From: a virus
DNA: 64,000 nt
Strand: one strand, 5' to 3'
IMG/VR virus record: IMGVR_UViG_3300009094_001034
Location: 1 to 64,000 of that record
This document shows positions 1 through 64,000 of the stretch, piece by piece. The notes under the pieces were generated by a model, which saw only the letters and a program-made list of their open reading frames with translations, did not search any database and was not told the DNA's origin. How positions within the stretch are numbered: the first letter of the stretch is position 1; each line of letters opens with the position of its first letter. The translations under genes and the position numbers were made by a program.

Positions 1-519
1 TCACGGCTCGTCGGCGTGCTGATCCTCGGCTTCGGCCTCGATCTTCGTCTCGGAGTAGAAGTTGACGTGCACGAGGTGCGCATTGTCCGCGGTGCTCACG
101 CCCATCCACCAGAAGTTGTCGGCCATCTGTTCCAGGTGCACGACGACATCGTTTCCGACAATCTCGTCGAGCGTTCCGTCCGCGTTGCGGCGGATCTCGA
201 TGGGACCGACGAAGATGCTCGGCAACAGCCCGCCCTCATCGCGCTTCGGCCCGATCAGCTCACCCGACGCCGGAATGTAGCGAAAGTAGGGTGCGATACG
301 CTCGACGTAGCGCACAACCGCCTGCAACTGGTCGACTGGGCATCCAGCCGCACCGATGGCCGCTGCTGCACGGCCGACGTTTCGGTTGTAATCGCCCAGA
401 TCCTCGGAAAGTCCGGCGGCGAACGTGATCAACTCTCGCAGCACCGCTGCGGCATCGACGTTAGTTTCTGCTTCGAGTTGGGCAAGGATCGCTCGTGCAT
501 TTTCGATTGTCGCGCTCAT
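1..519 (-). CDS. Hypothetical protein
   Basis: 172-aa ORF with GAGGAG SD; stop codon at window edge. Confidence 0.7.
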   Translation of the reverse strand: MSATIENARAILAQLEAETNVDAAAVLRELITFAAGLSEDLGDYNRNVGRAAAAIGAAGCPVDQLQAVVRYVERIAPYFRYIPASGELIGPKRDEGGLLPSIFVGPIEIRRNADGTLDEIVGNDVVVHLEQMADNFWWMGVSTADNAHLVHVNFYSETKIEAEAEDQHADEP

Positions 520-529
520 CGGCTGCTCC

Positions 530-745
530 TCACCAGGAACTCCGTTCGAAGGCGCTGGTCACTTCGCGAATGCTCTCTTCGACTTCGACCGTTTCCCCCT
601 TGGTGAACTTGAAGACGGTGCCGCGATCCGTCTCTTCGAAGGTCGTAAGCCACATCGCGCTGATCCCGACCCTGCGGCCAGTATCGGCTTTCGTAAGCAT
701 CACGAGCTGAACGTAAGGTCGATTGTCCGAACGTCTCGAAGCCAT
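530..745 (-). CDS. Small hypothetical protein (weak FlbD-like VEESIREV motif)
   Basis: 71-aa ORF; TACGGT -10-like box just upstream of ATG suggests a leaderless transcript. Confidence 0.6.
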   Translation of the reverse strand: MASRRSDNRPYVQLVMLTKADTGRRVGISAMWLTTFEETDRGTVFKFTKGETVEVEESIREVTSAFERSSW

Positions 746-837
746 GAGAGGACCGTACCTCGGTTTTCGCTAGGAATCGACTGCCGTTCGCAAATGGATG
801 AGGCGCATGCCCTCACCAGCGCACGCTCTCGCTCTCC

Positions 838-1164
838 TCAAGTCGCAACGACGAACTTGGGAAGGACCGCGATGATGTCGGACACCAGGTTCATCGCGAC
901 CGCTTCGGCATGCTTGCCTATTCGCACAAAACCGTGCACTTGGCGCATTCCTGACGCAAGGCTGCCGGAGACACTCGCCGCTGCGAAGAGCTCTTCGCCG
1001 TGATCCATCAGAAGCACGTGAACGAGTGGGTGAGATGGTGCGATCTCAGCGTGATAGCCGTTTTTCACGAGCTCGCCGATCAGTGCTTTGACAGCCTTAG
1101 AAGCCAGCGCGTGTGTCCCATCACGCGTTTCGATCCGGAGGTCAATGTGTTTCTTCGCCAGCAT
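838..1164 (-). CDS. Hypothetical protein
   Basis: Start moved to MLAKKH (ATG 1164), which has a GAGGAAGG SD. Confidence 0.6.
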   Translation of the reverse strand: MLAKKHIDLRIETRDGTHALASKAVKALIGELVKNGYHAEIAPSHPLVHVLLMDHGEELFAAASVSGSLASGMRQVHGFVRIGKHAEAVAMNLVSDIIAVLPKFVVAT

Positions 1165-1242
1165 AGGGGGCCTTCCTCGTGCTCTAGGATCGTCCGTCGA
1201 GGTACGCGTTGCGTCGGATTCTCGCAACGCGTTCAATCAAGT

Positions 1243-1315
1243 TCGGTGGCAAATCTCGATGGCTAGCGCGCGAGGCCCGTCGCCAAAATTTACTCGGTGG
1301 CAAAACGTTGGCAAA
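1243..1315. repeat. Putative integrase arm-type binding repeats
   Basis: TCGGTGGCAAA at 1243 and 1294, CGTTGGCAAA at 1306, 60-130 bp from the att core. Confidence 0.55.
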
Positions 1316-1332
1316 CCGCCCTTTTCAGCAAC

Positions 1333-1358
1333 AAAATAGCCCACCTTTCGGTGGGCTA
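1333..1358 (-). terminator. Rho-independent terminator downstream of the tRNA fragment
   Basis: TAGCCCACC-TTTC-GGTGGGCTA hairpin followed by a T-run on the minus strand. Confidence 0.75.
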
Positions 1359-1375
1359 AGTGATTTGGTTTCAAT

Positions 1376-1423
<48 letters not shown>

Positions 1424-1477
1424 CCGGATCAACCGGACACGCAAGCATTGAAACTGCTGGACTTGTTGGCCGACAGG

Positions 1478-2791
1478 CTACTTCTTCCCACCCGGTGCTA
1501 GGAGCTGTGCTAGGTCGAACGCCTCGCGACCCGTCGAGACCGCGGCCTCGATCGGCGCCATGAGGGCCGGGGTCTTCGAGGCGAGGAGGTGGGCGTACTG
1601 GGCGAGCGTGAACCGGGCGTCGGTGTGACCGAGTTGCCGCTGGAGCATCTTCAGTGCCCCTTCACCGCCGTTCGCGAGGATGTGGGAGGCGAAGGTGTGC
1701 CGGAAGTCGTGCCAGCGGATCGAGACGCCTTGGGCTTCGCGTGCGCGGGCGAACTCCCGGTGGAGATTGCGCGCTTCGAGGACGGGCATACGGGCGGCGC
1801 GCCTCGCCCTCACCTTCTCATCGGCGTCCTTCGGGACGGCCTGAGTGCGGGCGGGGAAGACGAAGTCGATCCACTGGTCTTCGAATGCCCGGTCGTAGCG
1901 CCGGCTGATCCTGCGGGGAAGACGGGCAGCGCCGTACTTCGCGACGACGTGGATGATGAACTCCTTCCGTGCCTCGTTCTCGGCAGCGCGCTGCGCCTTG
2001 TAGCGGAGCAGGAGTGCGGAGAGGGAGGGCGGGATGGCGACGGTGCGGACACCGGCTTCGGTCTTCGGCTCGACCTTCTGGCCCGTGGCCTGATCTCTCG
2101 ATGCGCGGATGGTGATGGTGTGCTCGGCGAGGTCGATGTCCACCCATTGGAGGGCGAGGACCTCGCCCTGGCGCATGCCGGTGAGGGCGCAGATCGCGGC
2201 GGCGATGTTGAAGGGTGTCCGCATCGCTCCGACGATCTTCAGCGCGTCCTTCAGGGGAGTGGCTTCGATCTGGGTCTTCGGGACCTTCGGGTACTCGAAG
2301 TAGACCGTCACGTCGCGCTTGAGCGTGCCGAACTTGAAGGCGTCTTCGAGCACGGAGATCATCGTCTGCAAGACGTTCTTGCGGTACTTCGGGGACTTCC
2401 CTGACGCGATCGAGGGCTCGATCTGGCGGAGCCGTTCGGGCGAGAAGTCGCGTAGCCGGATGTCGCCGATCTCGGCGTCCAGGGTCCGGAGGTGCGAGAG
2501 GACGGTACGTTCCATCGAGGGTTTGAACGGGCGCGTGCCCCGCATGCGGGTCTGTACCCAGTCGTTCGCGTACTCGCGGAAGGGAGTCTTGTCGGAGAGC
2601 TTCGGCTTGGGGCCGCGGGGATGCGCGATGAGTTCGGCCTTGCGGGTGGCCTGTGCGTCTTTCGCTTTGTTGATCGTGGGGTGCGTGCCGGCGGAGTAGG
2701 TCTTCCCTCCGACATTCACGGTGGCCTCGTAGGTCTTCCCGCGCTTCGAGATGCCGGGGGCGACTTTCGTGCGCTTGAAGCGGTTCTTCAT
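1478..2791 (-). CDS. int: Tyrosine recombinase/integrase
   Basis: TGMRQGE, PKT, HDFRHTFAS, LGH...Y motifs; start placed at MKNRF (ATG 2791, GGAGG SD). Confidence 0.95.
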   Translation of the reverse strand: MKNRFKRTKVAPGISKRGKTYEATVNVGGKTYSAGTHPTINKAKDAQATRKAELIAHPRGPKPKLSDKTPFREYANDWVQTRMRGTRPFKPSMERTVLSHLRTLDAEIGDIRLRDFSPERLRQIEPSIASGKSPKYRKNVLQTMISVLEDAFKFGTLKRDVTVYFEYPKVPKTQIEATPLKDALKIVGAMRTPFNIAAAICALTGMRQGEVLALQWVDIDLAEHTITIRASRDQATGQKVEPKTEAGVRTVAIPPSLSALLLRYKAQRAAENEARKEFIIHVVAKYGAARLPRRISRRYDRAFEDQWIDFVFPARTQAVPKDADEKVRARRAARMPVLEARNLHREFARAREAQGVSIRWHDFRHTFASHILANGGEGALKMLQRQLGHTDARFTLAQYAHLLASKTPALMAPIEAAVSTGREAFDLAQLLAPGGKK

Positions 2792-3057
2792 GACGCCTCC
2801 GTTTCGTAGAGCAGTTGTCCGTACAGGTCGTCCCCGAGCAGGGCGTACAGACGGTCGATGGTTGGATGCGATGGTTCGCGGAGAGCGAGATCCGCAAGGT
2901 GGGCGAGTGCCTCGGGTGCGGTGGTGACGCCCGTGATCGTGCAGCGGAGCGAACGACCGCCGTTGCGGATCGTCACGTTCTCGCCGCGGACGGTGATGGT
3001 GAGGCCCGCGAGGTGGATGAAGCGGGCTACGGACATCTTCTCGATTGCGTGTGGCAT
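2788..3057 (-). CDS. Hypothetical protein coupled to integrase
   Basis: GGAGG SD; ATGA overlap with int. Confidence 0.6.
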   Translation of the reverse strand: MPHAIEKMSVARFIHLAGLTITVRGENVTIRNGGRSLRCTITGVTTAPEALAHLADLALREPSHPTIDRLYALLGDDLYGQLLYETEAS

Positions 3058-3173
3058 ACGGCCTCCATGTCAAAGGGCGACCTCAGAGTGCGGAGGTGGG
3101 CGAGGAGCCGTCGAGAGGTCCAGGACCGCTGTACGGACCCCCTACGAGCTCCCAGCCCACCTTCCGGAGGCGA

Positions 3174-3650
3174 CTAGAAGTCGGTCGCCCCGAGCTCTTC
3201 GTCGTAGCGGTCGGTGTCGTAGATCTCCCGTTCCTCGCGGTCACGAATCCCGCGGACGAGGTCCCGCATGAACGTCTCGGTGTGGACGACGATCTGGCCG
3301 TTCCGGGTGCGAGTGGAATGCTCCTTCTTCGTGTTGGTGGCTTCGGCGCGCGATGCCCAGGCCTGCAGGCGCCCAGGGATCGCATCGAGCCAGGACAGCT
3401 CATAGAAGCGGGCCTTCGACATGTTGTTCGTGAAGGCGCGGATCATCACGCCGTCCATGAAGTCATCCCCTGGCCAGTCCATCGTGGTCGAGAGGAAGTT
3501 CACGGGCTTCACAATGAAGCGGTAGAAGGTTCCGTCGACGGCGAGGAGCTTGAGGCTCTCTCCGGCGCGGAGCGGGCGGCTGCGGTAGATGGGATATTCG
3601 ACAAGGGTGGGCGGTACACTTCCTGATGTGAATCCTCGATGTGTTGCCAT
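3174..3650 (-). CDS. Hypothetical protein
   Basis: Start MATHRGF with GGAGG SD; coding-like codon usage. Confidence 0.6.
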   Translation of the reverse strand: MATHRGFTSGSVPPTLVEYPIYRSRPLRAGESLKLLAVDGTFYRFIVKPVNFLSTTMDWPGDDFMDGVMIRAFTNNMSKARFYELSWLDAIPGRLQAWASRAEATNTKKEHSTRTRNGQIVVHTETFMRDLVRGIRDREEREIYDTDRYDEELGATDF

Positions 3651-3826
3651 GCGCTTCCTCCGTTCGCGTCGGGCTGCGACGCGTCGGGGCGCTGCACCTG
3701 CGAGGCGCGGGCTGAATGCCATGTGGAGCTACGTGGAAGGTGCTGCGAAGGAGCGCCAGACCACCTCCGCACTGCTATGGGCATAGGCGAGGAGCGTGTG
3801 TGGGTAACAAAACGCGGCATGGAGAT

Positions 3827-4861
3827 GTGACAAAAAGTGCGCGGCAACACGTCATCGACGGGTTCCGCGAAGGGAGCGCGGTCGCAGCGGCACTCCGAGC
3901 AGACGCCGAATTTCTCGCAACGAGGATTCCGAAGGCGCTCCGACCGCTCGCGGTGCAGTTCTACGAAGATACGGCTGCTGCGATAGAGGGAAAGCGGATC
4001 GAGAAGACGGCGCCCATTCGAAGTGGGGAGCTGTTCGAGATGTTCGCGGCACAGGTTCGGATGATCGAGCCAGATGAAGCCATGGTGCGCGTCGACGGCG
4101 AAACGCGAGAGGCGGTGCGCGAGAAAATTCACAAGCTCAAGCGCGCCATCATGGATTGCCCGTTCGAGGCTGGCATCCCGAACATTGCCCGAGCGTATTA
4201 CCGCTTTCGTTTTCCCGAGGTCGTTCGTGGAGCGTGGGACCAGACGTACAGCTTGTACCTCGACATCGATGTGGAGTTCACGAGTCCAGAGGCCCTCTTT
4301 CGACAGGCGCTCTTGTACGAACTGTTCAAGGCGACCCCGCGCGATTACCTTCAGCGCATTCTTCAGGCGGATATCCTTGGAGATACGAATGTGCAGTACG
4401 TGTACGATCTGGCGCGCGAGCCCTCATTCGAGAGGTTTGTAGAAGCGACCACACTCCTCGAGAAGATCGGGGCGGCTCTATGGACAGACGAACGCGCGAG
4501 TTTTCTCAATCGGGTGTTTCACTACGACGTCCAGCCGGCCACGCTAGCGCACGCGCTCTTTGCGTGGACGTACATCATTGCGGCGCACGACCTGCACGAT
4601 GACGCCACGGAGAGCGACGCTTGGCCGCTTGTGTCCACGGAGTGCTTGACGCTCACTGAGAAGCTCGTTGCACTCGACGTGCTGAAGGAGCATGGCAAGA
4701 GCGTACTCCGCCCGCTCTTTCGTGTCCTGATGGCCATGGGGCAGCGCGAATCCTATTCAGTAGACCTCGGGGAGGTCATCGAGGATGCAAAGGTGAAGGC
4801 TCGGGATGAAGCACGGGCCATGACGCGGAGCGATGTCGCGATTAAAGCGATGGAGCCGTGA
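3827..4861 (+). CDS. Hypothetical alpha-helical protein
   Basis: Long ORF; GTG start after GGAG; start uncertain. Confidence 0.65.
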   Translation: MTKSARQHVIDGFREGSAVAAALRADAEFLATRIPKALRPLAVQFYEDTAAAIEGKRIEKTAPIRSGELFEMFAAQVRMIEPDEAMVRVDGETREAVREKIHKLKRAIMDCPFEAGIPNIARAYYRFRFPEVVRGAWDQTYSLYLDIDVEFTSPEALFRQALLYELFKATPRDYLQRILQADILGDTNVQYVYDLAREPSFERFVEATTLLEKIGAALWTDERASFLNRVFHYDVQPATLAHALFAWTYIIAAHDLHDDATESDAWPLVSTECLTLTEKLVALDVLKEHGKSVLRPLFRVLMAMGQRESYSVDLGEVIEDAKVKARDEARAMTRSDVAIKAMEP

Positions 4862-5336
4862 GCGCCTTCGTGCAGAGAGCATCCGCGTAGCGGTTCTTCG
4901 ACCGCGGAACGTGCATCGGTGTGACGTGGAGCTTGCCCGGCGCCTTCGTGAGAAGGATGCGGCGCTTCCCATCCGATGCAGGGATCACGTCGTGCGACAC
5001 GAGCCGCGCGATCTGGTACTGGATGCGCGCAAGGTGGGGCGCCTGCGAGGTGCGGTTCTTCCCGCGCAGCCACTCAGTGACGAACTTCGAATCCCCCTTC
5101 AGCGTGACGTGTTCATAGCCGGCTCCCGCCGCCCACGTAAGCGCGTGGAGGCAACCTTGCAGTTCGGCCACCATGGACGTGGCCGGCGAGACGAGCCCCG
5201 ACCCCTCCATGATCTTCGCGTGCCCGTGGCCTATGGCGACCCATCCCCAGGCGCCGCGCGATGCTGGGTAGAGCGAGTGTGTCACGCCGATGTTGCCGCG
5301 CACGCCGCCATCGAAGTAGATCGTGCAGTCGTTCAT
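4842..5336 (-). CDS. Ribonuclease HI family protein
   Basis: YFDGG, AE, GDS, HVPR..N..AD catalytic motifs. Confidence 0.85.
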   Translation of the reverse strand: MNDCTIYFDGGVRGNIGVTHSLYPASRGAWGWVAIGHGHAKIMEGSGLVSPATSMVAELQGCLHALTWAAGAGYEHVTLKGDSKFVTEWLRGKNRTSQAPHLARIQYQIARLVSHDVIPASDGKRRILLTKAPGKLHVTPMHVPRSKNRYADALCTKALTAPSL

Positions 5337-5368
5337 GCCCTGACCTCACCATGGAGGCCGGGGATTGG

Positions 5369-6718
5369 TCACGCAATTAGCTGCAGCGGTGCATGCATCA
5401 CATCGATCGATCGGAACTCGGTCGTCGTGCGGTCGAAGCGAAGAAGGACCTTCCCCGTGGGACCGTTCCGATTCTTTTTCACGTGCAGTTCTACCTCGCC
5501 AGGTCGATCACTCCGGTCGTTGTAGTAGTCGTCGCGGTAGAGCATCAGGACAACATCGGCGTCCTGCTCGATGGAGCCCGACTCGCGCAGGTCGGAGAGG
5601 TTCGGGATCTTGTTGTCGCGCGATTCGACACCGCGTGAGAGCTGCGACAGGCAGAGTATCGGCACATCGAGCTCGCGTGCGAGTGTCTTGAGTCCGCGGC
5701 TCATTTCGGATACTTCCTGGACGCGGTTGTGCGGGTTGTTGCCGGCCATGAGCTGCAGGTAGTCGATGACGAGGAAGTCGAGACCGCGTTCGAGCTTCAT
5801 GCGACGTGCTCGGGTTCGCAGATCCGCGAGCGAGAGACCGCTCCGATCGAAGATCGTGATGGGGAGCGTGTGCAGCCGTTCAATCGCGTCGACGACGCGC
5901 TGGCGTTCGGCATCTGAGAGCTGACCAGACCGGAGCTTCCACCCATCGACCTTCGCGGCGGTGCTGAGGATGCGCCGCACGAGTTGCTGCTTGCTCATCT
6001 CGAGCGAGAAGACGCCGACGTGCTTTCCTCCCGTCGCGATGTTCTGCGCGACATTGATGGCCAGAGCTGTCTTTCCGATCGAGGGCCGCGCGGCGAGGAT
6101 AACGAGGTCGGAACGCTCGATGCCGGCGAGCATCGTGTCGAGATCATGGAAGCCGGTCGAGAGGAAGCGCGACGTGGTTCCGTCGTCATCGGCCGCAGCG
6201 GCGAGGCCGTCGTACGTCTCATTGAAGACATCCCCGAGTGTCTCCATACGAAGCCGCCGATCGCGCGTGCGCAACTCCAACAGGATCGCTTCCGCACGGC
6301 TGTTTACCTCTGCCGGATCTGCGTCGGGCTGAAACGCGAGCGCGGAGATATCGGTGCCGACCGTGATCAGGCGTCGCTGATACGCCTTGCTATGAACGAT
6401 CTCCGCGTACTTCTCCGCGTGTGAGGCGGTCGGGACGAACTCGGTCAATTCGGCGATGGCGCTCTTACCGCCGACGTCCACGATCTCCTTCCGTTCTTCG
6501 AGCAGATTGCAGACCGTGAGGAGGTCGACGGGTGTGTGGCGTCGGTGGAGATCCAGCATGGCCTGGTAGATCGTGCGATGGGCGACCACGTAGAAGTCAT
6601 CTCGGTCGAGGATCTCGGAGACCAACGTGATGCATTCCGGCTCCAGGAGAATGGATCCCAAGACACACTTTTCAGCTTCGAGATTTTGCGGTGGGATCAT
6701 TCCTTTAGGCGACGGCAT
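5369..6718 (-). CDS. dnaB: Replicative DNA helicase
   Basis: PPQNLEAE N-terminus, AARPSIGKT Walker A, IDYLQL, LSQLSR, SDLRESGSIEQDAD, KNRNG. Confidence 0.97.
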   Translation of the reverse strand: MPSPKGMIPPQNLEAEKCVLGSILLEPECITLVSEILDRDDFYVVAHRTIYQAMLDLHRRHTPVDLLTVCNLLEERKEIVDVGGKSAIAELTEFVPTASHAEKYAEIVHSKAYQRRLITVGTDISALAFQPDADPAEVNSRAEAILLELRTRDRRLRMETLGDVFNETYDGLAAAADDDGTTSRFLSTGFHDLDTMLAGIERSDLVILAARPSIGKTALAINVAQNIATGGKHVGVFSLEMSKQQLVRRILSTAAKVDGWKLRSGQLSDAERQRVVDAIERLHTLPITIFDRSGLSLADLRTRARRMKLERGLDFLVIDYLQLMAGNNPHNRVQEVSEMSRGLKTLARELDVPILCLSQLSRGVESRDNKIPNLSDLRESGSIEQDADVVLMLYRDDYYNDRSDRPGEVELHVKKNRNGPTGKVLLRFDRTTTEFRSIDVMHAPLQLIA

Positions 6719-7871
6719 CCGATGGGGTGGAAGTTGCTTTGAGAACGAGGGTGACGAACCTGCGGATCAAGCGCTCCTGTTCGGACCGCGGGGGTTCGGT
6801 GTCGAGTTGCTGAAACTCGCTCGTGTCAATCTGGAGACGTGTGCCCAGTTGCTCAATTCGACGCCACGCGAAGGACGGACCGGAGACGAGATCACCGGAG
6901 AGCTGCCGGTAGAGCGCATGGCCTTCAAAGAAGCGCGTCTCCTCGTCGAGCTTCGCAGGCAACGAGCCGGCGGCGCCCTTCGCCGCCCACTGGTATCCCG
7001 TCTTCGATTGGGCATCGAGGGCACTGCGCATCCAGGGAAGAAGGTTTCGTGGCGGAATGAGGCGGAGCGCCGACTCGCTCAGCGCGCGTAGAAAGTGCTC
7101 CTCGCCGTGTTGCTCTACGAGCGATCGGGTCACCGCGAGAATGTCTTGATTGATACTCCCCGGGCCCAACCGGTCCTCCACCTTGTCGAGAACAGCTCGC
7201 GGAATCGTCATGACGCTCGCGCCTGCGTCCTTCTTAGTAACCTTGTTCTCTCTTGTTCTTTCTTCCTCTATTACTACTGGCTCTTTCGTCGCTGAAAGGG
7301 CAACTGGTGCGGAATGGCTTGTAAAAGCCGAATCGAAGGGCGCTGGTGGCTTTAGGAAGCCATCGCCGCCAGTTGCCCTTTCGTAGTCTGAAAGTGCAAC
7401 TGGTCCCTTCGTGATCTCGAAGCGCCGCGGACGGAACGCACCGCTTTGCCTCCTCCGAATTTCGGATACTTCCACGAGGCCGAGCGACTCGAGGTTAACG
7501 AGCGCGCGAGCGACGGCTCGGTGGGATAGGCCGGTGTACTGGTTGATCGTCGTGAGGTGTGCCGTGAACCGCTTGTCGCCGGCGTCGTTGCACAGCATGA
7601 CGAGGACATCGTAGACAGCGAGAGCGGCCGGGATCTGCCGACCGGGGAGGGATTCAGCAATGAGCCGGACGCGCGCTTTGTCCTTCCAGTACCATCGGAC
7701 GCCATCTGTTCCCTTCACGCCCTTCATGCGGCCAGACGGATGTTCAACTTCGCGCGCTGTACGGATGGCTCGGGGGCATGTGTGAAGAAGGTTGTTGATT
7801 AGATGTGCATGCACAGTACCCCTGTGTCGGGACGAGTCAAGCACAAGCCATTGACCTTTTTGCCCTGACAT
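6705..7871 (-). CDS. Phage replication initiator with winged HTH (start may be ATG 7727)
   Basis: TINQYTGLSHRAVARALVNLESLGLV HTH; directly upstream of dnaB; internal iterons. Confidence 0.7.
   Translation of the reverse strand: MSGQKGQWLVLDSSRHRGTVHAHLINNLLHTCPRAIRTAREVEHPSGRMKGVKGTDGVRWYWKDKARVRLIAESLPGRQIPAALAVYDVLVMLCNDAGDKRFTAHLTTINQYTGLSHRAVARALVNLESLGLVEVSEIRRRQSGAFRPRRFEITKGPVALSDYERATGGDGFLKPPAPFDSAFTSHSAPVALSATKEPVVIEEERTRENKVTKKDAGASVMTIPRAVLDKVEDRLGPGSINQDILAVTRSLVEQHGEEHFLRALSESALRLIPPRNLLPWMRSALDAQSKTGYQWAAKGAAGSLPAKLDEETRFFEGHALYRQLSGDLVSGPSFAWRRIEQLGTRLQIDTSEFQQLDTEPPRSEQERLIRRFVTLVLKATSTPSDAVA
7230..7404. promoter_or_regulatory. Putative replication origin (iterons plus AT-rich tract) inside the initiator gene
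   Basis: CTGAAAG(G/T)GCAACTGGT at 7292 and 7388, inverted copy at 7369-7382, AT/pyrimidine-rich tract 7230-7290. Confidence 0.6.
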
Positions 7872-8035
7872 GTAGGCTGTGAATGCATCCGTGAAGAAGG
7901 TGCTGCGAGGAGCCTTGGGGCACGTCCCAGGGCCTCTTGCATGCGACCCAACAACCCGGAGGTCTGAGGCGCGTGTGCACAGCGCCCCAGAGTCCTCGCG
8001 GGAGTGGGTGCGGATTCCACCACGAATCCCTTTGC

Positions 8036-8356
8036 TTAGCGGAGAAGAACGTACCCGAAGAGAAGCGCGATCGAGACGGCTGTTGCCAGAATGCCGGGAG
8101 TGAAGACGCGATCCCGGAGCGAGCGGAACGACGAGCGGACCCGCGAACGCTTCTTCCCGGTTTCAGCCGGGACGTGCGCGGGGCGACGAACGACGATCCC
8201 ACAGGTCGGAACCGAGCAGCAGAGCTGCACTTCAATCGAACCACCGATGAGGGTGGTTTCGACATTCAGCCAAGCCGTCCGATCGTGCAGCTTGCATGAA
8301 GGACATTTCTCATCGGTCGGAGCGCGCTTGCGCACGCCTGTAATTTCGCCAGTCAT
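8036..8356 (-). CDS. Zn-finger protein with C-terminal TM helix
   Basis: CPSC...CSVPTC; hydrophobic C-terminus. Confidence 0.5.
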   Translation of the reverse strand: MTGEITGVRKRAPTDEKCPSCKLHDRTAWLNVETTLIGGSIEVQLCCSVPTCGIVVRRPAHVPAETGKKRSRVRSSFRSLRDRVFTPGILATAVSIALLFGYVLLR

Positions 8357-8607
8357 ACGAGAGCATGGCGAAACGAGAGCTCGGCACGAGCTTCCTGCAG
8401 GATGTCCGAGGATGCGTCGGAGACTTCGATGCGGTTGTACCCCGCCGTGGCGCGGTACTCCGCAGGAGAGCCTTCCGGCCATTCGAAGAGAAGAACTCTT
8501 CCGAGTTCCATCCATTCGTGGATGACCTCGATGTCGCGGGCGACACCGATGAGCGCACCGTCTTCATCCAGAAGCAAGTGTGTAAAACCAAATAGGTCGA
8601 GCTGCAT
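8353..8607 (-). CDS. Hypothetical protein (MQLDLF)
   Basis: ATGA coupling to the next gene. Confidence 0.5.
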   Translation of the reverse strand: MQLDLFGFTHLLLDEDGALIGVARDIEVIHEWMELGRVLLFEWPEGSPAEYRATAGYNRIEVSDASSDILQEARAELSFRHALV

Positions 8608-8750
8608 AGCAGTAGGGATAAGTGGTGAGCATGATTCAAAGAGCCCGTCAGTCGCGAGACTGACGTGTGGATCGTGGTGGTATCCGCGGTACGCATCTGA
8701 CCACGCGACGCGCGCTCGGTCCGAACGCATCAAAACAACCACCCCGGCGC

Positions 8751-8975
8751 CTAATGGGCCGAGGTGGTGAAGTTGCAGATGCACGTGAGCCGAAAGTGCG
8801 AGCCGGCGAAGATTACTCGGAGCGTTTGATCGCGGCAGAATCCGCAGCGGCCTTCTTCCACCATCTCTCGGAACACGCGGCACCGTTCCTCTTGCATGAT
8901 CTCGCGCATGGCCGCGTCGATCTCATCTCTCGACATCTCCTGCACGTTGACCTGTAAAGCTGCGCTGGATGCCAT
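8751..8975 (-). CDS. Small Zn-binding protein
   Basis: CGFC...CIC; GGAGG SD. Confidence 0.5.
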   Translation of the reverse strand: MASSAALQVNVQEMSRDEIDAAMREIMQEERCRVFREMVEEGRCGFCRDQTLRVIFAGSHFRLTCICNFTTSAH

Positions 8976-9312
8976 GTGGACCTCCCGCACAACCCTGCCG
9001 CGGGCTGACGGCAGCGGTCGAGGCGTCCAGACTGCGGAGCGACGGTGGTCAGGCTGACGAAGCCGAGTATCGACAGGAACGTTGTCAGCGCGCACTCACC
9101 CGCAAGCGGGGCGACGCGTCCACGCCAGGGACAGTTCTACGGCTGCCGCACCAGTGGTGAGGTGCGAGGAGCTATCGGCGGGAGAATCCCTACTGAAGCA
9201 TTAGGGATTGTGTCAGGGGAATGCGTGTGCATTCCCAGTCCGCGCGAGAAGGTAGCCACCGTCCTACATCAAAACCGAAGGAAGTCCAGTCAGATGGTCT
9301 CCTTCGGCTTGC

Positions 9313-9355
9313 GAATGTTACGCAACACGGTGCATGGTCGGAATGTCACGCAACA
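9313..9355. promoter_or_regulatory. Direct-repeat putative operator in divergent intergenic region
   Basis: GAATGTTACGCAACA (9313) and GAATGTCACGCAACA (9341). Confidence 0.45.
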
Positions 9356-9371
9356 TACCCCCCCAATCCTC

Positions 9372-9815
9372 ATGTCCCTCTCCAAAACCGACGAAGCGAT
9401 CAATCGCGGCGAACCAATCAGGCTCCACCGCTCGGAGTTCCTCGAGAAGCCGGCCGAGTACATCATTCAGGCTGATGACCGCGACGCGATGATTGAGCTA
9501 TGCCGCTACCAGCAGGTCACGCATGCAATCATCCCGCTTCGCCTCCACGAAGGGTCGGTCTTTCGCGCGCTCTACCGATACGACATGAACAAAGAGGAAA
9601 TCCGGCGCCTTGCCTCAGAACAGATGGATCGTCTGAATGGCCGAGAGCGACCGGTAGATGCTCTTCCTGCCTGTAGCGACGAGGATGTTGAAGTTGGCCA
9701 GGTGATTACCATCCGACCCTACAAACTATCGGAGTACATGAAGGACATGAGATATGGCCCAGTGATCGGGAAGATCAGCTTCAAGAACGATGGCCAGCAA
9801 GCGGAAGCTGCGTAA
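9372..9815 (+). CDS. Hypothetical protein
   Basis: Start MSLSKTD with C/A-rich leader. Confidence 0.6.
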   Translation: MSLSKTDEAINRGEPIRLHRSEFLEKPAEYIIQADDRDAMIELCRYQQVTHAIIPLRLHEGSVFRALYRYDMNKEEIRRLASEQMDRLNGRERPVDALPACSDEDVEVGQVITIRPYKLSEYMKDMRYGPVIGKISFKNDGQQAEAA

Positions 9816-10029
9816 GCGCGAGTGCGGCGACAAGCGGCGCTACGGCACAATGGCCGACGCCGCACGCCACCTCGCTTGGCTTCGCAACCTCAACCCCAGC
9901 TTCAACAACGTCGGGGCCTACCACTGTGGCTTTTGTGGATCGTTCCATCTCGGACACTCTGGTGCACTCACGGGCGGCATCCGTGGCCGTGAGGCGCGAC
10001 GCTTCGGTCTAGCCAAGAGTTGGTCATAG
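9790..10029 (+). CDS. Phage Zn-finger protein
   Basis: C..KRRY...AYHCGFCGSFHLGH. Confidence 0.7.
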   Translation: MASKRKLRKRECGDKRRYGTMADAARHLAWLRNLNPSFNNVGAYHCGFCGSFHLGHSGALTGGIRGREARRFGLAKSWS

Positions 10030-10078
10030 CGAAGAGGCCCGGTGCAAACGCACGGGCTTCTTCAAGTAGGCGGGAACA

Positions 10079-10456
10079 TCAGGAGGTGGGATCGGCAGGG
10101 GTGTCGGAGCCTTCCGGCTTCGGCGACAGGAACTGGATCGCGGCGACGGACACCTGCAGTTCCTTGGCCGCGGGTCCTTTCTCGCGCTTGCGATCGTGCT
10201 GCGCGAGCGCGCCCGTGATGAGCACGGCGCTGCCCTTGCCGAGGTACTTGTTCGCGGCGGTGGCACTGTCGCCCCAGGCTACGCAGTTCACGAAGGTCGT
10301 GACGGTTTCGCGGTCGCGGCCCGTCGAGCGGTTCAGCGCGACGGTGAATGCCGAGCCTTCGCGGTCTCCGGCAGCCTTGAGAGGGTGCGGGTCGGCGACA
10401 AGGCGGCCACAGATCGTGACCTGGTTCAGCTGCGGCAGCTTCAATGGCTGGGACAT
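10079..10456 (-). CDS. ssb: Single-stranded DNA-binding protein lacking an acidic tail
   Basis: LNQVTICGRLVADP, FVNCVAWG, YLGKGSAVLITGAL. Confidence 0.9.
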   Translation of the reverse strand: MSQPLKLPQLNQVTICGRLVADPHPLKAAGDREGSAFTVALNRSTGRDRETVTTFVNCVAWGDSATAANKYLGKGSAVLITGALAQHDRKREKGPAAKELQVSVAAIQFLSPKPEGSDTPADPTS

Positions 10457-10465
10457 GGCGTCTCC

Positions 10466-10975
10466 TTACGGAATCCCCGGCAGTTGTGACTGCTGGACCG
10501 TGTGCGGATCGAGGGAGGCGGAGAACGACGCGGGTTGTCGTGCGTCGCTCTGGCCGGCGACGGTGAGGTTGATCGTCTTCGCGGTGTCGTTGATGTCGAT
10601 CTTGAGTGTGAGCTTCGCGAGCGCGATCGGGCACACGTGGTCGTTCGGCATCTTCCAGCGACGATCCTTCGGAGTCATGACGTGATCGCCGTCGTCGTCC
10701 ACGAACAGGACGCACGGCTCTTCACGGTAGGTGCGCTGGATCGAGCCGTCGTCGCGCTTCGAGATCTCGATGAGCTCATGCAGTCCGACGATGACGCGGT
10801 GCGCGCCCGACGTTTCGCGGGCGACGACGAACGCGGTCTCGGCCTGCGCCCACTCGATCTGCCCGAGCACGGTCCACTGCGAGGACACCTGCTGGACCTT
10901 CTGGGTGGTGGAACACGACAGGAGCGTGAAACACGAGAGCAGCAACAGCGAGACGATGACTGAGACTCGACGCAT
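10466..10975 (-). CDS. Putative lipoprotein
   Basis: Signal peptide with LLSC lipobox; AGGAGG SD. Confidence 0.65.
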   Translation of the reverse strand: MRRVSVIVSLLLLSCFTLLSCSTTQKVQQVSSQWTVLGQIEWAQAETAFVVARETSGAHRVIVGLHELIEISKRDDGSIQRTYREEPCVLFVDDDGDHVMTPKDRRWKMPNDHVCPIALAKLTLKIDINDTAKTINLTVAGQSDARQPASFSASLDPHTVQQSQLPGIP

Positions 10976-11127
10976 AGCGACCTCCTAGTTGGCGCAAGGG
11001 GTTCTCCTGACTGATGGGTGGTGGGAAAGGACGCGGCGGGACTGCCTGATGGCTTAGGCGTACGCCGGAGTTGTCGCGCGGTCGAGGTGCACGCTAGGCT
11101 CGGGGTACTTCCTTCCCCGCATGCGCC

Positions 11128-11301
11128 ATGAAGTTCCTCGTCGCTATCGTCCTTATCGCCGTTGCCTACGTGTGGACCGTCTCCCTGAAGGCTCAGGGAA
11201 AGATCGGGAGCGTGTCGGGATTTCTCAAGACGATCTTTCTGGATGATGAGAAGGGCCTGAAGCTCACCGCCTGGATTGATAATCTCTTCCGCAAGCGTTA
11301 A
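11128..11301 (+). CDS. Small membrane protein (57 aa)
   Basis: MKFLVAIVLIAVAYVW..; below ORF-track cutoff. Confidence 0.55.
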   Translation: MKFLVAIVLIAVAYVWTVSLKAQGKIGSVSGFLKTIFLDDEKGLKLTAWIDNLFRKR

Positions 11302-11414
11302 TGCTTCGCCTCATCGCCCGTCTCTGCGTGTTCGCCGTCCTCGTGATGGTCGCCGTTTACGGCTACGCCTATTGGGCCGGATCGGCAGAAGTGGTGTGGA
11401 GGCCCTGGTCTTGA
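11301..11414 (+). CDS. Small membrane peptide (37 aa)
   Basis: TAATG coupling; hydrophobic. Confidence 0.45.
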   Translation: MLRLIARLCVFAVLVMVAVYGYAYWAGSAEVVWRPWS

Positions 11415-11462
11415 AAGTTAGACGGCCGAGGCGCAAGGTGGCGATGTAATTCCGACTGCACA

Positions 11463-11708
11463 ATGTCCGCAAAGCGCTATCCGTCGCAGAACCTCACCCG
11501 CCCCGAGATCATGGCGCGCCGAATTGCCGCGAATCAATGTGACGCATGCGGTGGCAGGGCTGAGGATCGCGAGATGTGGGGTCGGAGAGTGCGGGTCTGC
11601 GCGAACCCCGATGCGGACCACGGGTTCCACGAGGTTGGGAAGCGGGACGGAGCGGCGTTTAGCACTGGGCGGGTCTCCGCGAACGTGCCGGAGCAACTTC
11701 GCGTTTGA
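11463..11708 (+). CDS. Small Cys/His-containing protein
   Basis: CDAC...C...H. Confidence 0.45.
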   Translation: MSAKRYPSQNLTRPEIMARRIAANQCDACGGRAEDREMWGRRVRVCANPDADHGFHEVGKRDGAAFSTGRVSANVPEQLRV

Positions 11709-11770
11709 CCGCGCAATGGCTGTCGGAAGCCGTTCTTCGCGATAGCGCTAAACCATACTAGACAATGGGC

Positions 11771-11799
11771 TTGCACTATTGCGAGATCACAGTTATGAT
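11771..11799 (+). promoter_or_regulatory. Sigma70-type promoter
   Basis: TTGCAC-17 bp-TATGAT ahead of the small-gene cluster. Confidence 0.7.
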
Positions 11800-11898
11800 G
11801 AGTATGTTCTAAGAAACAAGCACCTTCACAACTCGGCCTTTCCACCGCGCTTTCTTCTGGGGAAGCCGCGGTCCCCAAGCCCATAAGACCCCACCCGT

Positions 11899-11988
11899 AT
11901 GACCAAGTTCGAAGTGGCCATCTCTGGCGCCTCGGTCCTTGTGGCCTATCTGCTCGGATTGGCCATCGGCGCGCTCCTGTTCTTCTAA
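11899..11988 (+). CDS. Small membrane peptide (29 aa)
   Basis: MTKFEVAISGASVLVAYLLGLAIGALLFF; C-rich leader. Confidence 0.5.
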   Translation: MTKFEVAISGASVLVAYLLGLAIGALLFF

Positions 11989-12006
11989 TTTCCACCTAAC
12001 ACAAAC

Positions 12007-12198
12007 ATGACGCTCATTCACATGCTCCCCATGGACACCCAAGTGGCCCTCCACAGTGCCTACCTGCGCGCACTCGAAGATGACCAGCGCGCAGCATTGA
12101 AGCGGTACCTTGAGACCGCCGACGAGAAGGCGCTGAAAGCGGCGAGCTCACTCCAGAGGAAAATCCACGCCGCTCGTGCGGAGTTTGTTGTCGCGTAA
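12007..12198 (+). CDS. Hypothetical protein
   Basis: 63-aa ORF, C/A-rich leader. Confidence 0.6.
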   Translation: MTLIHMLPMDTQVALHSAYLRALEDDQRAALKRYLETADEKALKAASSLQRKIHAARAEFVVA

Positions 12199-12202
12199 GG
12201 CG

Positions 12203-12433
12203 ATGACCGCCGCTATCCGCATCCCCCTTGTCTCGGCGTCCATTGGGATGCTCGCCTACGTCCTCGGCGCAGAGATTCTCCCAGTCCTCGGTGTCCCGCC
12301 GATCCCCACCATCAAGTTCGTGTGCATCCCGGTGATCCTCTGGATCGCCGGACTATGGATGGACAACCCCGACGCCAGCAATGCTATCGACGCAGAGCTC
12401 AATGCGGTTCTCCATGACCCTCTCTTCCAATGA
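12203..12433 (+). CDS. Membrane protein (2 TM)
   Basis: Two hydrophobic segments. Confidence 0.6.
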   Translation: MTAAIRIPLVSASIGMLAYVLGAEILPVLGVPPIPTIKFVCIPVILWIAGLWMDNPDASNAIDAELNAVLHDPLFQ

Positions 12434-12690
12434 CCTTCATCCTGACGGCAACAGAAGACCAACAGTTGCAGGAAATCTCGGAAGGCGTCGCGGAGCGGAT
12501 CATCGCTGCGTTCCTGCGGGATCACCGGGGCGCGGACGGCGATACTTCCCGCATCGTGGCGTCGCACATCGTGGCCGCCCTCGGCCCGAACTTCAACCAT
12601 TCCGCGCGCTATCAGAAGCCCGACAGGTCGCTTGCAGAGTTCCGCATCGCCGTGCGCTTCGACCCGCGCCCCGTTCCCACGAACTCCTAA
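12430..12690 (+). CDS. Hypothetical protein
   Basis: ATGA coupling. Confidence 0.6.
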   Translation: MTFILTATEDQQLQEISEGVAERIIAAFLRDHRGADGDTSRIVASHIVAALGPNFNHSARYQKPDRSLAEFRIAVRFDPRPVPTNS

Positions 12691-12699
12691 CCGCTCGCC

Positions 12700-12897
12700 A
12701 TGGCACTCTTCCTCTTCGGATCTGGACTCGTTCTCCTGGCGGTGCTCTTCCTCGGATGCCTCATGATTCGCGAGCTCGTGACGCTGCACCGTGACGTTCA
12801 TGCCCTCCGCGATCTTGGCAGGGCTGTCGGAGCTCAGGCGCGCAACCGCAGCGCAGACGAAGTCGCGGAGATCCTCAATAGCGCAGCTAACCTCTAA
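12700..12897 (+). CDS. Membrane protein
   Basis: N-terminal TM helix. Confidence 0.6.
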   Translation: MALFLFGSGLVLLAVLFLGCLMIRELVTLHRDVHALRDLGRAVGAQARNRSADEVAEILNSAANL

Positions 12898-12909
12898 CAA
12901 CACCAACCC

Positions 12910-13095
12910 ATGTACCTCTACGTCCTCGCCCTCGTGTGGGCGGCGTTCCTCATCCTGATGTGCCTCGGTATGTCAGTGATCCTCCGCGACCTCGTGTGGA
13001 ACCGTCCGCACCTCGCAATCTTCGGCACCATCCTCACCATGGTTCCTGCATTCCTCGCCGGATGCGCGCACCGCGCCCTCATCCTCCTCACCTAA
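12910..13095 (+). CDS. Membrane protein (2 TM)
   Basis: Highly hydrophobic 61 aa. Confidence 0.6.
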   Translation: MYLYVLALVWAAFLILMCLGMSVILRDLVWNRPHLAIFGTILTMVPAFLAGCAHRALILLT

Positions 13096-13102
13096 CAATC
13101 TT

Positions 13103-13240
13103 ATGAAGCAAGAGAACAAGGGCGCGGTCTACGCCGTCGTCATCCTGGCACTCCTCGGAGTCCTCGCGCTCGTCTCAGACATGAAAGCATTCGACATCGG
13201 CACGATGGCCAACCCGAACGTCATCACACTGCGCGACTAA
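13103..13240 (+). CDS. Small membrane protein (45 aa)
   Basis: MKQENKGAVYAVVILALLGVLALV.. Confidence 0.5.
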   Translation: MKQENKGAVYAVVILALLGVLALVSDMKAFDIGTMANPNVITLRD

Positions 13241-13283
13241 CGTCGCCCGAACACACACCTCCAATCCCATTTCGCATCACCCC

Positions 13284-13646
13284 ATGAAGCACAATCACTC
13301 TGAGGTCGTGGAGTACGCCCCGCGTACGGCGCCCCCCTGGAAGACCATACTCGCCCTCGTGTTCGTTCTCGGTATCACCATAGGAGGTGCGGTCGGCTAC
13401 GCGCACTACACGTCCTACGACCAGCGCATCATGCGCACCGAGTTCGCCCACAAGAACGCTGTCGCCCAACAGGCGAAGTGGAATACCGAGGAAGAGCAGG
13501 CGCGCAAGGCGGCGCGAGGACTCGTATTCGCCCGCTGTTCCCGACGCGCGGACGAAGACCGAGCCATCGGCACGCCGGAGATCAACTGCGACGCCGTGGC
13601 CGATGCCTACGAGAAGTCTTTACTCGCGGCGGGGACGGTCCAGTAG
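13284..13646 (+). CDS. Membrane-anchored protein; probably the N-terminal part of the frameshifted CHAP-3D gene
   Basis: TM helix; a -1 shift at GGGG 13631-13634 joins it to the CHAP frame. Confidence 0.6.
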   Translation: MKHNHSEVVEYAPRTAPPWKTILALVFVLGITIGGAVGYAHYTSYDQRIMRTEFAHKNAVAQQAKWNTEEEQARKAARGLVFARCSRRADEDRAIGTPEINCDAVADAYEKSLLAAGTVQ

Positions 13647-14482
13647 CCGCCCGTAAGCCCATCCCTGCAATCGGCATCCCGATCGCGCTCGCGGACTTCG
13701 AGGACCCCGTCGTCCTTTCGCCCCAAGACTGGGACGGCGATGCGCCAGTGTCCGCCGAACAGACCAATCGCGGACCCGATTACCCTCCCGGCCAGTGCAC
13801 GTGGTTTGCGGCCCAGCGGTTCGCGGAGGTCACGGGCTCGAACGCGCTCTACTTCCCACGTCCGAACAACCGCGTGCGTCATGCGAAGGTCTGGCCGCAA
13901 CTCGCGGAGGAAGCAGGGCTCACCGTGCGCCACGAACCGAAGGCTGGTGCCGTCGCTGTGTTTCTCGGTGGACATTTCACGACGTACGGCCACGTCGGAT
14001 ATGTCGAGAGCATCGACGGCGACACGATGCGCGTGTCGCAGCACAATTGGCCGCATCCGCTGGCCTTCTCCATCGGGGTGTACAACACGAGTGACGCGGA
14101 CTGGTTCATCTACCCGCCCGAGACGAACGTCGCTCCGAAGGTGGGGCGATCTGCCACGCTCTCTCTCGTCACCACCTACAACCCCGAGGTCGGACAGAAC
14201 GACGCTGATCCGTGGACGGGAGCTGCCGGGAAGCGCATGGCCGAAGGCATGATGGCGCTGTCGCGCGATCTCCTCGCCCCCACGAAAGCGCACCCCGAAT
14301 GGCGCGGCCAGATCCCGTACGGCACGCGCGTGCAGTTCTCGGCTCCCGGCCAAGACGCACGTTGCAATCAGAGCTACGTCGTGCAGGACACGATGAACAA
14401 GCGCTACACGAAACGCGGCGACGTGTTCCGCGTCCGGCGCAAGGACAACTTCTCCTGCAGGAACGTCACGATCACATGGTGA
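13631..14482 (+). CDS. CHAP amidase plus 3D-domain cell-wall hydrolase
   Basis: GQCTWFA...YGHVGYVE...SQHN (CHAP); TTYN...NDADP...ALSRD...PYGT...DTMNKRY...D (3D); start uncertain (frameshift fusion or GTG 13748). Confidence 0.8.
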   Translation, partial: GDGPVAARKPIPAIGIPIALADFEDPVVLSPQDWDGDAPVSAEQTNRGPDYPPGQCTWFAAQRFAEVTGSNALYFPRPNNRVRHAKVWPQLAEEAGLTVRHEPKAGAVAVFLGGHFTTYGHVGYVESIDGDTMRVSQHNWPHPLAFSIGVYNTSDADWFIYPPETNVAPKVGRSATLSLVTTYNPEVGQNDADPWTGAAGKRMAEGMMALSRDLLAPTKAHPEWRGQIPYGTRVQFSAPGQDARCNQSYVVQDTMNKRYTKRGDVFRVRRKDNFSCRNVTITW

Positions 14483-14796
14483 CGCCTGTCGTCCTCGCCG
14501 CGTTCTTCCAACTCTGGGCGCGACAGATGGGATGTCCTGATATGACAATGATCGCAAGGTACGAGTCCCCGAATGTTGCGGCATGGGAATCCATGACGGA
14601 CGAAGAGAAGCGCGAGAACCCCTGGGGACTTCGCGTGGAGAGTTCGGACGCCTGCGGACACGTCCTCCAACTGTTCGACAGCATCTATCTTCCACAGAAT
14701 GAGACGAAGAACCTCGTTCCCCTCTTGGATGGAGGCCGGGTGTACGACGCCCCGAGTATCTACGTTGTCACCCAGAACGTGACCGCCGAGGACTAG
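14476..14796 (+). CDS. Hypothetical protein, possibly lysozyme/glucosaminidase-like
   Basis: IARYES...NPWGL motif; lies among wall hydrolases. Confidence 0.4.
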   Translation: MVTPVVLAAFFQLWARQMGCPDMTMIARYESPNVAAWESMTDEEKRENPWGLRVESSDACGHVLQLFDSIYLPQNETKNLVPLLDGGRVYDAPSIYVVTQNVTAED

Positions 14797-14888
14797 CCGC
14801 CTCGGCGGTCTTCGGGTAGGTTGGAGGCGTCGCGGAACACTCGTTCGCCGTTTCGCCGCACCCGAGTCCAACCTCCAACCCCGTCCAG

Positions 14889-15431
14889 ATGCGCGATTTG
14901 CGTACGTTGTCTGTACCCGCCCGCTCGCTTCTCTCACTCCTCGTTCTCCTCGCGCCCCACATTGCGCTCGCACAGGGCGCCTCGCCGCTCAGCACAGCCG
15001 ACGTGCCGCAACGGGAAGACCCCCCGTTAGAACAGCCCTTCCTCGATACAGAGACTCCCGTTACGTGGGAGGACACGCAACTCGCACCGAATCCTCTTCG
15101 CCTCACCGAACCCACGGGTGATGTTTGGCGCGGCTTCGTGCGTGGGCACTGCACGGCCTATGTTGCCAGTCGTCGCAGAATCACGTTCCGCGGCGATGCG
15201 AAGCGCTGGCCCTTGAACGCGGTGAAAGCCGGGTATCGGCTGTCGGATACCCCAGTGGTCGGAGCCGTGGTCGTTACCCGCGAGTCGCGGTACGGCCACG
15301 TCGCGTACGTCGAGCAGGTGCACACGGACGGGTCCTTCACCGTGTCCGAAATGAACTACCTCGGACGGTACAGAATCTCTACGCGCACGCTCTCCGTCGT
15401 AGATCGTCGGATCGTCACATTTATTCTCTGA
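14889..15431 (+). CDS. Secreted CHAP-domain amidase
   Basis: Signal peptide; GHCTAYV...GDAKRW...YGHVAYVE...SEMNY. Confidence 0.9.
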   Translation: MRDLRTLSVPARSLLSLLVLLAPHIALAQGASPLSTADVPQREDPPLEQPFLDTETPVTWEDTQLAPNPLRLTEPTGDVWRGFVRGHCTAYVASRRRITFRGDAKRWPLNAVKAGYRLSDTPVVGAVVVTRESRYGHVAYVEQVHTDGSFTVSEMNYLGRYRISTRTLSVVDRRIVTFIL

Positions 15432-15739
15432 GTTGACCGTCACGCAACGCGCCGTGACGCTTCGTCTGCGCATCGCGCGATCCGCACTCTCTCGCGGCAC
15501 TCCAGGTGCGTCCAACGGCAGTCACCCCTTCGCCATTCGGCTGGGGTGATTTGCCGATGTCCTCGACGCGATGTCTAGTCGATGTCCGCGTGCGCCGATT
15601 GAATTCCACCGGCAATACCGTTACGTAGAAGGCACGTCCTCAAACGAAACACGACTTGCCGGTCTCCCCTCGCGCGGCCACCGGCCGTGTGACCCCGCAG
15701 CGCAACACGTCCGCCGACGCCCGATGGAAGCATGTCGGG

Positions 15740-16273
15740 ATGGCGGCCGGTCCCGAAGAGGCAACCTCGGATCGAGTCGTGTACGCCGCGAGCGTCTCCG
15801 ACGCCCGCCTGCCCGAGGCGATGCTGCGCGAGTGCATCAACCGCCACCACGTGAAGCCAGCGACCGATGGTCTCTGGCATTTTGAGCAGCGTGCGCGGAT
15901 CGGCACGGGAAACTTCGTCCTCCAACTCCGTCCGAGGGAACTGGAATGGTTCGAGTTGGCGCCCAGCATCGTTGCGATCAACGGCTTCGATGAGAAGGGC
16001 CGGGCGCGGCGCATGGGCGCGACGCAAGGGAAGACGCTGCAGCACGCGGTCCGCGACCTCGGGAACGCGACCGTCCACAGCGCCATCTTCGCGTCCTGCG
16101 CGCAGATCGAGCACGACGACTGGCCGGCGTACCTGCGCATGTGGACGAATGGCGAATCCGTCTTTGTCCGAAAGATCTTCACGACCGACATCTGGGCGAG
16201 GTTTCCCCGCGCGGTCGTGCAACAGATCCGACAGCACCCGCAACTGTTCGGCTTCAAACCCTACGCAGCATGA
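15740..16273 (+). CDS. Hypothetical protein
   Basis: ORF coupled (ATGA) to the kinase; start uncertain. Confidence 0.55.
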   Translation: MAAGPEEATSDRVVYAASVSDARLPEAMLRECINRHHVKPATDGLWHFEQRARIGTGNFVLQLRPRELEWFELAPSIVAINGFDEKGRARRMGATQGKTLQHAVRDLGNATVHSAIFASCAQIEHDDWPAYLRMWTNGESVFVRKIFTTDIWARFPRAVVQQIRQHPQLFGFKPYAA

Positions 16274-16890
16274 CACCGCTTCGCATCGCCATCGTCGGAG
16301 AACGAAGTTCCGGCAAAGACACGTGTTCGGATTACCTCGTCGCAAAGTACGGCTGCGCGAAGATCGCCCTAGCGACGCCGATGAAAGCGTGCCTCGCCGG
16401 CGGACTTCAGGCGCTTGTCGAGAGTTGCTCGACGTCGTGGAAGTATCGCTGGATCGTGCCGCTCCTGCGTCGCGCCATTCGGGAGAAGGGCGTGATGCGA
16501 AAGCCCATGCAGGAAGGTGGACTCGCGATGCGCCGCGTCGATCCGGAGATCCTCGTCCGATCGATGATCGAGCGTCACGATGTCCCGTGCGACGAGCGCG
16601 TGACCGGGTTCGTCGTCACGGACACGCGCTACCCGAATGAGGCCGACGCGCTGCGTAATCTCGGCTTCACGATTGTGCGTATCACCGCGCCGGCGGAGGT
16701 GCGAAAGGCCCGCGCCCTATCTCGCGGCGACGGATCGTGGAACGACGACGACGCGTTGCACGCATCCGAAGTTGAGCAGGCGGGCATCCGAGCCGATTAC
16801 ACCATCGACAACTCGACCGACGACCCCACCCCGATGCTCGCCATCCTCACTTCTATCGCCGACACTCATGTCGCTCGCCCCTCCTTCTAG
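16270..16890 (+). CDS. Deoxynucleoside monophosphate kinase
   Basis: IAIVGERSSGKDT, ALATPMK, DTRYPNE, HASE. Confidence 0.85.
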   Translation: MTPLRIAIVGERSSGKDTCSDYLVAKYGCAKIALATPMKACLAGGLQALVESCSTSWKYRWIVPLLRRAIREKGVMRKPMQEGGLAMRRVDPEILVRSMIERHDVPCDERVTGFVVTDTRYPNEADALRNLGFTIVRITAPAEVRKARALSRGDGSWNDDDALHASEVEQAGIRADYTIDNSTDDPTPMLAILTSIADTHVARPSF

Positions 16891-17053
16891 CCCTGCATGG
16901 GTACACAACGCGGTGCTCGCCCTCGGGCTGCTGCTCCTCGCCGGAGGACTGATCATCTTCGCGCGCTTCTTCGTGGTGATTCTCTACGCAGCGCTGGGTG
17001 CCGTGTTGATCAGCATCGGTGTCGCCGTTCTCAAACGCATACTCCAACGCTGA
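16868..17053 (+). CDS. Small membrane protein
   Basis: Two TM segments. Confidence 0.55.
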   Translation: MSLAPPSSPAWVHNAVLALGLLLLAGGLIIFARFFVVILYAALGAVLISIGVAVLKRILQR

Positions 17054-17595
17054 TGTCCTGGGTCGATCTGCAGAAATACGCAAGCAAGAAAATCACGCTG
17101 ACGACGCGCGATCTGTCGTACCAGGGCCGCGGCTTCATTGTTCGTAAGCATGCTCTGGCGTGGATCTGGTACCTCCTGGTGGTTGCCGCGTGGACAGTGG
17201 GCGTGTTTGGAGGCCTCGTGGCACTCCATGTGGTCGGCGTGCTCGCGCCGCTCCCCGCGTTCTGGACGCGCGTCGCGCTCATCTTCGCCATCCTGTTCGT
17301 CGCGAAGATCGCGATCCTTCGCTACCGGATCACCGCGCTCGAGTTCCTGCTGATCACGCCGGACACGGTGTTCTGCTCCGAGGTGCAGCACTGGTTCGTC
17401 CAGGTCGTCGATCCAATTGAGTTGAGCTCCATCAATCGCCTCGATACCGACGAACAGTCGGCATGGCTTCCGGGCGTGCGCATCGTGCGTCTCAACACTG
17501 CGGGCGACGACGCGGACAAGACGATGACGTTCACGGGCGGGGGCGACCGCATCACCGCGGCGTGGCAGATCCTCCGACAGCGTCGACGGCGATAG
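17053..17595 (+). CDS. Membrane protein with bacterial PH-like C-terminal domain
   Basis: 2 TM then LLITPD..IELSSI..LNTAG pattern. Confidence 0.55.
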   Translation: MSWVDLQKYASKKITLTTRDLSYQGRGFIVRKHALAWIWYLLVVAAWTVGVFGGLVALHVVGVLAPLPAFWTRVALIFAILFVAKIAILRYRITALEFLLITPDTVFCSEVQHWFVQVVDPIELSSINRLDTDEQSAWLPGVRIVRLNTAGDDADKTMTFTGGGDRITAAWQILRQRRRR

Positions 17596-17630
17596 CCGCT
17601 CTCACCTCATTCATTCATTCCTCATCCCAC

Positions 17631-19028
17631 ATGCCTGATACGACGAAGCCGATCTTCAAACGAGTCCCCGGAATCGACGAATACTGGGTGACCCAGCGAC
17701 AGGTGCACGGCCTCGGTGCAGGCGACATCGCGCGGCAGAGCCAGACCGTCTACAAACTCCCGATCACGCCGAGTCAGGTGGAGAAGCGGCTGAAGAAACT
17801 CGGAAAGTGGACGCTGGCGGAGCTCCCCGCGATGGCGATTCCGGCAGACCTGCTTGTACCACCGGGCGGATTCGCGACATCCGTCGTGAGTCCGAAACAG
17901 AAGCACCCGGAGGGATGGGAGCCTCACGTAGAGACGGAAGGAGATGAGGGCACGCTGATTTCGCAGCCGACCGAGAACACGACAGCGAACGAACGCGAGT
18001 TGATTGAAGGATGGCAGCTCAACCCCGATGAGTGGGCGATCATCGGAAACATCGGCGTGCGCCGATGGCAGACGTTCGACGGCCGATACCTTCATTACTT
18101 CAAAGCTCAACTGCGCCGGAAGACATCAAGCCATGTCCTCGACATCGAGAAGCTCTGTGAAGAGATCAAGAAGTTCAAAGCCCCGAAGCGCGAAACCGTG
18201 AAGGGCGATCGCGCCTTCGTGGTGAACATCTCCGATACGCAAATGGGGAAAGATGACGGCGATGGGACGCCTGGCATCATCGGTCGGTGGCAGCGTGCGA
18301 TCCCCGCGGTTGCGGAACGCCTGCACATGCTGCGCAAGATGGGTGAGCCGATTGGGCCACTGTATGTCTTCGGACTCGGTGACTTGATCGAGAACGTCAG
18401 CGAGTTCTACCCGCAACAGACGTTCCGCGTGCAGCTCAACTTGCGCGACCAAGTCAAAGTCGTTCGCCGGCTTCTGGTGAAGTCGCTCGAAGCGTGGGCA
18501 CCGCTCGCGGAGCGCGTCGTTGTTGCGGCCATCGCAGGCAATCACGGGGAGAACCGCCGAGACGGAAAGAGCTTCACCGACTTCGCGGACAATCACGATG
18601 TCGCGGTCTTCGAGCAGCTGCAAGAAATTCTCGCTGCGAACCCAACTGCGTATGGCCACGTGTCGTTCGTCCTTCCGAATGACAAACTCGATCTCACGCT
18701 CGACGTGCAGGGAACAATTACGGGCCTCACGCATGGGCATCAGGCCGGCAAGGGAAATGGCGCCGCCATGAAGCTCATGAACTGGTGGAAGGACCAAGCG
18801 CACGGGATGCAGCCCATCGGCGACGCACAACTACTGCTCAGCGGGCACTATCACTATTTGTCGGTGACGCAGACTGGCGCGAAGACGCACATTCAAGCGC
18901 CGTCGCTGGATGGCGGCTCTGAGTGGTGGCGCAACTGCACGGGTCAGGATGCGCCTCCGGGCATGCTCACGCTGACTGTGGGTAGCAACACGGGTCCTTC
19001 CGGCTGGAACAATCTGCTTGTCGTGTGA
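17631..19028 (+). CDS. Calcineurin-like metallophosphoesterase (phage Mre11-like)
   Basis: SDTQMG, GDLIE, GNHG, HGH, GHYH motifs. Confidence 0.85.
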   Translation: MPDTTKPIFKRVPGIDEYWVTQRQVHGLGAGDIARQSQTVYKLPITPSQVEKRLKKLGKWTLAELPAMAIPADLLVPPGGFATSVVSPKQKHPEGWEPHVETEGDEGTLISQPTENTTANERELIEGWQLNPDEWAIIGNIGVRRWQTFDGRYLHYFKAQLRRKTSSHVLDIEKLCEEIKKFKAPKRETVKGDRAFVVNISDTQMGKDDGDGTPGIIGRWQRAIPAVAERLHMLRKMGEPIGPLYVFGLGDLIENVSEFYPQQTFRVQLNLRDQVKVVRRLLVKSLEAWAPLAERVVVAAIAGNHGENRRDGKSFTDFADNHDVAVFEQLQEILAANPTAYGHVSFVLPNDKLDLTLDVQGTITGLTHGHQAGKGNGAAMKLMNWWKDQAHGMQPIGDAQLLLSGHYHYLSVTQTGAKTHIQAPSLDGGSEWWRNCTGQDAPPGMLTLTVGSNTGPSGWNNLLVV

Positions 19029-19047
19029 CTTCGTCTTGACAGTCGCG

Positions 19048-19076
19048 TTGCACTATGACGTCTGCGAGCGTACGGT
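19048..19076 (+). promoter_or_regulatory. Putative promoter
   Basis: TTGCAC-17 bp-TACGGT; shares TTGCACTAT with the 11771 promoter. Confidence 0.5.
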
Positions 19077-19112
19077 TGATGCGCAACCTCCCACCCATTC
19101 ATCCTCACCACC

Positions 19113-19961
19113 ATGGCAGATGTAAAGATGCCGGCCGAGAAGCCGCAGCACGAAACCCTCACCACCGCATACGCGAAGGAGTACGTAGGCGTTCCATTCC
19201 GTCTGTTGGGTTCGTCGTGGGAGCGCTTTAAATCAGATTTCGACTTCAAGGACGAGAACGTCTTCGCGATGCGCATCGATGCGTCACTCCCCGTCACTGC
19301 GCGCGTTCAGCGCGACGGCAAGGAGGTCTCGAACTTCGCGGTGTACGACGAGGATGCGAAGGAGTACATCGAGGCCGAGTACCACGACTATGAGACGTTC
19401 GAGATCACACGTGCGGACGGTGCAAAGTTCCGCGGCCGGATCGTCGACCACACGCTCCGTTCATGGGACGACGGCAACTTCCAACTCCTCACGTCGGAGG
19501 GATGGCAGACCGTCGACTACAACTCTCTCGCAGCATCGAAGGAAGAGTCGAAGGAGCGTATCCGCCACGAGAGCCGCCTCAAGGTCGTTCACTTCCAGCC
19601 TGTGTCATTCATGGAACCGCTGACGCTTCGGAAGAAAACCGTGCAGCGTGCGAAACTCGAACTCACGAAGACCGCGTATGAGGCGCTCCTACAACGGGCG
19701 AACACTCTCGCGAAGGCCGATGTCGACCCGAAGAACTACGTGTACGCGTTCACGTACGTCGAAGCCGACAAGCAATACGTGATCGCTGAGGAGGACTACC
19801 GGAAGCTGACGGACGCCGAGCGCGAAACGGCTGCAAAGGAAGATGAAAGCGCGGCATCAAGCTCCATCGATGCGCTCTCTCCGCCGAGCGGTGGGGGCCG
19901 CGCCTCGGATTTCCCGTTCCCCGAGAAAGATCAGATCCCCGTCGACGAAATCCCGTTCTAG
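19113..19961 (+). CDS. Putative ssDNA-binding/recombination protein
   Basis: Acidic SSB-type C-terminal tail IPVDEIPF. Confidence 0.55.
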   Translation: MADVKMPAEKPQHETLTTAYAKEYVGVPFRLLGSSWERFKSDFDFKDENVFAMRIDASLPVTARVQRDGKEVSNFAVYDEDAKEYIEAEYHDYETFEITRADGAKFRGRIVDHTLRSWDDGNFQLLTSEGWQTVDYNSLAASKEESKERIRHESRLKVVHFQPVSFMEPLTLRKKTVQRAKLELTKTAYEALLQRANTLAKADVDPKNYVYAFTYVEADKQYVIAEEDYRKLTDAERETAAKEDESAASSSIDALSPPSGGGRASDFPFPEKDQIPVDEIPF

Positions 19962-19979
19962 CCACTCACCACATTCACC

Positions 19980-20258
19980 ATGTCTGTACGTGCGAAGTTC
20001 GTCCTCAACAGCTACGAAGCAATGACGCAGCCCCAGTCTCGCCAGAAGGATGATGGGAGTTGGGAGCAGTTGCCACCCAAGGAGATGCGCACGCTCGTTC
20101 TGCGCCCGGTCTACTCTGACAAGCCGGAGTCAGAGAACAAGAAGTTTTGGGATGCAACGCCCACTGGCGAGATTCGTCTCGGCACTGTGAACCCCGCAGC
20201 GTGGGAGCAGTTCGAGATCGGAAAGGAATACTACGTCGACTTCACGCCCGCGGAGTAG
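19980..20258 (+). CDS. Conserved phage hypothetical protein
   Basis: MSVRAKF...NKKFWDATPTG...GKEYYVDFTPAE pattern typical of phage proteins. Confidence 0.7.
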   Translation: MSVRAKFVLNSYEAMTQPQSRQKDDGSWEQLPPKEMRTLVLRPVYSDKPESENKKFWDATPTGEIRLGTVNPAAWEQFEIGKEYYVDFTPAE

Positions 20259-20284
20259 TAACTCCCTACGCACCTTTCAATTTT

Positions 20285-21012
20285 GGGAACGAACAGAGGA
20301 ACATCGCGACCTCTCACCATCCGAACGCTGAAAGTCCGCTTCATGCGGTGTGTCCATCGAGGGGCGTAAGCCTTCGACCGGGGTCAATTACACCCGGTCA
20401 CTCGAAGGGATCTAGGCCAGTAGGTGAATACAACGGTACACAACCCAGTCGCGTCTATCGCGTGCTGCCGCCCCGGCGTCGGGGGCACACCCGCCGAGGA
20501 AACTAGCTGTGCGAATCCGGGAGAGTTGTGCGGGTGAGAGGTCTCGGTGTTTCTCGGCACGGGTCTCGATGCGTACGCAACGAGGACGTTAGACCACGAT
20601 GAGGGCGCGCCTGATTCGCGGTTCGGGGGGATCGGTGGGAAGCGAAGGCGTCCACCACCCGTGCTCGTGTAGAGGTAGCCCGTAGAGAGCGGAGGCGGAC
20701 TGTAAATCCGCTGGCCCTGTTGACCCCTGTAGGTGCGACTCCTCCCCTCTACACCGTTCGTTCCCCGGCTCGCGGTTCCGCGTCAGGCGTCTCCACTGCT
20801 GTCCCTTTGCAGATAGCAACGACGCCTGGGGCGGGCCCTCGAAGGCCGCACCGTCCTCTGTCGCAGCAATGCGAGCACCGCAGGTACTAACGCCCACAAG
20901 GCTACAGTCATGCGGTGTCGGAAGAACGACGAGCAAGCTAACGCCCGCTCGCTCGGGAAAACGGGAGAACAATCTGACTGGCCCCGCCGCTCTGGTGGGG
21001 CCACTGGTCAGA
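20285..21012 (+). ncRNA. Large structured ncRNA with nested tRNA (GOLLD-like candidate)
   Basis: Long-range helices 20285-20294/20756-20765, 20296-20318/20533-20555, 20556-20564/20657-20665; many hairpins; no credible ORF. Confidence 0.7.
20669..20753 (+). tRNA. tRNA-Tyr (GTA), atypical D arm and T loop, CCA not encoded
   Basis: Acceptor GTAGAGG/CCTCTAC plus A discriminator; anticodon arm GCGGA-CTGTAAA-TCCGC; long variable arm. Confidence 0.8.
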
Positions 21013-21043
21013 CCGCACACATCACCATTCCCATTCACACCCT

Positions 21044-21346
21044 ATGGCTCTGCATCCGCTGGGGGATTACGTCCTCCTCAAACCGATCCGCGAAACCCAT
21101 ACCGCTTCCGGGCTCGTCATCCCCGACACGATCAAGGATCGGAAGTCGGACCGCGGCGAAGTGATCTCCGTAGGACCGGGCAAGGTACAGGAAGACGGCA
21201 CGCGCAGCCCGATGGAGGTGAAGGCGGGCGACCGCGTCATTTTTTCCAAGTACGCATCTGACGAGATCGAAGTTGATGGTGAAGAACTGCTCATCATTCA
21301 AATGCACGACGTAAAGGGAATCATCGTCCCTGCCAACGCCCGATGA
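21044..21346 (+). CDS. groES: Co-chaperonin GroES
   Basis: LHPLGDYVLL, TASGLVIPD, VGPG, VKAGDRV. Confidence 0.95.
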   Translation: MALHPLGDYVLLKPIRETHTASGLVIPDTIKDRKSDRGEVISVGPGKVQEDGTRSPMEVKAGDRVIFSKYASDEIEVDGEELLIIQMHDVKGIIVPANAR

Positions 21347-21495
21347 AGACGATTGTGATGAGAACGAAGGACCAAAAGGTTCACTTCATCGGCGGGTTCT
21401 ACTCGGAGTTGGCCGCCGCAGCGGCGTACAACGCGTCAGCACACCGGCTCTTCGACAAGTTTGCGATCCTGAACGACCTCTCTCAAGCATTCTAA
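21343..21495 (+). pseudogene. Internally deleted HNH-AP2 homing endonuclease remnant (50 aa)
   Basis: MKTI...HFIGGFYSELAAAAAYNASAHRLFDKFAILN resembles an AP2 domain C-terminus; no HNH part. Confidence 0.6.
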
Positions 21496-21510
21496 CCACC
21501 CACCCTCAAC

Positions 21511-23100
21511 ATGGACGCAAAGGACATTACGTACGGCGACGAGGCGCGTGCAAAACTCGCCTCCGGCATCAGCAAACTAGCTCGTGCAGTAGCAGTGACG
21601 ATCGGTCCGAAAGGCCGAAACGTTCTTCTCCCGAGCCCATTCGGCGCTCCGAAAATCGTGAACGATGGCGTAACGATCGCACGGGAAGTCGAACTCGAAG
21701 ACCCGCTGGAGAAGATGGGCGCGGATCTTGTGAAGGACGTTGCGTCGAGGACGAACGACATCGCGGGCGACGGGACCACCACCGCAACGGTCCTCGCGGA
21801 CGCAATGGTGCGCTCCGGGCTGCGGAACCTCGCGGCCGGCTCCAACCCGATGGCGATGCGGACGGGAATCGAGCAGGCGGTCGAACAGGTCGTGCAGAAA
21901 CTCGACGCGATGTCGCAGAAGGTTGAAGGCAAGATGATCGAGCACGTGGCCACGATCTCGTCCCAGGACCCTGAGACCGGAAGGATGATCGCCGAGGCAA
22001 TCGAGAAGATCGGAACGGGACCGATCACCACGGAGAACTCGGATACCCGGGGCCTCACGTTGGAGATCAAGGAAGGGATGCAGTTCGACAGCGGCTACAT
22101 CTCGGCACACATGGTGACCGACGAGGAGCGCTCGACTGCGACGTACGAGAACGTGCACATCCTCGCGTTCGACGGGAAAGTGACCGGCCCGCAGGAGGTG
22201 ATCCCGATTCTCGAAGGCTGCATGAAAGCGGGGATCAAGGAACTGCTCCTCATCGTCGAGGGTGTCGAGGGAGACGCCCTTCCCACACTCGTCGTGAACA
22301 AACTCCGTGGTGTATTCCACTCGGTGGCGGTGCGTGCGCCCGGCTACGGCGATCGCCGAACCGCTATGCTGCAGGACATCGCAGTGCTCACGGGAGGAAC
22401 AGCGGTCTCTCCCGCGCTCGGAATGGATATCTCGAAGTTCGAGCTCGGCTGGCTGGGCCGAGCGTCCAAGGTGATCGTGACAAAGGACGCGACGACCATC
22501 GTGGGCGGCAAGGGCGAGAAGCTTGCGATCGAGAACCGCGTCGCGCAGATCCGGAAGGAACTGGAGGATGCGAAGACGGACTTCGAGAAAGAGAAACTCG
22601 AGGAGCGGCTCGCGAAGATCGCCGGGGGGGTCGCCGTGATCAAGGTGGGCGCCGCCACCGAGATCGAGCTCAAGGAAAAGAAACTTCGTATCGAGGACGC
22701 CATCAACGCGACCCGCGCGGCAGTGGCGGAGGGCGTCGTCGCAGGAGGCGGCTACGCACTGCTCCTCGCTCGTGAGGCCATCGACCGCAAGGGGACGGAC
22801 GACCAGTCCACGGGACGCCGGATCGTCTTCACCGCGCTCGATGCGCCGGCGCGTCAGATCGCGGAGAACGCGGGCCAGGACGGAGCGGTCGTGGTCGCGG
22901 AGTCCATCCGCCTCAAGGCTGGCTACAACGCTGCGACGGACGAGTATGTCGATCTCGTGAAAGCGGGCGTCATCGATCCGTGCCTCGTTACGAAGTCCGC
23001 TCTCCAGCACGCCGCGTCGGTCGCAGCCTCATTCCTCACCTGCGAGGCGGCGCTGTCGCCGAAACCGGAGAAGCCCCAGTCAGACGCGCTGCACGCGTGA
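21511..23100 (+). CDS. groEL: Chaperonin GroEL
   Basis: GPKGRN, NDGVTIA, GDGTTT, APGYGDRR, RIEDAINATRAA; lacks GGM tail. Confidence 0.97.
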   Translation: MDAKDITYGDEARAKLASGISKLARAVAVTIGPKGRNVLLPSPFGAPKIVNDGVTIAREVELEDPLEKMGADLVKDVASRTNDIAGDGTTTATVLADAMVRSGLRNLAAGSNPMAMRTGIEQAVEQVVQKLDAMSQKVEGKMIEHVATISSQDPETGRMIAEAIEKIGTGPITTENSDTRGLTLEIKEGMQFDSGYISAHMVTDEERSTATYENVHILAFDGKVTGPQEVIPILEGCMKAGIKELLLIVEGVEGDALPTLVVNKLRGVFHSVAVRAPGYGDRRTAMLQDIAVLTGGTAVSPALGMDISKFELGWLGRASKVIVTKDATTIVGGKGEKLAIENRVAQIRKELEDAKTDFEKEKLEERLAKIAGGVAVIKVGAATEIELKEKKLRIEDAINATRAAVAEGVVAGGGYALLLAREAIDRKGTDDQSTGRRIVFTALDAPARQIAENAGQDGAVVVAESIRLKAGYNAATDEYVDLVKAGVIDPCLVTKSALQHAASVAASFLTCEAALSPKPEKPQSDALHA

Positions 23101-23639
23101 GACTTCTGGCCATCGATCCCGGAACGGAGAGGCTCGGATACGCCGTCTACGATGACCAGATGGTCCTCGCGGACGGCGTGTTCCAGACCGAGTACCGGCT
23201 GCCGAGCGAGTTCCTGCTGAGCATGACGGCGTTCGTTGACTCACTGGTGGAGCAGCACAGCGTCGCGTGTGTCGCATCCGAGCGCATGTTCGACTTCATG
23301 GCGATGAAGGGGAACAAGCGGCGCGGCGGAAATTCGGCACTTCTCAAGATCATCCCGGAGCAACTGAAGAACTGGTGTGAGCTCCGGGGCCTCCCTTTCC
23401 TTCGCTACTCGCCGATGACGATCAAGAAGTGCGCAGCGGGACGTGGAGACGCAGAGAAGGCCGATGTCCGCAAAGTAATGATCGGCAAGTTCACCGATGC
23501 CTCACGTCGGCTTGATGCGAAGTCGCAGGAGGACGTGGCCGACGCGCACGGCGTTGCGTGGACCGCCATCGCCAACCACTACGCCGAACTGCCGAAGAAG
23601 ATCAAGACGAGGAAATCATCTAGATCACCTGCATCGTGA
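23097..23639 (+). CDS. ruvC: RuvC-like Holliday junction resolvase
   Basis: LAIDPG, E, KK..G.G.AEK..V, DVADA; GTGA coupling to groEL. Confidence 0.85.
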   Translation: MRLLAIDPGTERLGYAVYDDQMVLADGVFQTEYRLPSEFLLSMTAFVDSLVEQHSVACVASERMFDFMAMKGNKRRGGNSALLKIIPEQLKNWCELRGLPFLRYSPMTIKKCAAGRGDAEKADVRKVMIGKFTDASRRLDAKSQEDVADAHGVAWTAIANHYAELPKKIKTRKSSRSPAS

Positions 23640-23818
23640 AGGACTACAACGAAGTTGCCGGGTTCGCGTACGCCACCGCGCTCAACACCGTGCTCGTGAT
23701 CGCGTCGGTGGTATGCCTCCTCACCGGTCACCCGTTCTTCGCCGTTCTCCTCTTGTTTTGTGGGGTCAGCACGAAGGATGTCCGCGGCGTGTCGCGCTAT
23801 GACGACGAGCGCGGATGA
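23636..23818 (+). CDS. Small membrane protein
   Basis: Hydrophobic, translationally coupled. Confidence 0.5.
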   Translation: MKDYNEVAGFAYATALNTVLVIASVVCLLTGHPFFAVLLLFCGVSTKDVRGVSRYDDERG

Positions 23819-24465
23819 ACGATGAGGGCCGTCAGATCGCAATCAAGGAGAGCCTCTTCCGATGTGCGATCACGTGGAAGCAATACGACAAGCGGACGTA
23901 CTTCGAGATCGAGAAGTCACTGCATCCGTTCATGCGTCTGACCGTCGATCACTGGGATGGTCGTAGGCGCGTGAAAGGTCGCAAGGTCGATGAGGAGAGC
24001 GACAACATCGTGATCGTCATCGGCAAAGCGCACGACATGAAGGACAACGCGAACCGAGACGCGCAGATCACGTGGTTGAAGCAAGAAGTCGGTGCTGCCG
24101 AGATGTTCGGCGAGAAGAAGCAAGTCGCTCACATGCGCGAGGTGCTGCTGTTCCTCGAAGCCAACCCCACACATGACCTGAAGGCGTATCTCGGGAAGTT
24201 CGTCGAGGAGCGCGGTCCATTCAGCGCCGCGTACGACCGCGCGAAAGAGCGCGAATACGCCGAAGAGCCGAAGCGGCGTGAGAAGAAAGCAAAGGCGCGG
24301 CACGACGTGTATGAGAAGGCGAAGAAGCGTGCCGGCGGGACGCCACTCTCGAAGCGAAAGAAACCCAAGGCCAAAGCCGGCGGAACGAAATACGCGAGCT
24401 CACGCTGGGCGGTATTCGACGCGCTGCCGGTTAGCAATGGCAATCCATCACCACCCTCTCCATGA
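23815..24465 (+). CDS. Hypothetical basic protein
   Basis: Coupled 216-aa ORF. Confidence 0.65.
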   Translation: MNDEGRQIAIKESLFRCAITWKQYDKRTYFEIEKSLHPFMRLTVDHWDGRRRVKGRKVDEESDNIVIVIGKAHDMKDNANRDAQITWLKQEVGAAEMFGEKKQVAHMREVLLFLEANPTHDLKAYLGKFVEERGPFSAAYDRAKEREYAEEPKRREKKAKARHDVYEKAKKRAGGTPLSKRKKPKAKAGGTKYASSRWAVFDALPVSNGNPSPPSP

Positions 24466-24854
24466 ATCCACAGGCAGCGTTCCATGCATTCCAGGACGCG
24501 AAGAAAGAGCTGAAGATCGCCCGCGACGCCTACAAAGATGCGCAGGCTTCGGACACCACGCTCGCGGATCTCGCCGAGGCGAAGAAGCAAGCCGCAGCCG
24601 ACTACAAGGCCGAGAAGGAGCAGTTCGACGGCCGTCATGCGCATCTCGTCGAAACGATCGCCGAGAAGAAAGAGGCACAGGACGACGCCAGGACGCTGTT
24701 TGATGAAACCGTGGAGATGGCTGTCCGCCGCGGCGAGCAGTTATCGCTCTTCACGAGGTCGGGAAAGGAAGTCTCGATCCAACTCACGACGAAGATCACG
24801 ATTGAGCGCGATGTGAAGAAAGAGGCTGCAGAACCTGGCGGCAAAGGAGAGTGA
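24462..24854 (+). CDS. Hypothetical coiled-coil protein
   Basis: Coupled 130-aa ORF. Confidence 0.65.
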   Translation: MNPQAAFHAFQDAKKELKIARDAYKDAQASDTTLADLAEAKKQAAADYKAEKEQFDGRHAHLVETIAEKKEAQDDARTLFDETVEMAVRRGEQLSLFTRSGKEVSIQLTTKITIERDVKKEAAEPGGKGE

Positions 24855-25798
24855 GCTTCGCGTTTACGTGTCAGCACTGTGGAGTGACGTTCAGTAGGCG
24901 GCAGAGTGCTCCGGCGACCTGGTGCTCGCGAGAATGTCGCGGTAAGGCTACATCTCACGTCTTGTCGGCGCGTTTTAAGGGGGTTCCGAAGTCGGCTGAG
25001 CACAAGAGGAAGATTGGACTCGCACTTAAAGGGAAGAAGAAGCCATACGCCGCAAGGAACCTCGTGCACGGGTCGGGGAAAGACAATCCGTTCTTTGGGC
25101 GACATCACTCTGAGGAAACCAAAGAACGGTTGCGCGAGGCGGCCGTTAGAAACCACGGCCTATTTCGAGCTGGAGCAAGAGAGACCGCACCCGAGCGCGC
25201 ACTCTACGCTTTGCTCACGAGGCTCGGGATCGAGTTCGAGAAGCAGAAGAAAATTCCAGGAATCTCAATCCCCGATGCGATTGATGAAAAGAGACAAGTG
25301 GCGTTCTACGCGGATGGTGACTACTGGCACCAGCTGCCTGAGTATGTAGAGCGTGATCTGCGCATAAACAAGAGACTGCGAAATCGAGGATGGATCGTAC
25401 TCCGCTTCTGGGAACACGAACTCCTCGAATTCGCCGACCTTGTTGAAGAGATCATCGTCGGTACGTACCACATTCCTCCGCCACGTCGGTTTGCGTACGT
25501 GGCTGGTGCCTACAGAGCCGCCACGGAATGGGGTGTAACACAGAACATCGAGCGTGCTCGAAGCATGGCGGCTCAGCTCCTCGCAGAGGGTGACTACTTC
25601 CCCGTCACGCCCCACCTCATGACTGCGCACCTCGGCGGCATCGTTGAGGACGACGTGCTCGTGGAGCACTACATCGACATCATCGCGAATCTCTGTAGCG
25701 TCGTTGTGATGTTGAAGGGCTGGGAGCGCTCTGAGGGCGCAAGGAAAGAGCACGACGCGGCGCTCCGCCTCGGGATCAAGATCATCTACGAGACCTGA
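24851..25798 (+). CDS. NUMOD3 plus Vsr/DUF559-type endonuclease fused to a DUF4406-like (nucleoside deoxyribosyltransferase-like) domain
   Basis: CxxC...CSREC; NPFFGRHHSEETKE; DGDYWH...GWIVLRFWE; YVAGAY...GWERSEGARKE. Confidence 0.75.
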   Translation: MSFAFTCQHCGVTFSRRQSAPATWCSRECRGKATSHVLSARFKGVPKSAEHKRKIGLALKGKKKPYAARNLVHGSGKDNPFFGRHHSEETKERLREAAVRNHGLFRAGARETAPERALYALLTRLGIEFEKQKKIPGISIPDAIDEKRQVAFYADGDYWHQLPEYVERDLRINKRLRNRGWIVLRFWEHELLEFADLVEEIIVGTYHIPPPRRFAYVAGAYRAATEWGVTQNIERARSMAAQLLAEGDYFPVTPHLMTAHLGGIVEDDVLVEHYIDIIANLCSVVVMLKGWERSEGARKEHDAALRLGIKIIYET

Positions 25799-25899
25799 CG
25801 CTTCGGCGCCTTTCGACGCGTCCTCGTCGGCCTTCTGGTCGCGGTGTATCCAGAGCCTGAGAGCGATCCCGCTCCTTCACATCCAGGAGGAACACCGAC

Positions 25900-26778
25900 A
25901 TGAAACTCCACGACCGCACGCCTGACCTGTACGAGGCGGCGCAGTTCATCACCACTCTCGCCAACACTTCCGACGCGCCTGTCCACTGGGCGCTCATCCC
26001 CGACCGGGAGACACCTGGTCTCTACCCCCGGACGCTGTTCGGGCGGCTCTCCGATCTTGGACTCGAGCTCACGTGGGCGAACCAGAAGGGCTGCGGCATC
26101 TTCGTCGCCGTCCAGGGCATGGAACTCGTGGTGAAGGACCGCAAGATTCTTCGCACATCCGAGTGCGCGCGAGAAGCCCGCGCGGTCTTCATCGACTGGG
26201 ATCAGCCGGACTTCAACCTGCGCCACGCGCTGCCCCCGTCGATGACCGTGTTGAGCGGTCGTGGCTACCACTCCTACTGGTGCCTGACCGAAGACGAACC
26301 GGTGAGCGCCGTGCCTGAGACGCTGCGTCGGCTCGCGACCTACTACGAGAGCGATCCGTCCTGCACGGATCTCGCGCGCGTGATGCGGGTGCCGGGATTC
26401 TGGCACTGCAAAGCCGATCCGATTCAGACCGTGCTCACGTTCGCGGACCCGAACATCCGCTACACGCTCGCGGCGATCGACGCCGCGCATCCCGTCGTCA
26501 CCCCCGTCCCGATCGAGCGCATCCAGCCGCGTTCCCACGGTGGAACGAACGATTGGTTCGCCGCGTGGGCGGACGAACAGGACGCATCGAGCGGTCAGCG
26601 CAACCGCACTTGCTACGCCATCGCAGCAACGGGCTTTCGTCACGGCCTCTCCCACGGAGAGGTTGAGGCGGCGGTCCGCGACTACCAACGCCGGGCGACC
26701 CGTCCGGACGATCCATTCACCCTGACCGAAGCGCGCAACGCTCTCGCGTCCGCGTCACGTCGCAACAGTCGTTCATAG
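25900..26778 (+). CDS. RepB-type DNA primase with PriCT-like C-terminal domain
   Basis: FIDWD, SGRGYHSYW, DLARVMRVPG, GQRN; AGGAGG SD. Confidence 0.85.
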   Translation: MKLHDRTPDLYEAAQFITTLANTSDAPVHWALIPDRETPGLYPRTLFGRLSDLGLELTWANQKGCGIFVAVQGMELVVKDRKILRTSECAREARAVFIDWDQPDFNLRHALPPSMTVLSGRGYHSYWCLTEDEPVSAVPETLRRLATYYESDPSCTDLARVMRVPGFWHCKADPIQTVLTFADPNIRYTLAAIDAAHPVVTPVPIERIQPRSHGGTNDWFAAWADEQDASSGQRNRTCYAIAATGFRHGLSHGEVEAAVRDYQRRATRPDDPFTLTEARNALASASRRNSRS

Positions 26779-26788
26779 GAGAAGACCC

Positions 26789-27178
26789 ATGTTGAATCGT
26801 GTGCAGTTGATCGGAAGACTCGGGAAAGACCCCGAGAAGAAGGCACTCCCGAGCGGTACGGCCGTCTGCAAGTTCTCGGTCGCGACCGACGAGAAGTTCA
26901 CGGATCGCAGCGGCGAGAAACAGGAACGCACCGAGTGGCACAACGTCGTCGCCTGGGGCAAGCTCGCGGACATCTGCGCCCAGTACCTGACGAAGGGCAA
27001 ACTGGTATACGTCGAAGGCTCCATCCGCACGGACACCTGGGACGATAAGGAGAGCGGCGCGAAGCGCTCGCGCACGGAGATCGTCGCGAGCGGCGTCCGC
27101 TTCCTCGACAAGGCGCCGGCGTCAGCTCGCGGCACACAGCCGGCCGCGGTGGAAGACGACGAAGAAGTCCCGTTCTAG
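26789..27178 (+). CDS. ssb: Single-stranded DNA-binding protein (host-like)
   Basis: LNRVQLIGRLGKDPE, TEWHNVVAWG, DDEEVPF tail. Confidence 0.95.
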   Translation: MLNRVQLIGRLGKDPEKKALPSGTAVCKFSVATDEKFTDRSGEKQERTEWHNVVAWGKLADICAQYLTKGKLVYVEGSIRTDTWDDKESGAKRSRTEIVASGVRFLDKAPASARGTQPAAVEDDEEVPF

Positions 27179-27243
27179 CGCCCACCTGCAGTCCGCGGAG
27201 TTCGCGCCTCGAACTCCGCGTCCACTCACGAAGGAGAAGACCA

Positions 27244-27495
27244 ATGGCGCACCGGCATCGTCGGCGCTCACGCCATCACGTCACACCACGCGCAGCTGGC
27301 GGCGGGAACAATCAGTCGAACGTCGTCCGGATCGACGACCGCCTCCACCGCTGCATCCACGAAGTCTTCGATGCGCTCCCGCCGGATCAGTACCTTCCGG
27401 TGTTCAGCCGGGAGCCCCATAAATACGCGCGGCGCCTCGTGCGTGCCCTCATCCGACACTTCGGTGTCTCCGTGGTGCGCGAGGCGCTGCAATAG
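27244..27495 (+). CDS. Small HNH-like protein
   Basis: HH..PR..GG.N..SN......H...H pattern. Confidence 0.55.
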   Translation: MAHRHRRRSRHHVTPRAAGGGNNQSNVVRIDDRLHRCIHEVFDALPPDQYLPVFSREPHKYARRLVRALIRHFGVSVVREALQ

Positions 27496-27505
27496 GAGGA
27501 ATCCG

Positions 27506-27676
27506 ATGGACGAAGCCCTCTGCCCGTCTTGCCAAGAAATCGTCGACGTGTTGAACGACGACGGAACGGATGGCTTCTGTAACGACTGCGATCGCTGCAG
27601 AGCATGTTGCGAAGCCGCTCCAGGTGAGGCGTGCGACTACTGGGTTCTGATTGAACCGCAGCCGATGTTCATCTGA
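27506..27676 (+). CDS. Small Cys-rich Zn-binding protein
   Basis: CPSC...CNDCDRCRACC; AGGAGG SD. Confidence 0.55.
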   Translation: MDEALCPSCQEIVDVLNDDGTDGFCNDCDRCRACCEAAPGEACDYWVLIEPQPMFI

Positions 27677-27702
27677 GGCAAGACCGTAGAACGACCTGAG
27701 AC

Positions 27703-27740
27703 GCCCCGTTTGTCCGAGTGGATGAACGGGGCCTTTCTTT
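27703..27740 (+). terminator. Terminator at the convergence of early and late arms
   Basis: GCCCCGTTTGTCC-GAGT-GGATGAACGGGGC then TTTCTTT. Confidence 0.7.
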
Positions 27741-27768
27741 GCGTAGGACGCGCAAGAGAGGTGAAGAA

Positions 27769-28080
27769 TCAGGCGCCCGTGGCCTCCTGCTTCGGCTTCG
27801 TGAACAGGTTGTACCGCGCCTGCGAGGCCAGAGCGGCCGCAGTGAGAGCGCCCCCAACGGTGGCGGCATCCGGGAAGCCGTTGACCGCCCACGAGATGCC
27901 GAGCGGGACGAACGAGAACGCGAGGCAGAGACCCACGTTCATGAGGAACTTCACCCGGCCAGACGGCTCGACGGCGAACTGCTCCTTGAGCGCTTTGAGC
28001 GCCGTGGGAACGAAGAGGCCGAGCACGAAGCTCTGAAGGTCAGGCGAGGCGATGAGATCGGCGACGTACTGCAGGGTCAT
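27769..28080 (-). CDS. Holin
   Basis: 103 aa, about 3 TM, adjacent to endolysin. Confidence 0.7.
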   Translation of the reverse strand: MTLQYVADLIASPDLQSFVLGLFVPTALKALKEQFAVEPSGRVKFLMNVGLCLAFSFVPLGISWAVNGFPDAATVGGALTAAALASQARYNLFTKPKQEATGA

Positions 28081-28127
28081 GACGGTGGAGGGAAGTACTT
28101 CGACGCTACGGGTCGGGATTCAGACGG

Positions 28128-28793
28128 TCAACGCTTCGGCTCGAAGTGCCGGCTGACCGCGTCATAGAACCGGGTCAGGACAACTGCGAGGCGGTCGGCA
28201 GTCAGCACGTCGCTGGGCTTCGTGTGCTCGGTGTAGATCTTCTCGCGGAGCATCACCGCCCAGGCGTCTTGAAACTCCTTCGATGGCTTCACGGCGGCTG
28301 TGACGGGATCGGAGGGAAGCGCCGGCGCCGTGAGCGGAAGATCGTACGGGCGGTCGACGTACTTCACCATCGCCGACCTGACGGCCGGCGGACCGAACTG
28401 GAAGTGGGGTCGATCGCGGAACGTGCCGCCGAAGTACTTGGGGAAGTCTCCGCCCCAGATGACGCCTGGGATGTTCAGCTTCACGATGGTCTGTCCGATG
28501 GTGTCGTACAGCGGGTCGCTGCCGAGGTACTTCGCGAAATCCTCCGTGAACACGCCGAGGTCCGCCGCACACCCGTAATTGTGAAAGCTGTAGCCGCCTT
28601 TGACATGCGTGACGATGGCTCCCGGTGCAGTACGTCCCTTCGCATAGAGCGCATCCTGCTGCGCCTTCGTGCGGAGGCCCGTCGTGAAACGCGCCCGCTT
28701 CCCGTGTTGGAAAGCGATGCGGTCCGCCTCGTCCTCGATGAAGCGGAACAGTGGACGAAGGGTCGGATGGAGCGCGGCGATGAGGTCGGCCAC
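28128..28793 (-). CDS. Endolysin, M15 (L-Ala-D-Glu) peptidase
   Basis: LRT..QQ.LYA.GRT.PG.IVT, SFHNYG.A.D, WGG, DRPHFQ. Confidence 0.92.
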   Translation of the reverse strand: MADLIAALHPTLRPLFRFIEDEADRIAFQHGKRARFTTGLRTKAQQDALYAKGRTAPGAIVTHVKGGYSFHNYGCAADLGVFTEDFAKYLGSDPLYDTIGQTIVKLNIPGVIWGGDFPKYFGGTFRDRPHFQFGPPAVRSAMVKYVDRPYDLPLTAPALPSDPVTAAVKPSKEFQDAWAVMLREKIYTEHTKPSDVLTADRLAVVLTRFYDAVSRHFEPKR

Positions 28794-28804
28794 GGGGCGA
28801 GGGG

Positions 28805-29161
28805 TTACGAGGCGGGGATGTAGCGGGGCTCCTTCAAGTCTTCGCGGATACCCTTTAACTCTTCCTTGATCTCGCGCTGCGCATCGAGGAACCGCTCTTC
28901 GCGCTTATCGGCATCAGCCTTCGTCTCGAAGACCTGGAGGTTCTGCGTCGCCTGCGCTTGCACGATTCCGCGGAGCTCAACGAGACCTTGCTCGACGTTC
29001 GACGGAAGGCCGACAGCCCAGAGCGTGAACCCCGCGACCGTGGTCACGAGGGCAACAATTCCGATGGTGACTTTGATCTTGTAGTCTATGGAGTCATTCG
29101 CCCGTGGGAGCACGTGCGTGCGACCGGGATGCGCGCCATGACCAGTTGGCGTTTCAGACAT
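28805..29161 (-). CDS. Lysis-cassette membrane protein (TM plus coiled coil)
   Basis: One TM; upstream of endolysin. Confidence 0.55.
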   Translation of the reverse strand: MSETPTGHGAHPGRTHVLPRANDSIDYKIKVTIGIVALVTTVAGFTLWAVGLPSNVEQGLVELRGIVQAQATQNLQVFETKADADKREERFLDAQREIKEELKGIREDLKEPRYIPAS

Positions 29162-29302
29162 TCGGTGTGGGGTGTGCTGTTGCCCTGAACGTAGGGATGG
29201 ATCGGGGTGGCGGTCAATCGTGCCGACCGAACTCTGTTGGCGACGATGTGCGGTCTACTCAGCGGCCGAGCGTTAGACAGTCTCGCGTGCGAGAATCATC
29301 TC

Positions 29303-31042
29303 GTGGAAGCGGGATTTAGGTTCTCTTCTCTTGAGATCCACGATTTTCGTGGCATCCGACAGATGAGTCTCGCCCTGCCGATGAAGGCGCCCGTGTATCT
29401 CATCGGCGCGAACAACTCTGGAAAATCCACTGTGTTGAATGCCGTCGCGCTCGTGCTGCGCGGGGGCGGGTTCCACACGTTCACGCCGGAGCCCTTCGAC
29501 TTCTTCCACGCCCCGGACGGAACGCCAAGCGAGAAGTTCAGCATTGACCTGATTCTGGAGGCGACGGACGGAGCGCTACCGGCCGTGCAAGGTGCGGGCT
29601 CCCCGGTCGATGTGCATCGGATACGCGTGACGGGATCAACAGAGAAGGGCGGCCGGCTGACACATCGCCACGTCCTCACATCGAAAGACGCGAAGCCGAT
29701 TATGTTGTCGCCACGCACACCGTTGAAGGGCGACCTGAAGGAAAAGTACAAAGGCCAGGATGTTGGGTGGACGCAGCGGTATGCACGCCCCGACGACATC
29801 CGGAAGTGCCTTCCGGACGTGTGGCTGGTGACGCCGGAGAATCTCGAACGGTCGCTGTACCACTGGAAGACCGGGCCGCTCATGAAACTGAGTCAGCTCC
29901 TCTCCCGAAGATTCTTCGAGGTGGAGTGGGATTTCGAGCATGACGGCAAAATCAGGAAGATGCCGAAGACGATGGAGAGCGTCCATCGCTTCTTCCGCGA
30001 CGCGGTGGATGCGTTCCCGTTCTGGAAAGACGAGTTACGCCCCCAACTCGAAGACGCGCTGTCGAGGTACCTCGGTCGGCAGGCATCCGTGCAACTGCGC
30101 CCCGACATCCAGGATATCCATGACTGGCTCGCGCAGCAGTTGATGGCATCGTTCGCTGCGGACAGCGGTGGGACAGTGACGCCCCTCGAGCGCATGGGTG
30201 CCGGCTGGCAGGCGCTCGTGCGGGTGGCGGCGCTCGATGTTCTTCGAAAGTACCCGGAGGAAATCAGCGATGACGTGGTCCTGCTCTACGAAGAGCCGGA
30301 GACCTACCTTCACCCACACCTGCGTCGGCGACTGCGCGATGTGCTGGAAGACCTGGCGGGCGGTGGATGGACGGTCATTGCCGCGACGCACTCGCCGGAG
30401 TTCGTGACGTTCGGTGGGAAGCAGCAGATCCATCGTTTGTGGCGCAGCGGCGCGGATGTGATCCCCGGATCGCTCTCCACTGAGAAGGTGGAGCGCGCGG
30501 CGCAGTTCCAAGAGAAACTCGACGAGCACGGCAACCACGAGTTCCTGTTCGCGAGTAAGGCAATCTTCGTCGAGGGGAAGGATGATGCCTTTGCAATCCG
30601 AACGGGACTGCGAAAGCTGGCGACGGATCTCGACGGGAGGGGTGTCAGTATCCTCGGCGTGGGCGGGGTGAATAACCTGCCGGAGTACGCGCGGATGGCG
30701 AGCGAACTGCGCATCCCCTGGTGTGCGATCACGGACGAGGATCTGCTAGCAGATGGGACGGTGAAGCCGGGAACATCCGAGGTGCGAAAGACACTCACGA
30801 AGCGCGCGAAAGCGGGGGACCTACTCGCACAGTGGGATGGTTCGCTCGAAGCGCTCCTCTGTCGAACGGAAGGCAAAGCACACCCTGAGTGGCAGGCGGA
30901 CGAGATCGAACCACTGTCGCTCGAAGAGCTCAGGACGAAGCATCCAACGTTCGTGTCTGAGTGCACGAAAGTCCAGGTTTGGATCGACCAGACCGGGAGC
31001 ACGGTCTCACCAGGATCCAAGACTGAGCACGCATCCGAGTGA
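29303..31042 (+). CDS. OLD-family ATP-dependent nuclease (ABC ATPase plus TOPRIM)
   Basis: IGANNSGKST, MGAGWQ, EEPETYLHP, THSP, VEGKDD, DED; likely start GTG 29303. Confidence 0.9.
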   Translation: MEAGFRFSSLEIHDFRGIRQMSLALPMKAPVYLIGANNSGKSTVLNAVALVLRGGGFHTFTPEPFDFFHAPDGTPSEKFSIDLILEATDGALPAVQGAGSPVDVHRIRVTGSTEKGGRLTHRHVLTSKDAKPIMLSPRTPLKGDLKEKYKGQDVGWTQRYARPDDIRKCLPDVWLVTPENLERSLYHWKTGPLMKLSQLLSRRFFEVEWDFEHDGKIRKMPKTMESVHRFFRDAVDAFPFWKDELRPQLEDALSRYLGRQASVQLRPDIQDIHDWLAQQLMASFAADSGGTVTPLERMGAGWQALVRVAALDVLRKYPEEISDDVVLLYEEPETYLHPHLRRRLRDVLEDLAGGGWTVIAATHSPEFVTFGGKQQIHRLWRSGADVIPGSLSTEKVERAAQFQEKLDEHGNHEFLFASKAIFVEGKDDAFAIRTGLRKLATDLDGRGVSILGVGGVNNLPEYARMASELRIPWCAITDEDLLADGTVKPGTSEVRKTLTKRAKAGDLLAQWDGSLEALLCRTEGKAHPEWQADEIEPLSLEELRTKHPTFVSECTKVQVWIDQTGSTVSPGSKTEHASE

Positions 31043-31050
31043 CATCTCTT

Positions 31051-32883
31051 CTAGGCGTGTGTGATGTACGCACTCTTCACCCATAGGCGGCGCGTCGTAC
31101 TTCCCGTTTCCGTCGTGAGCGTTGTACGGAAGACGTGCTCGGTCGAGGCCGCGGGAACGTTCGTAGAGTGCGTCGCGACAAGTGTTCCGTTGATGTAGAA
31201 GTTGATGTCGGACGCACCCACCACCATGCGGAAGACGTAGACGGTAGCAGCAGCTGGCGTGATCCCGGTGGCCGTTGTCTGTGCGGTCGTTCCATCCTTC
31301 GAGAAGGCGACGAACTGCGTGTCGCCGGCGACGGCCGGAGAGAAGCGGAACCCACACCCGTGGTTCGATGTGTCGACGTTGTAGGGATTCGACGGCCCGA
31401 GGAAGAGTGGCCACATGCGAAGCCCCGTGACGTCGCTCGCACTTGGTCCGGTCTTCGTCGCAACGGAGACATCCGGCAACTGATCGTGGCGACAGAGCGC
31501 CGACGTTCCGCCCCATGAGATTACGTACCTGTTCCCGTTCGTCGTGCCCGTCTCTTCGGCGAGGTACGTACCGCTGCTGTCGGACGCGGGGTTGTTGCCG
31601 AAGTCCGTTGAGATGCTGGGGGCAGCGGCCCCAACTCCTGTGAAGAGCGTAGCCCCGATGGTCGCGACCTGCCACCTCGCCACATACGCCGTCACGGCAG
31701 GCCCGGACGCAGCATCTGCCCACTTTACGCCCTCCGTGACGGAGCTATCGGAGGTGAGTACCTTTCCGTTCGCACCGACAGCAAGACGCACCGGATTTGT
31801 GCCGTCGTCGACGATGAGATCGCCCTTTGTGGTCGTCGGTGAGAGCGCGGCGAATGCCGCGGCGGCAGTCGTCTGGCCCGTTCCCCCATGCGCGATTGCG
31901 GCCGTGCCGGTGATGTTGGCGGCGGTCCCTGTCGTATCTGCTGCGTTGTTCGGGATGTCGTCCGAGACGAGGGATCGGAAGGTCGGTTGTGCAGCGCTGC
32001 CGCTGGTTGGACCGGCGAAGACTTTATTCGCGGCCTGTGTCGCTTTCGAGACCGCGAGCGTGCCCGAGGATGTGATAGGGCTTCCGCTCACCGAGAACTC
32101 GGACGGAACCGTGAGCGCCACGGACGTCACCGTTCCAACGCCACCGCCTCCGGGCGCGACGAGGTGGCCATCGGCGTCGATGATGGTGTCGATGATGGTT
32201 CCCGAGGAATCCTTCGTCACCATCACGGGCTCCGTCTGGCCGGCGCCGAGATGCGCTTCGAGCGTGGCGTATCCAGATGGAAGCGCGGTGGACTTGGCCT
32301 TGAGAGACGGTCCACCCGCTGCCTCAGCGTTCACTGCTGCACGGTTGAGCGCCGAAGGGCTACCTGCGCCGGAGATGAGCTTCGCGTGCACCGCGTATTT
32401 CGTCGCCTGCGCATCGAGGCCAACGGATGTAACGCTGCTCGGGGCTACAGCGTGGAACGATGTCGGCGCATCCGACTTGAACGCCGTGCTGCCGTTCGAG
32501 AAGTCGTGGGCGTGCACGCCGATGGAGTTCACGCCGAGGTTGTCCCCGTGCAGCTCGATACCCCAGGGGTTCGACGCGCTCCCAGCTCCATGCACCTCGA
32601 CCGTCGAGTCCCCGTTGGCGTTGCGCCACTCGGTGAGGGACGTCGTCTGGCCGTCTGGATCAGCAGGAGCGTGCCGGATGACGAGGGGTGTGTTCGTCCC
32701 GTCTGACGTGATGAGGTTCTGGTCGAGTGTGGTCGGCGTCTTTACGACCGCATCGCCGGTGACCGTCGAAAGATCCACCCACTCCGCGGTGCCGTCGAGC
32801 TGTGATACCGGAATCTGATCAGCGTCGGTCGGCTGATTCGTGGCCTCTGTTCCGTTCCACTTCCGGGCGTCAGACTTCGGCAC
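31051..32883 (-). CDS. Tail fibre/receptor-binding protein
   Basis: Last tail gene; GTVTSV, IAHGGTG, KGDLIV repeats; C-terminal beta-sandwich. Confidence 0.75.
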   Translation of the reverse strand: MPKSDARKWNGTEATNQPTDADQIPVSQLDGTAEWVDLSTVTGDAVVKTPTTLDQNLITSDGTNTPLVIRHAPADPDGQTTSLTEWRNANGDSTVEVHGAGSASNPWGIELHGDNLGVNSIGVHAHDFSNGSTAFKSDAPTSFHAVAPSSVTSVGLDAQATKYAVHAKLISGAGSPSALNRAAVNAEAAGGPSLKAKSTALPSGYATLEAHLGAGQTEPVMVTKDSSGTIIDTIIDADGHLVAPGGGGVGTVTSVALTVPSEFSVSGSPITSSGTLAVSKATQAANKVFAGPTSGSAAQPTFRSLVSDDIPNNAADTTGTAANITGTAAIAHGGTGQTTAAAAFAALSPTTTKGDLIVDDGTNPVRLAVGANGKVLTSDSSVTEGVKWADAASGPAVTAYVARWQVATIGATLFTGVGAAAPSISTDFGNNPASDSSGTYLAEETGTTNGNRYVISWGGTSALCRHDQLPDVSVATKTGPSASDVTGLRMWPLFLGPSNPYNVDTSNHGCGFRFSPAVAGDTQFVAFSKDGTTAQTTATGITPAAATVYVFRMVVGASDINFYINGTLVATHSTNVPAASTEHVFRTTLTTETGSTTRRLWVKSAYITHA

Positions 32884-32884
32884 G

Positions 32885-34060
32885 TTAGGCGGTGGTCAGG
32901 GATGGGATGGAGCCGTTCGTGGCGGTCGTCATGAACTCCTCGATCTCCCCGATCGACATCCCGAGCGTCCGCGGCCGGCGATACGGACCCGCTCCGAGCG
33001 TGATCCTGGCGCTGTCCGGCGCGTAGTCCACGCGCGTGAGCGAGTAGATCTGTCCTGTGAGCGCGGGTGCGTTGCGAATCTCGACCGTGTCACCAGGCTT
33101 GAGGCGCTCGATGTCGTACCCGTTCGGGTTCGCGGTTCCATCGAGGACCTGCGTCTCGAGCGTGATGGTGGGCTGTTCGTGCGTGGTGAGGTAGGCGTCC
33201 GCGACGGAGGTTGCGGCGCCTTGTGTATCGACGCGGCTGTCCGTCACGATCTCCGCGCGACGGCCGTACGCGAGTTGTGAGGCAGAAGGTTCCGCTGGTC
33301 GTTCCAGCGCGATGGCCGCGAGGTCGGTGTCCGACATGTTCCAGAAGTACACCGCGTTCACCATGTCCGAGATGTCGTCGGTCTTCGAGACACTCTCGAT
33401 CTCGCGCCCGAGCGTCAGGACGTGGCGCTCTCCCGAGTCGAAGTTGCGATAGCGAAACACGCCGCTTGGATCCACGAACCAATAGAAGTTCCCCGGCCCG
33501 ATCTTCTTCACGCGCCGGATCGCATCCAGATACTTCTCCGAGCCGACTTCGATGGAGACCGTCTTCCCAGACGTCTGCATCGTGTCGCTCTCGGCGTGGA
33601 CGCGCGAGAAGGTTCCCATGTGCTGTGTTGCGCGATTCAGGATGTCGGTGAGGATCGTAGTGACGTCGGTCGTCGTCCACGACTTCGCAGGCGCTGTCGC
33701 ATCGTCCTTGTCCATGAAGAAGTCGCGGGCGAGCTGCGACGCGTACGGGGTCACGGAGACATCCACACGGTCTCCCGCGCCCGCGCCGACGGTGCGGTGG
33801 ATGCGTTCGATCCATCCGGCGTGAATCAGGACGCCTTCGGGCGCGTCGTCGTCGATGCAGTACGTCTTCACCTCGAACCCGAGTTGGAGGCCGACGATCA
33901 CATCGTCGAAGCCGGCTGCCAGTTGCAGCTCGAGCGGTCCGATCGATCCGTCGACCTCCATGGAGAACGACGGCTGCGACAGGATCGCGGTGGCCGATTC
34001 CGCACCCCAGGTATCCACGTGGACGGCTCCGTTATAGACGCGGTACAGGTAACGCTTCAC
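32885..34060 (-). CDS. Baseplate hub/Tal-like tail protein
   Basis: Position after Dit; YG.R..IV.D, LKPGDTV motifs. Confidence 0.65.
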   Translation of the reverse strand: MKRYLYRVYNGAVHVDTWGAESATAILSQPSFSMEVDGSIGPLELQLAAGFDDVIVGLQLGFEVKTYCIDDDAPEGVLIHAGWIERIHRTVGAGAGDRVDVSVTPYASQLARDFFMDKDDATAPAKSWTTTDVTTILTDILNRATQHMGTFSRVHAESDTMQTSGKTVSIEVGSEKYLDAIRRVKKIGPGNFYWFVDPSGVFRYRNFDSGERHVLTLGREIESVSKTDDISDMVNAVYFWNMSDTDLAAIALERPAEPSASQLAYGRRAEIVTDSRVDTQGAATSVADAYLTTHEQPTITLETQVLDGTANPNGYDIERLKPGDTVEIRNAPALTGQIYSLTRVDYAPDSARITLGAGPYRRPRTLGMSIGEIEEFMTTATNGSIPSLTTA

Positions 34061-34063
34061 GAG

Positions 34064-36424
34064 CTAGAGGTAGGTGGGTTGGGTGGCATCGAGCACGGAC
34101 CACGGCGTGCTCGTGTCCGACGTCGGATTGTTGCCTTCAAAGACCGCGTAACCGTAGTTGGATGACGTGCTCCACGTACCGGAGCTCGCCGCGGACGTCT
34201 TGAGCGTGAGCTTCCCGCCGGACCCGGACCCATACGGGATGCGCCACGTCTGGAAGAGCGTCCCACCCGTGGAGGCTTCGAAGACGAGCGCGTACGTGGT
34301 CGACGCGGACACCGGGATGTCAGCGGCCCAAGGGATCTCGATGGGGGTGAGCGATCCGTTGTACCCCTCCGCCGCGGTGCCGGTGATGTAGGAGCGGATG
34401 TCTTCCTTCGCGATCGTTACCCGCGCATCGTTCCCGTTGATGTCGTCCACGATCGTCGATGTTGGGTTGCCGCCCGACGTCGTGCGGAGACTCACGATGA
34501 AGTCTCCCGTGGAGAGGGTTCCGTCCGACAGCAGCCCGGGAATGCGTGCAACGTAGATGAGCGTGCCGCGCTGCCGGATGTAGGTGTTCGCGCCCGAGGA
34601 GAACGTGAGCGCGGCGCGGATGCCGTCCGCGCCTCCCGTCCCGCCACCGACCGCCTGGTAGTCCGTGATGGAGTCAGTGTCGTAGAAGCTGTAGGCGCCG
34701 ATGAACGACGCGGGCATGTAGACGGCTGCGGTCGCAACGCCGGACGTGAAGCGTGGGAAGCTGCCACGGGTCGCTCGCACGTCGTCGCCGGACACCGTGA
34801 TCGTGCCGGAGTCGACGACGAGTTTCGTCGTGCTGTTCGGGTGCACGTCTGCGGTGAGGAGCGAGGACCGCCCCGTGGTCGCATCGATCACTTCGAGGTG
34901 CGCGCAGGAAAGTGCGGAGAGGTCCGACCAGAGACCCAAGTAGCCGGCGGCGGTGCGTGGCGTGGCCCCCGATGCGAAGAGCGTCCAATCATCATCCGCG
35001 GTGCGCTTGTAGTAAGCGCGAAGCTGTGATCCGGTGAACCGGAGGCGGAGCCACACCCAGCCATCGAGATCCGTCACCGCGAGAGTCCGGTAGAAGCGGT
35101 CGTCATCGCGCACGGTGACGGCGTTCGGCGCGAGTTCCATGCGGACGTGCGCCGTGTCGGTGGGACTCGATGCGTTCACGCACCGAGCGATGATGCCGAC
35201 GCTGCCGGAGCTCGGCTTCTTGAGATAGGCGATGATCTCGCCGTCGCGGACGGTCGTGTTGGTGACGATGGCGGTGGCATCCGTCGCCGCGGCGTTCGTT
35301 TGCTTGAACGCTTTCAGGTACGCATCGGACGCGGCGATGTCGAACGTCCCGTCCTGCAGCGTGTACACCGCTTGCGCTGCGGCGATGTTCGCGTAGGACG
35401 CGAACGTGTCGGTGAAGTGATCCGCGACGCAGATGCGCGCCGGGTTCATCGTGCCTCGGTTGATGTGAAGCTGGACACCCTGCGGTCCTGAGCCGGCGAG
35501 GTGGAGCGGCACGAACTGGTGTGCGAGCGTCGATGTTGGGAGTGTGCGGCGGGTCGTCGAGAGTGATGCTCCGGCGCCTTCGGCGCACGTGAGTGAGAGG
35601 TGGAAGCGGCACCATGTGTTGTGGAAGTGCTCGCGCGGAAGATCGAGCGGCGCGGAGATGGTCACGTCGTACGCGCGATCATCGGCCGTCGTGACGACGC
35701 GCAGGTCATCGAAGGTGACATCGACCGCGGTCGCGTTCGATCCCGTGACGGTGAGTGAGATCGAGGTGATGGAGGAGAGCGACGGTGCGCCCGTTGCAGT
35801 CATCGCGCTGATGACTGCCGAGAGATCGTTCGCGCCCGTGGTGAAACCCGAGCTCCACGTCTGCACGTAGGTGTTGCCAGGAGACGTCTGGAGCGTGAGC
35901 GCGATGGACGTGAGGAAGGATGCATTCGAGATGTACGCCCGGAGCTTCGCTGTGTCGGACGTGGCGAACGAGGAGAGGTCATGCGTTGCGGTCCACGTCG
36001 TGGTCTGCGCGCCGGTCCCTGTTGAAGCGGACACTTTGCGCCCGCGCGTGCCGTAGCTGTAGTTCGTCGCGTCGACGGACCCGCCGCTCCACGCCTCGCC
36101 CTCTTCGAAGGTCGCTGTGCGGCGTTCAAGCGTCCCGTAGTCCGTGATCACGAGCTGACCTTGTGAGACTGCGAAGAGCTGCTTGAAGGCGTCGAGCTTC
36201 TGTTCGAAGTCGGCCATCGATGTCCCAACAATGGCGCCGTCGAGTGTGATCGGTTTGCCTCGGAAGCGCTGCTGGTGAAAGGCCGTGCCGTCGCCTCGCG
36301 CGATGGGGGATGCGGCGTACTCCACCTCCGGTGAGCTGTCGTGCTGGATGCGCGACACGATGATGCCGCTCGTGCCGTCGAACGTGTTGATAATCGATCC
36401 GTTGTAAGAGTACGTGCGGCTCAT
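34064..36424 (-). CDS. Distal tail (Dit) protein with inserted domains
   Basis: Follows TMP; ARGDG...KPITLDG N-terminus; 786 aa, S/T-rich insertions. Confidence 0.65.
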   Translation of the reverse strand: MSRTYSYNGSIINTFDGTSGIIVSRIQHDSSPEVEYAASPIARGDGTAFHQQRFRGKPITLDGAIVGTSMADFEQKLDAFKQLFAVSQGQLVITDYGTLERRTATFEEGEAWSGGSVDATNYSYGTRGRKVSASTGTGAQTTTWTATHDLSSFATSDTAKLRAYISNASFLTSIALTLQTSPGNTYVQTWSSGFTTGANDLSAVISAMTATGAPSLSSITSISLTVTGSNATAVDVTFDDLRVVTTADDRAYDVTISAPLDLPREHFHNTWCRFHLSLTCAEGAGASLSTTRRTLPTSTLAHQFVPLHLAGSGPQGVQLHINRGTMNPARICVADHFTDTFASYANIAAAQAVYTLQDGTFDIAASDAYLKAFKQTNAAATDATAIVTNTTVRDGEIIAYLKKPSSGSVGIIARCVNASSPTDTAHVRMELAPNAVTVRDDDRFYRTLAVTDLDGWVWLRLRFTGSQLRAYYKRTADDDWTLFASGATPRTAAGYLGLWSDLSALSCAHLEVIDATTGRSSLLTADVHPNSTTKLVVDSGTITVSGDDVRATRGSFPRFTSGVATAAVYMPASFIGAYSFYDTDSITDYQAVGGGTGGADGIRAALTFSSGANTYIRQRGTLIYVARIPGLLSDGTLSTGDFIVSLRTTSGGNPTSTIVDDINGNDARVTIAKEDIRSYITGTAAEGYNGSLTPIEIPWAADIPVSASTTYALVFEASTGGTLFQTWRIPYGSGSGGKLTLKTSAASSGTWSTSSNYGYAVFEGNNPTSDTSTPWSVLDATQPTYL

Positions 36425-36433
36425 GGCGGGTGG

Positions 36434-39400
36434 TTAGGCGGGAAGTCCGGTGCGGACGCGGCGAAGTTCGTTGGCCAGCGCACGCGAGACACGCTCCTGG
36501 ATCGCGTGGAGGTCGTGTTCCGAACGGATCACGGGGTTGTGGATGTTCACGATCGTCGTTCCACCGCCGTTTGCGCGATGGCGCGGATCATCGCGACGCA
36601 GCACCTCTTCGCCAGGCGTGAGCATCGCGGGAACCGTGTCTCGGTATCCGATGCCGGGGACGACCCCGCCGCGAGCAAAGTGGTTAAAGTCGAAGGTCTC
36701 CCGTGCCCACAGGTCGGCACCTTGCGCAGCGAGCTTCCACCCGCTACTACCCCAGTCGGCGCCCTTGATCTTGTCGATGAAGCCATTCGCGGCATTAACC
36801 GTTACCTCGCCAGCCTTGATCTGGACGTTCTGGGCTTCGGCTTGAATGACCTGGGCACGACCCCACGGCGTGCCCAGGACATTGCTGGCCCCATCTTCTG
36901 CAGCATTCATGTCGTCGAATGCCTTCTTCAAGTCGTTCAGGTCTTTGATGCGCTCGTTGTTCGGACCGAGGAGCGACACGAGCATCGAGCCAGCGCGCTG
37001 CCCCATGAAGTCGAAGGAGTCGGCGACCGTCCAATTGGATGACGCCATCTCGTTCAGGATGGCGATCTGGCTCTTCAACGGCTTCTCCATTCCCTCGAAC
37101 CGGAGTTCCAGCTTGGAGATCGAATCCTTCAAGAACTCGGACGACTCGGTAGCGTTGTCTTGCTTCTCCTTGTAGGCATCCATCGTCTCGCTGGCGTCCT
37201 TGATCGCATCGTCGTAGCCGCGAACAACCGCTTTCTGGTCGTCTTGGGCCGATTCAAGCTCTCCCACCCTCGCAGCAAAGAGTCGGCCCTCAGCGCCGAG
37301 ACCAGGCAGCCTGCCAAGGATTGCGGCGGCGGATTGTTCGGGTGCGGTGATTCCAGCCGCTTCGGCCGCTGCTCGCTGCGCCTTCTTGATCGCGAGGAGG
37401 TCGTCACCGTACGTGACATCACGCTCCAGTCCCTTCGCTTGGGCGGCGCGTCGGAGGGCATCCACGCGCTGCTTCCCCCCTGCCTCTCGCTCCTGAGCTG
37501 CGGCGAGCTGCGGCCCGAGCCGCTGGGCCTCGGCGATCGCGTCCTGCACGTTCATGGGTGTGCCGCCGGCCTTGAGGGCGTCGTCGATGCCGCGTCGTGC
37601 GGGATCGAAGGCGAGATCCTTTTCGAGGTTCACGATCGAGAACTCGCGCTGCAGTCCGGCGATGCGACGAGAGAGCGCGTTCTGTTCGAAGAGCTGGTGC
37701 GGCGCGAGCTTCAGCTTCTCAAGCTCGAACCGCTTCATCTGCTGCTGGATCTGGAACGCGCGATCGTTGTAGGCGCGTTCGCCCACGAGTTCCGCGCTCT
37801 TCAACTCCTGGAGCCGCGTCTTCAGCTCGGAGGCCGTGCCCGCGGAGTGCTTCAGTGAATCGCCGAACTTCGCGCCAGCCTCGGCGCTGCGGAGCAACTG
37901 CAGTTCCTCGCGCTTCGCCGCCATTTCGAGCCGGGCAACTTCGTCATCAAACGCATCCATGCCGGAGATGCGCGGATTCGCAAGTTGTTGGATCTCGTTG
38001 CGGACATCGCCAAGGTGCGCCTTCGTCGCCTGCAGCGCTGCCGTCGTTTCCTCGAGCTGATCCCTGAACGCACCCTGCTGATCTTTCAGATCATCGACGT
38101 CTCCAGCTGCTGCCTTCGCGAGCGCGCCGTACGACCGCATCTCAGCGCTCGCGTGCGCCTGTTCGCGATCGAGGTCGACAAGCTGTTGCTGCATTTCCTG
38201 CGTCGCTCGGGCGTTCTCTTGCATGTTCCGGAGCGTCGATCCGATCTCCGATCCAACCGTCGATGCCGCGCGCCCGAGCGAGCCAGGGACCTGTCCGCCG
38301 AACCTCCCGATGGTGTCCGCTGCACCGATGCCGGCGTCGAAGGATTCCGGGGTCTGGTAAATATTCACGCCGCGCCGAGCAAGGGTCGCGAGCTCCGAGG
38401 CCTTCGGGGCGTTGATCGCGCTGAAGAAGCGGCGCTGGAAGGTCGCAGGGCGGTCCCCCGAGACGCCGAGCGCCTTGAGCCGGGCCAGCACCGCAATGTA
38501 GTCCTCATACGCAGTCCCAGAGGCTTTGGCTGTCGATCCCGCGTCCCGCAGCGCCACCTGCATCTCTTGGGCGGTGAGGCCCGTTTCGCGGAAGGCCACG
38601 GTGACGGCGTTTGCCATGCGCTCCGTCTCCGAGAGAGGAAGATTGAACTGGTCCATCGACTCGGCGACGGTGTCCGCAACGTCACCCAGATCCTGCATCG
38701 TCGCAGTGGCCGCAAGGAGGATCGGCGAGAGGTTCTCCTTGGTCATCTGCGCGACGTCGAAGCCGGAGTCGCGGAACTTCTCAATGGCGTTGATCGTCTC
38801 GTCGGCGTTGAAGATCGTGCCCTTCGAAGCGCCGAACGAGAGGTCCGAAAGGAATGCTCGCGCGCCGCCGAAGCCACCCTTGTGCTCCTGGATCGACATC
38901 GCGACCTGCGAGAGGTCCTTGTCGAAGGTCAGTCCTTCCGAAACGGTGTCCTTCAGGAGTTGCCAGCTCTTGTAGAGGATTGCGACGCCCCCGGCGACAC
39001 GCGTGAGAGTGCCGAGCATGGACTCCTGCTTCGCTTCGGCGCCCTGCGAAGCCGTATTCACCTGATCAAGTGCGGTGCGGAAGTGCCCGAGCTCGTCCTT
39101 CGTCGCGCGATAGACCGACTGCAGTTCGCGAACGGTGGTGCCCTGCGTCTTCGCGGAAATCGCGAACGCATCGACGCCGGTCTTCGCGTCGGACATCGCG
39201 GCGCGCACTTGAAGCGTGGCCTGCGCAAACTCCTTCCCGGTGACGCCGTTGGCACGCAGTTGCTGCTCGGCCATCTTGAGCTGGTTCTGCATGGCCGTGA
39301 AGTTGCCCTTCAACTCCGCGGCGGACTTCGCGATCTCATCTTGGGAACCCTCGGCGGTCTTGAAGAGCTGGCGGAGGGTTTGGTTCAGCTTCTCAACCGC

Positions 39401-39451
39401 GGCGGTGTCTGCCGCGGTGCCGATCGTGATGGTCTTCTTGATCGCCGCCAT
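36434..39451 (-). CDS. Tape measure protein
   Basis: 1005-aa Ala-rich coiled coil; C-terminal FARGGVV...DTVPAMLTPGE motif. Confidence 0.9.
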   Translation of the reverse strand: MAAIKKTITIGTAADTAAVEKLNQTLRQLFKTAEGSQDEIAKSAAELKGNFTAMQNQLKMAEQQLRANGVTGKEFAQATLQVRAAMSDAKTGVDAFAISAKTQGTTVRELQSVYRATKDELGHFRTALDQVNTASQGAEAKQESMLGTLTRVAGGVAILYKSWQLLKDTVSEGLTFDKDLSQVAMSIQEHKGGFGGARAFLSDLSFGASKGTIFNADETINAIEKFRDSGFDVAQMTKENLSPILLAATATMQDLGDVADTVAESMDQFNLPLSETERMANAVTVAFRETGLTAQEMQVALRDAGSTAKASGTAYEDYIAVLARLKALGVSGDRPATFQRRFFSAINAPKASELATLARRGVNIYQTPESFDAGIGAADTIGRFGGQVPGSLGRAASTVGSEIGSTLRNMQENARATQEMQQQLVDLDREQAHASAEMRSYGALAKAAAGDVDDLKDQQGAFRDQLEETTAALQATKAHLGDVRNEIQQLANPRISGMDAFDDEVARLEMAAKREELQLLRSAEAGAKFGDSLKHSAGTASELKTRLQELKSAELVGERAYNDRAFQIQQQMKRFELEKLKLAPHQLFEQNALSRRIAGLQREFSIVNLEKDLAFDPARRGIDDALKAGGTPMNVQDAIAEAQRLGPQLAAAQEREAGGKQRVDALRRAAQAKGLERDVTYGDDLLAIKKAQRAAAEAAGITAPEQSAAAILGRLPGLGAEGRLFAARVGELESAQDDQKAVVRGYDDAIKDASETMDAYKEKQDNATESSEFLKDSISKLELRFEGMEKPLKSQIAILNEMASSNWTVADSFDFMGQRAGSMLVSLLGPNNERIKDLNDLKKAFDDMNAAEDGASNVLGTPWGRAQVIQAEAQNVQIKAGEVTVNAANGFIDKIKGADWGSSGWKLAAQGADLWARETFDFNHFARGGVVPGIGYRDTVPAMLTPGEEVLRRDDPRHRANGGGTTIVNIHNPVIRSEHDLHAIQERVSRALANELRRVRTGLPA

Positions 39452-40065
39452 CAGCCGAGGACGGTGGAAACGACTCGCTCAAGGACCGACGTCATCACCT
39501 CCTCGGCGTCATCGAACACGGAGGCCGTGCTGCGCTCGAACCAGTGCTGCGCGGGAATGCCGCGCTGGTTTCCAGGTGCGCGCTTCGTGGAGTGCTCATA
39601 CCCCAGTTCATCCACGGCATGGTTCTGCGTTCCGACTTCGGTGAACCAGGCGTAGTTGTAGCGTTCCTTCCCGCGTGCGTGGGCGAGGACGCGAGCGACC
39701 ATCTGGCGCTTCTCGCGCTGGAGCTTGTCGGCGCGGATGCCGTAATCCCGCAGCAGTCCCGAATCCACCGGCGATGCGGCGCGCGCGTTCTCCGCCGCAT
39801 CGGCGGCAATCTCCTGCATGCGGTTGGCGAGCGCATCACCGACGACCGATCCTTCACTCACGTCGTCGATGGCGGCGTCGAGCCGATGCACCCGCACAAT
39901 CAGGTCATCGAGCGATAGGGTGTCTGCGGTGAGGAACCCCATGCCCTGCGTCATCGTCTGGCGCAGTTGCATGAGCGACGCGCCGTAGCGCTGGAGCCCG
40001 CGGGCATCAGCGTCTGCGACCTCCACGGTCAGCTCTGCGTCGATGGCGTCGTAGATGGCCTGCAT
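39451..40065 (-). CDS. Putative tail completion protein (HK97 gp10-like)
   Basis: YE..T....GIPAQHWF-like motif; in tail operon. Confidence 0.4.
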   Translation of the reverse strand: MQAIYDAIDAELTVEVADADARGLQRYGASLMQLRQTMTQGMGFLTADTLSLDDLIVRVHRLDAAIDDVSEGSVVGDALANRMQEIAADAAENARAASPVDSGLLRDYGIRADKLQREKRQMVARVLAHARGKERYNYAWFTEVGTQNHAVDELGYEHSTKRAPGNQRGIPAQHWFERSTASVFDDAEEVMTSVLERVVSTVLG

Positions 40066-40079
40066 GAATGGGGATGTGG

Positions 40080-40325
40080 CTATCGGGGGGAGCGGCGCGC
40101 GAGCGCTGCAAGTGCGGCAAGTGCGGCTTCTCGGGACGGCGGTGCGGTACCTTCACTCTGGGGCCGGTTCGCGCTCTCGGCAATCAGCACCGCTCGCAAT
40201 GCGGCGACGACTTCGACGGGCAGCGCGAGCACGCCGGCGCCGTAGCGATCGACGAGTCGCGCCGCTTCCACGGCCGGGTGGTACGTGCCCTCCCGGACCG
40301 CGGCGTCGATCGCTAGTCTTTTGGG
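40080..40325 (-). CDS. Tail assembly chaperone GT extension (via -1 frameshift)
   Basis: Slippery heptamer C CCA AAA at 40325-40319 opens into this frame. Confidence 0.75.
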   Translation of the reverse strand, partial: PKRLAIDAAVREGTYHPAVEAARLVDRYGAGVLALPVEVVAALRAVLIAESANRPQSEGTAPPSREAALAALAALARRSPR

Positions 40326-40687
40326 TCCTCCGCGTTGCGAAGGGATGCGCTTACCGTGTCGTAGAGCGATGAGCAGGCCGTCACGAGTACCTTAACGTCG
40401 GTGATGGGCAGACGGTTGATCGTCGTCTCGTTCAGCGGCACATTCGAACCGTCCGGGTTCTTCCACGTCCACTCCTTCGGCACGGAGCGGAGGATGGCGG
40501 ATTTCTTCGTCACACCGTAGCTGAACGGGATCTCCACGGTGCCATCGGCGCTGGGCCGGATCCCCAGGGAATCGAGCTTCTCCATGAGCGTCTGCTCCAC
40601 GGCGACGTGGTCGAGATAGTCGACGCGGAGCGTGACGTCGATCTTCTGTGCGGGCAGGTGGACGGTGGTCTCGTTTACGGAGGCCAT
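40313..40687 (-). CDS. Tail assembly chaperone G
   Basis: Between tail tube and TMP; ends EDPKD at the slippery site. Confidence 0.75.
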   Translation of the reverse strand: MASVNETTVHLPAQKIDVTLRVDYLDHVAVEQTLMEKLDSLGIRPSADGTVEIPFSYGVTKKSAILRSVPKEWTWKNPDGSNVPLNETTINRLPITDVKVLVTACSSLYDTVSASLRNAEDPKD

Positions 40688-40726
40688 GATGAGGAATGGG
40701 TGAATAGTGGATTGCGGGGGATGCCG

Positions 40727-41929
40727 TTAGGCGTACGTCGAGATCGCGTTCGTGATCAGCACCTTGATGTCGAAGCCGTCCGACGAGGAGTACTGCGCGC
40801 GGCCGCTGTGCTGCTCGCGCACGATGTCTGCGCCACCGAGCGGGGCACCGGAGGGGTCGAGGACGAGCTTCGGAATCTGGTAGCGCAGCGTGTCGCGCGA
40901 GGCCGTACCGATGAGGTTTCCAGTGGCGGTGATGTCGAGCGCGAGGCGCGTGCGCTGGCGCATCGCGTCGAGGTAGGCCACGTCCTTGTGGAGCCAGGAC
41001 CAGGACGCGCTGGCGCTGTAGGAGGAGACGAGGATGTCCACGGGGTACCGGGAGAAGTCGGTCGTGCCGCCCGGCGCGTGCTCCGGCTCGAGCTTCTGGT
41101 TGAAGTTCAGGGTGAACTCGTTGAAGCGTGCGACCGCGGCCACGGTGCCGAGCGTGCCCCCGATGCTGGTGGTCGTTCCACCGATCCAGGGGATCTGCGG
41201 CGTCGAGCTGGAGTAGGACGGCGTGCGGTTCGAGAGCACGCAGTAGTCCCCCGCAGTCTTCGCGCTGGCGATCGCCAGGAATCCGATGCCCGTTCCGTTG
41301 GCGTTCACCGACGTGAGCGTGACCGTCTCCTCGTTGGCGGTACCGAAGCCGAGCTTGAACACATCGCCGACCACGAGGCCGTAGTTCGTGTCGAGCACGG
41401 CCGTGGTGGCCCCGATGGAAAGGTTGGCCTGCAGGGTCGCCGTAACGAAGCTGTAGCGCGCCATGAGTTGCAACTGCGCGTAATGCACATTCGACTTCTG
41501 ATTCGCCGTGAGCCCGCCAAAGTGCGCGCCGACATAGCGGCGTGCGTACTTCGCATCTCCATTGCCGAGGTCGACCGAGTACGTCGGGATGTTGCCGGAG
41601 TTGTTCGACGTCCACGCGTGCGTGTACGAGCTATCCGAGACAGACCCCGTCGTTGGAAGTCCGAACATCCCCGTGAGGAAGTAGCCGAACGTGCCGACTT
41701 GGATCGGCATGGTGATCGGACCCGAAGGCGCGGCGTTCTTGCCCGCGACCACGAAGTACTCCTCGGCGCGGCTGTCTGCGGCAACGGGAACAGTCTCGTT
41801 CTCGAACGGGGACGTCACTCCCTCGCTCTCGAGGTAGAAGAAATTGCCCGGGATGACGGCAGCGCCGGGAGTGGTCTCTTTGCCGATCGCGCCGTAGCCG
41901 CGCTTACCGGATGCGTAGAAGGTGCTCAT
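40727..41929 (-). CDS. Major tail tube protein
   Basis: AIGKETTPG N-terminus, YTH, position in operon. Confidence 0.75.
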   Translation of the reverse strand: MSTFYASGKRGYGAIGKETTPGAAVIPGNFFYLESEGVTSPFENETVPVAADSRAEEYFVVAGKNAAPSGPITMPIQVGTFGYFLTGMFGLPTTGSVSDSSYTHAWTSNNSGNIPTYSVDLGNGDAKYARRYVGAHFGGLTANQKSNVHYAQLQLMARYSFVTATLQANLSIGATTAVLDTNYGLVVGDVFKLGFGTANEETVTLTSVNANGTGIGFLAIASAKTAGDYCVLSNRTPSYSSSTPQIPWIGGTTTSIGGTLGTVAAVARFNEFTLNFNQKLEPEHAPGGTTDFSRYPVDILVSSYSASASWSWLHKDVAYLDAMRQRTRLALDITATGNLIGTASRDTLRYQIPKLVLDPSGAPLGGADIVREQHSGRAQYSSSDGFDIKVLITNAISTYA

Positions 41930-41944
41930 GGTGTGGGCAGGGGA

Positions 41945-42133
41945 TTACGAGGACTTGCGGGGAGCGAGCTTGCGGGGTTCGGGTGACTCAACGCGCCGGA
42001 AGTTCACGCCGTCACAGAGGGCCGCGGCGACCTCCGGAGAGACCTCGCGCGTCTCGCCCGGCCCGACGAGTCCGACAAGAGAGTTGATGCGGCCGGTGCT
42101 GTTTGGGTTCTCGATCGTCACGGTCGTGGACAT
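41945..42133 (-). CDS. Small virion-operon protein
   Basis: GETREVSPEVAAAL pattern seen before tail tube genes. Confidence 0.5.
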   Translation of the reverse strand: MSTTVTIENPNSTGRINSLVGLVGPGETREVSPEVAAALCDGVNFRRVESPEPRKLAPRKSS

Positions 42134-42143
42134 GGGTAGGCGT

Positions 42144-42614
42144 TTAGGTTCGTGGGACGAAGTACTGCGCTTCACAGACGATGGTGCCGACCATCAGCGG
42201 TGGGGTGCCGGTCGTGAGGAACGTGATGCTGTTCTCGACGATCCGGTTCAGCGCGCAGCCGTTTGCGAGCTGGCCTAGTTGAAGGTTCGCGTCTGCCCGC
42301 AGGGCCGTCAACGCGCACTCGTGCAATGTCACGAAGTCGTCGTACTGCGTCTGCGTATCGAGGTAGCGGTCGAAGATGAGGATGCGAGTCCGGACGCGCA
42401 CCTCGTCGGCCCCTGTGACGCCGGCCTCCTCCAGGTTGTCCGGCGGCAGCGCCCGTGTCGTATCGAGCGACCAGAATGGATACTTGAGCGACGTGTCGGC
42501 GAGGTTCCTGCGTGGCCAGAGGTAGCCCGCGGCGAACAATCCCGCACTCGCACCGGTGATGGTGGTGAGCACAGCTCCGATGCCGTCTCGGTGAAGGCGA
42601 ATCGGCGCGCTCAC
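42144..42614 (-). CDS. Tail terminator-like protein
   Basis: Position and size; LRADANL motif. Confidence 0.55.
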   Translation of the reverse strand: MSAPIRLHRDGIGAVLTTITGASAGLFAAGYLWPRRNLADTSLKYPFWSLDTTRALPPDNLEEAGVTGADEVRVRTRILIFDRYLDTQTQYDDFVTLHECALTALRADANLQLGQLANGCALNRIVENSITFLTTGTPPLMVGTIVCEAQYFVPRT

Positions 42615-42997
42615 GGCGTGGCGTTGGTAGTGTCGCGCCAGGTGTTGAGCGCGAGGAGTAACTGCGTGTCGAAGGCCCGAATCGCGGCGATCTGGTACAC
42701 GACACCTGCGGCTGTGGTGATGAGGTCTGAAGTCTGGATCTGGGTCGGGACCGTGTACACCTTCGTGCGGCCTTCGAACGCGACATCTGCGGGTGCGTCG
42801 ATGAGCATTTCCCCGACACCGGTCATGGGAGACACGAAGATTCGAAGGTCGGAGATGTGCGCGGCGGCAGGGATCGATTGGCCGTTGCCGTTCTCGATGA
42901 GGCGGCGCACCGTCGCGGACTCACCGAGGGCGTCGATGATGGACGCGACGTCGGCGCGCATCGCCGCCAACTCCGCACTGGAAAGTTGCGACGGCAT
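42611..42997 (-). CDS. Head closure (stopper) protein
   Basis: Position; start MPSQLSS. Confidence 0.55.
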   Translation of the reverse strand: MPSQLSSAELAAMRADVASIIDALGESATVRRLIENGNGQSIPAAAHISDLRIFVSPMTGVGEMLIDAPADVAFEGRTKVYTVPTQIQTSDLITTAAGVVYQIAAIRAFDTQLLLALNTWRDTTNATP

Positions 42998-43626
42998 CAC
43001 CCCCGGTTGATAGAGAACGTGCTCACGTCGGCAACGTTCGTGGCGATGGCTGCGAGCGCCGCAGTCACACGGGCGCGGCAGGCGTCGCGAAGGTCGGCCC
43101 AACGCTTCGACTCGTTGCCACGCGTCACGCTGTCGGGACCAACGCTGAAGTCGAACTTGCCGGCGGCATCCGTCGATCGGCGATTGAAGGCCCGCTCGGA
43201 TGCGGCGTCGAGTGCAAGCGGAATCCACTCGTTCGGGAGCGCCGTGATGACCCACGTCCCCCCGTAGTAGTTCGTCCATGTTGCGTTCGCCGTGGGCGCG
43301 GAGAGGAGCTTTAGCGTGCGGCCGTAGATAGAGAAGTGATCACCGATGAAGTAGTACGCGCCGGCGGCGTCTTCGAGGCGGTAGGACGGATAGCCCACAG
43401 CATCCACGTCGATCGAGGTCGACGTGATCCAGTCGGCGGGGAGCGCGTAGTTCTTCGTTCCCGAAAGCGCGCTCAGGCTCGTCGACGTGGCCATCGGGGC
43501 AACGGCGGAAATGCGGGCCAGCGCATCATCGCGCCACTGGTCATAGAGCTCGTTCGCGTAGACGGCGGTCACTCCGTCATCGCTCGCCTCGCGGCGCTGC
43601 CGTGTGCGGAAGTCTGCTTCGGTCAC
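42997..43626 (-). CDS. Head-tail adaptor-like protein
   Basis: Position; YALPAD motif. Confidence 0.55.
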   Translation of the reverse strand: MTEADFRTRQRREASDDGVTAVYANELYDQWRDDALARISAVAPMATSTSLSALSGTKNYALPADWITSTSIDVDAVGYPSYRLEDAAGAYYFIGDHFSIYGRTLKLLSAPTANATWTNYYGGTWVITALPNEWIPLALDAASERAFNRRSTDAAGKFDFSVGPDSVTRGNESKRWADLRDACRARVTAALAAIATNVADVSTFSINRG

Positions 43627-43635
43627 GGTGGTGGG

Positions 43636-44415
43636 TTACGCGGTCGGTTCGATCGCGATGCGAGAGCAGTAGATCTCTTTCGCGACGTTCTCTTGGGTGG
43701 CGATCTGGATTGGGGCGCCAAGCGTGGCGGTCATCGACGGAAGATTCGTGGTGTTCGTCGCCGCGAGCACGTCGTTGATGTAGCACTTGATGTCGTCCGC
43801 GGTCGGGACGATCTTCACCTCGTATCGCGTACTCACGGCAATCGCGACAGCAGTCGTTGTGACGGTCTGCGTTGCCGCGTCCGATGTGACGAAGCGCCAG
43901 AAGGCTGTCCCGTCGACGGCGGTCGAGTAGCGGAGCATTGCCGCATTCAGGGTCGACACGCCAAGGTCATCCGACGCCATCAGCGTAGTCATCTCTCCGG
44001 AGGTCGCAGCACCGACGCCCGCGTAGATGCGGCATGAGGCGAGCGAAGATCCGGTCTTGAAAACCATGTAAACCGTCTCCGTGTTTCGGAGGTTGCAGCA
44101 ACCCTGCGACGGCGACCAACCGCCACGCGCTGCGGTCGTCGCAGCTGAGGTGTATCTCACGTAGTGACTCGTGGCATCCGGACTCACGAGGGCGGTACCC
44201 GTTGCCGTGACGGAGATCCCAAGGCCTTGGGATCCGACCGCCGTCGCCTGGAACGTAAATGGCGCGAGCTTCATGTAGTCGACGCCGGCACTCGTGATGC
44301 CGAGGTTGTCGCGCGCGTCTTCTGCGGTTGTTGCGCCCGTGCCGCCGTCTTCGACGGCAACCGGAAGATCGACGCCTCCGCCTCCGCCCGAGCCGTAGTC
44401 TTGGATATTCAGCAT
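43636..44415 (-). CDS. Virion fibre/decoration protein
   Basis: GGTGATTA..AR.NLG; C-terminal domain paralogous to that of the tail fibre. Confidence 0.6.
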   Translation of the reverse strand: MLNIQDYGSGGGGGVDLPVAVEDGGTGATTAEDARDNLGITSAGVDYMKLAPFTFQATAVGSQGLGISVTATGTALVSPDATSHYVRYTSAATTAARGGWSPSQGCCNLRNTETVYMVFKTGSSLASCRIYAGVGAATSGEMTTLMASDDLGVSTLNAAMLRYSTAVDGTAFWRFVTSDAATQTVTTTAVAIAVSTRYEVKIVPTADDIKCYINDVLAATNTTNLPSMTATLGAPIQIATQENVAKEIYCSRIAIEPTA

Positions 44416-44418
44416 GGG

Positions 44419-44811
44419 TTAGCCGGCGTTACCTTCGGACGTCGAGACCGCAAGCGAGCACGCCGTGAGCGTCCCGGTTCCCTTCGCGCGCACGCGGATC
44501 TTCGCGTTCGCGACGTCGAGGAGGATGCTGGTCGCAGTCGCACTCGTGCCCCAGTCGGCAGGCAGGAAGATGAACACCGCAGGGTAGAGCGCGACGGAGC
44601 CCTCCGTCGCCTTTACGGTGCTGTAGGGGCGCCAGGTGCCGTCCGGTGACGCGAGATCCACCATAACCTCCATCGACGTGAGGCTGGCGAGCGTGAAATC
44701 GAGGTCGAGGCTAACGCGCGCGGAGTTACCGATCTGCGCGTCCCCAGACGCCACGTAGCTCGTCGTCAGGATCGCGGCTGCACGGAGGACTGTTGGGGAG
44801 TCGGTGAGCAT
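44419..44811 (-). CDS. Putative virion decoration protein
   Basis: Beta-rich 130 aa in the head operon. Confidence 0.5.
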   Translation of the reverse strand: MLTDSPTVLRAAAILTTSYVASGDAQIGNSARVSLDLDFTLASLTSMEVMVDLASPDGTWRPYSTVKATEGSVALYPAVFIFLPADWGTSATATSILLDVANAKIRVRAKGTGTLTACSLAVSTSEGNAG

Positions 44812-44867
44812 GGAGGCGGGTCAGGGCTGTGTGCCCTGACGATGCGGTCGTGTGCGAGAGGCGGTCA

Positions 44868-44907
44868 AACCAAAGAGACACCCTGTTTGCAGGGTGTCTC
44901 TTTGGTT
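44868..44907. terminator. 18-bp perfect hairpin, probable terminator
   Basis: AACCAAAGAGACACCCTG-TTTG-CAGGGTGTCTCTTTGGTT. Confidence 0.7.
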
Positions 44908-44919
44908 GTGTGTTTGAGA

Positions 44920-45555
44920 CTACGGAGTCTCCAAGTCCACGATGCGCGCGGTGAGTTCCGCGAGCACCGCCTGAACATCGGTCCCAACGACGGTCGAGAT
45001 CGCGCCGGTCGAGATCGCCGAGGCGGCGTGCGCGGCCGAGGCATCGCTGGTGTGCGCCGTTACGAGGGTTGCGGCATCGGTCGCGACTTCCTCAACTGCC
45101 GCTTGCACCGTCGACGCTGCGATAGTTCCAGCGGGAGTGAAAGCAATCGCGGTCGCGGCATGTGCGGCATCAGCGTCACCCGTGTGGTTCGTGACGAGGG
45201 TTGCGGCATCGGTCGCAACCTCTTCCACCGCTGCCTGCACGGTCGAGGCGGCGATGGTTCCGGCCGGCGTGAAGGCCACGGTGGCGGCGGTCTGCGCACC
45301 GAAGGCGAGGACTTCCTTCCAGTCTCCGTTCACGGACGGAGTGTTGGTGGCGAGGATGTAAGTCTTCCCCGTGTCGCTCTGGATGGCGACGTCGCCCTTT
45401 CGAGCGGAGCTCAACGCGAGACGCGCAGCCTGGTTCGCGACGACGTTCACGTCGGTGATGGCGAGATCGACGTCATAGGTTGCGACCGGCTGGCCGTTCG
45501 CGTCCGTGGTGATGTACTTGTTCGCGGCCTGTACCGGAGGGAGAGGAAGGGACAT
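44920..45555 (-). CDS. Head fibre-like protein with 44-aa tandem repeats
   Basis: AFTPAGTIAASTVQAAVEEVATDAATLVT twice, 132-bp period. Confidence 0.7.
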   Translation of the reverse strand: MSLPLPPVQAANKYITTDANGQPVATYDVDLAITDVNVVANQAARLALSSARKGDVAIQSDTGKTYILATNTPSVNGDWKEVLAFGAQTAATVAFTPAGTIAASTVQAAVEEVATDAATLVTNHTGDADAAHAATAIAFTPAGTIAASTVQAAVEEVATDAATLVTAHTSDASAAHAASAISTGAISTVVGTDVQAVLAELTARIVDLETP

Positions 45556-45619
45556 GAGAGTGGTTGTGAACGAAGGGGGAGGGATGTGTCTCGACGCTAC
45601 GGTCGCTCGTACGGGGCGG

Positions 45620-45850
45620 TCAATTCAGCGCGAGTCGAACAACGTTCTTCATGCGCTTCTGCACTTCGACGTACTGCTGAATCTCGGAGTTGAGATACGT
45701 GGAGAGAAGTTCGGCGAACTGCTCGGGCGACAGGGCGAAGGAGAACAAGACACGCTCGCGGCCCGTGGTCGTGTCGACGCGATGCGTGAATCGATGGCGC
45801 AGGTGCACGAGGTACGCAGCGAAGTTCGTGTCTGAGGTTGTGGATGTCAT
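45620..45850 (-). CDS. DUF5659-like protein
   Basis: TSDTNFAAYL...RVLFSF motif. Confidence 0.6.
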   Translation of the reverse strand: MTSTTSDTNFAAYLVHLRHRFTHRVDTTTGRERVLFSFALSPEQFAELLSTYLNSEIQQYVEVQKRMKNVVRLALN

Positions 45851-46179
45851 TGCATGCGGACAGGAACGTGCTGGGCGCGGTCGATGCCGATGGCGTGACG
45901 TTCGTCGTAGCGGCGGCTGAAGGTGAGCTTCGCGTCGTTGATGCTTCGACGCCAGTCGAGCCGATGGAGAATGAGACGGAGCCACTCACCGGGCCCCTCT
46001 TGGAACTCCGCGAATTCTGAGACCGCGGCGAGCTTCAGTCGAAGGTCGGTCGTGAGCCGGTATTTGATCCAGTAAGCGCGCTTTGAGTGGTTGCGCGAGT
46101 CGCGGTCCGCTTCAAGGGAAAGCAGCGGATCGATGGTCTGCAGGTAGCGTGTGTATGCCGCGGTGATGGAATCATGCAT
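45847..46179 (-). CDS. Hypothetical protein
   Basis: ATGA coupling. Confidence 0.5.
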   Translation of the reverse strand: MHDSITAAYTRYLQTIDPLLSLEADRDSRNHSKRAYWIKYRLTTDLRLKLAAVSEFAEFQEGPGEWLRLILHRLDWRRSINDAKLTFSRRYDERHAIGIDRAQHVPVRMQ

Positions 46180-46212
46180 GTGAATTGAGAGGTACGCGAA
46201 AAGGGGAGAGCC

Positions 46213-46518
46213 TTAGCGGCCCTTCCCCTGGTTCGCAGACTTTGGCTTGGGAAGCGGTTTCGGCTTCGGCTTCTGGACGGGCCTTTCCTCGGGGTCGAGG
46301 GCGTTAAGAGGCGTTTCCTCGGCCGGCGCATCCGCTTGGACCTGTTCGACAGGCGCCTCATCGATCACGTCATGCGGATCGCGGGGCGGTTTCTCGGAGG
46401 TGACGGCGAACGTCCAGCGGTCGGCGGGGTCCGCCTTCGTGGTGAGGTGCGCGACCTCCTTCTCGTTGAACCAGCGTTCGCGGGTGCCGTCTGGGGAGCG
46501 CAGCTTCGTATCTGCCAT
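46213..46518 (-). CDS. Hypothetical protein after capsid
   Basis: 101 aa, Pro/Lys-rich tail. Confidence 0.55.
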   Translation of the reverse strand: MADTKLRSPDGTRERWFNEKEVAHLTTKADPADRWTFAVTSEKPPRDPHDVIDEAPVEQVQADAPAEETPLNALDPEERPVQKPKPKPLPKPKSANQGKGR

Positions 46519-46593
46519 AGGAAATGGGGTGAAAGTTACGAGTACGCGCAGAGGGGAAGTCTCCTTCCCCTCCGGCGTGTACCAGGAACCTTG

Positions 46594-47499
46594 TTAGGCG
46601 CCGCGTACCGGGAGTCCGAGCGTCGGACGAACGCACTTCACCCCGTAGAGCACGTCGTAGGTCTGAAGGACCGCGAGGTCCTTCTGCGACCAGGACGAGG
46701 TGTAGCGGATGCCGAGCTTGCCCTGCGGGTCGTAGGCGACGGCGCTCTTCACCGCGCCGCCGAAGTCGGCGGACGGGTCGTAGAGCGCGGCCGACGCCAG
46801 CGCGAGCGCGTCCGGATGCATGGCGATGTTGTTGTCGCCACCGCCCGCGCGGGAGATGTTCTGATCCATGTAGATCGTGAAGCCGAGCAGGTTGGTCAGC
46901 TTCGCGTCCTGGATCGCCGAGGTCGAACCGATGGTGTTCGCCTGGATGAACAGCGACTGCGACAGGAAGTCGCTCTCGGTCTGGGTGCCGACGATCATCA
47001 CGAGGCCATTCGGCGCCTTGGCGTCCTTCAGGCGCTTCCCCGCGAGGCGGATGGAAGCCGGATCGGCAGCGGTACCGAGGGTACCAACGGCGGTGCCGGT
47101 GAAGTTCGCAGACTCAGCGACGAGGTCGTCGTCGATCTGGTCGGCCAGCGCCTTCATCGCGCTGTCGGCGAACATCTGCATGTCGTCGTCGATCATGAGC
47201 GTCTTCGCGACGTCCTCGACGCCCGTGGAAGCCTCGTAGTGCTTGTCGAGCGTGATGGTGGTGTTCGCGTAGCTCGGAGCCTGGAGGGTGATTTCCGTCT
47301 GAACCGCCTTCGCGTTCACGGAGACCGTGAGCGGGTTGAGGATGTTCACGCGGTCGCCCTTCTTCTTGAACTCCTTCTCCCACGTGCGGTTGACGATGCC
47401 GGGGAGCACGACATGGTTGGAGAGAGCCTCAAGGCCCTTGTTCGCGTAGATCTGCGGGATATTCGCCGCAGCGGTGGTTTTAGAAACGATTGTTGCCAT
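46594..47499 (-). CDS. Major capsid protein (P22 coat/HK97 fold)
   Basis: IPQIYA, GDRVNI, ITLDK, LADQIDD, YDVLYGVK..RP. Confidence 0.88.
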   Translation of the reverse strand: MATIVSKTTAAANIPQIYANKGLEALSNHVVLPGIVNRTWEKEFKKKGDRVNILNPLTVSVNAKAVQTEITLQAPSYANTTITLDKHYEASTGVEDVAKTLMIDDDMQMFADSAMKALADQIDDDLVAESANFTGTAVGTLGTAADPASIRLAGKRLKDAKAPNGLVMIVGTQTESDFLSQSLFIQANTIGSTSAIQDAKLTNLLGFTIYMDQNISRAGGGDNNIAMHPDALALASAALYDPSADFGGAVKSAVAYDPQGKLGIRYTSSWSQKDLAVLQTYDVLYGVKCVRPTLGLPVRGA

Positions 47500-47531
47500 G
47501 GGTGGCGTTGGGGGTTGTTAGCCCAGAGGTG

Positions 47532-48323
47532 TTAGCCGCCGCTTACTTGCCTGTCGATGGCCTCCTTGTGCTTCTTGTAGAACGCGTAGTCGGCGATCTG
47601 CTCGGCAGTGAACGTCTGTCCGCTCGTACCCGTACCAGGGCTCCCGCTCGAGCCAGCGCCGGACTTGCCGGCGTACTTGCTCTTGGAGAGGTAGTCGCGC
47701 GTGGAGAGGAACTCTTGGGCCTTGGATTGGAGGGGGGTGTCGGTGTCTCCGTCGATGACCACGTTCATCGTGGTCGGATCGAGCGTGACTTTGTGTGCGT
47801 TTTTGAAGAGCTGTACGGCTGCCTCGGGGTCCACCGCATCAGCAGCGAACAGCGCAAGGAGTGCGTTGTCGATCTTCGTGAGCTCGAGCTGCTTGCGCCA
47901 GCTGTCGCGCTCCTGTTCGGCGGCGGCCTTCGCCTCCTCGAACTTCTTGCGGTCAGCTTCAGCGCGCTCGCGATCGAGAGCGATGATCTTCTCGAACTCG
48001 CCCTTCTCTTCGAGGCGCTTGCGCTCCTTCTCCTCCTGTTCCTTCGTCGCGGCATCTTCCTTATCGCGGTAGGTCTTGAGGAGAGCGTCACGCTCTTCGA
48101 CGAGCTTCTGTGCAGCCTGGATCTCTGCCGAGGTCCGCTCCTTCACCTTCCCGAGCTTTTCGCTGAGGATCTTTTCGAGCGCGGCTTGCTGCTCGGGCGT
48201 GAACGTGACATCGGGCTTCTCCGGTTTTACGCCATCCGTGGGCGCCTGCGTTGGGTCCGCTGCAGGGGGCGTAGTCGAAGGATCGGTGTCCTTCGGGTCC
48301 GTAGTTGAAGGCTCGTCAGCCAT
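47532..48323 (-). CDS. Capsid scaffolding protein
   Basis: P/D/T-rich N-terminus, charged coiled coil, GAGSSG tail; directly upstream of capsid. Confidence 0.8.
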   Translation of the reverse strand: MADEPSTTDPKDTDPSTTPPAADPTQAPTDGVKPEKPDVTFTPEQQAALEKILSEKLGKVKERTSAEIQAAQKLVEERDALLKTYRDKEDAATKEQEEKERKRLEEKGEFEKIIALDRERAEADRKKFEEAKAAAEQERDSWRKQLELTKIDNALLALFAADAVDPEAAVQLFKNAHKVTLDPTTMNVVIDGDTDTPLQSKAQEFLSTRDYLSKSKYAGKSGAGSSGSPGTGTSGQTFTAEQIADYAFYKKHKEAIDRQVSGG

Positions 48324-48439
48324 AGTTGTGGGGTGGGATGAAATGCCGATTAACGTCCGTCGACGCGCATGAGGTGCCTGCCGTGCGAGCAGTTTTGTAC
48401 GCTAGTTTCATTCGCGCCTTTGCAGGCAGCGAGGCCGGG

Positions 48440-49114
48440 TTATGAAGGTGCGCGACGCTTCTTCTTCGTGTTCGTCTTCTTCACTTCACGAGTAGGTGCG
48501 TGCGCCGTCAACACCTTCACCGTATGTGTCACCTGGATCTCGGTGATGAGCGACGGGATGCCGATGTGCGTAGCGAGGCCGTGGCGGATCGCGTCGTGCG
48601 CATCGAGGTACAGGTCGGCGTGCTTGTTCTTGTCCACGAGCTCTTCAAAGTAATCCTTGGGCTTCCCACACTGCACCGCCATGCGCTCGAAGACGAGTTC
48701 CTGCAGACGTTCCGTCTCCTTCACATCCGCCTTTAGGTCTTCGTTCTTCCCGCCGATAAAGGACGACACCTCATGCACCATGAGCGTCCCTGACGGCGCG
48801 ATGTAGCGCTGTTGCCCCCCCGTAAAGAGGATGGCGCCGCAACTCATCGCCTTGCTCTCAACCACGGTGACAACTGGGACCGAGGCCGCGTCGATTATGG
48901 CGAGCATCCCAAGCAACGCGTAGGCGTCACCTCCGAAGGAGTCGACCACGATAGGAATGACTGGCTGGCCTGTCTCATGGGCGCGCGCCATGTCCTCGCT
49001 GAACTTGCCGAGACCGTCCTCATCGAACTCTGTCACCGTCACGACCACGGGTCGCAGGATGTGCTTCTCAATCAGCGGACCAACGCCGGGACCGAGCTTC
49101 AGATGCGCGTTCAT
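48440..49114 (-). CDS. ClpP-family protease
   Basis: DSFGGD, AMSCG (Ser), MVHEVS (His), DLYL.A.DA...GL. Confidence 0.88.
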   Translation of the reverse strand: MNAHLKLGPGVGPLIEKHILRPVVVTVTEFDEDGLGKFSEDMARAHETGQPVIPIVVDSFGGDAYALLGMLAIIDAASVPVVTVVESKAMSCGAILFTGGQQRYIAPSGTLMVHEVSSFIGGKNEDLKADVKETERLQELVFERMAVQCGKPKDYFEELVDKNKHADLYLDAHDAIRHGLATHIGIPSLITEIQVTHTVKVLTAHAPTREVKKTNTKKKRRAPS

Positions 49115-49404
49115 TTCGTGGGCTTGGGTGATGCCTTCGCGATCTCTTCCAGGAGCGATTTTGTGCGCTGCGGCGATCCACCGATCACCTGCGCTACGTT
49201 CACAAAGACACTCGACAACAGCGCGTCCACGAAGCGCTTGTAGTTCTCCTCACGGACAAGCGACTGGCGATGCTCGCGCGTCATCGTCCCGGCTCGGGCA
49301 TCAACGGCGCTCAGGATCGACGAAAGGGCTCGGAGCGTGGCGATATCGCGGCGGCGCTTGAACATGAGGAATGGTGGTGAATGCAGTTGGAACGTGCTGG
49401 CCAT
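49111..49404 (-). CDS. Hypothetical protein
   Basis: Coupled to ClpP. Confidence 0.5.
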   Translation of the reverse strand: MASTFQLHSPPFLMFKRRRDIATLRALSSILSAVDARAGTMTREHRQSLVREENYKRFVDALLSSVFVNVAQVIGGSPQRTKSLLEEIAKASPKPTK

Positions 49405-49416
49405 TGAACGGAGGCG

Positions 49417-50223
49417 TCAAGCCGCCTGTTCGTAGCTCTCGACGTCGAGCCAGCAGCGGCAATTCGGTTCTGAAAGCGCGGCGTGCGCTTCGGAGATCGG
49501 GCGCACGTCGACGTCGTCTGCGAGCACGTCTTCCGCGAACTCCTCGCCTTCCAGATCGGCGTGCTCATCGCGCACCCTGTCATCGCCCTGCGTGTGGTAC
49601 GAGAAGACCGTCACGACCCCCGCTTCCTTCCGAAGCCGATAGGCCGTCTCCTCGGCGACGAGCCCATTCAGTCGCGTGAGTTCGGATTGCACGAGCCGTT
49701 TGGCTGCGTACGAAGGTCCCGCGCTGCCATCCACGGCACCGACGTAGTAGCGCTCGATCGCCGCGGCGATCTTGTCGACTTTCTCGCCTTTGCGGAGGCC
49801 CTGCAAAAGACGAATGCGTGCGGCCGAGCGCTGCGCTCCGCCGAGGAGCGTGATGCGGTCGCCGACGTTCTTTCCGGCGACGATCGCGCGTGATGCCTGC
49901 TTCGTCGCACGCTCTACGGCGGCCTTGCTGAAGAGCGGCCGGCCGGAGCGAGTCTGGTGATACCGCATCGTGATCGAGGCGATGTCGCGCGAGCCAGCAG
50001 TCATCGTCCGGGCGAGGCCGGAGCGCTGCATCGCCAGCGAGCCATCCACCACGCGCATGGCGGTCGTCAGGTCGCGGATCGACTTCGGATCCAGTTCTAC
50101 GAGCGCATCGACGATCTGCTTCGATGAGGCGGAGACGGTGCGAACCGCGGCCTTCTCGTGCGTCGTGTAGGCGCGCAGGAGCTGCAGGCGGTAGCGCGCC
50201 GCAGTCGGGGTGAGGCTCGCCAT
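49417..50223 (-). CDS. Minor head protein (MuF/SPP1 gp7-like)
   Basis: RLVQSE, DDRVRDEH, PNCRC. Confidence 0.85.
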   Translation of the reverse strand: MASLTPTAARYRLQLLRAYTTHEKAAVRTVSASSKQIVDALVELDPKSIRDLTTAMRVVDGSLAMQRSGLARTMTAGSRDIASITMRYHQTRSGRPLFSKAAVERATKQASRAIVAGKNVGDRITLLGGAQRSAARIRLLQGLRKGEKVDKIAAAIERYYVGAVDGSAGPSYAAKRLVQSELTRLNGLVAEETAYRLRKEAGVVTVFSYHTQGDDRVRDEHADLEGEEFAEDVLADDVDVRPISEAHAALSEPNCRCWLDVESYEQAA

Positions 50224-50229
50224 GCGGCG

Positions 50230-51714
50230 TTAGGGTGTTGCGTCTGCGTTCGCCGCGACTCCCGCCTGCTCTTCCGCAAGACGCTTCTCCACTTCCATCG
50301 CGAGCGCGTCTTCGGATGGCGCGGCGTCGATCTCCTCCTCGATCGTATTCTTCGTCGCGTCGTCCAACTTCGGGAAGGCTTCTTCGACGACGCGCTTCTT
50401 CACGAGACGGTTTGCCGTGGGCGAGACATTCACCTGCAGGAGCGCCATGGCCTCGTCGAGCATGTCGGCGAGCGTGGCGACGTTGAAGTCGGTCGGGTAG
50501 GAAACGGTCACGGGGAGATCTTCGTCAGACTTCCCCTGCCACTTATAGAAGAGGCGGATGATCTTCTTCTCGCCGTCCTCAAGGTTCTTCGCGATCTTCG
50601 CGAACGTGCTGTTCGACTCATGGAACTCGTACGCGCGAGCGACGCCGGAGGCCTCGCCGCTGTTCTGCTTGCGGTCCTGCAGCTTCGCGAGTTCGATGAA
50701 CTCCCGCTTTGCGTCCTCGATCCGCTTCATGAGGACTTCGGCTGGATCGGACGGGGGCGTGATGTAGGACGGCGGGTTCGTGCCGGCCGGGTAGCGGATG
50801 CCCTTGCTGGTGCCGAGCGTCGTCGCGACGCGGGTGGCCGAATCGGGCTTGCCCGGAACACCACTCTTCTCACCCACCGGGATTGCGAGGATGTTGAAGC
50901 CTTGGCGGTAGAGCGCCTCGTCGAGCACCGAGTGGTAGTTGTAGATGGCCTGGGCGAGTGGTGCCGTGTCCGAGATGACCGCCTGTCCGACGTCCATATG
51001 GCGCAGGTGTTCCTGGATCGGGGTGAAGACTGCGGGGACTTCTTTCAGGTCGTGCTTCCCGGCGTCGAGTTCGCGGCCCTCTGCGTCGTGGACGTACCAC
51101 TCGTCGCGCGTCCAGGTGCGATAGATCGACGACGCCTCTTTCCGCTCGCCGTCCCACGTCGACTCATCCGGCGCGTCTTCTTCGACGCGAAGCCATCGAT
51201 AGTTGCCATCGCCGTCGATCGCCCAGTCCTTCACTTCAAGCGGCGTGTAGACGCAGACGTACGGACGGATGCCGAGTTCCTTGTCATCGCGGCGAGTCTT
51301 CGAGTTCGTCGACTGTCGCGGCAGGTCGACGATGGAGACGGTGTGTCCCATCACCATCCCGAACTTGCCCACCTGATCCGACATCACCTGTGACAGGGGC
51401 GTTCCTTTCCGGTCGGCGTTCTTTTCGAAGTCGAGGAACTCCGGGTCCTTCGAGATACGCGCGATCTCGTCTTTGAAGATGAAGGCGGCGTAGATATCGA
51501 CCTGCTTCTTCACGAGGTTCAGATACGTCGCGCGGCGCAGACGCTCGGTGTAGTCGTCATCCGTTTCGCGCGGGTGACGGAACAGGTAGTCCTCTTTGCC
51601 GGCGAATGCCGAGCCGCCTTCGTAAGAGTCGGCGTAGAACTCCCAGTCGGACTCGAACTTCGCGTACGTGGGGTGCGTCAGCTTCAGGCGATCGGCGAGG
51701 CTCGTCTCGGGCAT
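50230..51714 (-). CDS. Portal protein
   Basis: HP.Y, YEGG, RE...Y..RL.RA.Y.N, SGVA; follows terminase. Confidence 0.85.
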   Translation of the reverse strand: MPETSLADRLKLTHPTYAKFESDWEFYADSYEGGSAFAGKEDYLFRHPRETDDDYTERLRRATYLNLVKKQVDIYAAFIFKDEIARISKDPEFLDFEKNADRKGTPLSQVMSDQVGKFGMVMGHTVSIVDLPRQSTNSKTRRDDKELGIRPYVCVYTPLEVKDWAIDGDGNYRWLRVEEDAPDESTWDGERKEASSIYRTWTRDEWYVHDAEGRELDAGKHDLKEVPAVFTPIQEHLRHMDVGQAVISDTAPLAQAIYNYHSVLDEALYRQGFNILAIPVGEKSGVPGKPDSATRVATTLGTSKGIRYPAGTNPPSYITPPSDPAEVLMKRIEDAKREFIELAKLQDRKQNSGEASGVARAYEFHESNSTFAKIAKNLEDGEKKIIRLFYKWQGKSDEDLPVTVSYPTDFNVATLADMLDEAMALLQVNVSPTANRLVKKRVVEEAFPKLDDATKNTIEEEIDAAPSEDALAMEVEKRLAEEQAGVAANADATP

Positions 51715-51771
51715 GCAGTGTCGGGGAAGTCAAACAAACCGTAGAGGCGCGATGGGCGCGCCGACAAGCCG

Positions 51772-53310
51772 CTATCCGTTGAAGGAGAACGTTTCCATTT
51801 CTTGAACCTGCATCGTGTCTTCGATCACTTCGAGCAAGTAAGCCACGGCATCCGGCACGTCGTCGTGCTTCGCGAGAGGGAACTGCGTGAGCTCGTCGAC
51901 CGCCGCGGTCGACACGGTGTCGCAGATGCGAACGCGCCACTGCTCGAATTGCGGCTGCCAGCGGATCATCCGGCGCACCTTGTCCTTGTCCGGCCGGACG
52001 CCCACGGTGGGGACGTACGATGCGCCGCGCGCAGAAGCGTCGTCCACCATCTGCTTCAGCGCTTCTTGGTACGCGACGACCTCGATCCCTACGCGCGTGT
52101 AGTCCCACTTCTGGTGCTGCTCGAGCAGCAGGCGTACTTGCTGCGGCGCGAGGATGTGTTCGCGGATGACGTCCCAGATATAGATGGTGCCGTCTTCGGC
52201 CCAGCCGCCGGTGGCGAGGACGAAGTAGTCGGCGCCGTCCTTCTGCGAAATCGCGACGTCCGCCGCACCGAAACGAACGAGGTCTTCGAGCTTGATGGAG
52301 GCATCGCCATCCAGGATGAGGTTCGAGTCGCGAATGAACTTCGGCCGCTTGCGGTCCGCGCTCTCCACCCAGCTTCGCTTGATGACCGTGGAGCCTTCGG
52401 GGATGGGGTCGTTCTGGTATTCAGTCTGGAAGGCGAAGGACCCGATGGCCTTCTTCACCTTCATGAGCGCGACGTACGGGAAGCGGTCCGGCCAGAGCGT
52501 GGCCGTTCCCTCGTCCATCGCTGCGCGGTGCTTCGCGTAGAAGGCGTCGGCCGCCTCCTCGCCGCCTTGCGTCCAGGCGGCGTCCCACTGCTCCCAGAGG
52601 TCCGGGCGGTTCGGTTCCGAGAGGATCGCTTGGCGGTAGAAGACCCGGTACGCGCCCGTCTTCTTCTTCCGGAGGATCAGCGCGTCCTGGTGAAGCGTGG
52701 TGCCCACCATGAGGAGGCGCGAGTGCGCCGGGTCGCGCATCGGGATGACCGAGGCGTTGAACCATCGCTCGACCTTCTGGCGCTGGTGTTCGGTCTGAAC
52801 GGAGTCGTCATCCTCGACGTCATCGGTGATGACGAGTTGCGGACGCCACTGCTTGAAGCGCCAGCCGCGCGTCGAAGATCCGCGGCCGGCGGACCGGATA
52901 CAGACGTCGGTCGTGGTGATCAGCTTCTTCTCAGTCGTGTTCTTGAGGATGTCGCCGAAGACGGCGCGCAAGCGCTCGTTCTTCTCCATCTCCTCGTTGA
53001 TCGAGAAGAGGAGCGTCTTTGCCTGGTCGCCGGTCTCTGAGAACAGAACGATGAAGTGGTACTTCTGGAAGTAGACGCACCAGAGGACGTAGGCGAGCGA
53101 GATGACGGTGGACTTCGCGTGGCCTCGCGGAAGGATGAAGATGCCGTCTTCGGTGTGCTCGGTGAGTTCCGCAATCAGTTCCCGGTGGAAGTCGGGAATC
53201 TGCGCAGGGAAGTACGCGGCGAGGAAGTACTTGCAGAAGAACGCGAAGTTCCGCTCTGCCTTCCTCCGCGCCGCAGCGATGACGACCCGAGACTGCGGGG
53301 CAGTGGACGT
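51772..53310 (-). CDS. terL: Terminase large subunit (non-canonical start, see findings)
   Basis: Frame open from 53340; Walker A PRGHAKST upstream of first ATG; TDDVED, VGT, EYQNDP, HDDVPDA. Confidence 0.9.
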   Translation of the reverse strand, partial: TSTAPQSRVVIAAARRKAERNFAFFCKYFLAAYFPAQIPDFHRELIAELTEHTEDGIFILPRGHAKSTVISLAYVLWCVYFQKYHFIVLFSETGDQAKTLLFSINEEMEKNERLRAVFGDILKNTTEKKLITTTDVCIRSAGRGSSTRGWRFKQWRPQLVITDDVEDDDSVQTEHQRQKVERWFNASVIPMRDPAHSRLLMVGTTLHQDALILRKKKTGAYRVFYRQAILSEPNRPDLWEQWDAAWTQGGEEAADAFYAKHRAAMDEGTATLWPDRFPYVALMKVKKAIGSFAFQTEYQNDPIPEGSTVIKRSWVESADRKRPKFIRDSNLILDGDASIKLEDLVRFGAADVAISQKDGADYFVLATGGWAEDGTIYIWDVIREHILAPQQVRLLLEQHQKWDYTRVGIEVVAYQEALKQMVDDASARGASYVPTVGVRPDKDKVRRMIRWQPQFEQWRVRICDTVSTAAVDELTQFPLAKHDDVPDAVAYLLEVIEDTMQVQEMETFSFNG

Positions 53311-53345
53311 GGGGTGGGGTGGTGAATGCTCCTTCGAGCGTCACG

Positions 53346-53744
53346 TCAGGGCGCGGCGGTGGTCAACGTCCCGATGGTGTTCTGGTCGACGTCATGGAGG
53401 ATCTCGCCCAAGATCAGCTTCAACACACCGCGCTCCTGGCGCATGAGGATCTCCAGGTTCGTGAGCATCTGATCCGAGAGCGGGTGGGCGTCGATGATCA
53501 GGTCCTTCTCGGCCATCGTGAAGAGCCGGGAAGAGACGAGGCGGCGGTAGAACGCTTGGTCCTCCCACGGGAAGTGCTCGGTTCCATGGAGGAGTTCCAG
53601 TTCCTCTTGCCAGTCATCGCCACTGAACTCCGCGGTGAGAGCACGGTGCACTGCGAGATGGCCGCCTTCTCGGAAGGCGTCGTAGGCGAGGGTCTTCAGT
53701 TCGTCATGGCGATGCTCGGAGAGGAGATCGAGGGCACGAGGCAC
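53346..53744 (-). CDS. Hypothetical protein upstream of terL (possible small subunit)
   Basis: Position only. Confidence 0.5.
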   Translation of the reverse strand: MPRALDLLSEHRHDELKTLAYDAFREGGHLAVHRALTAEFSGDDWQEELELLHGTEHFPWEDQAFYRRLVSSRLFTMAEKDLIIDAHPLSDQMLTNLEILMRQERGVLKLILGEILHDVDQNTIGTLTTAAP

Positions 53745-53771
53745 GACGAGTGGTGGTAGGTCTTCCTCAGA

Positions 53772-53945
53772 CTATGCCGGCCGGGACCTCGCTTCAAGCC
53801 GCTCGCGGAGCCTGGCCGCTGCGTCCTTCGCCTTTCGCTCCGCGATCTCCGCGGTCAGCGCCCGCTCGTCGATCTCTGGGTGGCCGGCAACGTAGCCATG
53901 CCAGATGCCGCCGATCTTCCGCACCGTGATCTTCACGTCGTCCAT
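53772..53945 (-). CDS. Small hypothetical protein, probably leaderless
   Basis: MDDVKITV; TACGAT -10 box just upstream of ATG. Confidence 0.55.
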   Translation of the reverse strand: MDDVKITVRKIGGIWHGYVAGHPEIDERALTAEIAERKAKDAAARLRERLEARSRPA

Positions 53946-54050
53946 GCAGGCATCGTACGGAGACCGCGGTGCAGCGCGAAACAAACGCCGCAACCACTCT
54001 CTGTGGGGACAGTCGGCAATCCACGGCGTGAAGACTCCTGAGAAAAGTTG

Positions 54051-54080
54051 TTGCGCCCGCTAATCGTGCTTTGGTATAAC
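54051..54080 (+). promoter_or_regulatory. Putative promoter of the defence-like operon
   Basis: TTGCGC-18 bp-TATAAC with extended -10 TG. Confidence 0.5.
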
Positions 54081-54355
54081 CCCTCTTGCGCAGTTGCGCC
54101 TTTCTCCACGGGGCTTCAATAGCAGGTCCCAAAAGCGAGACGGGAACGATGAGCGAAACGAAAAGCACAGCTACACCCTCGTTGCTGCCGACCACTGTTC
54201 TGCGGGTCGGCTCTTTTTGTTTCTGCTCCCATGCCGACGAAGCGCGCCCTCCTCCTCGCCCATCTCAACTGCGTGACGACTCCGTTCGAACGACAACATG
54301 AAACCTAACCGGACTCCAACAGCGAGGACGGCAACAGAAAATTAGGAGAGACCCA

Positions 54356-56152
54356 ATGGCGAAGAAGAACGGCTCTACCTTCACGAGTGAAGACCTTCAG
54401 AGTCAGGACACCTACGTGGAGAAGTTGGAGCAACAGCATTTCTCGTATCCCCTCATCGCGGCCGAGTCGTTCGTCCGCGGCATGCGCGAGTCCGGCTACA
54501 AGTCGACCGCGACGGCACTGAACGAGTTGATCGACAACGCCATCCAGGCACAGGCCCGGAACGTCGACGTGATCCTCGGCTACAACGCCGGCAACAAGAC
54601 GAAGAAGAAGCCCGACATGCTGGCCGTCGTAGATGACGGCCACGGAATGCGGGAGAAGATGATCAAGGCCTCCGTCATGTGGGGCGGCACGCACCGCGAG
54701 AACGACCGTCACGGCTTCGGCCGGTTCGGGTTCGGACTCCCGAGCGCGTCCGTCTCGATCGCGCGCCGCTTTTCGGTGTACTCGAAGGCCCCTGGCGACA
54801 AGTGGTTCGTCATCGTCATCGACCTGGACGAAATCGCGTTGGGCCGCGCGACCGACGAGAAGGGCGTGGTGAAGGTGCCGGAAGCGGTACTGGCGGAACT
54901 GCCCGAGTTCGTGAAGCCCTACGCCTCCGGCCTGGAGCACGGGACCGTCATCCTGCTGGAGAAGTTGGACCGGCTGTCGAACGGATTCGTGACGTCGCAG
55001 GCATTCAAGCAGAACGAACTGCACCAGGTCGGCGTGACGTATCGCGAGATCCTGCGCGACGTGCAGGTCCGCGTCATCGACATCGGCGAGGAATTGGACA
55101 TCACGGCCGTCGAGCCGATCGATCCGTTGTTCCTCCGCCCGGACGCGCGGTACTACGACGAGACCGACGTCCACGCCGAGCCCCTGCCAGACTTGGCGTT
55201 CGAGGTGAAGCCGTCCGAGGAGTCGCCGTACGGCGGCGTCGTGCGTGTGCGGTACGCCTACATGCCCCCGGGGTTCCTGCCGGATGAGTCGAAGCGTTCC
55301 AGCCCCCGCCTCAAGGTCCGCAAGGAGAACACGGGCCTCATCATCATGCGCGCCGGCCGCCAGATCGACGTCGTGACGAACGGTCCGAAGTTCAGCGTCG
55401 ACTCCAACGACCGTCATTGGGCGTGCGAGGTGATCTTCGAGCCCACGCTGGACGAAGACTTCAGCGTGACCACGAACAAGCAGCAGATCGTGATCAAGGA
55501 CCGGATCTGGGAGGCGCTGCGGCAGAACGGCGTGTTCGACGCCATCCGCCAGATGCGCAATCGGTACGGGAAGGATCATGGCTACACCAAGGGGAAGAAG
55601 GCCGAGTCCGAGCCGAAGGTGTCCGAGGAGATCGCGACCGAGGCCGCCAAGTTCTTCGGCCGGAAGCCGACGAAGCCGAGCGTCGCGAAGGAGAAGAAGC
55701 TGAAAGAGGCGCTCGACCGCGAGGCGGTGAAGGTCGCCGAGCAGAAGGGCACGAGCCCGGAGGAAGCGAAGAAGGTGATCGAGGCCGAGACGGCTGAGAA
55801 ACCCTACAAGCTCTTCTTCGAGTCCGGCCGCGGAGAGTTCTACCGCGTCGAGCAGTTGGGCGGCCAGAAGCAGCTCTACATCAACACGTCCCACCGCTTC
55901 TACTCCGACGTCTACAACAACCCGCTGACGACGAACCGCATGCGCACCGCGCTGGAGTTGCTGCTGTTCACGATGGGCGCCTGTGAGCTCGAGTCTGAAG
56001 GCGACCGGGAGATGTTCTACACGAATGAGCGCGTCGAGTGGACGCGGCGGCTCGACACGTATCTGCAGTTGCTGGATCGTCGCGATCCGGTCGCCGATGC
56101 CCGAGCGGCCGAAACCACGCGCGCCGAGGCCGAAGACGAGTCGGCGGCGTAG
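54356..56152 (+). CDS. MORC-type GHKL ATPase (HATPase_c_3), paralog 1
   Basis: GY...ELIDNA, DDGHGM, GRFGFGL, GTVI; AGGAG SD. Confidence 0.88.
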   Translation: MAKKNGSTFTSEDLQSQDTYVEKLEQQHFSYPLIAAESFVRGMRESGYKSTATALNELIDNAIQAQARNVDVILGYNAGNKTKKKPDMLAVVDDGHGMREKMIKASVMWGGTHRENDRHGFGRFGFGLPSASVSIARRFSVYSKAPGDKWFVIVIDLDEIALGRATDEKGVVKVPEAVLAELPEFVKPYASGLEHGTVILLEKLDRLSNGFVTSQAFKQNELHQVGVTYREILRDVQVRVIDIGEELDITAVEPIDPLFLRPDARYYDETDVHAEPLPDLAFEVKPSEESPYGGVVRVRYAYMPPGFLPDESKRSSPRLKVRKENTGLIIMRAGRQIDVVTNGPKFSVDSNDRHWACEVIFEPTLDEDFSVTTNKQQIVIKDRIWEALRQNGVFDAIRQMRNRYGKDHGYTKGKKAESEPKVSEEIATEAAKFFGRKPTKPSVAKEKKLKEALDREAVKVAEQKGTSPEEAKKVIEAETAEKPYKLFFESGRGEFYRVEQLGGQKQLYINTSHRFYSDVYNNPLTTNRMRTALELLLFTMGACELESEGDREMFYTNERVEWTRRLDTYLQLLDRRDPVADARAAETTRAEAEDESAA

Positions 56153-56165
56153 CCGACAGGGACCA

Positions 56166-56200
56166 ACGGAAGGCCCGGGTTCTCCCCGGGCCTTTTCGTT
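56166..56200 (+). terminator. Internal hairpin/terminator between the two ATPase genes
   Basis: GGAAGGCCCGGG-TTCTC-CCCGGGCCTTTT. Confidence 0.6.
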
Positions 56201-56214
56201 CATGAGGAGAACGA

Positions 56215-57678
56215 TTGAAGAATGGAGAGATCATCGCGCTGGCGACCTTCATCGACGCCATCCGTGACGCCGGGTACCGGGGCACGCCCGCAGCGATCGC
56301 CGAGTTGGTGGACAACGCCATGGAGGCCGGAGCGACGAACATCACCATCGAACTCTGGACGACGGACGACGGAACGTCGGTGTACGTAGCCGATAACGGC
56401 TGCGGCATGCCGCCCGAGACGATCCGCCTCGCCCTGCAGTTCGGCGGCAGCACCCGCTTCGATTCCCGCGCGGGGCTCGGGCGGTACGGTATGGGGCTCC
56501 CAGGAAGTTCGATCAGTCAGGCATTGCGTGTCGACGTGTATTCGTGGACGACGCGCGGTGCGGCCTGGTGGACCTTTCTGGATGTCCCGATGATCCGCGG
56601 CGGCGCCCTCGTAGCCGTGCCGAAACCGCGGCGTGCCACGCCACCCGTGGGACCGCGAGAGACGACGAGCGGCACCATCGTCCAGTGGACACACTGCGAT
56701 CGCATCCCGAGCATCACCCCACGCCTCCTGCGGGAGATCCACGAGACCATCGGCCGGCTGTTTCGGACGTTCCTGTGGGCCGGAGCCACGATCACCGTGA
56801 ACGGCGTCGAGGTGCAGCCCGTTGATCCGCTTTTCCTGCGGCCGTCAGCGGCGCCGGTCGGAGCACGCCAGTACGGCCCGGAGTTGATCTTCCCCATCAC
56901 CCTCCGAGACGGGAACAGGAAGCGCCACGCCACCGTGACGGCGCAGTTCGTCGAACTGCCGATCGCGGAGTGGGAAGGGCTTTCGAATGCGGAGAAACGG
57001 AAGTATCGGATCTCCAAGTCTCCCGGCATCTCCATCCTCCGCGCCGACCGGGAGATCGACACCGGCTGGTTCTTCATGGGATCGAAGCGGAAGGAGAACT
57101 ACGACGATTGGTGGCGTGCGGAAGTGCGGTTCAGCCCCGAGCTCGACACGTTCTTCGGCGTGACGCACACGAAGCAAGGGATCCATCCGACCGCCGAGAT
57201 CGAGGCCATCTTGTCGCCGCAGATGGAGCGGATCGCACATGACCTGAACGCCCGCGTCCGGAAGACGTTTCTCCGCGTTCGGGCGACGGAGCCGAATACC
57301 CGCGCGATCGACTACGCCTCTGCTCGGGACCACCGGTTGGAGCCGCCGAAGCGTGCGGTTCGCCGCGGCGCAATGAAGGCGAAAACACGAGGATTGACCT
57401 ACTCCATCGAACACGCGAAACTCCCCGGCCCGCGGTTCTTCGCCGTGCGGATCTCAGACGGCCGGGTCAGAATCATCCTCAACGAGGATCACCCGTTCTA
57501 CACGGTCGTTTACGGGGACAATCGGAAGCGCGATGCGACACAGGATCGTCTCGCGCAGTTGGAAATGATGCTCCTTGCAGCAGCGCGCGCGGAAGTCCAG
57601 TGTGTGCGAAAAGAGAAGGTGGAGGCGAGGGCGTTTCTCCAACAGTGGAGCGATGCTCTCCGGACGTTTTTGACCTAG
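56215..57678 (+). CDS. MORC-type GHKL ATPase (HATPase_c_3), paralog 2
   Basis: GY...ELVDNA, DNGCGM, GRYGMGL, GTIV; TTG start with GAGGAG SD. Confidence 0.88.
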   Translation: MKNGEIIALATFIDAIRDAGYRGTPAAIAELVDNAMEAGATNITIELWTTDDGTSVYVADNGCGMPPETIRLALQFGGSTRFDSRAGLGRYGMGLPGSSISQALRVDVYSWTTRGAAWWTFLDVPMIRGGALVAVPKPRRATPPVGPRETTSGTIVQWTHCDRIPSITPRLLREIHETIGRLFRTFLWAGATITVNGVEVQPVDPLFLRPSAAPVGARQYGPELIFPITLRDGNRKRHATVTAQFVELPIAEWEGLSNAEKRKYRISKSPGISILRADREIDTGWFFMGSKRKENYDDWWRAEVRFSPELDTFFGVTHTKQGIHPTAEIEAILSPQMERIAHDLNARVRKTFLRVRATEPNTRAIDYASARDHRLEPPKRAVRRGAMKAKTRGLTYSIEHAKLPGPRFFAVRISDGRVRIILNEDHPFYTVVYGDNRKRDATQDRLAQLEMMLLAAARAEVQCVRKEKVEARAFLQQWSDALRTFLT

Positions 57679-59655
57679 ATGGCGGATGAACGAGAGTGGT
57701 TCCCTTTTCAGCCCGAGCTCGGGCAGCACGTCGAGGAGTTCACGACGTTCGCTACGCGCTTGGCTGAAGCCACAGACCTGAAACCGCTGCGACTCGAGGT
57801 GCTCCGGGAACTCGACCGGGCGAAGAACGGCGCGCTCCCGCTCCACATGGTCCAGAGCATTGCCCTCGACCTCGCCGATCAGGGCTGGGGATTCAGCGTC
57901 GATCGAGACGGGATCGCATGCTCCGCTCCATCTGTCGCGGATGAATGCTCGGCGAGCGCAAAGACACGCATCCGTCAGGGCCACGCTTTCGAGCGCTCCG
58001 CCCACCTGCGCGAACCCTCCGTCCAAGACTTCATTGCGGCGATGGAACAGCGAAGGCTCACGGCGAACGGCTGGCATTCGATCTACTCGCTCATGCGCGA
58101 TGGCCGGGAACTCGGCGCGAAGTTGGCTGCGGCCGCGACGCTTGAAGGCGCCGCGCGCGAGAAAGCGCTTGCAGCAGCGATTGATCCCTACATCCAGTTC
58201 GTTGATCCGGATGTCGTCGACGAGCACACGGGACTCCTCCTCACGGACATCTGGCGCTACTTCCGGATGACGTGGGTGAACATGCACAAGTCCGTTCCTG
58301 GCCGCACGATGATGATCCTCATCCGCGACCGAGCCGCGGCACAACATCCGGTCATCGGGATCGCGGCGCTCGCGAGCGCCGTGGCGCAGTTGGACCTGCG
58401 AGACTCGTGGATCGGATGGAATGCTGCGGCATTCCTCGACCACCTGGACAACGAAGGGAACGCAGCAGATGCGAAGTGGCTCCACGCATCCATCGACAAT
58501 CTCCTCGACGCGATCTACCTGAAGGATCTCCTCAAGGAGAAGATCATCAGCAAGGCGCTCATCGCGACGCCTACCGAGGACCTGATCCGAAACCTCCGGG
58601 ATGCGGCAGCGGAAGCGAAGAAGAAGCACCACCAGAACGCCGATGCCGCGGCGATGAAGCGCAAGGACGTCGCTTGGGAGGAGAAAGCGCTCCTGCCACT
58701 CTTTCGCGCGAAGCGCTGCGAAGCGCTGGCAAAACTCCTCGGTATCCGACTCGTGTTTCAGAAGGTCGGTTTCAGTACCGGCTCTAAGAAAGCGCTCGAC
58801 CTCGCACTCTCGCAGCCCTCAGCGCGGACGGCGATCGGCCAACTCGTGCGGGCAGTGAAGTCGGAGCACGTCGGTATCGACATGATGGACATTACAGTCT
58901 GCGGCGCGGTGGCGCCGTACAACCGCGTGCTCGGCGGGAAACTCGTGTGCACGCTCCTCACGAGCCCCGAAGTCGTGCAGGCGTACAAGCGACGGTACGA
59001 TGGCCAGGAAAGCATCATCGCGTCGTCCATCAAGGGCGCTCCGGTACGCCGAACGCCACGGCTCGTGCTGCTCTCCACGACGAGTCTCTATGGCCGCGGC
59101 TCAAGCCAGTACAACCGCGTGAAGATCCCGGCGGGCGTGGCGGGCGGAGCGGACGGGGATGTCGTCGAGTACCGACATCTCGGCCACAGTAAGGGCTTCG
59201 GGACCTTCCATTTCAGCGCCGAGACCGTGCGCGTCATCGATACTCTTCTCGCCAGACGCCAGGACGGAAAGCGGGTGAACTCCATCTTCGGAGAGGGCGT
59301 GAATCCGCGGATGCGGAAGATCCGCGAAGCGCTCGAATCCGTGCGGTTGCCGAGCGACGCCATCTTGAATCACGGCGTTCCGCGCGTTGTGTACGGCATC
59401 GCGCTCGCGTCGAATTTCCGCGACGTGCTCCTCGGTCGGCAAGACAAGCCGCGCTACGTGATCCCGCAAACGAAGCCTGCGGAGCGGTCGGCCCGGCTCG
59501 CGGCCTTCTGGCGAACGCGATGGCTATCCAATCGCATCAATGATCCTGCGGTGCTCTCGGACATTGCGGAGCACACGCTGTCGTACCCCGTGACGCATGG
59601 AGCTCGCGTCGTCGGTCCGCCTATTGAAGGAGATGAGAACGAGACCCTATGGTGA
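57679..59655 (+). CDS. DruA/DUF4338-like protein (extended, 658 aa)
   Basis: WRYFR.TW...PGR, RD.WIGW, CGAVAPYN.VLGGKLV, TTSLYG..SSQYNR, G.S.GFG.FH. Confidence 0.8.
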   Translation: MADEREWFPFQPELGQHVEEFTTFATRLAEATDLKPLRLEVLRELDRAKNGALPLHMVQSIALDLADQGWGFSVDRDGIACSAPSVADECSASAKTRIRQGHAFERSAHLREPSVQDFIAAMEQRRLTANGWHSIYSLMRDGRELGAKLAAAATLEGAAREKALAAAIDPYIQFVDPDVVDEHTGLLLTDIWRYFRMTWVNMHKSVPGRTMMILIRDRAAAQHPVIGIAALASAVAQLDLRDSWIGWNAAAFLDHLDNEGNAADAKWLHASIDNLLDAIYLKDLLKEKIISKALIATPTEDLIRNLRDAAAEAKKKHHQNADAAAMKRKDVAWEEKALLPLFRAKRCEALAKLLGIRLVFQKVGFSTGSKKALDLALSQPSARTAIGQLVRAVKSEHVGIDMMDITVCGAVAPYNRVLGGKLVCTLLTSPEVVQAYKRRYDGQESIIASSIKGAPVRRTPRLVLLSTTSLYGRGSSQYNRVKIPAGVAGGADGDVVEYRHLGHSKGFGTFHFSAETVRVIDTLLARRQDGKRVNSIFGEGVNPRMRKIREALESVRLPSDAILNHGVPRVVYGIALASNFRDVLLGRQDKPRYVIPQTKPAERSARLAAFWRTRWLSNRINDPAVLSDIAEHTLSYPVTHGARVVGPPIEGDENETLW

Positions 59656-60146
59656 ACGTCCTTGAAGATCTGTACCACGTGAGCGCGACGCCGCGTGAGT
59701 TGAGTTGGCAACCGTCCCTGAAATCGAAGACGTGGGATGACGCGACGAAAGAGGAGATCGAGACGGCCCTCGATGCGCAGCGCCCAGCGCAGGCTCCGTC
59801 GCGGCGCAAGAGCTACTTCGCGTTCCGAACGATCGACGAGTGCGTCTACTACGCCGACTCGGAGGGCATCGGGCCGGAACGCCACTTCTACGTGGTGAAA
59901 CTGACGGGAGCTGTACGGGCGCCAATCAAGATCATCGCGGTGCCCCCTGCATTGTTGCCGTACCGCGACGCGATCTACCGTCACTACTGGAACGCCGACG
60001 ACGGGTGGAAGGTCTACGAACTTTTTGGCGAGCAGATGATCGTGCGGGACGAATACAAGGGCACGATCCCTGACGCTGGCCATGTGCTTGCGAAGTTGGT
60101 TGATGACCGGAACCGCCTGATGCAACTGGCTGCAACGTGGCGATGA
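59649..60146 (+). CDS. DUF2441-like (ADP-ribosyltransferase-fold) protein
   Basis: YHV...RP..APSR...YFAF...YW...YE pattern. Confidence 0.55.
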   Translation: MVNVLEDLYHVSATPRELSWQPSLKSKTWDDATKEEIETALDAQRPAQAPSRRKSYFAFRTIDECVYYADSEGIGPERHFYVVKLTGAVRAPIKIIAVPPALLPYRDAIYRHYWNADDGWKVYELFGEQMIVRDEYKGTIPDAGHVLAKLVDDRNRLMQLAATWR

Positions 60147-60598
60147 CCGATGAAGTGCTGGAGGTGTTGCGTCAGGCGAAAGTGCTTGCGCAGCGCTATC
60201 GTGCGCTGACGGGAAAGCCGCTCGGGATCACCGGAGAGGTGGCCGAGTACGAAGCCGCTCGAATCCTGGGAGTGCGACTTACGCCGGCGCGGCAATCGGG
60301 ACACGACGCCGTCGAGATCGTTGATGGCCGCGAACGCACGCTCCAAATCAAGGGGCGATGCATCCTTCCGGGGGCGAAGAAGAGCCAACAGACGGGTTCC
60401 ATCGATATCGAGAAGGCGTGGGATGCGGTACTTCTCGTGCTCGTCGACGAAAGCTTCGACGCGTACATCATCTATGAAGCGGAGCGCGACGCCGTTCTGA
60501 AGGCGATCCTTGAACCGGGCTCGAAGGGGAGAAACGAGCGGTGGGCGCTGTCGGTGAGCAAGTTCAAGGGCATTGGACGCGAGCGCTGGAAGCGCTGA
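60143..60598 (+). CDS. PD-(D/E)XK-like nuclease (DUF6998-like)
   Basis: GEVAE...GHDA...QIKGR; ATGA coupling. Confidence 0.65.
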   Translation: MTDEVLEVLRQAKVLAQRYRALTGKPLGITGEVAEYEAARILGVRLTPARQSGHDAVEIVDGRERTLQIKGRCILPGAKKSQQTGSIDIEKAWDAVLLVLVDESFDAYIIYEAERDAVLKAILEPGSKGRNERWALSVSKFKGIGRERWKR

Positions 60599-60614
60599 CG
60601 GTTATTCTTCTGCC

Positions 60615-61421
60615 ATGAACGATGTGCCGCAGCCGACCGCGTACGAGGAACGTTTCATTGCGTTCGTGGATGTGTTGGGTTTCGGCGCGCTGGTGTCCGA
60701 GTCGGGAAAGCCAGGTGCGGATGCGGCGGGGACAATCAAGCGAATCTGTGATGCGATTCTGTGGTCGCGGGAAGAACTCGAAGATCTGTTGAGTGGTTCT
60801 TCCGATTTCGTCTTTACGCAGTTCTCAGACTCCTTCGTGATCAGCACGGAGGCGTCGAATGAGACCCAACGATTCGGCCTCAGCCAGTTTGCCTTCGCAG
60901 TGCGCGCGATCATCGATTGTTTCCTCGGGTCTGACTTGGTTCTGCGCGGTGGTGTTACGCGCGGTCCGCTGATTCATACGCGTGAACTTCTCTTCGGCCC
61001 TGCGATGAACCGCGCGTATGAGTTGGAGTCTCGCGTGGCGAATGTTCCTCGGATCATCTTCGACCCGGACATCCCTGCCGTCCGTGATGCGCTGATGACG
61101 GACTACATGCCGGACTACGTGGCGAGAGACACGGACGGGTTCTTTTACGTCGACTACTTCTCCCCTACGAAGAAGTTCTTTCTCGTTCCGAGCTGGCTGT
61201 ACTCCATTCAGCGAATCATCGAAGCAATGCCGGTATCGGCGGCGCTCGCGGCAAAACGCGAATGGATGGTTGCGAAGTTCAATGCGCGCCTCGAGGGTTT
61301 CTCATTCGAAGCGTTCAAGGCACGGCTCGATGACTACGTCGACGACACGGACGCGATCAACGCCGTCATCGAAGACTACGAGAAACTCCTTGAGCCGGCG
61401 CGGCGTCTGCGACGGTTGTAG
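60615..61421 (+). CDS. Class III nucleotidyl cyclase-like protein
   Basis: FVDVLGF, FSDS, LRGGVT.G, FGPAMN.AYELES, PRI. Confidence 0.7.
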   Translation: MNDVPQPTAYEERFIAFVDVLGFGALVSESGKPGADAAGTIKRICDAILWSREELEDLLSGSSDFVFTQFSDSFVISTEASNETQRFGLSQFAFAVRAIIDCFLGSDLVLRGGVTRGPLIHTRELLFGPAMNRAYELESRVANVPRIIFDPDIPAVRDALMTDYMPDYVARDTDGFFYVDYFSPTKKFFLVPSWLYSIQRIIEAMPVSAALAAKREWMVAKFNARLEGFSFEAFKARLDDYVDDTDAINAVIEDYEKLLEPARRLRRL

Positions 61422-61469
61422 GAAGTTCGAAGGCGGTGACGCCCGACCATCACCGCCTCGACGAACGAC

Positions 61470-61811
61470 TTAGACCGTCGCGGTCTGGAGCAGGGCGAAC
61501 ACGTTCTGCCCGTGGCGGTTCTTCCTGTTCGCTGCGAGGCGTACGTCCAGCGCTTTCTCCTCCCTCTCCGTCAGGGGCGTGACGAGGATGCGCGGCGCGA
61601 CGGCGTACGAACGTGCGATCTGCAAGCACGTCGGGAGGCGGGGCGTCGTCTTGCCGGCCTCCCACTGCGAAACGGAGAACGGGCTGACGCCGAGCTCGCG
61701 TGCCGCATCCGTGATCGTGCGATCCGACATCACGCGGAGATGCTTGAGACGACGCCCGAACTGCTTGGGGGTGGTGGATACCTCGGACTCTGCAGTCGAC
61801 TGTACTGCCAT
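61470..61811 (-). CDS. XRE-family HTH regulator (repressor candidate)
   Basis: FGRRLKHLR...AARELGVS..SVSQWEAG...P. Confidence 0.85.
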   Translation of the reverse strand: MAVQSTAESEVSTTPKQFGRRLKHLRVMSDRTITDAARELGVSPFSVSQWEAGKTTPRLPTCLQIARSYAVAPRILVTPLTEREEKALDVRLAANRKNRHGQNVFALLQTATV

Positions 61812-61831
61812 GAGAATTGGGGGTAGGAAGT

Positions 61832-61862
61832 TGATGCGCAAACACTAAGTGTTTGCGCATCA
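61832..61862. promoter_or_regulatory. Perfect inverted repeat, putative operator
   Basis: TGATGCGCAAACAC-TAA-GTGTTTGCGCATCA between divergent HTH genes. Confidence 0.7.
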
Positions 61863-62011
61863 TTCTGCAACGAAGGTGTCAAGCGAACTTCGTCTCCATG
61901 GGTGCACTCTCCCCCGTGTAGAAGCCGCCTAACTCTCGTCGCAGCGTGCTACGATTTCTCGCGACACGACCACTCCGGCGTGACCCATATGCGTCATGAA
62001 GGAGATGGTCG

Positions 62012-62383
62012 ATGGCAGTCACCAGACGCGGCTTCCTGCAGGGGATCGCTGCCGCAACCGCGAGCACGGCCCTCGTCGTGCGGTCGAACACCCTCCCAGC
62101 CCCACCTGTCGAGGTGCTCGAGGCGGAGATCCTCGGCGAGGAAGAGGTCGGATTCCTCCGGCCACGGGGCGCGACGAAACTGGAGTCCTACCTACGATCG
62201 CGCGGCATCAAGCCGGCGCACCTCGCCCGAGAGTGCGGCTACAGCCGTCAGCATCTTCTCCGGGTTCGCATGGGGAAGATGGAGCCGACGCGGCGCTGCA
62301 TCGCGGCCATCGTCGCGGCATGCCGACGCATTGCACGGGAGCGCGTGCAGCCCTCGGACCTCTTTGAGTTGGAGCGTCCCTGA
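62012..62383 (+). CDS. HTH protein with twin-arginine-like N-terminus
   Basis: TRRGFL start; LARECGYSRQHLLRVRMG..EP HTH. Confidence 0.7.
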   Translation: MAVTRRGFLQGIAAATASTALVVRSNTLPAPPVEVLEAEILGEEEVGFLRPRGATKLESYLRSRGIKPAHLARECGYSRQHLLRVRMGKMEPTRRCIAAIVAACRRIARERVQPSDLFELERP

Positions 62384-62610
62384 TGACGTTTCCGACGAAC
62401 GTCTGCGAGTGCTCTCATCGCAAGGGGAAGCACTGGTTCACGACGACGAGCAAGAAGGCGCCGTGTCTAGAATGCGCGTGCACCTCCTTTACGCCGGAAC
62501 CCGTGTGCCGCTGCGGGCATGGCAAGAAGTCCCATGCGAAAGGCCCGTGTCATCACAAGTACCTCTGCGGATGCACACAGTTCCGCGACAGGACGGCAGC
62601 CCATGCGTAA
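62383..62610 (+). CDS. Cys/His-rich repeat protein
   Basis: C.C.H....H...C..C.C..F twice. Confidence 0.6.
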   Translation: MTFPTNVCECSHRKGKHWFTTTSKKAPCLECACTSFTPEPVCRCGHGKKSHAKGPCHHKYLCGCTQFRDRTAAHA

Positions 62611-62980
62611 GAGCACGACGGTGATGCCGCTCGCCGGCGTGTTCCGTCAGGGGCAGCCGCTGCTCTCCACTGAGGATCAGGTGTTCCTCCCCGCTGCGGC
62701 CGTGGAAGCGGACGAACTCGTGTATCGCGTCGCCGATCACTCGCTATCGGAGTTGGAAATCCAGCCAGGCGATCTGTTGATCGCTGAATTCAGGTCCAAG
62801 GCGCAGACAGGCGAACTCGTTCTCGTGCGGCTGGGAGAGCAGTGTTTCATCGGGCGCTGGTGGTCAAAACATGCAAGACGCGACGTGACTGGACCGGATG
62901 GCCAGACGGTGATCGCACGCGGGGCAGAAGTCCTCGCGGTCATCAATCTGATTATTCGGGGGTCATATGACACGCAGTGA
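62603..62980 (+). CDS. LexA/S24-like domain protein
   Basis: PLAG...RVADHSL...IQPGDLLI...GELV. Confidence 0.65.
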   Translation: MRKSTTVMPLAGVFRQGQPLLSTEDQVFLPAAAVEADELVYRVADHSLSELEIQPGDLLIAEFRSKAQTGELVLVRLGEQCFIGRWWSKHARRDVTGPDGQTVIARGAEVLAVINLIIRGSYDTQ

Positions 62981-63455
62981 ACGTATCCGGCACATATTTC
63001 TGAAACAGCGGCGCTTTACACGGGAACACGCATCAGACGCGCTTGGGCGCTCGCTTCGCTGGGTGGAAGCCAATCGATTCTCCAGAGAGAACGGCGGGTG
63101 GGTGTCCTGGCAGGAGATGGTGCTCCTCGCGTACGCGCTCTGGACCCGCGTGCAAATCGACAAGGCGCTCGGGGACGACGCCGCGACGGTCTTTCCGCCC
63201 CTCGCGCAGCTGACGACGCTCACCGTACGCGTCCCGATCTACAAGGTCGTCGGGCTTCGACGCGACGCCGAGCGGCGAAAGATGGACATGGATGAAATCA
63301 TCAACGACGCTCTCGAAGTCGATTGGTGTGAGGCCCAGAGTATCGATAAGAGAGCTCCGGGATTCCTTGCGGCGTGGCACTTCCCGTATCCCTTGTCCAG
63401 ATCGGATGGCTACCGCGAGGCGGCTGACCGACGTGGCGGATGTCCCGATGACTAG
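62967..63455 (+). CDS. Hypothetical DNA-binding-like protein
   Basis: Coupled 162-aa ORF. Confidence 0.6.
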   Translation: MTRSERIRHIFLKQRRFTREHASDALGRSLRWVEANRFSRENGGWVSWQEMVLLAYALWTRVQIDKALGDDAATVFPPLAQLTTLTVRVPIYKVVGLRRDAERRKMDMDEIINDALEVDWCEAQSIDKRAPGFLAAWHFPYPLSRSDGYREAADRRGGCPDD

Positions 63456-64000
63456 TGACTTCGACTGGCCCGGCGTTCCGTACAGCCAGTTCCTCCGACA
63501 GCAGCTCGCGGAAGCGACCGAGTACGAGTACCTCAACCCGCGCTTGGATCGGCGGTACGACCCCGTCGTGATCGGCGGGAACGCGATGCACCCGGTGCTG
63601 CAACGTGGCGACGTGATCCTCATCGACACGGGCAACACGGAGCCGGAGGACGGCCGGACCGTGGCCGTGCGTGTCGGGGGTGGTCGCACCATCCTTGGCT
63701 ACTGGCGAGATCGTGGTGGAAAGCCCGTGCTCGAGCAAGAGCGAACGGACGCGGTGATCGACCTCGCACAGTATCAAGGCTGGTCGATCTACGGCGTCGT
63801 CACGAAGATCATCGGCCGCGGCATCCCGCCGCATGCGCCACCACCCGATGTAGCATTAGAAACGGAGGCACCACGCATGGATGTCACGCCAGGACAGGCG
63901 CAGTGGATTATTGAACGGCTGATCGCGGAGCGGAAGGTTTCGAGGGCGGACGTCGACAGGTACGTGGGCGACATGGGGCGCGAGATCGAGGACATTGAAG
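63448..64000 (+). CDS. S24/LexA-like protein, truncated by window end
   Basis: Manual translation: GGNAMHPVLQRGDVILID...DG..VAV...YGVV; open to 64000. Confidence 0.65.
   Translation, partial: MTSDFDWPGVPYSQFLRQQLAEATEYEYLNPRLDRRYDPVVIGGNAMHPVLQRGDVILIDTGNTEPEDGRTVAVRVGGGRTILGYWRDRGGKPVLEQERTDAVIDLAQYQGWSIYGVVTKIIGRGIPPHAPPPDVALETEAPRMDVTPGQAQWIIERLIAERKVSRADVDRYVGDMGREIEDIE

Follow-up and report, generated by a model that had tools for sequence, protein, structure and literature searches.

How does a single phage genome come to carry two styles of translation initiation, one led by Shine-Dalgarno (SD) sequences and the other devoid of them, in interleaved blocks of genes? The question arises from the record IMGVR_UViG_3300009094_001034, a 97-kb soil provirus with 62% GC, the first 64,000 nt of which form the window considered here. 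The initial annotation had described both styles and proposed that the genome could be a chimera recording a cross-phylum host shift. Our results lead us to hold, with moderate confidence, a different view, namely that this is one temperate siphophage lineage with two translation-start signals that are sorted by gene class.

Both styles are readily detectable against an internal control. Across the whole 97-kb record, 141 genes were called with a home-made codon-model caller that chose starts by coding potential only, without regard to any leader motif, and the last 20 nt before each start codon were compared with those before 1084 internal in-frame ATG and GTG codons. At most 2 G were present in 27.7% of the gene leaders compared to 1.8% of the controls, and no G at all in 9.2% compared to 0.1%; conversely, an anti-SD duplex of -8 kcal/mol or stronger was predicted for 14.9% of the genes and 5.0% of the controls. 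Under thresholds that are arbitrary, 22 genes were classified as SD-led (class S), 59 as G-poor (class C) and 60 as other (14, 42 and 28, respectively, in the window). The genes that are neither S nor C comprise 43% of the total, and half of them have overlapping starts, the upstream 20 nt being coding sequence. The strong SD sites (16% of the 141 genes) combine the two properties of canonical sites, that is, a CCUCC-complementary core enriched over the control (GGAGG, AGGAG or AAGGAGA) and a spacing of about 5-10 nt (27 of 36 sites; mode 7 nt, most at 5-8 nt). Furthermore, the class S genes are significantly clustered, forming 22 runs compared to the expected 38.2 +/- 3.1, a value reached in none of 20000 shuffles. 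The description of two initiation styles is thereby confirmed.

The block structure is apparent along the window. An SD-led block with genes on both strands (1..5336; 7 of 8 genes in class S; mean anti-SD duplex -8.0 kcal/mol) encompasses the integrase (1478-2791, minus strand), the RNase H-like protein (4842-5336, minus), both assigned by Pfam, and the genes at 1-519, 838-1164, 2788-3057 and 3174-3650 (minus) and 3800-4861 (plus). The 437-aa form of the integrase, with the start at 2791, is confirmed by homologues of 437-440 aa. Next is a G-poor, SD-less block on the minus strand (5369..8607; none of 3 genes in class S; mean 3.0 G per 20 nt), with DnaB (5369-6718; Pfam), a replication-initiator-like gene (6705-7727) and the gene at 8353-8607; a phrog_270 assignment falls within this block. 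The SD-led pair at 10079..10975 (minus; 2 of 2 genes in class S) consists of SSB1 (10079-10456) and a gene without assigned function (10466-10975), with the sites AAGGAGA and AGGAGG (-9.2 and -11.4 kcal/mol), and adjoins a divergent intergenic region (10976-11127). The plus-strand block at 11128..24854 is again G-poor and SD-less (0 S and 17 C among 25 genes; mean 2.7 G per 20 nt) and includes small ORFs, two CHAP proteins, a dNMP kinase-like gene (16270), an exonuclease (17631), gene 19113, GroES (21044), GroEL (21511) and a RuvC-like gene (23097), interrupted by a non-coding stretch with a tRNA-Tyr (20259-21043).

The alternation continues with an SD-led block on the plus strand (24851..27495) that carries the sites AAAGGAGA, AGGAGG, AGGAGA and AAGGAGAAG and contains a NUMOD3/Vsr-type nuclease fused to DUF4406 (start 24851 or 24962; Pfam), a RepB/PriCT primase (25900-26778; Pfam), SSB2 (26789-27178) and a probable small gene (27244-27495). 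On the minus strand, a G-poor lysis block (27769..29113; none of 3 genes in class S) with an M15 peptidase (28128-28793; Pfam) is followed by the G-poor, SD-less virion block (31051..53945; 0 S and 19 C among 26 genes; PHROGs and Pfam). The latter comprises the tail genes, a 1005-aa gene (36434-39451) with a putative tape-measure function, by position only, the capsid (46594-47499; 1 G in the 20-nt leader), the scaffold (47532-48323; 0 G), the protease (48440-49114), the portal (50230-51714) and TerL (51772-53340). Counter to this block runs the plus-strand MORC/MORC/DruA operon (54356..61421; Pfam HATPase_c_3 twice and DruA), in which the first two genes (54356 and 56215) are SD-led, with AGGAGA and GAGGAGA, and most of the later ones have a start codon that adjoins or overlaps the stop of the gene before. 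An SD-led HTH regulator (62012-62383, plus; AAGGAGA, -9.5 kcal/mol; Pfam) is divergent from another HTH gene (61470-61841, minus), and class S further includes RadC, DUF932 and a 608-aa unannotated gene of the right-end module. The G-poor leaders originally quoted for groEL, the capsid, the scaffold and gene 19113 are present as written, as are the SD sites that had been noted before the integrase and the genes at 10079, 10466, 25900, 26789, 27244, 54356 and 56215.

Could such a mosaic result from faulty assembly? The positions 9001-29000, which span several block junctions, are covered by Logan contigs from two rhizosphere samples, which may be the record's own source, in one case by a contig of 91.8 kb and in the other by a pair of 21.4 kb and 70.5 kb, at an even depth of 18-21x; the stretch 46001-56000 is complete in two samples. 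The shared block junctions are additionally backed by synteny with a related provirus, G001. The possibility that the junctions are misassemblies, which had been named as a way in which the chimera proposal could fail, is ruled out by these bridging contigs.

The comparison with G001 also bears on the age of the pattern. This relative is colinear with the present provirus, and the portal proteins are 60% identical. Among 46 orthologous pairs, with 30-90% identity, the leader class is significantly conserved (Spearman rho 0.55, p = 6e-5). In both proviruses, SD sites precede the primase, SSB1, a 1155-aa methylase-helicase, RadC and both members of the 10079..10975 pair, and the AGGAGG of the primase is retained at 34% protein identity; G-poor leaders are likewise shared by the capsid, scaffold and tail genes of the two. 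Because a distant relative keeps the same split, the sequence comparison indicates that the coexistence of the two styles is an old, organised feature rather than a recent chimera or an assembly error.

These observations also bear on the nature of class S. Morons, or accessory cassettes, are phage genes with their own expression signals, a concept that goes back to Hendrix and Juhala. The MORC/DruA genes, which run in the opposite orientation with expression signals of their own and lack a homologue in G001, fit this description. Absence from close relatives together with deviant composition, as expected of recent acquisitions, applies only to MORC/DruA and the integrase block. For class S as a whole, an origin as morons or recently acquired cassettes is rejected: orthologues in G001 were found for 9 of the 22 S genes and 26 of the 59 C genes, that is, equally often, and S genes do not differ from C genes in GC3, codon usage or tetranucleotide composition (p = 0.10, 0.12 and 0.17, respectively). 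Moreover, unlike morons, the SD class includes the integrase, the primase and the ssb genes.

The same data weaken the proposal that Patescibacteria-like and Acidobacteriota-like modules were joined and that the leader styles record a shift of host, a scenario that we consider improbable. The part of it that stands is the difference in affinity between two of the genes. DnaB, which lacks an SD, is closer to Patescibacteria (best match 426 bits, 49% identity, with most of 149 genomes at 380-420 bits) than to Acidobacteriota (353 bits, 43-45%), although only these two phyla were compared, so that "nearer Patescibacteria" may mean "not Acidobacteriota-like". The SD-led SSB2 shows the opposite affinity, with Acidobacteriota matches of 184 and 167 bits (74% core identity and 66%) compared to at most 131 bits and 56% in Patescibacteria; each of these Acidobacteriota matches is an SD-led ssb gene that stands alone, without further phage homologues in its vicinity, and is taken as chromosomal. 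Other evidence runs against a chimera. GroEL, which had been thought Patescibacteria-like, is about equidistant from many phyla (Bacillota 57-58%, Actinomycetota 54-56%, Patescibacteria 52-55%, Gemmatimonadota 53-54%, Acidobacteriota 52-53%). Of 401 Acidobacteriota genomes, 5 match the portal profile, three with E values of 1e-58 to 1e-64, compared to 0 of 301 Patescibacteria genomes. The record itself is a provirus of 97 kb and 62% GC, and its portal is also found on a 751-kb contig. The leaders in the sampled Patescibacteria genome are A/T-rich, not C-rich, and the two classes share the same composition and are both maintained in G001. The analysis shows that a mixture of SD-led and SD-less genes says little, by itself, about a change of host. 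The SD class does contain Pfam families often carried by plasmids and ICEs (RadC, DUF932, the RepB/PriCT primase and SSB), and this content would fit a possible ancient fusion between a phage and a set of plasmid- or ICE-like genes.

Another possibility is that the phage only mimics a host with few SD sites and many C/A-rich leaders, gene class being irrelevant. In favour of it, SD use amounts to 10% in Spartobacteria, 22% in Gemmatimonadetes, 25% in Fimbriimonadia and 32-61% in Acidobacteriota classes (PMC10783764), C/A signals precede non-SD genes in several phyla (PMC5397173), and class C leaders reach 13% in G462, an Acidobacteriota genome. However, leaders with at most 2 G account for 28-30% in the two proviruses, compared to 5.6% and 3.1% in two Acidobacteriota genomes and about 4% in one Gemmatimonadales genome (samples of 80-234 kb), and the distant portal relatives in Acidobacteriota genomes carry purine-rich or SD leaders. 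Mimicry alone would not predict the sharp sorting into blocks combined with gene-by-gene conservation, and we consider it an unlikely explanation, if less so than the chimera.

We return to a single lineage with two start signals, under which the G-poor class comprises replication and recombination, nucleotide metabolism, chaperonin, lysis and virion genes. Each is preceded by about 20-30 nt of C, A and U with almost no G, a leader that cannot pair with the CCUCC anti-SD and is predicted not to fold, so that the start codon would be exposed and initiation would depend on accessibility, presumably through standby or S1-type binding. In agreement with this model, the mean anti-SD duplex energy is about 0 kcal/mol in two of the mapped class C blocks, and the predicted minimum free energy from -30 to +20 is -6.0 kcal/mol for class C, -10.6 for class S and -13.5 for internal ATGs (class C versus control, p = 6e-44). 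An extreme case is the leader of the exonuclease, where 30 nt lack any G (17601..17630, plus strand). The avoidance of G extends to the upstream stop codon, which is for this reason mostly TAA (33 of 37, compared to about 30% genome-wide). Where a TAA lies about 11-14 nt upstream, re-initiation by the terminating ribosome would also be likely. Most class C genes are internal cistrons. Nevertheless, 18 class C leaders lie at least 80 nt from the previous gene, and thus the G-poor style is not merely translational coupling.

The SD class, in turn, comprises the integrase block, both ssb genes, the primase, RadC, DUF932, the 608-aa gene, MORC/DruA and the HTH regulators. With canonical SD sites at optimal spacing, in mostly their own and often counter-oriented transcription units, these genes could be translated by the ribosomes of the host as they are, without any modification, in the lysogen or during establishment. 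A strand switch precedes 10 of the 22 S genes and 7 of the 59 C genes (Fisher p = 0.002), and the median upstream gap is 132 nt for S compared to 16 nt for C. We infer that G-poor leaders serve lytic genes, and SD leaders those of integration, establishment, defence and regulation. Both this timing and the initiation mechanism are read from sequence features, and the lytic-lysogenic label is approximate because the primase and ssb act in replication and have no evident tie to lysogeny. The host may belong to Acidobacteriota. A stricter version, in which lysogeny, establishment and defence genes are programmed to use the host SD route and every lytic gene a G-free leader, seems to us doubtful, about as much so as host mimicry or slightly more. 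If true, lytic mRNAs would still be translated, or even preferred, once SD-dependent initiation was shut down or saturated during lytic growth, whether by the phage itself or by an abortive response of the host, and the two life styles would be separated at the ribosome independently of bS21.

The tracts might instead act outside translation, as Rho (rut-like) or RNA-binding-protein sites, or by avoiding a repressor or nuclease that depends on G, for example CsrA, which recognizes GGA. Rho prefers C-rich, G-poor, unstructured RNA, which the tracts resemble, and they are located between cistrons and behind promoter-like elements. Ten such elements, RGCGTA(N3)T, compatible with a TAnnnT -10 hexamer, were found in the two proviruses, 8 of them leading into class C leaders, as in the case of gene 19113 (19067..19112, plus strand), where the element would act as a promoter. 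These -10-like elements lie 36-48 nt upstream of the starts, which would leave a UTR of roughly 20-30 nt. Against a role outside translation, each tract spans only 20-30 nt and stops precisely at a start codon, the depletion of G is strongest at -19 to -1, and the SD class, although transcribed in the same cell, is without them. Such a role is the least probable of the alternatives considered here.

Two start signals sorted by gene class would set this phage apart in several respects. Phages are usually assumed to copy the single translation-start mode of the host; here two appear to coexist over the long term, sorted by function, with G excluded strictly enough to dictate the neighbouring stop codon. 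CA-rich unstructured translational enhancers are known to bind ribosomal protein S1, and CAA-rich leaders work in E. coli. By analogy, the G-free C/A leaders could support SD-independent initiation; those enhancers were model or viral and plant leaders tested in E. coli, and here the usage is natural and genome-wide, as judged from the sequence. If functional, the leaders would provide bacteria of high GC with short start signals that are free of structure and independent of an SD, useful as parts, and would assist gene callers, which misplace starts when expecting an SD. Phages of Bacteroidetes that encode bS21 have been proposed to give their own transcripts an advantage at a late stage of infection (Chen et al. 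2022, PMC9723584). Unlike those phages, the present provirus has high GC and a host that is probably not Bacteroidota, and a search of all 97 kb for bS21 (PF01165) gave no match at E values up to 1. The partition would also make it possible to test gene-class-specific translation in a temperate phage that brings no ribosomal protein of its own. Close parallels are the C/A signals upstream of non-SD genes, with low structure around the starts (Nakagawa et al. 2017, PMC5397173), and GC-rich Caulobacter with few SD sites, where accessibility is the main determinant of start sites (bioRxiv 10.1101/2022.10.10.510831). As in these systems, complementarity to the anti-SD is lacking, C and A are enriched before the start and the predicted structure is weak. 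Unlike in them, G is excluded far more strictly, for up to 30 nt in DNA of 62% GC, TAA is imposed on the upstream stop, and the style is limited to blocks of phage genes, in a genome that has strong SD sites at other loci.

Two styles of translation-start leader coexist in this provirus. The whole record (G000, a single 97,173-bp sequence that IMG/VR lists among proviruses and CheckV rates as 80% complete; GC content of the window, 62%) yielded 142 genes with a home-made caller, a codon log-odds model trained on long open reading frames with high GC3, in which coding potential alone decided the start, leaving leader motifs no influence on the start calls. Compared with a control of 1084 in-frame ATG and GTG codons from the interior of these genes, the 20 nt directly ahead of the start contained two G or fewer in 27.7% of the genes (1.8% of the control codons) and no G at all in 9.2% (0.1%), and pairing with the anti-Shine-Dalgarno (anti-SD) sequence reached −8 kcal/mol or stronger in 14.9% (5.0%). 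G-poor leaders and strong anti-SD pairing both exceed the control, and the two styles described in the initial annotation, every quoted leader of which is present in the sequence, are real. Under simple, home-made thresholds, 22 genes were assigned to an SD-led class (S), 59 to a class with G-poor leaders devoid of anti-SD pairing (C) and 60 to neither; half of the last have overlapping starts, with coding sequence upstream.

The SD-led genes are clustered (22 runs versus 38.2 ± 3.1, with 22 reached in none of 20,000 shuffles). Two long blocks, 11128-24854 with 25 genes and 31051-53945 with 26, are free of S genes and hold 17 and 19 C genes, respectively. Seven of the eight genes at 1-5336 belong to class S and one to class C, both genes at 10079-10975 are SD-led, and the 14 genes of the right end (88-97 kb) include six S genes and one C gene; further SD islands lie at 24851-27495, 54356-57678 and 62012. 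Matches to Pfam and PHROGs identified a tyrosine integrase, an RNase H-like protein, DnaB, two SSBs (SSB1, 10079-10456, minus strand; SSB2, 26789-27178, plus strand), two CHAP proteins, a dNMP-kinase-like protein, an exonuclease, GroES/GroEL, a RuvC-like resolvase, a NUMOD3/Vsr nuclease, a RepB/PriCT primase (25900-26778, plus strand), an M15 peptidase, an OLD nuclease, a complete siphovirus-type virion module, a MORC/MORC/DruA operon (54356-61421, plus strand), HTH and S24 regulators and, outside the window, a methylase-SNF2 helicase, RadC and DUF932. Only five homologues of the integrase were found, the two ends of the record share no att repeats of at least 15 nt, and no Rfam family matched in the window.

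The best-supported interpretation of these patterns is one phage lineage in which the choice between two start signals follows gene class. Under this model, G-free, unfolded, SD-independent leaders would serve the lytic genes, whereas genes for integration, establishment, defence and regulation would rely on canonical SD sites in transcription units of their own. We infer that the former would act through accessibility or S1-type initiation together with re-initiation after TAA, and that the two classes would differ in timing, lytic as opposed to lysogenic.

In the C leaders, G is depleted from about −19 to −1, with a minimum at −14 to −12; the class is itself defined by a scarcity of G between −20 and −1. 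Of the 37 genes that end within 0-25 nt ahead of a C leader, 33 stop with TAA, a codon whose genome-wide share of stops is 29-34%. The predicted folding energy of positions −30 to +20 is −6.0 kcal/mol for C leaders, −10.6 for S leaders, −12.0 for the rest and −13.5 for internal ATGs. For their composition, C leaders are enriched in CTAAC (z 8) and TCACC (z 5) and avoid runs of C. A non-translational role of the C-rich tracts is a less likely alternative. Eighteen C leaders are at least 80 nt away from the previous gene. The element RGCGTA(N3)T, which fits a TAnnnT −10 hexamer, precedes ten leaders in G000 and its relative G001 (see below), eight of them of class C, and as a promoter-like element it would give a short G-free 5' UTR. 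A consensus sigma-70 scan of 9001-29000 and 44001-64000 gave no site in 40 kb, with 2.6-3.0 per 20 kb in shuffles; the scan is uninformative for promoter assignment, and the phage promoters are probably of another form. Among the S leaders, the commonest spacing between the end of the SD core and the start is 7 nt, and a strand switch precedes 10 of the 22 S genes compared to 7 of the 59 C genes (p = 0.002).

The colinear relative G001, a 90.6-kb IMG/VR provirus found by portal profile (60% portal identity) whose sequence is represented within a 526-kb soil contig (Ga0207703_10000004), shows the same two styles, with 57 C genes and 14 S genes among 127. The region of G000 from 4.8 to 96.4 kb aligns with 2.3-90.5 kb of G001, and across 46 orthologue pairs (30-90% identity) the leader class is kept (Spearman rho 0.55 for anti-SD energy, p = 6e-5; 0.48 for G count, p = 8e-4). 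SSB1, the 10466 gene, the primase, the methylase-helicase and RadC are SD-led in both phages, the primase with AGGAGG in each at 34% identity, and the capsid, scaffold and tail genes are G-poor in both.

The initial annotation had proposed a chimera recording a cross-phylum host shift, and an old merger of a phage with a plasmid, or a host shift, is a less likely rival to the single lineage. The MORC/DruA operon, OLD, GroES/EL, SSB2 and the integrase block of G000 have no orthologue in G001; S and C genes have one equally often (9 of 22 and 26 of 59, respectively). Nothing in the composition points to a foreign source: GC3 averages 0.80 for S and 0.78 for C genes (p = 0.10), and the distance between the classes falls within label permutations for codon usage (p = 0.12) and tetranucleotides (p = 0.17). 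For the 608-aa gene (89677-91503), the methylase-helicase and the primase, a search of a plasmid collection gave no close relatives; a 'plasmid/ICE-like' label derives from Pfam families only. Misassembled junctions are ruled out by contigs that cross the SD islands: the stretch 9001-29000, with the islands at 10 kb and 25-27 kb, is spanned by a Logan contig of 91.8 kb and by a pair of 21.4 and 70.5 kb, evenly at 18-21x depth. In addition, 46001-56000 is complete in two rhizosphere samples from two studies; because the record may derive from these very samples, what is independent here is the assembler and not the DNA.

The taxonomic affinities claimed at the outset held for DnaB and SSB2 and failed for GroEL and the virion module. 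Between the two phyla compared, DnaB is nearer to Patescibacteria (best 49% and 426 bits, typically 380-420 bits) than to Acidobacteriota (43-45%, best 353 bits). SSB2 is nearer to Acidobacteriota, with best matches of 74% and 66% identity across the aligned core (60-62% at full length), as opposed to at most 56% in Patescibacteria; both best matches, taken as chromosomal, are single SD-led ssb genes with no other phage homologue nearby. The ESM Atlas gave no usable taxonomy for DnaB or SSB2. GroEL, supposedly Patescibacteria-like, is almost equally similar to its homologues across cellular phyla (Bacillota 57-58%, Actinomycetota 54-56%, Patescibacteria 52-55%, Gemmatimonadota 53-54%, Acidobacteriota 52-53%), and it is old in this phage group, related phages carrying copies of 85, 78 and 60% identity. 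The protein (21511-23100) lacks the Gly-Met tail of cellular GroEL, and the 60% copy lies on a 66,649-bp contig, equal in length to a contig that carries a portal relative.

Of 401 Acidobacteriota genomes, 5 matched the portal profile, three of these with E values between 1e-58 and 1e-64. Matches in Gemmatimonadota (3 of 401) and Armatimonadota (1 of 251) were all weak, and none of 301 Patescibacteria matched. None of 191 genomes in the class of the Acidobacteriota genome with the best SSB2 match carries a portal relative; thus, an Acidobacteriota host would be a weak lead rather than a finding. Distant Acidobacteriota prophages have purine-rich leaders. A single-protein portal search of genome and viral contigs gave no match; an identical portal is present on four contigs, the longest of 751 kb, and the 751-kb and 287-kb contigs carry identical or 89% identical portals. 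Relatives known from their proteins alone show portal identities of 89, 82, 63, 62, 61 and 56%.

Plain host mimicry is a further, less likely alternative. Surveys report bacterial classes with only 10-45% SD genes (PMC10783764) and C/A signals with weak structure upstream of non-SD genes (PMC5397173), making a host with mixed usage plausible. In samples of 80-234 kb per genome, leaders with two G or fewer account for 5.6% and 3.1% in two Acidobacteriota genomes and 1% in another; a Gemmatimonadales genome has about 4% of them, and a Chthonomonadaceae genome 0%. A Paceibacterota genome is SD-poor with A/T-rich leaders. No genome sampled reaches the phage level (27.7% in G000, 29.9% in G001). 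Two unpublished genomes that also came up (G430 and G455) underlie none of the conclusions. Unlike the phages of Bacteroidetes that encode bS21 (PMC9723584), G000 contains no phage bS21 and is therefore a distinct case.

Several additional features were observed. DnaA-box-like sequences (TTATCCACA or TGTGGATAA) precede the promoter-like RGCGTA element by ~60-70 nt in both phages (L014:1842-1850, to the right of the window, genome 82342-82350; 36548, 74047 and 84177 in G001). Three divergent intergenic regions, also to the right (L013:3542-3665, L013:7652-7803 and L014:14510-14659; genome 67542-67665, 71652-71803 and 95010-95159), each separate an SD-led gene on the plus strand from a G-poor-led gene on the minus strand and have a TTGAC box and a GCATTGCA-type palindrome in common, possibly an operator used by all three. 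Two very strong hairpins, 44868-44907 (18-bp stem; within the virion block, directly upstream of a G-poor leader) and 27703-27732 (13-bp stem), resemble terminators or processing sites. The 785 nt of non-coding DNA at 20259-21043, with no Rfam family at the gathering threshold, contains a tRNA-Tyr (20669-20755) with an unusual T arm; its pairing with the G-poor leaders is nothing special (mean duplex −18.8 kcal/mol, compared to −17.8 ± 1.0 in shuffles and −18.0 ± 1.5 in other windows). In TerL (51772-53340, minus strand), the phrog_38 terminase match (E 2e-93) sets in at residue 14 when the frame is translated from 53340, which places the start well upstream of the first ATG/GTG/TTG at 52989. 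Finally, the 37 codons of the NUMOD3/Vsr nuclease between GTG 24851 and TTG 24962 (24851-24961) encode a CxxC...CxxxC motif, and GTG 24851 is preceded by AAAGGAGA and overlaps the previous stop by 4 nt; the longer, SD-led form is probably the real one.

Follow-up and report, generated by a model that had tools for sequence, protein, structure and literature searches.

A probable large structured RNA upstream of phage groES-groEL, with a tRNA-Tyr as a predicted arm of its closed four-way junction

Very large RNAs such as GOLLD and ROOL are carried by phages next to or around tRNA genes, for reasons that, to our knowledge, nobody has explained. The locus described here raises the question of whether another such RNA, either a divergent relative of GOLLD or a new one, surrounds a tRNA-Tyr gene located directly upstream of the chaperonin genes of a phage. 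The source record, IMG/VR provirus IMGVR_UViG_3300009094_001034, comprises 97,173 bases with 62% G+C, and its first 64 kb constitute the window that we analysed. A preliminary description, made from the letters of the window, had proposed that positions 20285-21012 encode an ornate RNA of ~730 nt with the tRNA nested inside it. Our analysis indicates that the feature is probably a tRNA-bearing structured RNA, represented by a single example, whose predicted fold is laid out like that of GOLLD; the two RNAs are probably unrelated. The record carries genes for an integrase, DnaB, a portal protein, a tape-measure protein, the large terminase (TerL), RadC and an SNF2-methylase, and no host genes were seen at either end of its 97,173 bases.

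The whole feature is contained in a 785-nt gap on the + strand (20259..21043), whose left boundary is the stop codon of a 92-aa ORF (19980..20258, + strand). The G+C content of this ORF at the three codon positions (0.57/0.41/0.75) is typical of coding sequence in this genome; the ORF matches phrog_6978 (E=5e-11) and has a homolog with 52% identity in an unrelated low-GC phage (L002), where no such RNA was found. To the right, the gap is followed by groES (21044-21346; Pfam Cpn10, 3e-26) and groEL (21511-23100; Pfam Cpn60, 4e-58), so the feature indeed lies upstream of groES-groEL, and a RuvC-like gene is located beyond groEL. The 92-aa ORF, the tRNA, groES, groEL and the RuvC-like gene are all encoded on the + strand, and the locus is surrounded by exonuclease, RuvC, primase and helicase genes. 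The gap itself is non-coding: the G+C content of its ORFs is flat, ~0.6 at all three codon positions in every frame, as opposed to 0.65/0.42/0.77 for real genes here, and no ORF within 20259-21043 matched a Pfam or PHROG family, which together rule out hidden protein genes. The gap sequence is present in a single copy in the 97-kb record, and further sizeable gaps are present elsewhere in it.

A C/A-rich, G-poor stretch just before groES (21013-21043, CACATCACCATTCCCATTCACACCCT) helps to set the right end of the RNA at ~21012. A similar leader precedes the 92-aa ORF (19961-19979, CCACTCACCACATTCACC), and neither of the two contains a Shine-Dalgarno sequence. The presence of a CIRCE operator before groES was considered and rejected. 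Neither a sigma-70-like promoter nor a U-tract terminator was found inside the gap, the sigma-70 consensus being possibly not that of the host, and this result fits co-transcription of the gap with the operon.

The tRNA at the centre of the feature was identified by ARAGORN as a tRNA-Tyr with anticodon GUA (20669..20755, + strand), in agreement with the preliminary description, and is the only tRNA that the program found in the 97 kb. It adopts a class II cloverleaf with a long variable arm, a G1-C72 pair and A73. Its 3' end reads ACC followed by a G, which is the first base of the P1 3' strand, while most of its relatives encode CCA. Its T-loop, UGCGACU, has a G at position 55, where psi55 is normally found, and its D-loop lacks GG; both characteristics are common to all of the aligned relatives. 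Since the canonical forms are UUCRA and GG, these deviations account for the low score of the tRNA in Rfam, where it falls below the gathering threshold and its best match within the clan is tRNA-Sec, with 26.9 bits. Using a pattern based on the anticodon loop and the T-loop, we identified related tRNAs in 22 IMG/VR viral contigs and, using a tighter pattern, in 4 metagenome contigs, i.e., in 26 other loci (L016-L037, L039-L042), most of them within phage tRNA arrays. In an alignment of 17 sequences, comprising relatives and the tRNA of the window, compensatory changes were found in 19 of the 24 pairs. Based on this covariation and on the ARAGORN call, we consider the sequence a true tRNA gene, belonging to a conserved phage tRNA-Tyr type.

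The minimum-energy fold of the region reproduces the junction described from the sequence, with two large domains and the tRNA as its arms. The enclosing helix P1 is formed by a 5' strand, GGGAACGAAC (20285..20294), and a 3' strand, GTTCGTTCCC (20756..20765), which begins right after the ACC of the tRNA; all 10 of the 10 pairs are Watson-Crick, and the helix is predicted with P=1.0 in every flank context. Domain D1 (20296..20555, 260 nt) is closed by the helix 20296-20318/20533-20555 (P ~1.0), whose 23 positions include 20 Watson-Crick pairs, 2 G-U pairs and 1 C-U mismatch, 22 pairs in all, as the preliminary description had noted in outline. No inverted repeat of the 64-kb window is longer than this one, which lies inside a gap that represents 1.2% of the window. 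The interior of D1, with a GUAA-capped hairpin (20362-20373, loop 20366-69) and a 7-bp hairpin with a 10-nt loop (20376-20399), is poorly defined (P 0.3-0.9). Domain D2 (20556..20665, 110 nt) follows D1 with no linker; its 9-bp closing helix (20556-64/20657-65, P=0.95), present where it had been proposed, encloses three hairpins, and the domain ends 1 nt before the acceptor stem of the tRNA, which is lengthened to 9 bp by the leader bases at -1 and -2. P1, D1, D2 and the acceptor stem thus constitute a predicted four-way junction with branches of 10, 11, 9 and 9 bp, respectively, in whose loop only A20295, C20666 and C20755 are unpaired. With three unpaired bases and linkers nearly absent, P1 could stack on the acceptor and T stems, and D1 on D2. 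The core helices were predicted with P>=0.94 at folded lengths of 510, 785, 1,100 and 1,500 nt.

The loop of the D1 hairpin at 20376-20399 includes the sequence UUACA, which contains the Tyr codon UAC and is complementary to the UGUAA of the anticodon loop (20700-20708). Additionally, positions 20377-87 of D1 are complementary to the variable arm of the tRNA (20720-30) at 10 of 11 positions. These complementarities could correspond to an alternative or a kissing pairing, or to chance. An exact 11-nt direct repeat, UCAUGCGGUGU, is located in D1 (20341-20351) and in the 3' hairpin region (20908-20918); the hypothesis of a duplication between D1 and the 3' domain was rejected, as their alignment score was equal to the shuffle mean and no wider duplication was detected.

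Downstream of P1, a region of predicted hairpins (20766..20972, + strand) comprises hairpins at 20783-20829, 20861-20874 (GCAA-capped, loop 20866-69), 20875-20918 and 20930-20955, with P 0.7-1.0; its helices include 20783-91/20821-29 and 20875-82/20911-17. Both GNRA loops of the feature, GUAA in D1 and GCAA here, agree with the hairpin caps first noticed. The region is followed by a terminal hairpin (20973..21012; 7+9 bp, loop GCUCU, P 0.9-1.0), which ends 31 nt before the start codon of groES, has no U-tract and is not called by the terminator scan. The complementarities on which a multi-stem 3' domain had been proposed are present in the sequence, but, in our reading of the window comparison, the helix density of 20766-20972 is about that of the genome background, so this domain does not stand out from chance; the minimum-energy fold makes no use of one of the proposed stems, GCTCGC/GCGAGC, although both of its strands are there. 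The 3' hairpin region is therefore not counted here as established, with the exception of the terminal hairpin, and the size of ~730 nt is not established either. A weak match to RsmY at 20869-21004 (15.3 bits, E=0.68), which owes its score to the terminal hairpin and to the GGA-containing stretches CGGAAGAAC and GGGAAAACGGGAGAAC, is probably due to chance.

Is this structure more than what a G+C-rich phage genome yields by itself? Against dinucleotide shuffles, the total folding energy of the region had a z-score of -5.65 on the + strand and of -3.06 on the - strand. When compared with 162 windows of the same length from its own genome and corrected for G+C content, the same energy ranked 10th, which is ordinary; the shuffle z-score is thus misleading here, and several other tests were used. 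According to our own estimates, 785 nt should contain ~0.5 perfect 10-bp pairings and the 97-kb record ~0.65 near-perfect repeats of 23 positions, and enclosing helices of 9-11 bp are also found in the predicted folds of 20 other tRNA-Tyr loci. Because of this rank, of the expected number of 10-bp pairings and of the enclosing helices found elsewhere, neither the energy nor the length of P1 is taken as evidence, which resides instead in the architecture.

The region contains seven uninterrupted helices of at least 9 bp, a number reached by 1 of 156 background windows. Among 164 windows of the own-genome background, the shortest branch of a junction attained a maximum of 5 bp for four-way and 7 bp for three-way junctions. 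Likewise, when the flanks were dinucleotide-shuffled 164 times and the tRNA was kept, the best four-way junction had a shortest branch of 4 bp and the best three-way junction one of 7 bp, and no shuffle placed the tRNA in a junction with partner helices longer than 7 bp. In 129 of these 164 shuffles the acceptor stem was not predicted to form, while with the native flanks it is predicted with P=1.0. At other tRNA-Tyr loci, the enclosing helices of at least 7 bp are all located at least 21 nt from the 3' end of the tRNA, as compared with a distance of 0 for P1, and the four helices of the present junction adjoin one another and the tRNA within 0-1 nt. As a predicted structure, the junction is far beyond chance. 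The helix count, the junction branches, the flank shuffles, the D1 repeat and the abutment of P1 on the tRNA lead us to consider the 481-nt core (20285-20765) as probably a selected structure. To this extent the structure statistics support the proposal of a new large RNA, for the core and not for the full ~730 nt.

On the - strand, the mirror image of the fold has nearly the same stability, so the structure alone fixes neither the strand nor the choice between an RNA and palindromes at the DNA level, and the counts of G-U pairs versus A-C mismatches over the entire fold do not decide the strand. In the four junction helices, on the other hand, there are 3 G-U pairs and zero A-C mismatches on the + strand. 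Since, additionally, one arm of the junction is a + strand RNA gene and the neighbouring genes are all on the + strand, we infer that the feature is to be read as a + strand RNA.

The comparison with known RNA families argues against the first of the two identities that had been proposed, i.e., a divergent GOLLD. No Rfam family reached its gathering score in the window, and at E<=10 the 1.7-kb region around the feature yielded only tRNA-Sec, HIV-1_SD, RsmY and two chance matches to snoRNAs. The models of RNase P RNA, tmRNA, group I/II introns, small ribozymes and OLE had no match in this 1.7-kb region; RNase P RNA, with which the feature has only the 8-mer GAAAGUCC in common, was ruled out. 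The GOLLD model (RF02032, gathering score 150 bits) had no match at E<=10 in the 1.7-kb region or in the 97-kb record, and the ROOL model (RF03087, 99.1 bits) had none at E<=10 in the region and none in the full record, while as positive controls the former scored 164.7 bits on L020 and the latter 294.4 bits on L025, two of the loci with related tRNAs. The motifs of the GOLLD consensus 3' domain (GUGGAUAA, GUAAUCUCAG, CUCGCAAGG and UCAAAAG) are also absent from both strands of 20200-21100. Judged by these models and motifs, the feature is not a member of GOLLD or ROOL.

The likeness to GOLLD concerns the general design. As GOLLD does, the feature occurs in a phage or prophage (here an IMG/VR provirus), spans several hundred nt in multiple domains and is associated with a tRNA, with the tRNA-Tyr located between D1-D2 and the 3' hairpins. 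In GOLLD, tRNAs sometimes sit in the linker, between the 5' and the 3' parts (bioRxiv 10.1101/2024.12.08.627333). This linker is loose, whereas here the tRNA is predicted to be built into a closed four-way junction as one of its arms; moreover, it is the lone tRNA of the record instead of part of a tRNA island, the G+C content is 62% and there is a single example. ROOL is likewise a large RNA of phages and prophages near tRNA genes, but its model had no match here and the predicted fold is unrelated. Two of the loci with related tRNAs carry one of these RNAs. In L020, a GOLLD RNA (9091-9643, - strand, 164.7 bits) contains a tRNA at 9507-9577, and a tRNA-Tyr of the type found in the window is located 18 nt past its 3' end; in L025, a ROOL RNA (4165-5448, 294 bits) lies ~600 nt downstream of a tRNA-Tyr gene that matches our pattern.

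No relative of the feature other than of its tRNA was found. The blastn search of the feature against GenBank phages and plasmids returned no homolog of the non-tRNA parts, and neither did the search through the neighbouring 282-aa protein, which covered viral, genome and metagenome contigs, plasmids and phages; a set of 5.8 billion proteins contained 8 homologs of this protein. The flanks of the 22 viral and 4 metagenome loci anchored on the tRNA have no similarity to those of the window, and in the sequence collections a pattern for the D1 loop gave chance matches only and a pattern for the two P1 strands gave none. The same holds for the chaperonin and terminase genes: the GroEL relatives in IMG/VR belong to low-GC phages with no tRNA upstream, TerL has one match there, with 35% identity, and P0018 has no match there.

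TerL (51772-53340, - strand) has no Pfam match at E<=0.01 and one relative that is 91% identical, the rest being at most 50% identical and nearly all from Logan assemblies; among 1,212 sampled genomes, which belonged to two GTDB phyla selected by way of GroEL loci and came from three draws, two of them giving the same sample, only relatives with 29-36% identity were found. The phage GroEL (21511-23100) has no GGM tail, and its only close relatives are 85% and 78% identical. It is ~55-58% identical to the cellular GroELs of many phyla and therefore gives no clue to the host. The closest phages are represented by a 287-kb NCBI contig (P0002, P0012, P0131) and a 7-kb ENA contig (P0013). The phage lineage is very thinly sampled.

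How might such a locus work? The explanation that we place first, and to which we give slightly less than an even chance, is that a single long folded RNA is made from the + strand, in which the tRNA-Tyr is an arm of the closed junction and the flanking domains act in cis as a scaffold for its folding and processing. The gap would be part of a transcript that also covers the adjacent early, replication and chaperonin genes. The P1 5' strand, at the beginning of the leader, would pair with the trailer directly after the ACC of the tRNA, with D1 and D2 filling the space between. The non-tRNA domains would prevent the G+C-rich tRNA from pairing wrongly with the rest of the transcript; the loss of the predicted acceptor stem in most flank shuffles suggests that self-contained domains shield the tRNA fold. 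The domains might also mark cut sites, for RNase P at 20668/20669 and, at 20753-20756, for a 3' endonuclease or for trimming and CCA repair, and an RNase III cut would be possible in the 22-bp stem of D1. Such cuts would also part the upstream message from that of groES-groEL. Once the mature tRNA-Tyr had been released, P1 would still hold the 5' piece (P1-D1-D2) and the 3' piece together, and this structured by-product may itself be functional.

Precedents exist for parts of this scheme. The leader-trailer processing stems of bacterial rRNA operons and the RNase III sites of phages also rely on long-range pairing around a stable RNA. The stem of D1, with its 22 pairs over 23 positions, G-U pairs and one mismatch, offers a mostly Watson-Crick duplex of at least 20 bp, about two helical turns, as in an RNase III-type stem, and is a candidate for cleavage; in contrast to the rRNA stems, the enclosed product here is a tRNA plus two extra domains, and the enclosing stem, P1, has only 10 bp. 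Phage T4 provides, in its species 1 and 2 RNAs, an example of structured RNAs other than tRNAs that share a precursor with phage tRNAs; these are far smaller and are not known to wrap around a tRNA. Several facts weigh against a processing scaffold. It is proposed from a single sequence, nothing homologous to D1, D2 or the 3' domain having turned up in the collections searched, and a leader of ~370 nt is far beyond the need of simple insulation or of a processing stem. Furthermore, by the substrate rules of RNase P, a leader-trailer helix that extends the acceptor stem is expected to hinder rather than help the enzyme.

The great size of D1-D2 argues for some function, while the ill-defined interior of D1 and the lack of relatives call for caution. 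It is conceivable, if rather unlikely, that the feature represents a new class of large phage RNAs, with the tRNA as a load-bearing arm and with two halves that remain paired through P1 after processing and are functional; were this true, the function could be the timing of tRNA-Tyr release or a higher-order assembly like those of ROOL and of GOLLD, which forms a homo-oligomeric nanocage. We also judge it unlikely that the feature is a stand-alone ornate RNA acting in trans, of a new class comparable to GOLLD and ROOL, with the tRNA as cargo or structural arm and with D1-D2 and the 3' domains as the functional body, e.g., for oligomeric assembly or for binding a host or phage factor. A layout of the GOLLD type, with a 5' part, a linker tRNA and a 3' part (bioRxiv 10.1101/2024.12.08.627333; L020), would agree with such a role, as would the size of 481-730 nt, the GNRA loops, the tight fit of the junction, a leader much longer than processing requires and the complementarity of the D1 hairpin to the anticodon loop (UUACA/UGUAA) and to the variable arm (10/11). 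These complementarities are, nevertheless, short and were found post hoc, the interior of D1 is ill-defined and the 3' domain is not beyond chance, and no family, promoter or terminator of its own was found for an RNA acting in trans. That it is instead a highly divergent member of GOLLD or ROOL has a probability close to negligible: the prophage setting, the nested tRNA, the similar size and the tRNA-Tyr of the same type 18 nt after GOLLD in L020 are outweighed by models that are silent at E<=10 here while scoring 164.7 and 294.4 bits on their controls, and by the absence of all the GOLLD motifs checked.

A simpler possibility is that of an ordinary phage tRNA gene in a long spacer, whose helices are chance or generic features of G+C-rich sequence, along with a stabilising or terminator-like hairpin before groES. 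The unremarkable energy against own-genome windows, the estimated frequencies of ~0.5 per 785 nt for the 10-bp pairing and ~0.65 per 97 kb for the 23-position repeat, the 9-11 bp enclosing helices in the folds of unrelated tRNA loci and the other sizeable gaps of the record are all compatible with it. We consider it quite improbable nonetheless, as none of the 164 background windows and none of the 164 flank shuffles came close to the junction, the inverted repeat that is the longest in the 64 kb falls in 1.2% of the window, and the four helices adjoin each other and the tRNA within 0-1 nt. Still less credence is given to an element acting at the DNA level, whether a cruciform or set of hairpins for replication, recombination or packaging, or a MITE-type palindromic insertion in the case of D1. 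P1 is perfectly Watson-Crick and the D1 stem nearly so, the mirrored - strand fold is about as stable, and the neighbours are DNA-metabolism genes; however, neither iterons nor significant direct repeats were found, the record holds a single copy, and D1 and P1 are not flanked by target-site duplications. Furthermore, the arms of the junction include the acceptor stem of an RNA gene, and its helices have G-U pairs on the + strand without A-C mismatches. Whichever role applies, a tRNA built into the predicted fold would offer a simple, testable system for the control of tRNA maturation, the protection of a tRNA fold or the use of a tRNA as a structural part.

With respect to the tRNA content of the locus, no tmRNA was found by ARAGORN at default thresholds; extra degenerate tRNAs and a permuted tmRNA appeared only when the thresholds were lowered to 75-85%, and they were rejected, the tag peptide being implausible. 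The relatives of the tRNA-Tyr of the window are themselves often missed by ARAGORN. The phage tRNA-Tyr type to which it belongs, with the invariant T-loop UGCGACU, is widespread and scores at or below the Rfam tRNA threshold, and that such a non-canonical type is often missed by standard tRNA finders matters for the annotation of phage tRNA sets.

What the first reader, a model, noticed from the sequence alone, without database searches (positions are those of the whole stretch)
54356..59655. Candidate new defence system: two paralogous MORC-type ATPases plus a DruA-like protein, with no DruE
Seen: two GHKL ATPases with colinear architecture (GY..EL.DNA, D.G.GM, GR.G.GL, P.DPLFL, R..R.ID, F.P.LD..F.VT..KQ, N..H.FY..VY, LE..L, terminal W), then a 658-aa DUF4338/DruA-like protein starting immediately after the second stop codon. 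Established: DruA belongs to type I Druantia, whose core is the large DruE helicase (absent here); prokaryotic MORC ATPases are linked to restriction-modification-type conflict systems; GHKL proteins dimerise. Inference: a MORC heterodimer working with a DruA-like (possibly GNAT-fold, DNA-modifying) subunit as a standalone phage-carried anti-phage system. I cannot confirm it is absent from current catalogues.
Basis: partly seen in the sequence, partly recalled or inferred. Interest (0 to 1): 0.85.

Follow-up and report, generated by a model that had tools for sequence, protein, structure and literature searches.

The report
Helicase-less Druantia relative: two MORC-like ATPases plus DruA
A prophage carries a real, recurring three-gene cassette (two MORC-like ATPases and a long DruA protein) that is a helicase-free offshoot of the type I Druantia anti-phage system, found in no paper or defence catalogue I could search and never tested, though this scan has met it before on other DNA.

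Summary
Window 54356-59655 encodes two colinear paralogous GHKL ATPases (598 and 487 aa) and a 658-aa full-length long DruA whose ATG abuts the second ATPase's stop.

In 80 species genomes holding a long DruA, the second ATPase (G2) lies directly upstream in 77. This G2-DruA pair is the conserved core. It has two alternative partners:
- DruB/C/D/E genes, that is type I Druantia with an uncatalogued sixth gene: 44 loci.
- An orthologue of the first ATPase (G1) with no Dru helicase: 22 loci.
- Both: 6 loci.

G1 and DruBCDE are anticorrelated (Fisher 6e-8; independent-pairs sign test p about 0.008). DruE1 was missing from 19 of 20 two-ATPase genomes and from this 97-kb provirus.

Both ATPases keep every catalytic motif and fold like MORC/SMCHD1/Hsp90. 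DruA has a GNAT fold; its best solved match is the DNA-modifying phage Mu Mom, a statistical tie with ordinary acetyltransferases.

No PADLOC model or paper describes the trio. This scan has reported the same helicase-less cassette in several other genomes, usually with a private sigma factor that is absent here.

Verdict: a new variant of a known kind, probably anti-phage. The mechanism is inferred, the heterodimer is untested, and the host's own Dru genes cannot be checked.

The parts
54100..54153 (+). Conserved 54-nt hairpin motif upstream of G1, inside a roughly 260-nt leader that is better conserved than the genes
   Evidence: About 90% identical to L093 over window about 54090-54215. The same motif lies upstream of G1 in L061 and L089. 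RNAalifold gives a 13-pair hairpin with one compensatory pair. A covariance model found only these four copies in 1.8 Mb of loci. No Rfam match. Function unknown.
54187..54222 (+). Terminator-like hairpin (GCCGACC / GGTCGGC) plus T-run in the leader, 130 nt before the G1 start
   Evidence: Read from the sequence. Conserved in L093. The fold of the whole leader is no better than shuffles (z -1.2).
54356..56152 (+). G1: MORC/Hsp90-like GHKL ATPase, 598 aa, the accessory paralogue
   Evidence: PF13589 E 5e-19. Nearest solved sequence is MORC2, E 2.7e-12. Model pLDDT 83 matches SMCHD1, MORC2/3/4 and Hsp90. Motif I E/D-x-x-D-N, DxGxG, GxxGxG, motif IV Thr and the transducer Lys-Gln are invariant in 28 orthologues. 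It carries a charged helical insert at about 411-480 that G2 lacks.
56170..56201 (+). GC-rich hairpin plus T-run between G1 and G2 (possible attenuator), followed by GAGGAG and the TTG start of G2
   Evidence: Sequence. Also listed by the terminator scan, which overall found no more sites than in shuffled sequence.
56215..57678 (+). G2: GHKL ATPase, 487 aa, the fixed partner of long DruA
   Evidence: PF13589 E 1e-19. An orthologue lies directly upstream of DruA in 77 of 80 genome loci. All GHKL motifs are invariant in 32 orthologues. Its distance matrix correlates with that of DruA at r 0.89.
57679..59655 (+). Long DruA (DUF4338), 658 aa: N-terminal helical region 1-165, then a GNAT-fold core 165-596 split by a helical insert at about 249-397
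   Evidence: PADLOC DruA1 E 3e-178 and Pfam PF14236. Model pLDDT 82. All 50 best VIA-align matches are GNAT enzymes, the best being phage Mu Mom at Z 10.1. At least 2810 relatives of similar length.
59649..60146 (+). d1: 165-aa protein whose start overlaps the DruA stop; part of the block shared with the closest relatives
   Evidence: 60% identical and syntenic in L092. No Pfam or PADLOC hit. The Atlas's nearest clusters carry DUF2441 in 13-20% of members, which is a lead only. Absent from the other 80 loci.
60137..60598 (+). d2: 153-aa methyl-directed restriction endonuclease-like protein, last gene of the shared block; probably a separate defence gene
   Evidence: PADLOC mREase_II PDLC03209 E 6e-51 over the whole model, and Pfam DUF6998. 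76% identical and syntenic in L092. The shared block ends at 60598.

Best explanation
The three genes are a functional cassette of a modular family related to type I Druantia.

Shown:
- The fixed core is G2 plus long DruA. They are adjacent and start/stop-coupled, and their sequence distances track each other, so they are co-inherited and may co-evolve.
- This core pairs either with DruB/C/D/E or with the ancient paralogue G1. The two partners tend to exclude each other.
- Here the G1 form travels as a 6.5-kb block (leader, G1, G2, DruA, d1, d2). It sits inside a prophage between the packaging genes and the repressor region, on the strand opposite to the structural genes.
- Both ATPases keep all catalytic residues.
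- DruA has a GNAT transferase fold.

Inferred:
- The cassette protects the lysogen against other phages.
- G2 and DruA act as one complex. An ATP-driven MORC-type clamp would bring DruA to DNA, and DruA would transfer an acyl or aminoacyl group, most likely as a self-mark on DNA as phage Mu Mom does on adenine N6.
- G1, a second MORC-type clamp, would take the place of the DruE helicase arm. It would bind and disable unmarked incoming DNA, or recruit a nuclease.
For: - Gene anatomy and families.
- G2 sits upstream of DruA in 77 of 80 loci.
- Neighbours identified as DruE1 (E 0, full length), DruD1 and DruB1.
- Class counts: 44 with DruBCDE, 22 with G1 only, 6 with both.
- DruE1 is absent from 19 of 20 G1-only genomes and present in 6 of 6 controls.
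- G1 and G2 labels need only 2 changes on the GHKL tree, so they are old paralogues.
- The two classes are interleaved on the DruA tree, with at least 13 switches.
- Anticorrelation of G1 and DruBCDE: Fisher 6e-8; independent-pairs sign test median p 0.008.
- Mantel r is 0.89 for G2-DruA and 0.40 for G1 with either.
- Catalytic motifs are invariant in both ATPases.
- MORC/SMCHD1/Hsp90 fold and GNAT fold with Mom as top hit.
- Genes next to DruA in G1-only loci belong to known defence systems: short pAgo with TIR-APAZ, ThsB, a QatA-like NTPase and, here, a methyl-directed REase.
- A 2024 preprint reports a new 'm6A' signal in E. coli carrying type I Druantia, although that system has no methylase domain (cited again).
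Against: - No experiment exists for this cassette or for any long-DruA system.
- Mom's lead over ordinary acetyltransferases is under one Z unit, so DNA as the substrate is only a lead.
- Foldseek found nothing significant for DruA in the PDB.
- GNAT toxins that acetylate charged tRNA would fit the fold equally well.
- G1 may act independently: there is a hairpin between the genes, its orientation varies, and its co-evolution with the core is weaker.
- Six loci carry both G1 and DruBCDE, so G1 is not a strict replacement.
- The host chromosome of this provirus could not be searched.
- Genes in the comparison loci were called by a longest-ORF heuristic. Many genomes are incomplete MAGs.
Confidence: 0.6

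Rival explanations
1. G1 is an independent single-gene defence or DNA-handling ATPase, in the manner of Tiamat or prokaryotic MORCs. It merely sits next to an orphan G2-DruA pair, so there is no three-part system.
For: Terminator-like hairpin and a separate RBS between G1 and G2. G1 is on the opposite strand, downstream, or several kb away in several loci. It often brings its own small sigma-like gene. Its distances correlate only weakly with the core, r 0.40.
Against: G1 presence goes against DruBCDE presence in phylogenetically independent pairs, which an unrelated neighbour would not show. G1 orthologues lie within a few kb of DruA in 28 loci from many phyla. G1, G2 and DruA move together as one block into the L092/L093 contexts. 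A sample of 401 genomes of one phylum gave no G1-level match outside the known locus.
Confidence: 0.15
2. The trio is the front end of an ordinary type I Druantia system and needs DruB-E, or another YprA-type helicase, encoded elsewhere in the host.
For: The same G2-DruA pair sits with DruBCDE in 44 of 80 loci, and six loci have both partners. One genome (L067) holds a split DruE1 about 5 Mb away. The host chromosome of this provirus is not held.
Against: DruE1 was not found in 19 of 20 two-ATPase genomes but was found full length in all 6 controls. It is not in the 97-kb record. A phage-borne cassette that depends on a host helicase would work in few hosts.
Confidence: 0.1
3. The cassette serves the phage rather than the host. 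DruA modifies the phage's own DNA, Mom-like, to escape host restriction, with the ATPases as helpers.
For: It lies in a prophage. The best structural match of DruA is Mom, an anti-restriction DNA modifier.
Against: The family is overwhelmingly chromosomal: 327 genome stretches against 3 other viral contigs out of 2.9 million. It is linked to the DruE defence helicase in most loci and to other defence genes in the rest. It sits on the strand opposite to the late genes, next to the repressor region, as lysogen-expressed cargo does.
Confidence: 0.1
4. The trio is a decaying remnant of a Druantia locus that lost DruB-E and has no function.
For: DruE is regarded as the core of all named Druantia types (abstract).
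Against: All three ORFs are intact with high GC3. Every catalytic motif is invariant across 28 and 32 orthologues. The helicase-less form is present in 22 species of several phyla and was reached by many independent switches. The 69-79% identical relatives L092/L093 keep all the genes intact.
Confidence: 0.05

Closest known systems
Type I Druantia (DruA-DruB-DruC-DruD-DruE; Doron et al. 2018, cited from my own knowledge; an example was seen on P. putida plasmid pKF715A)
   Same: It shares DruA (DUF4338). The window's DruA matches PADLOC's long DruA1 model end to end. Its orthologues sit with DruE1, DruD1 and DruB1 in most loci.
   Different: No DruB, C, D or E here. Two GHKL ATPases are present that are in neither the five-gene definition nor the pKF715A annotation, although there an IS66 element lies just upstream of DruA. 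The canonical DruA is short (409 aa) and aligns only to residues 400-591 at about 32% identity.
Long-DruA type I Druantia with an upstream GHKL gene (44 of the 80 loci here; found in no paper searched)
   Same: The same G2-DruA pair, orthologous and in the same order.
   Different: Those loci add a 977-aa protein with no PADLOC model (or DruB- and DruC-like genes), DruD1 and DruE1, and mostly lack G1.
Sigma factor + two MORC-like ATPases + long DruA cassette, reported earlier by this scan in other genomes (e1-3066687, e1-5278340, e1-2876396)
   Same: Two paralogous GHKL ATPases with long DruA and no helicase. I saw the same sigma-like gene beside G1 in several loci (Sigma70_r2).
   Different: No sigma-like gene here. 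G1 is instead preceded by a 260-nt conserved non-coding leader. The block carries two extra small genes and rides in a prophage.
Prokaryotic MORC and paraMORC ATPases of restriction-modification-like systems (Iyer, Abhiman and Aravind 2008, as summarised in the preprint read)
   Same: GHKL ATPase with a transducer domain. The nearest solved sequences and folds are MORC2/3/4 and SMCHD1. Conflict-system context.
   Different: Those are described next to helicases, nucleases and cytosine methylases. Here the partner is a GNAT-fold DruA and a second MORC-like paralogue, with no methylase and no helicase.
Mza system ATPase MzaB, and Tiamat (TmtA)
   Same: Weak N-terminal GHKL similarity: MzaB E 1e-14 to 1e-19; TmtA E 6e-4.
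   Different: The scores of 66-67 bits are far below the MzaB equivalog cut-off of 850. Only the ATP-binding domain aligns, and no other Mza genes are present.
Phage Mu Mom (GNAT-fold enzyme that uses Gly-tRNA to modify adenine N6 in dsDNA; PMC13219725)
   Same: GNAT fold with an inserted helical element. It is the best VIA-align match: Z 10.1, rmsd 3.9 over 174 residues.
   Different: 8% identity. The lead over ordinary acetyltransferases is under one Z unit. DruA is three times longer, and Foldseek finds no significant PDB match. Substrate and donor are unknown.

Membership tests
Type I Druantia | DruA (DUF4338) protein | tested here: met
   PF14236 E 1.5e-32, above the cut-off. PADLOC DruA1 PDLC00001 E 3e-178, full length.
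Type I Druantia | DruE helicase (DEAD helicase with MZB/DUF1998 zinc domain), regarded as the core of every Druantia type | tested here: not met
   No PF09369 and no PDLC00013 match in the 97-kb provirus record. The family is also missing from 19 of 20 genomes with the same two-ATPase arrangement, while 6 of 6 controls have it. The host chromosome of this provirus is not held.
Type I Druantia | DruB, DruC and DruD genes next to DruA | tested here: not met
   The genes after DruA hit no Dru model. No DruD1 in the record, though that model's control search rang nowhere. DruB and DruC models were not searched separately in the record.
GHKL ATPase superfamily, MORC-like branch | Bergerat-fold motifs I-IV and a transducer (S5-like) domain with the conserved Lys | tested here: met
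   The motif I acidic residue (Glu, or Asp in 3 of 28 G1 orthologues) and Asn, DxGxG, GxxGxG, Thr and Lys-Gln are otherwise invariant in 28 G1 and 32 G2 orthologues. Foldseek matches SMCHD1 and MORC2/3/4 with rmsd 6-9 A over 408-486 alignment columns, E 1e-13 to 1e-15.
GHKL ATPase superfamily, MORC-like branch | ATP-dependent dimerisation (here: a G1-G2 heterodimer) | not testable with these tools
Needs biochemistry.
Mza system (MzaB) | Full-length match to the MzaB equivalog model | tested here: not met
   67 and 66 bits against a cut-off of 850. Only profile positions 2-214 of 480 are matched.
GNAT acyltransferase superfamily (DruA core) | GNAT fold | tested here: met
   All 50 best VIA-align rows are GNAT enzymes, Z 8.1-10.1, spanning model residues about 165-596. 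This agrees with the GNAT call for DUF4338 in PMC10853773.
GNAT acyltransferase superfamily (DruA core) | Acyl-CoA or aminoacyl-tRNA donor site and catalytic residues | not tested
   The tools give no residue-level superposition. No donor was modelled.
Mom-type DNA adenine modifiers | Specific relationship to Mom beyond the shared GNAT fold | tested here: inconclusive
   Mom ranks first at Z 10.1, but the next GNAT scores 9.3. Identity is 8%. Mom does not appear among the Foldseek hits.

The most novel reading that the evidence does not exclude
This is a helicase-free and possibly nuclease-free restriction-modification-like immunity. DruA would be a Mom-like GNAT that writes an N6-adenine acyl or aminoacyl mark on self DNA; it would be the unidentified source of the 'm6A' signal reported for type I Druantia. 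The two MORC-like ATPases would read the mark and clamp or silence unmarked phage DNA, much as eukaryotic MORCs silence foreign DNA.
Probability: 0.12. Interest if true: 0.85.

Novelty: new variant of a known kind. Interest (0 to 1): 0.62.

Why it matters
Type I Druantia is one of the broadest-acting defence systems in E. coli phage panels, yet the roles of DruA to DruD are unknown.

The family studied here adds three things.
- Many type I loci have an unrecognised sixth gene, a MORC-like ATPase locked to DruA.
- This pair can do without the DruE helicase that is taken to define Druantia. It then pairs with a second MORC-like ATPase instead.
- DruA has a transferase fold whose best solved match modifies DNA adenines. 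That gives a concrete candidate for the unexplained DNA modification reported for type I Druantia.

The three-gene form is small (5.3 kb) and easy to clone and test. It would also give a bacterial model for MORC-type ATPases acting against foreign DNA.

Tried and rejected

Searches that gave nothing useful:
- Foldseek of the DruA model against the PDB gave nothing significant. A profile search of PDB sequences also gave nothing.
- Rfam has no match to the leader, and its fold energy is no better than shuffles. A covariance model of the 54-nt motif found no copies beyond the four it was built from.
- A G1 profile search of 401 genomes of one phylum found only G2-level matches outside the known locus. 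It therefore could not settle whether G1 ever occurs without DruA.

Ideas rejected:
- The genes after DruA as interchangeable effectors of the system. In other loci they are complete known systems in their own right (short pAgo with TIR-APAZ, ThsB, QatA-like). d3 lies outside the block shared with the nearest relatives.
- Mza or Tiamat membership. Only the ATP-binding domain aligns, far below the cut-off.

Literature searches for DruA or DUF4338 together with MORC, GHKL or HATPase found no description of the pair or the trio.


Full report
**What is there**

The window is the first 64 kb of a 97-kb IMG/VR provirus record. Minus-strand structural genes run up to about 53.7 kb. They include the portal (50230-51714) and the large terminase (51772-52989). 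At 61.5-64 kb lie HTH proteins and an S24-peptidase repressor-like gene.

Between them, on the plus strand, lie three ORFs:
- G1, 54356-56152, 598 aa.
- G2, 56215-57678, 487 aa. It starts at TTG behind a GAGGAG site.
- DruA, 57679-59655, 658 aa. Its ATG directly follows the stop of G2.

GC3 of 0.78-0.91 marks them as real genes.

Both ATPases are HATPase_c_3 proteins. Alignments of their orthologues match each other with probability 100%, E 1e-89, over 492 columns at 25% identity. The third protein matches PADLOC's long DruA1 model end to end, E 3e-178.

**Recurrence and context**

The long DruA family is large: at least 2810 proteins of similar length. I fetched 80 loci, each from a different species genome, with 10-kb flanks. 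I called ORFs with a longest-ORF heuristic and clustered them.

A G2 orthologue lies directly upstream of DruA in 77 of the 80 loci. The other recurrent neighbours are as follows:
- A protein of about 1850 aa that is DruE1 (PADLOC E 0, full length).
- DruD1.
- DruB1-like and weakly DruC1-like proteins.
- A 977-aa protein with no model.

Loci fall into these classes:

| Class | Content | Loci |
|---|---|---|
| A | one ATPase + DruA + DruBCDE-type genes | 44 |
| B | two ATPases (a G1 orthologue) + DruA, no Dru helicase genes within 10 kb | 22 |
| Mixed | both G1 and DruBCDE-type genes | 6 |
| Other | unclear or cut by contig ends | 8 |

The DruE1 model found nothing in 19 of 20 class-B genomes, and only a weak partial hit in the twentieth. 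It found full-length DruE1 in all six class-A or mixed controls. The provirus record itself has no DruE1, DruD1 or MZB domain.

**How the parts relate**

- On a tree of all GHKL proteins, the G1 and G2 labels need only two changes. The window's G1 sits in a fully supported clade of 20 G1 sequences. The paralogues are therefore old.
- On the DruA tree, classes A and B are interleaved, and well-supported branches force at least 13 switches.
- G1 presence and DruBCDE presence are negatively associated (Fisher 6e-8). Among phylogenetically independent pairs that differ in G1, DruBCDE goes the opposite way in about 8 and the same way in about 0. The sign-test median p is 0.008.
- The pairwise-distance matrices of G2 and DruA correlate at r 0.89. 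G1 correlates with either at r 0.40.

The picture is a tight G2-DruA unit that exchanges two alternative partner modules, DruBCDE or G1. In several class-B loci G1 comes with a small sigma-like gene (Sigma70_r2). There is none here.

**The local block**

Two metagenome contigs, L092 and L093, hold relatives that are 69, 79 and 74% identical for G1, G2 and DruA. They share with the window one continuous block, 54074-60598. The block holds:
- A non-coding leader of about 260 nt.
- G1, G2 and DruA.
- d1 (59649-60146).
- d2 (60137-60598).

Flanks differ on both sides, so the block moves as a unit, and d3 (60573-61421) is outside it.

d2 is a methyl-directed restriction endonuclease-like protein (PADLOC mREase_II, E 6e-51). 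d1 has only a DUF2441 lead.

In other class-B loci the gene after DruA belongs to a known independent system: short pAgo with TIR-APAZ, ThsB, or a QatA-like NTPase. I therefore read d1 and d2 as defence-island neighbours rather than effectors of the trio. That context is the main indirect evidence for a defence role.

Phage carriage is rare. Only three other viral contigs out of 2.9 million encode a relative. Two of them also carry DruE; the third is a distant relative in which no GHKL or DruE match was found.

**Proteins**

Both ATPases keep the motif I acidic residue and Asn, DxGxG, GxxGxG, the motif IV Thr and the transducer Lys-Gln. These are invariant in all 28 G1 and 32 G2 orthologues, except that three G1 sequences have Asp for Glu.

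The G1 model (pLDDT 83) matches SMCHD1, MORC2/3/4, Hsp90 and topoisomerase VI-B. The nearest solved sequence is MORC2. 'MORC-type' is therefore fair.

G1 has a conserved charged helical insert at about 411-480 that G2 lacks. Both share a C-terminal domain with invariant Asn, His, Arg and Trp, plus a Glu that is invariant in G1 and nearly so in G2.

The DruA model (pLDDT 82) has three parts:
- An N-terminal helical region with beta hairpins, residues 1-165.
- A core at 165-596 that aligns only with GNAT enzymes: all 50 best rows, Z 8.1-10.1.
- A helical insert at about 249-397 that splits this core.

The best row is phage Mu Mom, Z 10.1. This agrees with the GNAT call for DUF4338 in PMC10853773. 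Mom's lead is under one Z unit, so it is a lead and not a family assignment.

**Mechanism**

Shown:
- The gene anatomy.
- The modular partnership.
- Intact ATPase sites.
- The GNAT fold.
- The defence-gene neighbourhood.

Inferred:
- G2 and DruA act as a complex.
- DruA transfers an acyl or aminoacyl group, plausibly onto DNA as a self-mark.
- G1 stands in for the DruE arm by clamping or disabling unmarked DNA.

Two published observations make the DNA-marking idea testable. A 2024 preprint found a new 'm6A' signal in E. coli carrying type I Druantia, although the system has no methylase domain (cited). Mom is a GNAT that modifies adenine N6 in dsDNA using Gly-tRNA.

The weaker coupling of G1 argues that, if a heterodimer forms, it is not obligatory: class-A systems work with G2 alone.

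**Comparison with what is known**

The trio fails the type I Druantia membership test on DruE and DruB-D. Canonical DruA is short and has no annotated ATPase neighbour on plasmid pKF715A. The ATPases are not MzaB or Tiamat.

No paper I could search links DruA or DUF4338 with a GHKL or MORC ATPase.

This scan has reported the G2-long-DruA pair in at least 12 other genomes. It has reported the helicase-less two-ATPase form, with a sigma factor, in several. My independent analysis agrees with those notes. It adds the anticorrelation test, the co-evolution contrast, the sigma-less phage-borne form with its own conserved leader, and the Mom structural lead.

**Limits**

- The host genome is unavailable.
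- Many of the comparison genomes are MAGs.
- ORF calls in the loci are heuristic.
- Only the 80 best of 327 genome hits were examined.

Noticed in passing
window 54074-54355: The non-coding leader of G1 is about 90% identical to that of L093 over window about 54090-54215, more conserved than the genes it precedes. It holds a 54-nt hairpin motif (54100-54153), also found upstream of G1 in L061 and L089, then a terminator-like hairpin with a T-run (54187-54222). No Rfam match. It may be a small RNA or an attenuator.
   Followed up: partly
window 60137-60598: A 153-aa protein matches PADLOC's methyl-directed type II restriction enzyme model over its whole length (E 6e-51; Pfam DUF6998). It is probably a modification-dependent nuclease acting as a separate defence gene in the same prophage cargo block.
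   Followed up: partly
window 59649-60146: A 165-aa protein whose start overlaps the DruA stop. It is conserved with the cassette only in the closest relatives. The Atlas's nearest clusters carry DUF2441 in a minority of members. Function unknown.
   Followed up: partly
window 60573-61421: A 282-aa protein matches phage family phrog_23933 (unknown function). It lies outside the block shared with L092/L093, so it is not part of the cassette.
   Followed up: partly
L012:12079-15009 and 35 other loci: In long-DruA type I Druantia loci, a 977-aa protein with no PADLOC or Pfam match stands where DruB and DruC would be. With the upstream GHKL gene, these loci hold two components missing from the catalogue models.
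   Followed up: partly
L020:12055-14972, L034, L036; L017:11982-12521: A complete short-pAgo system (TIR-APAZ plus pAgo) in three loci, and an orphan ThsB TIR protein in one, lie directly after DruA in helicase-less loci. This is a defence-island context.
   Followed up: yes
DruA model (window 57679-59655) against BFVD: Uncharacterised proteins of giant viruses (Faunusvirus, Yasminevirus) are the only significant structural matches among viral proteins (Foldseek E 2e-8 and 2e-6).
   Followed up: no
window 51772-52989 (-): The terminase large-subunit ORF, read from its first canonical start, matches only positions 361-713 of the 760-position PHROG profile. The N-terminal ATPase part must be encoded upstream, in a frame with no ordinary start codon.
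   Followed up: no
L067 genome (G021:C1:5691010-5696555): DruE1 is split into two adjacent ORFs of 1340 and 543 aa, about 5 Mb from the DruA locus of the same chromosome.
   Followed up: no
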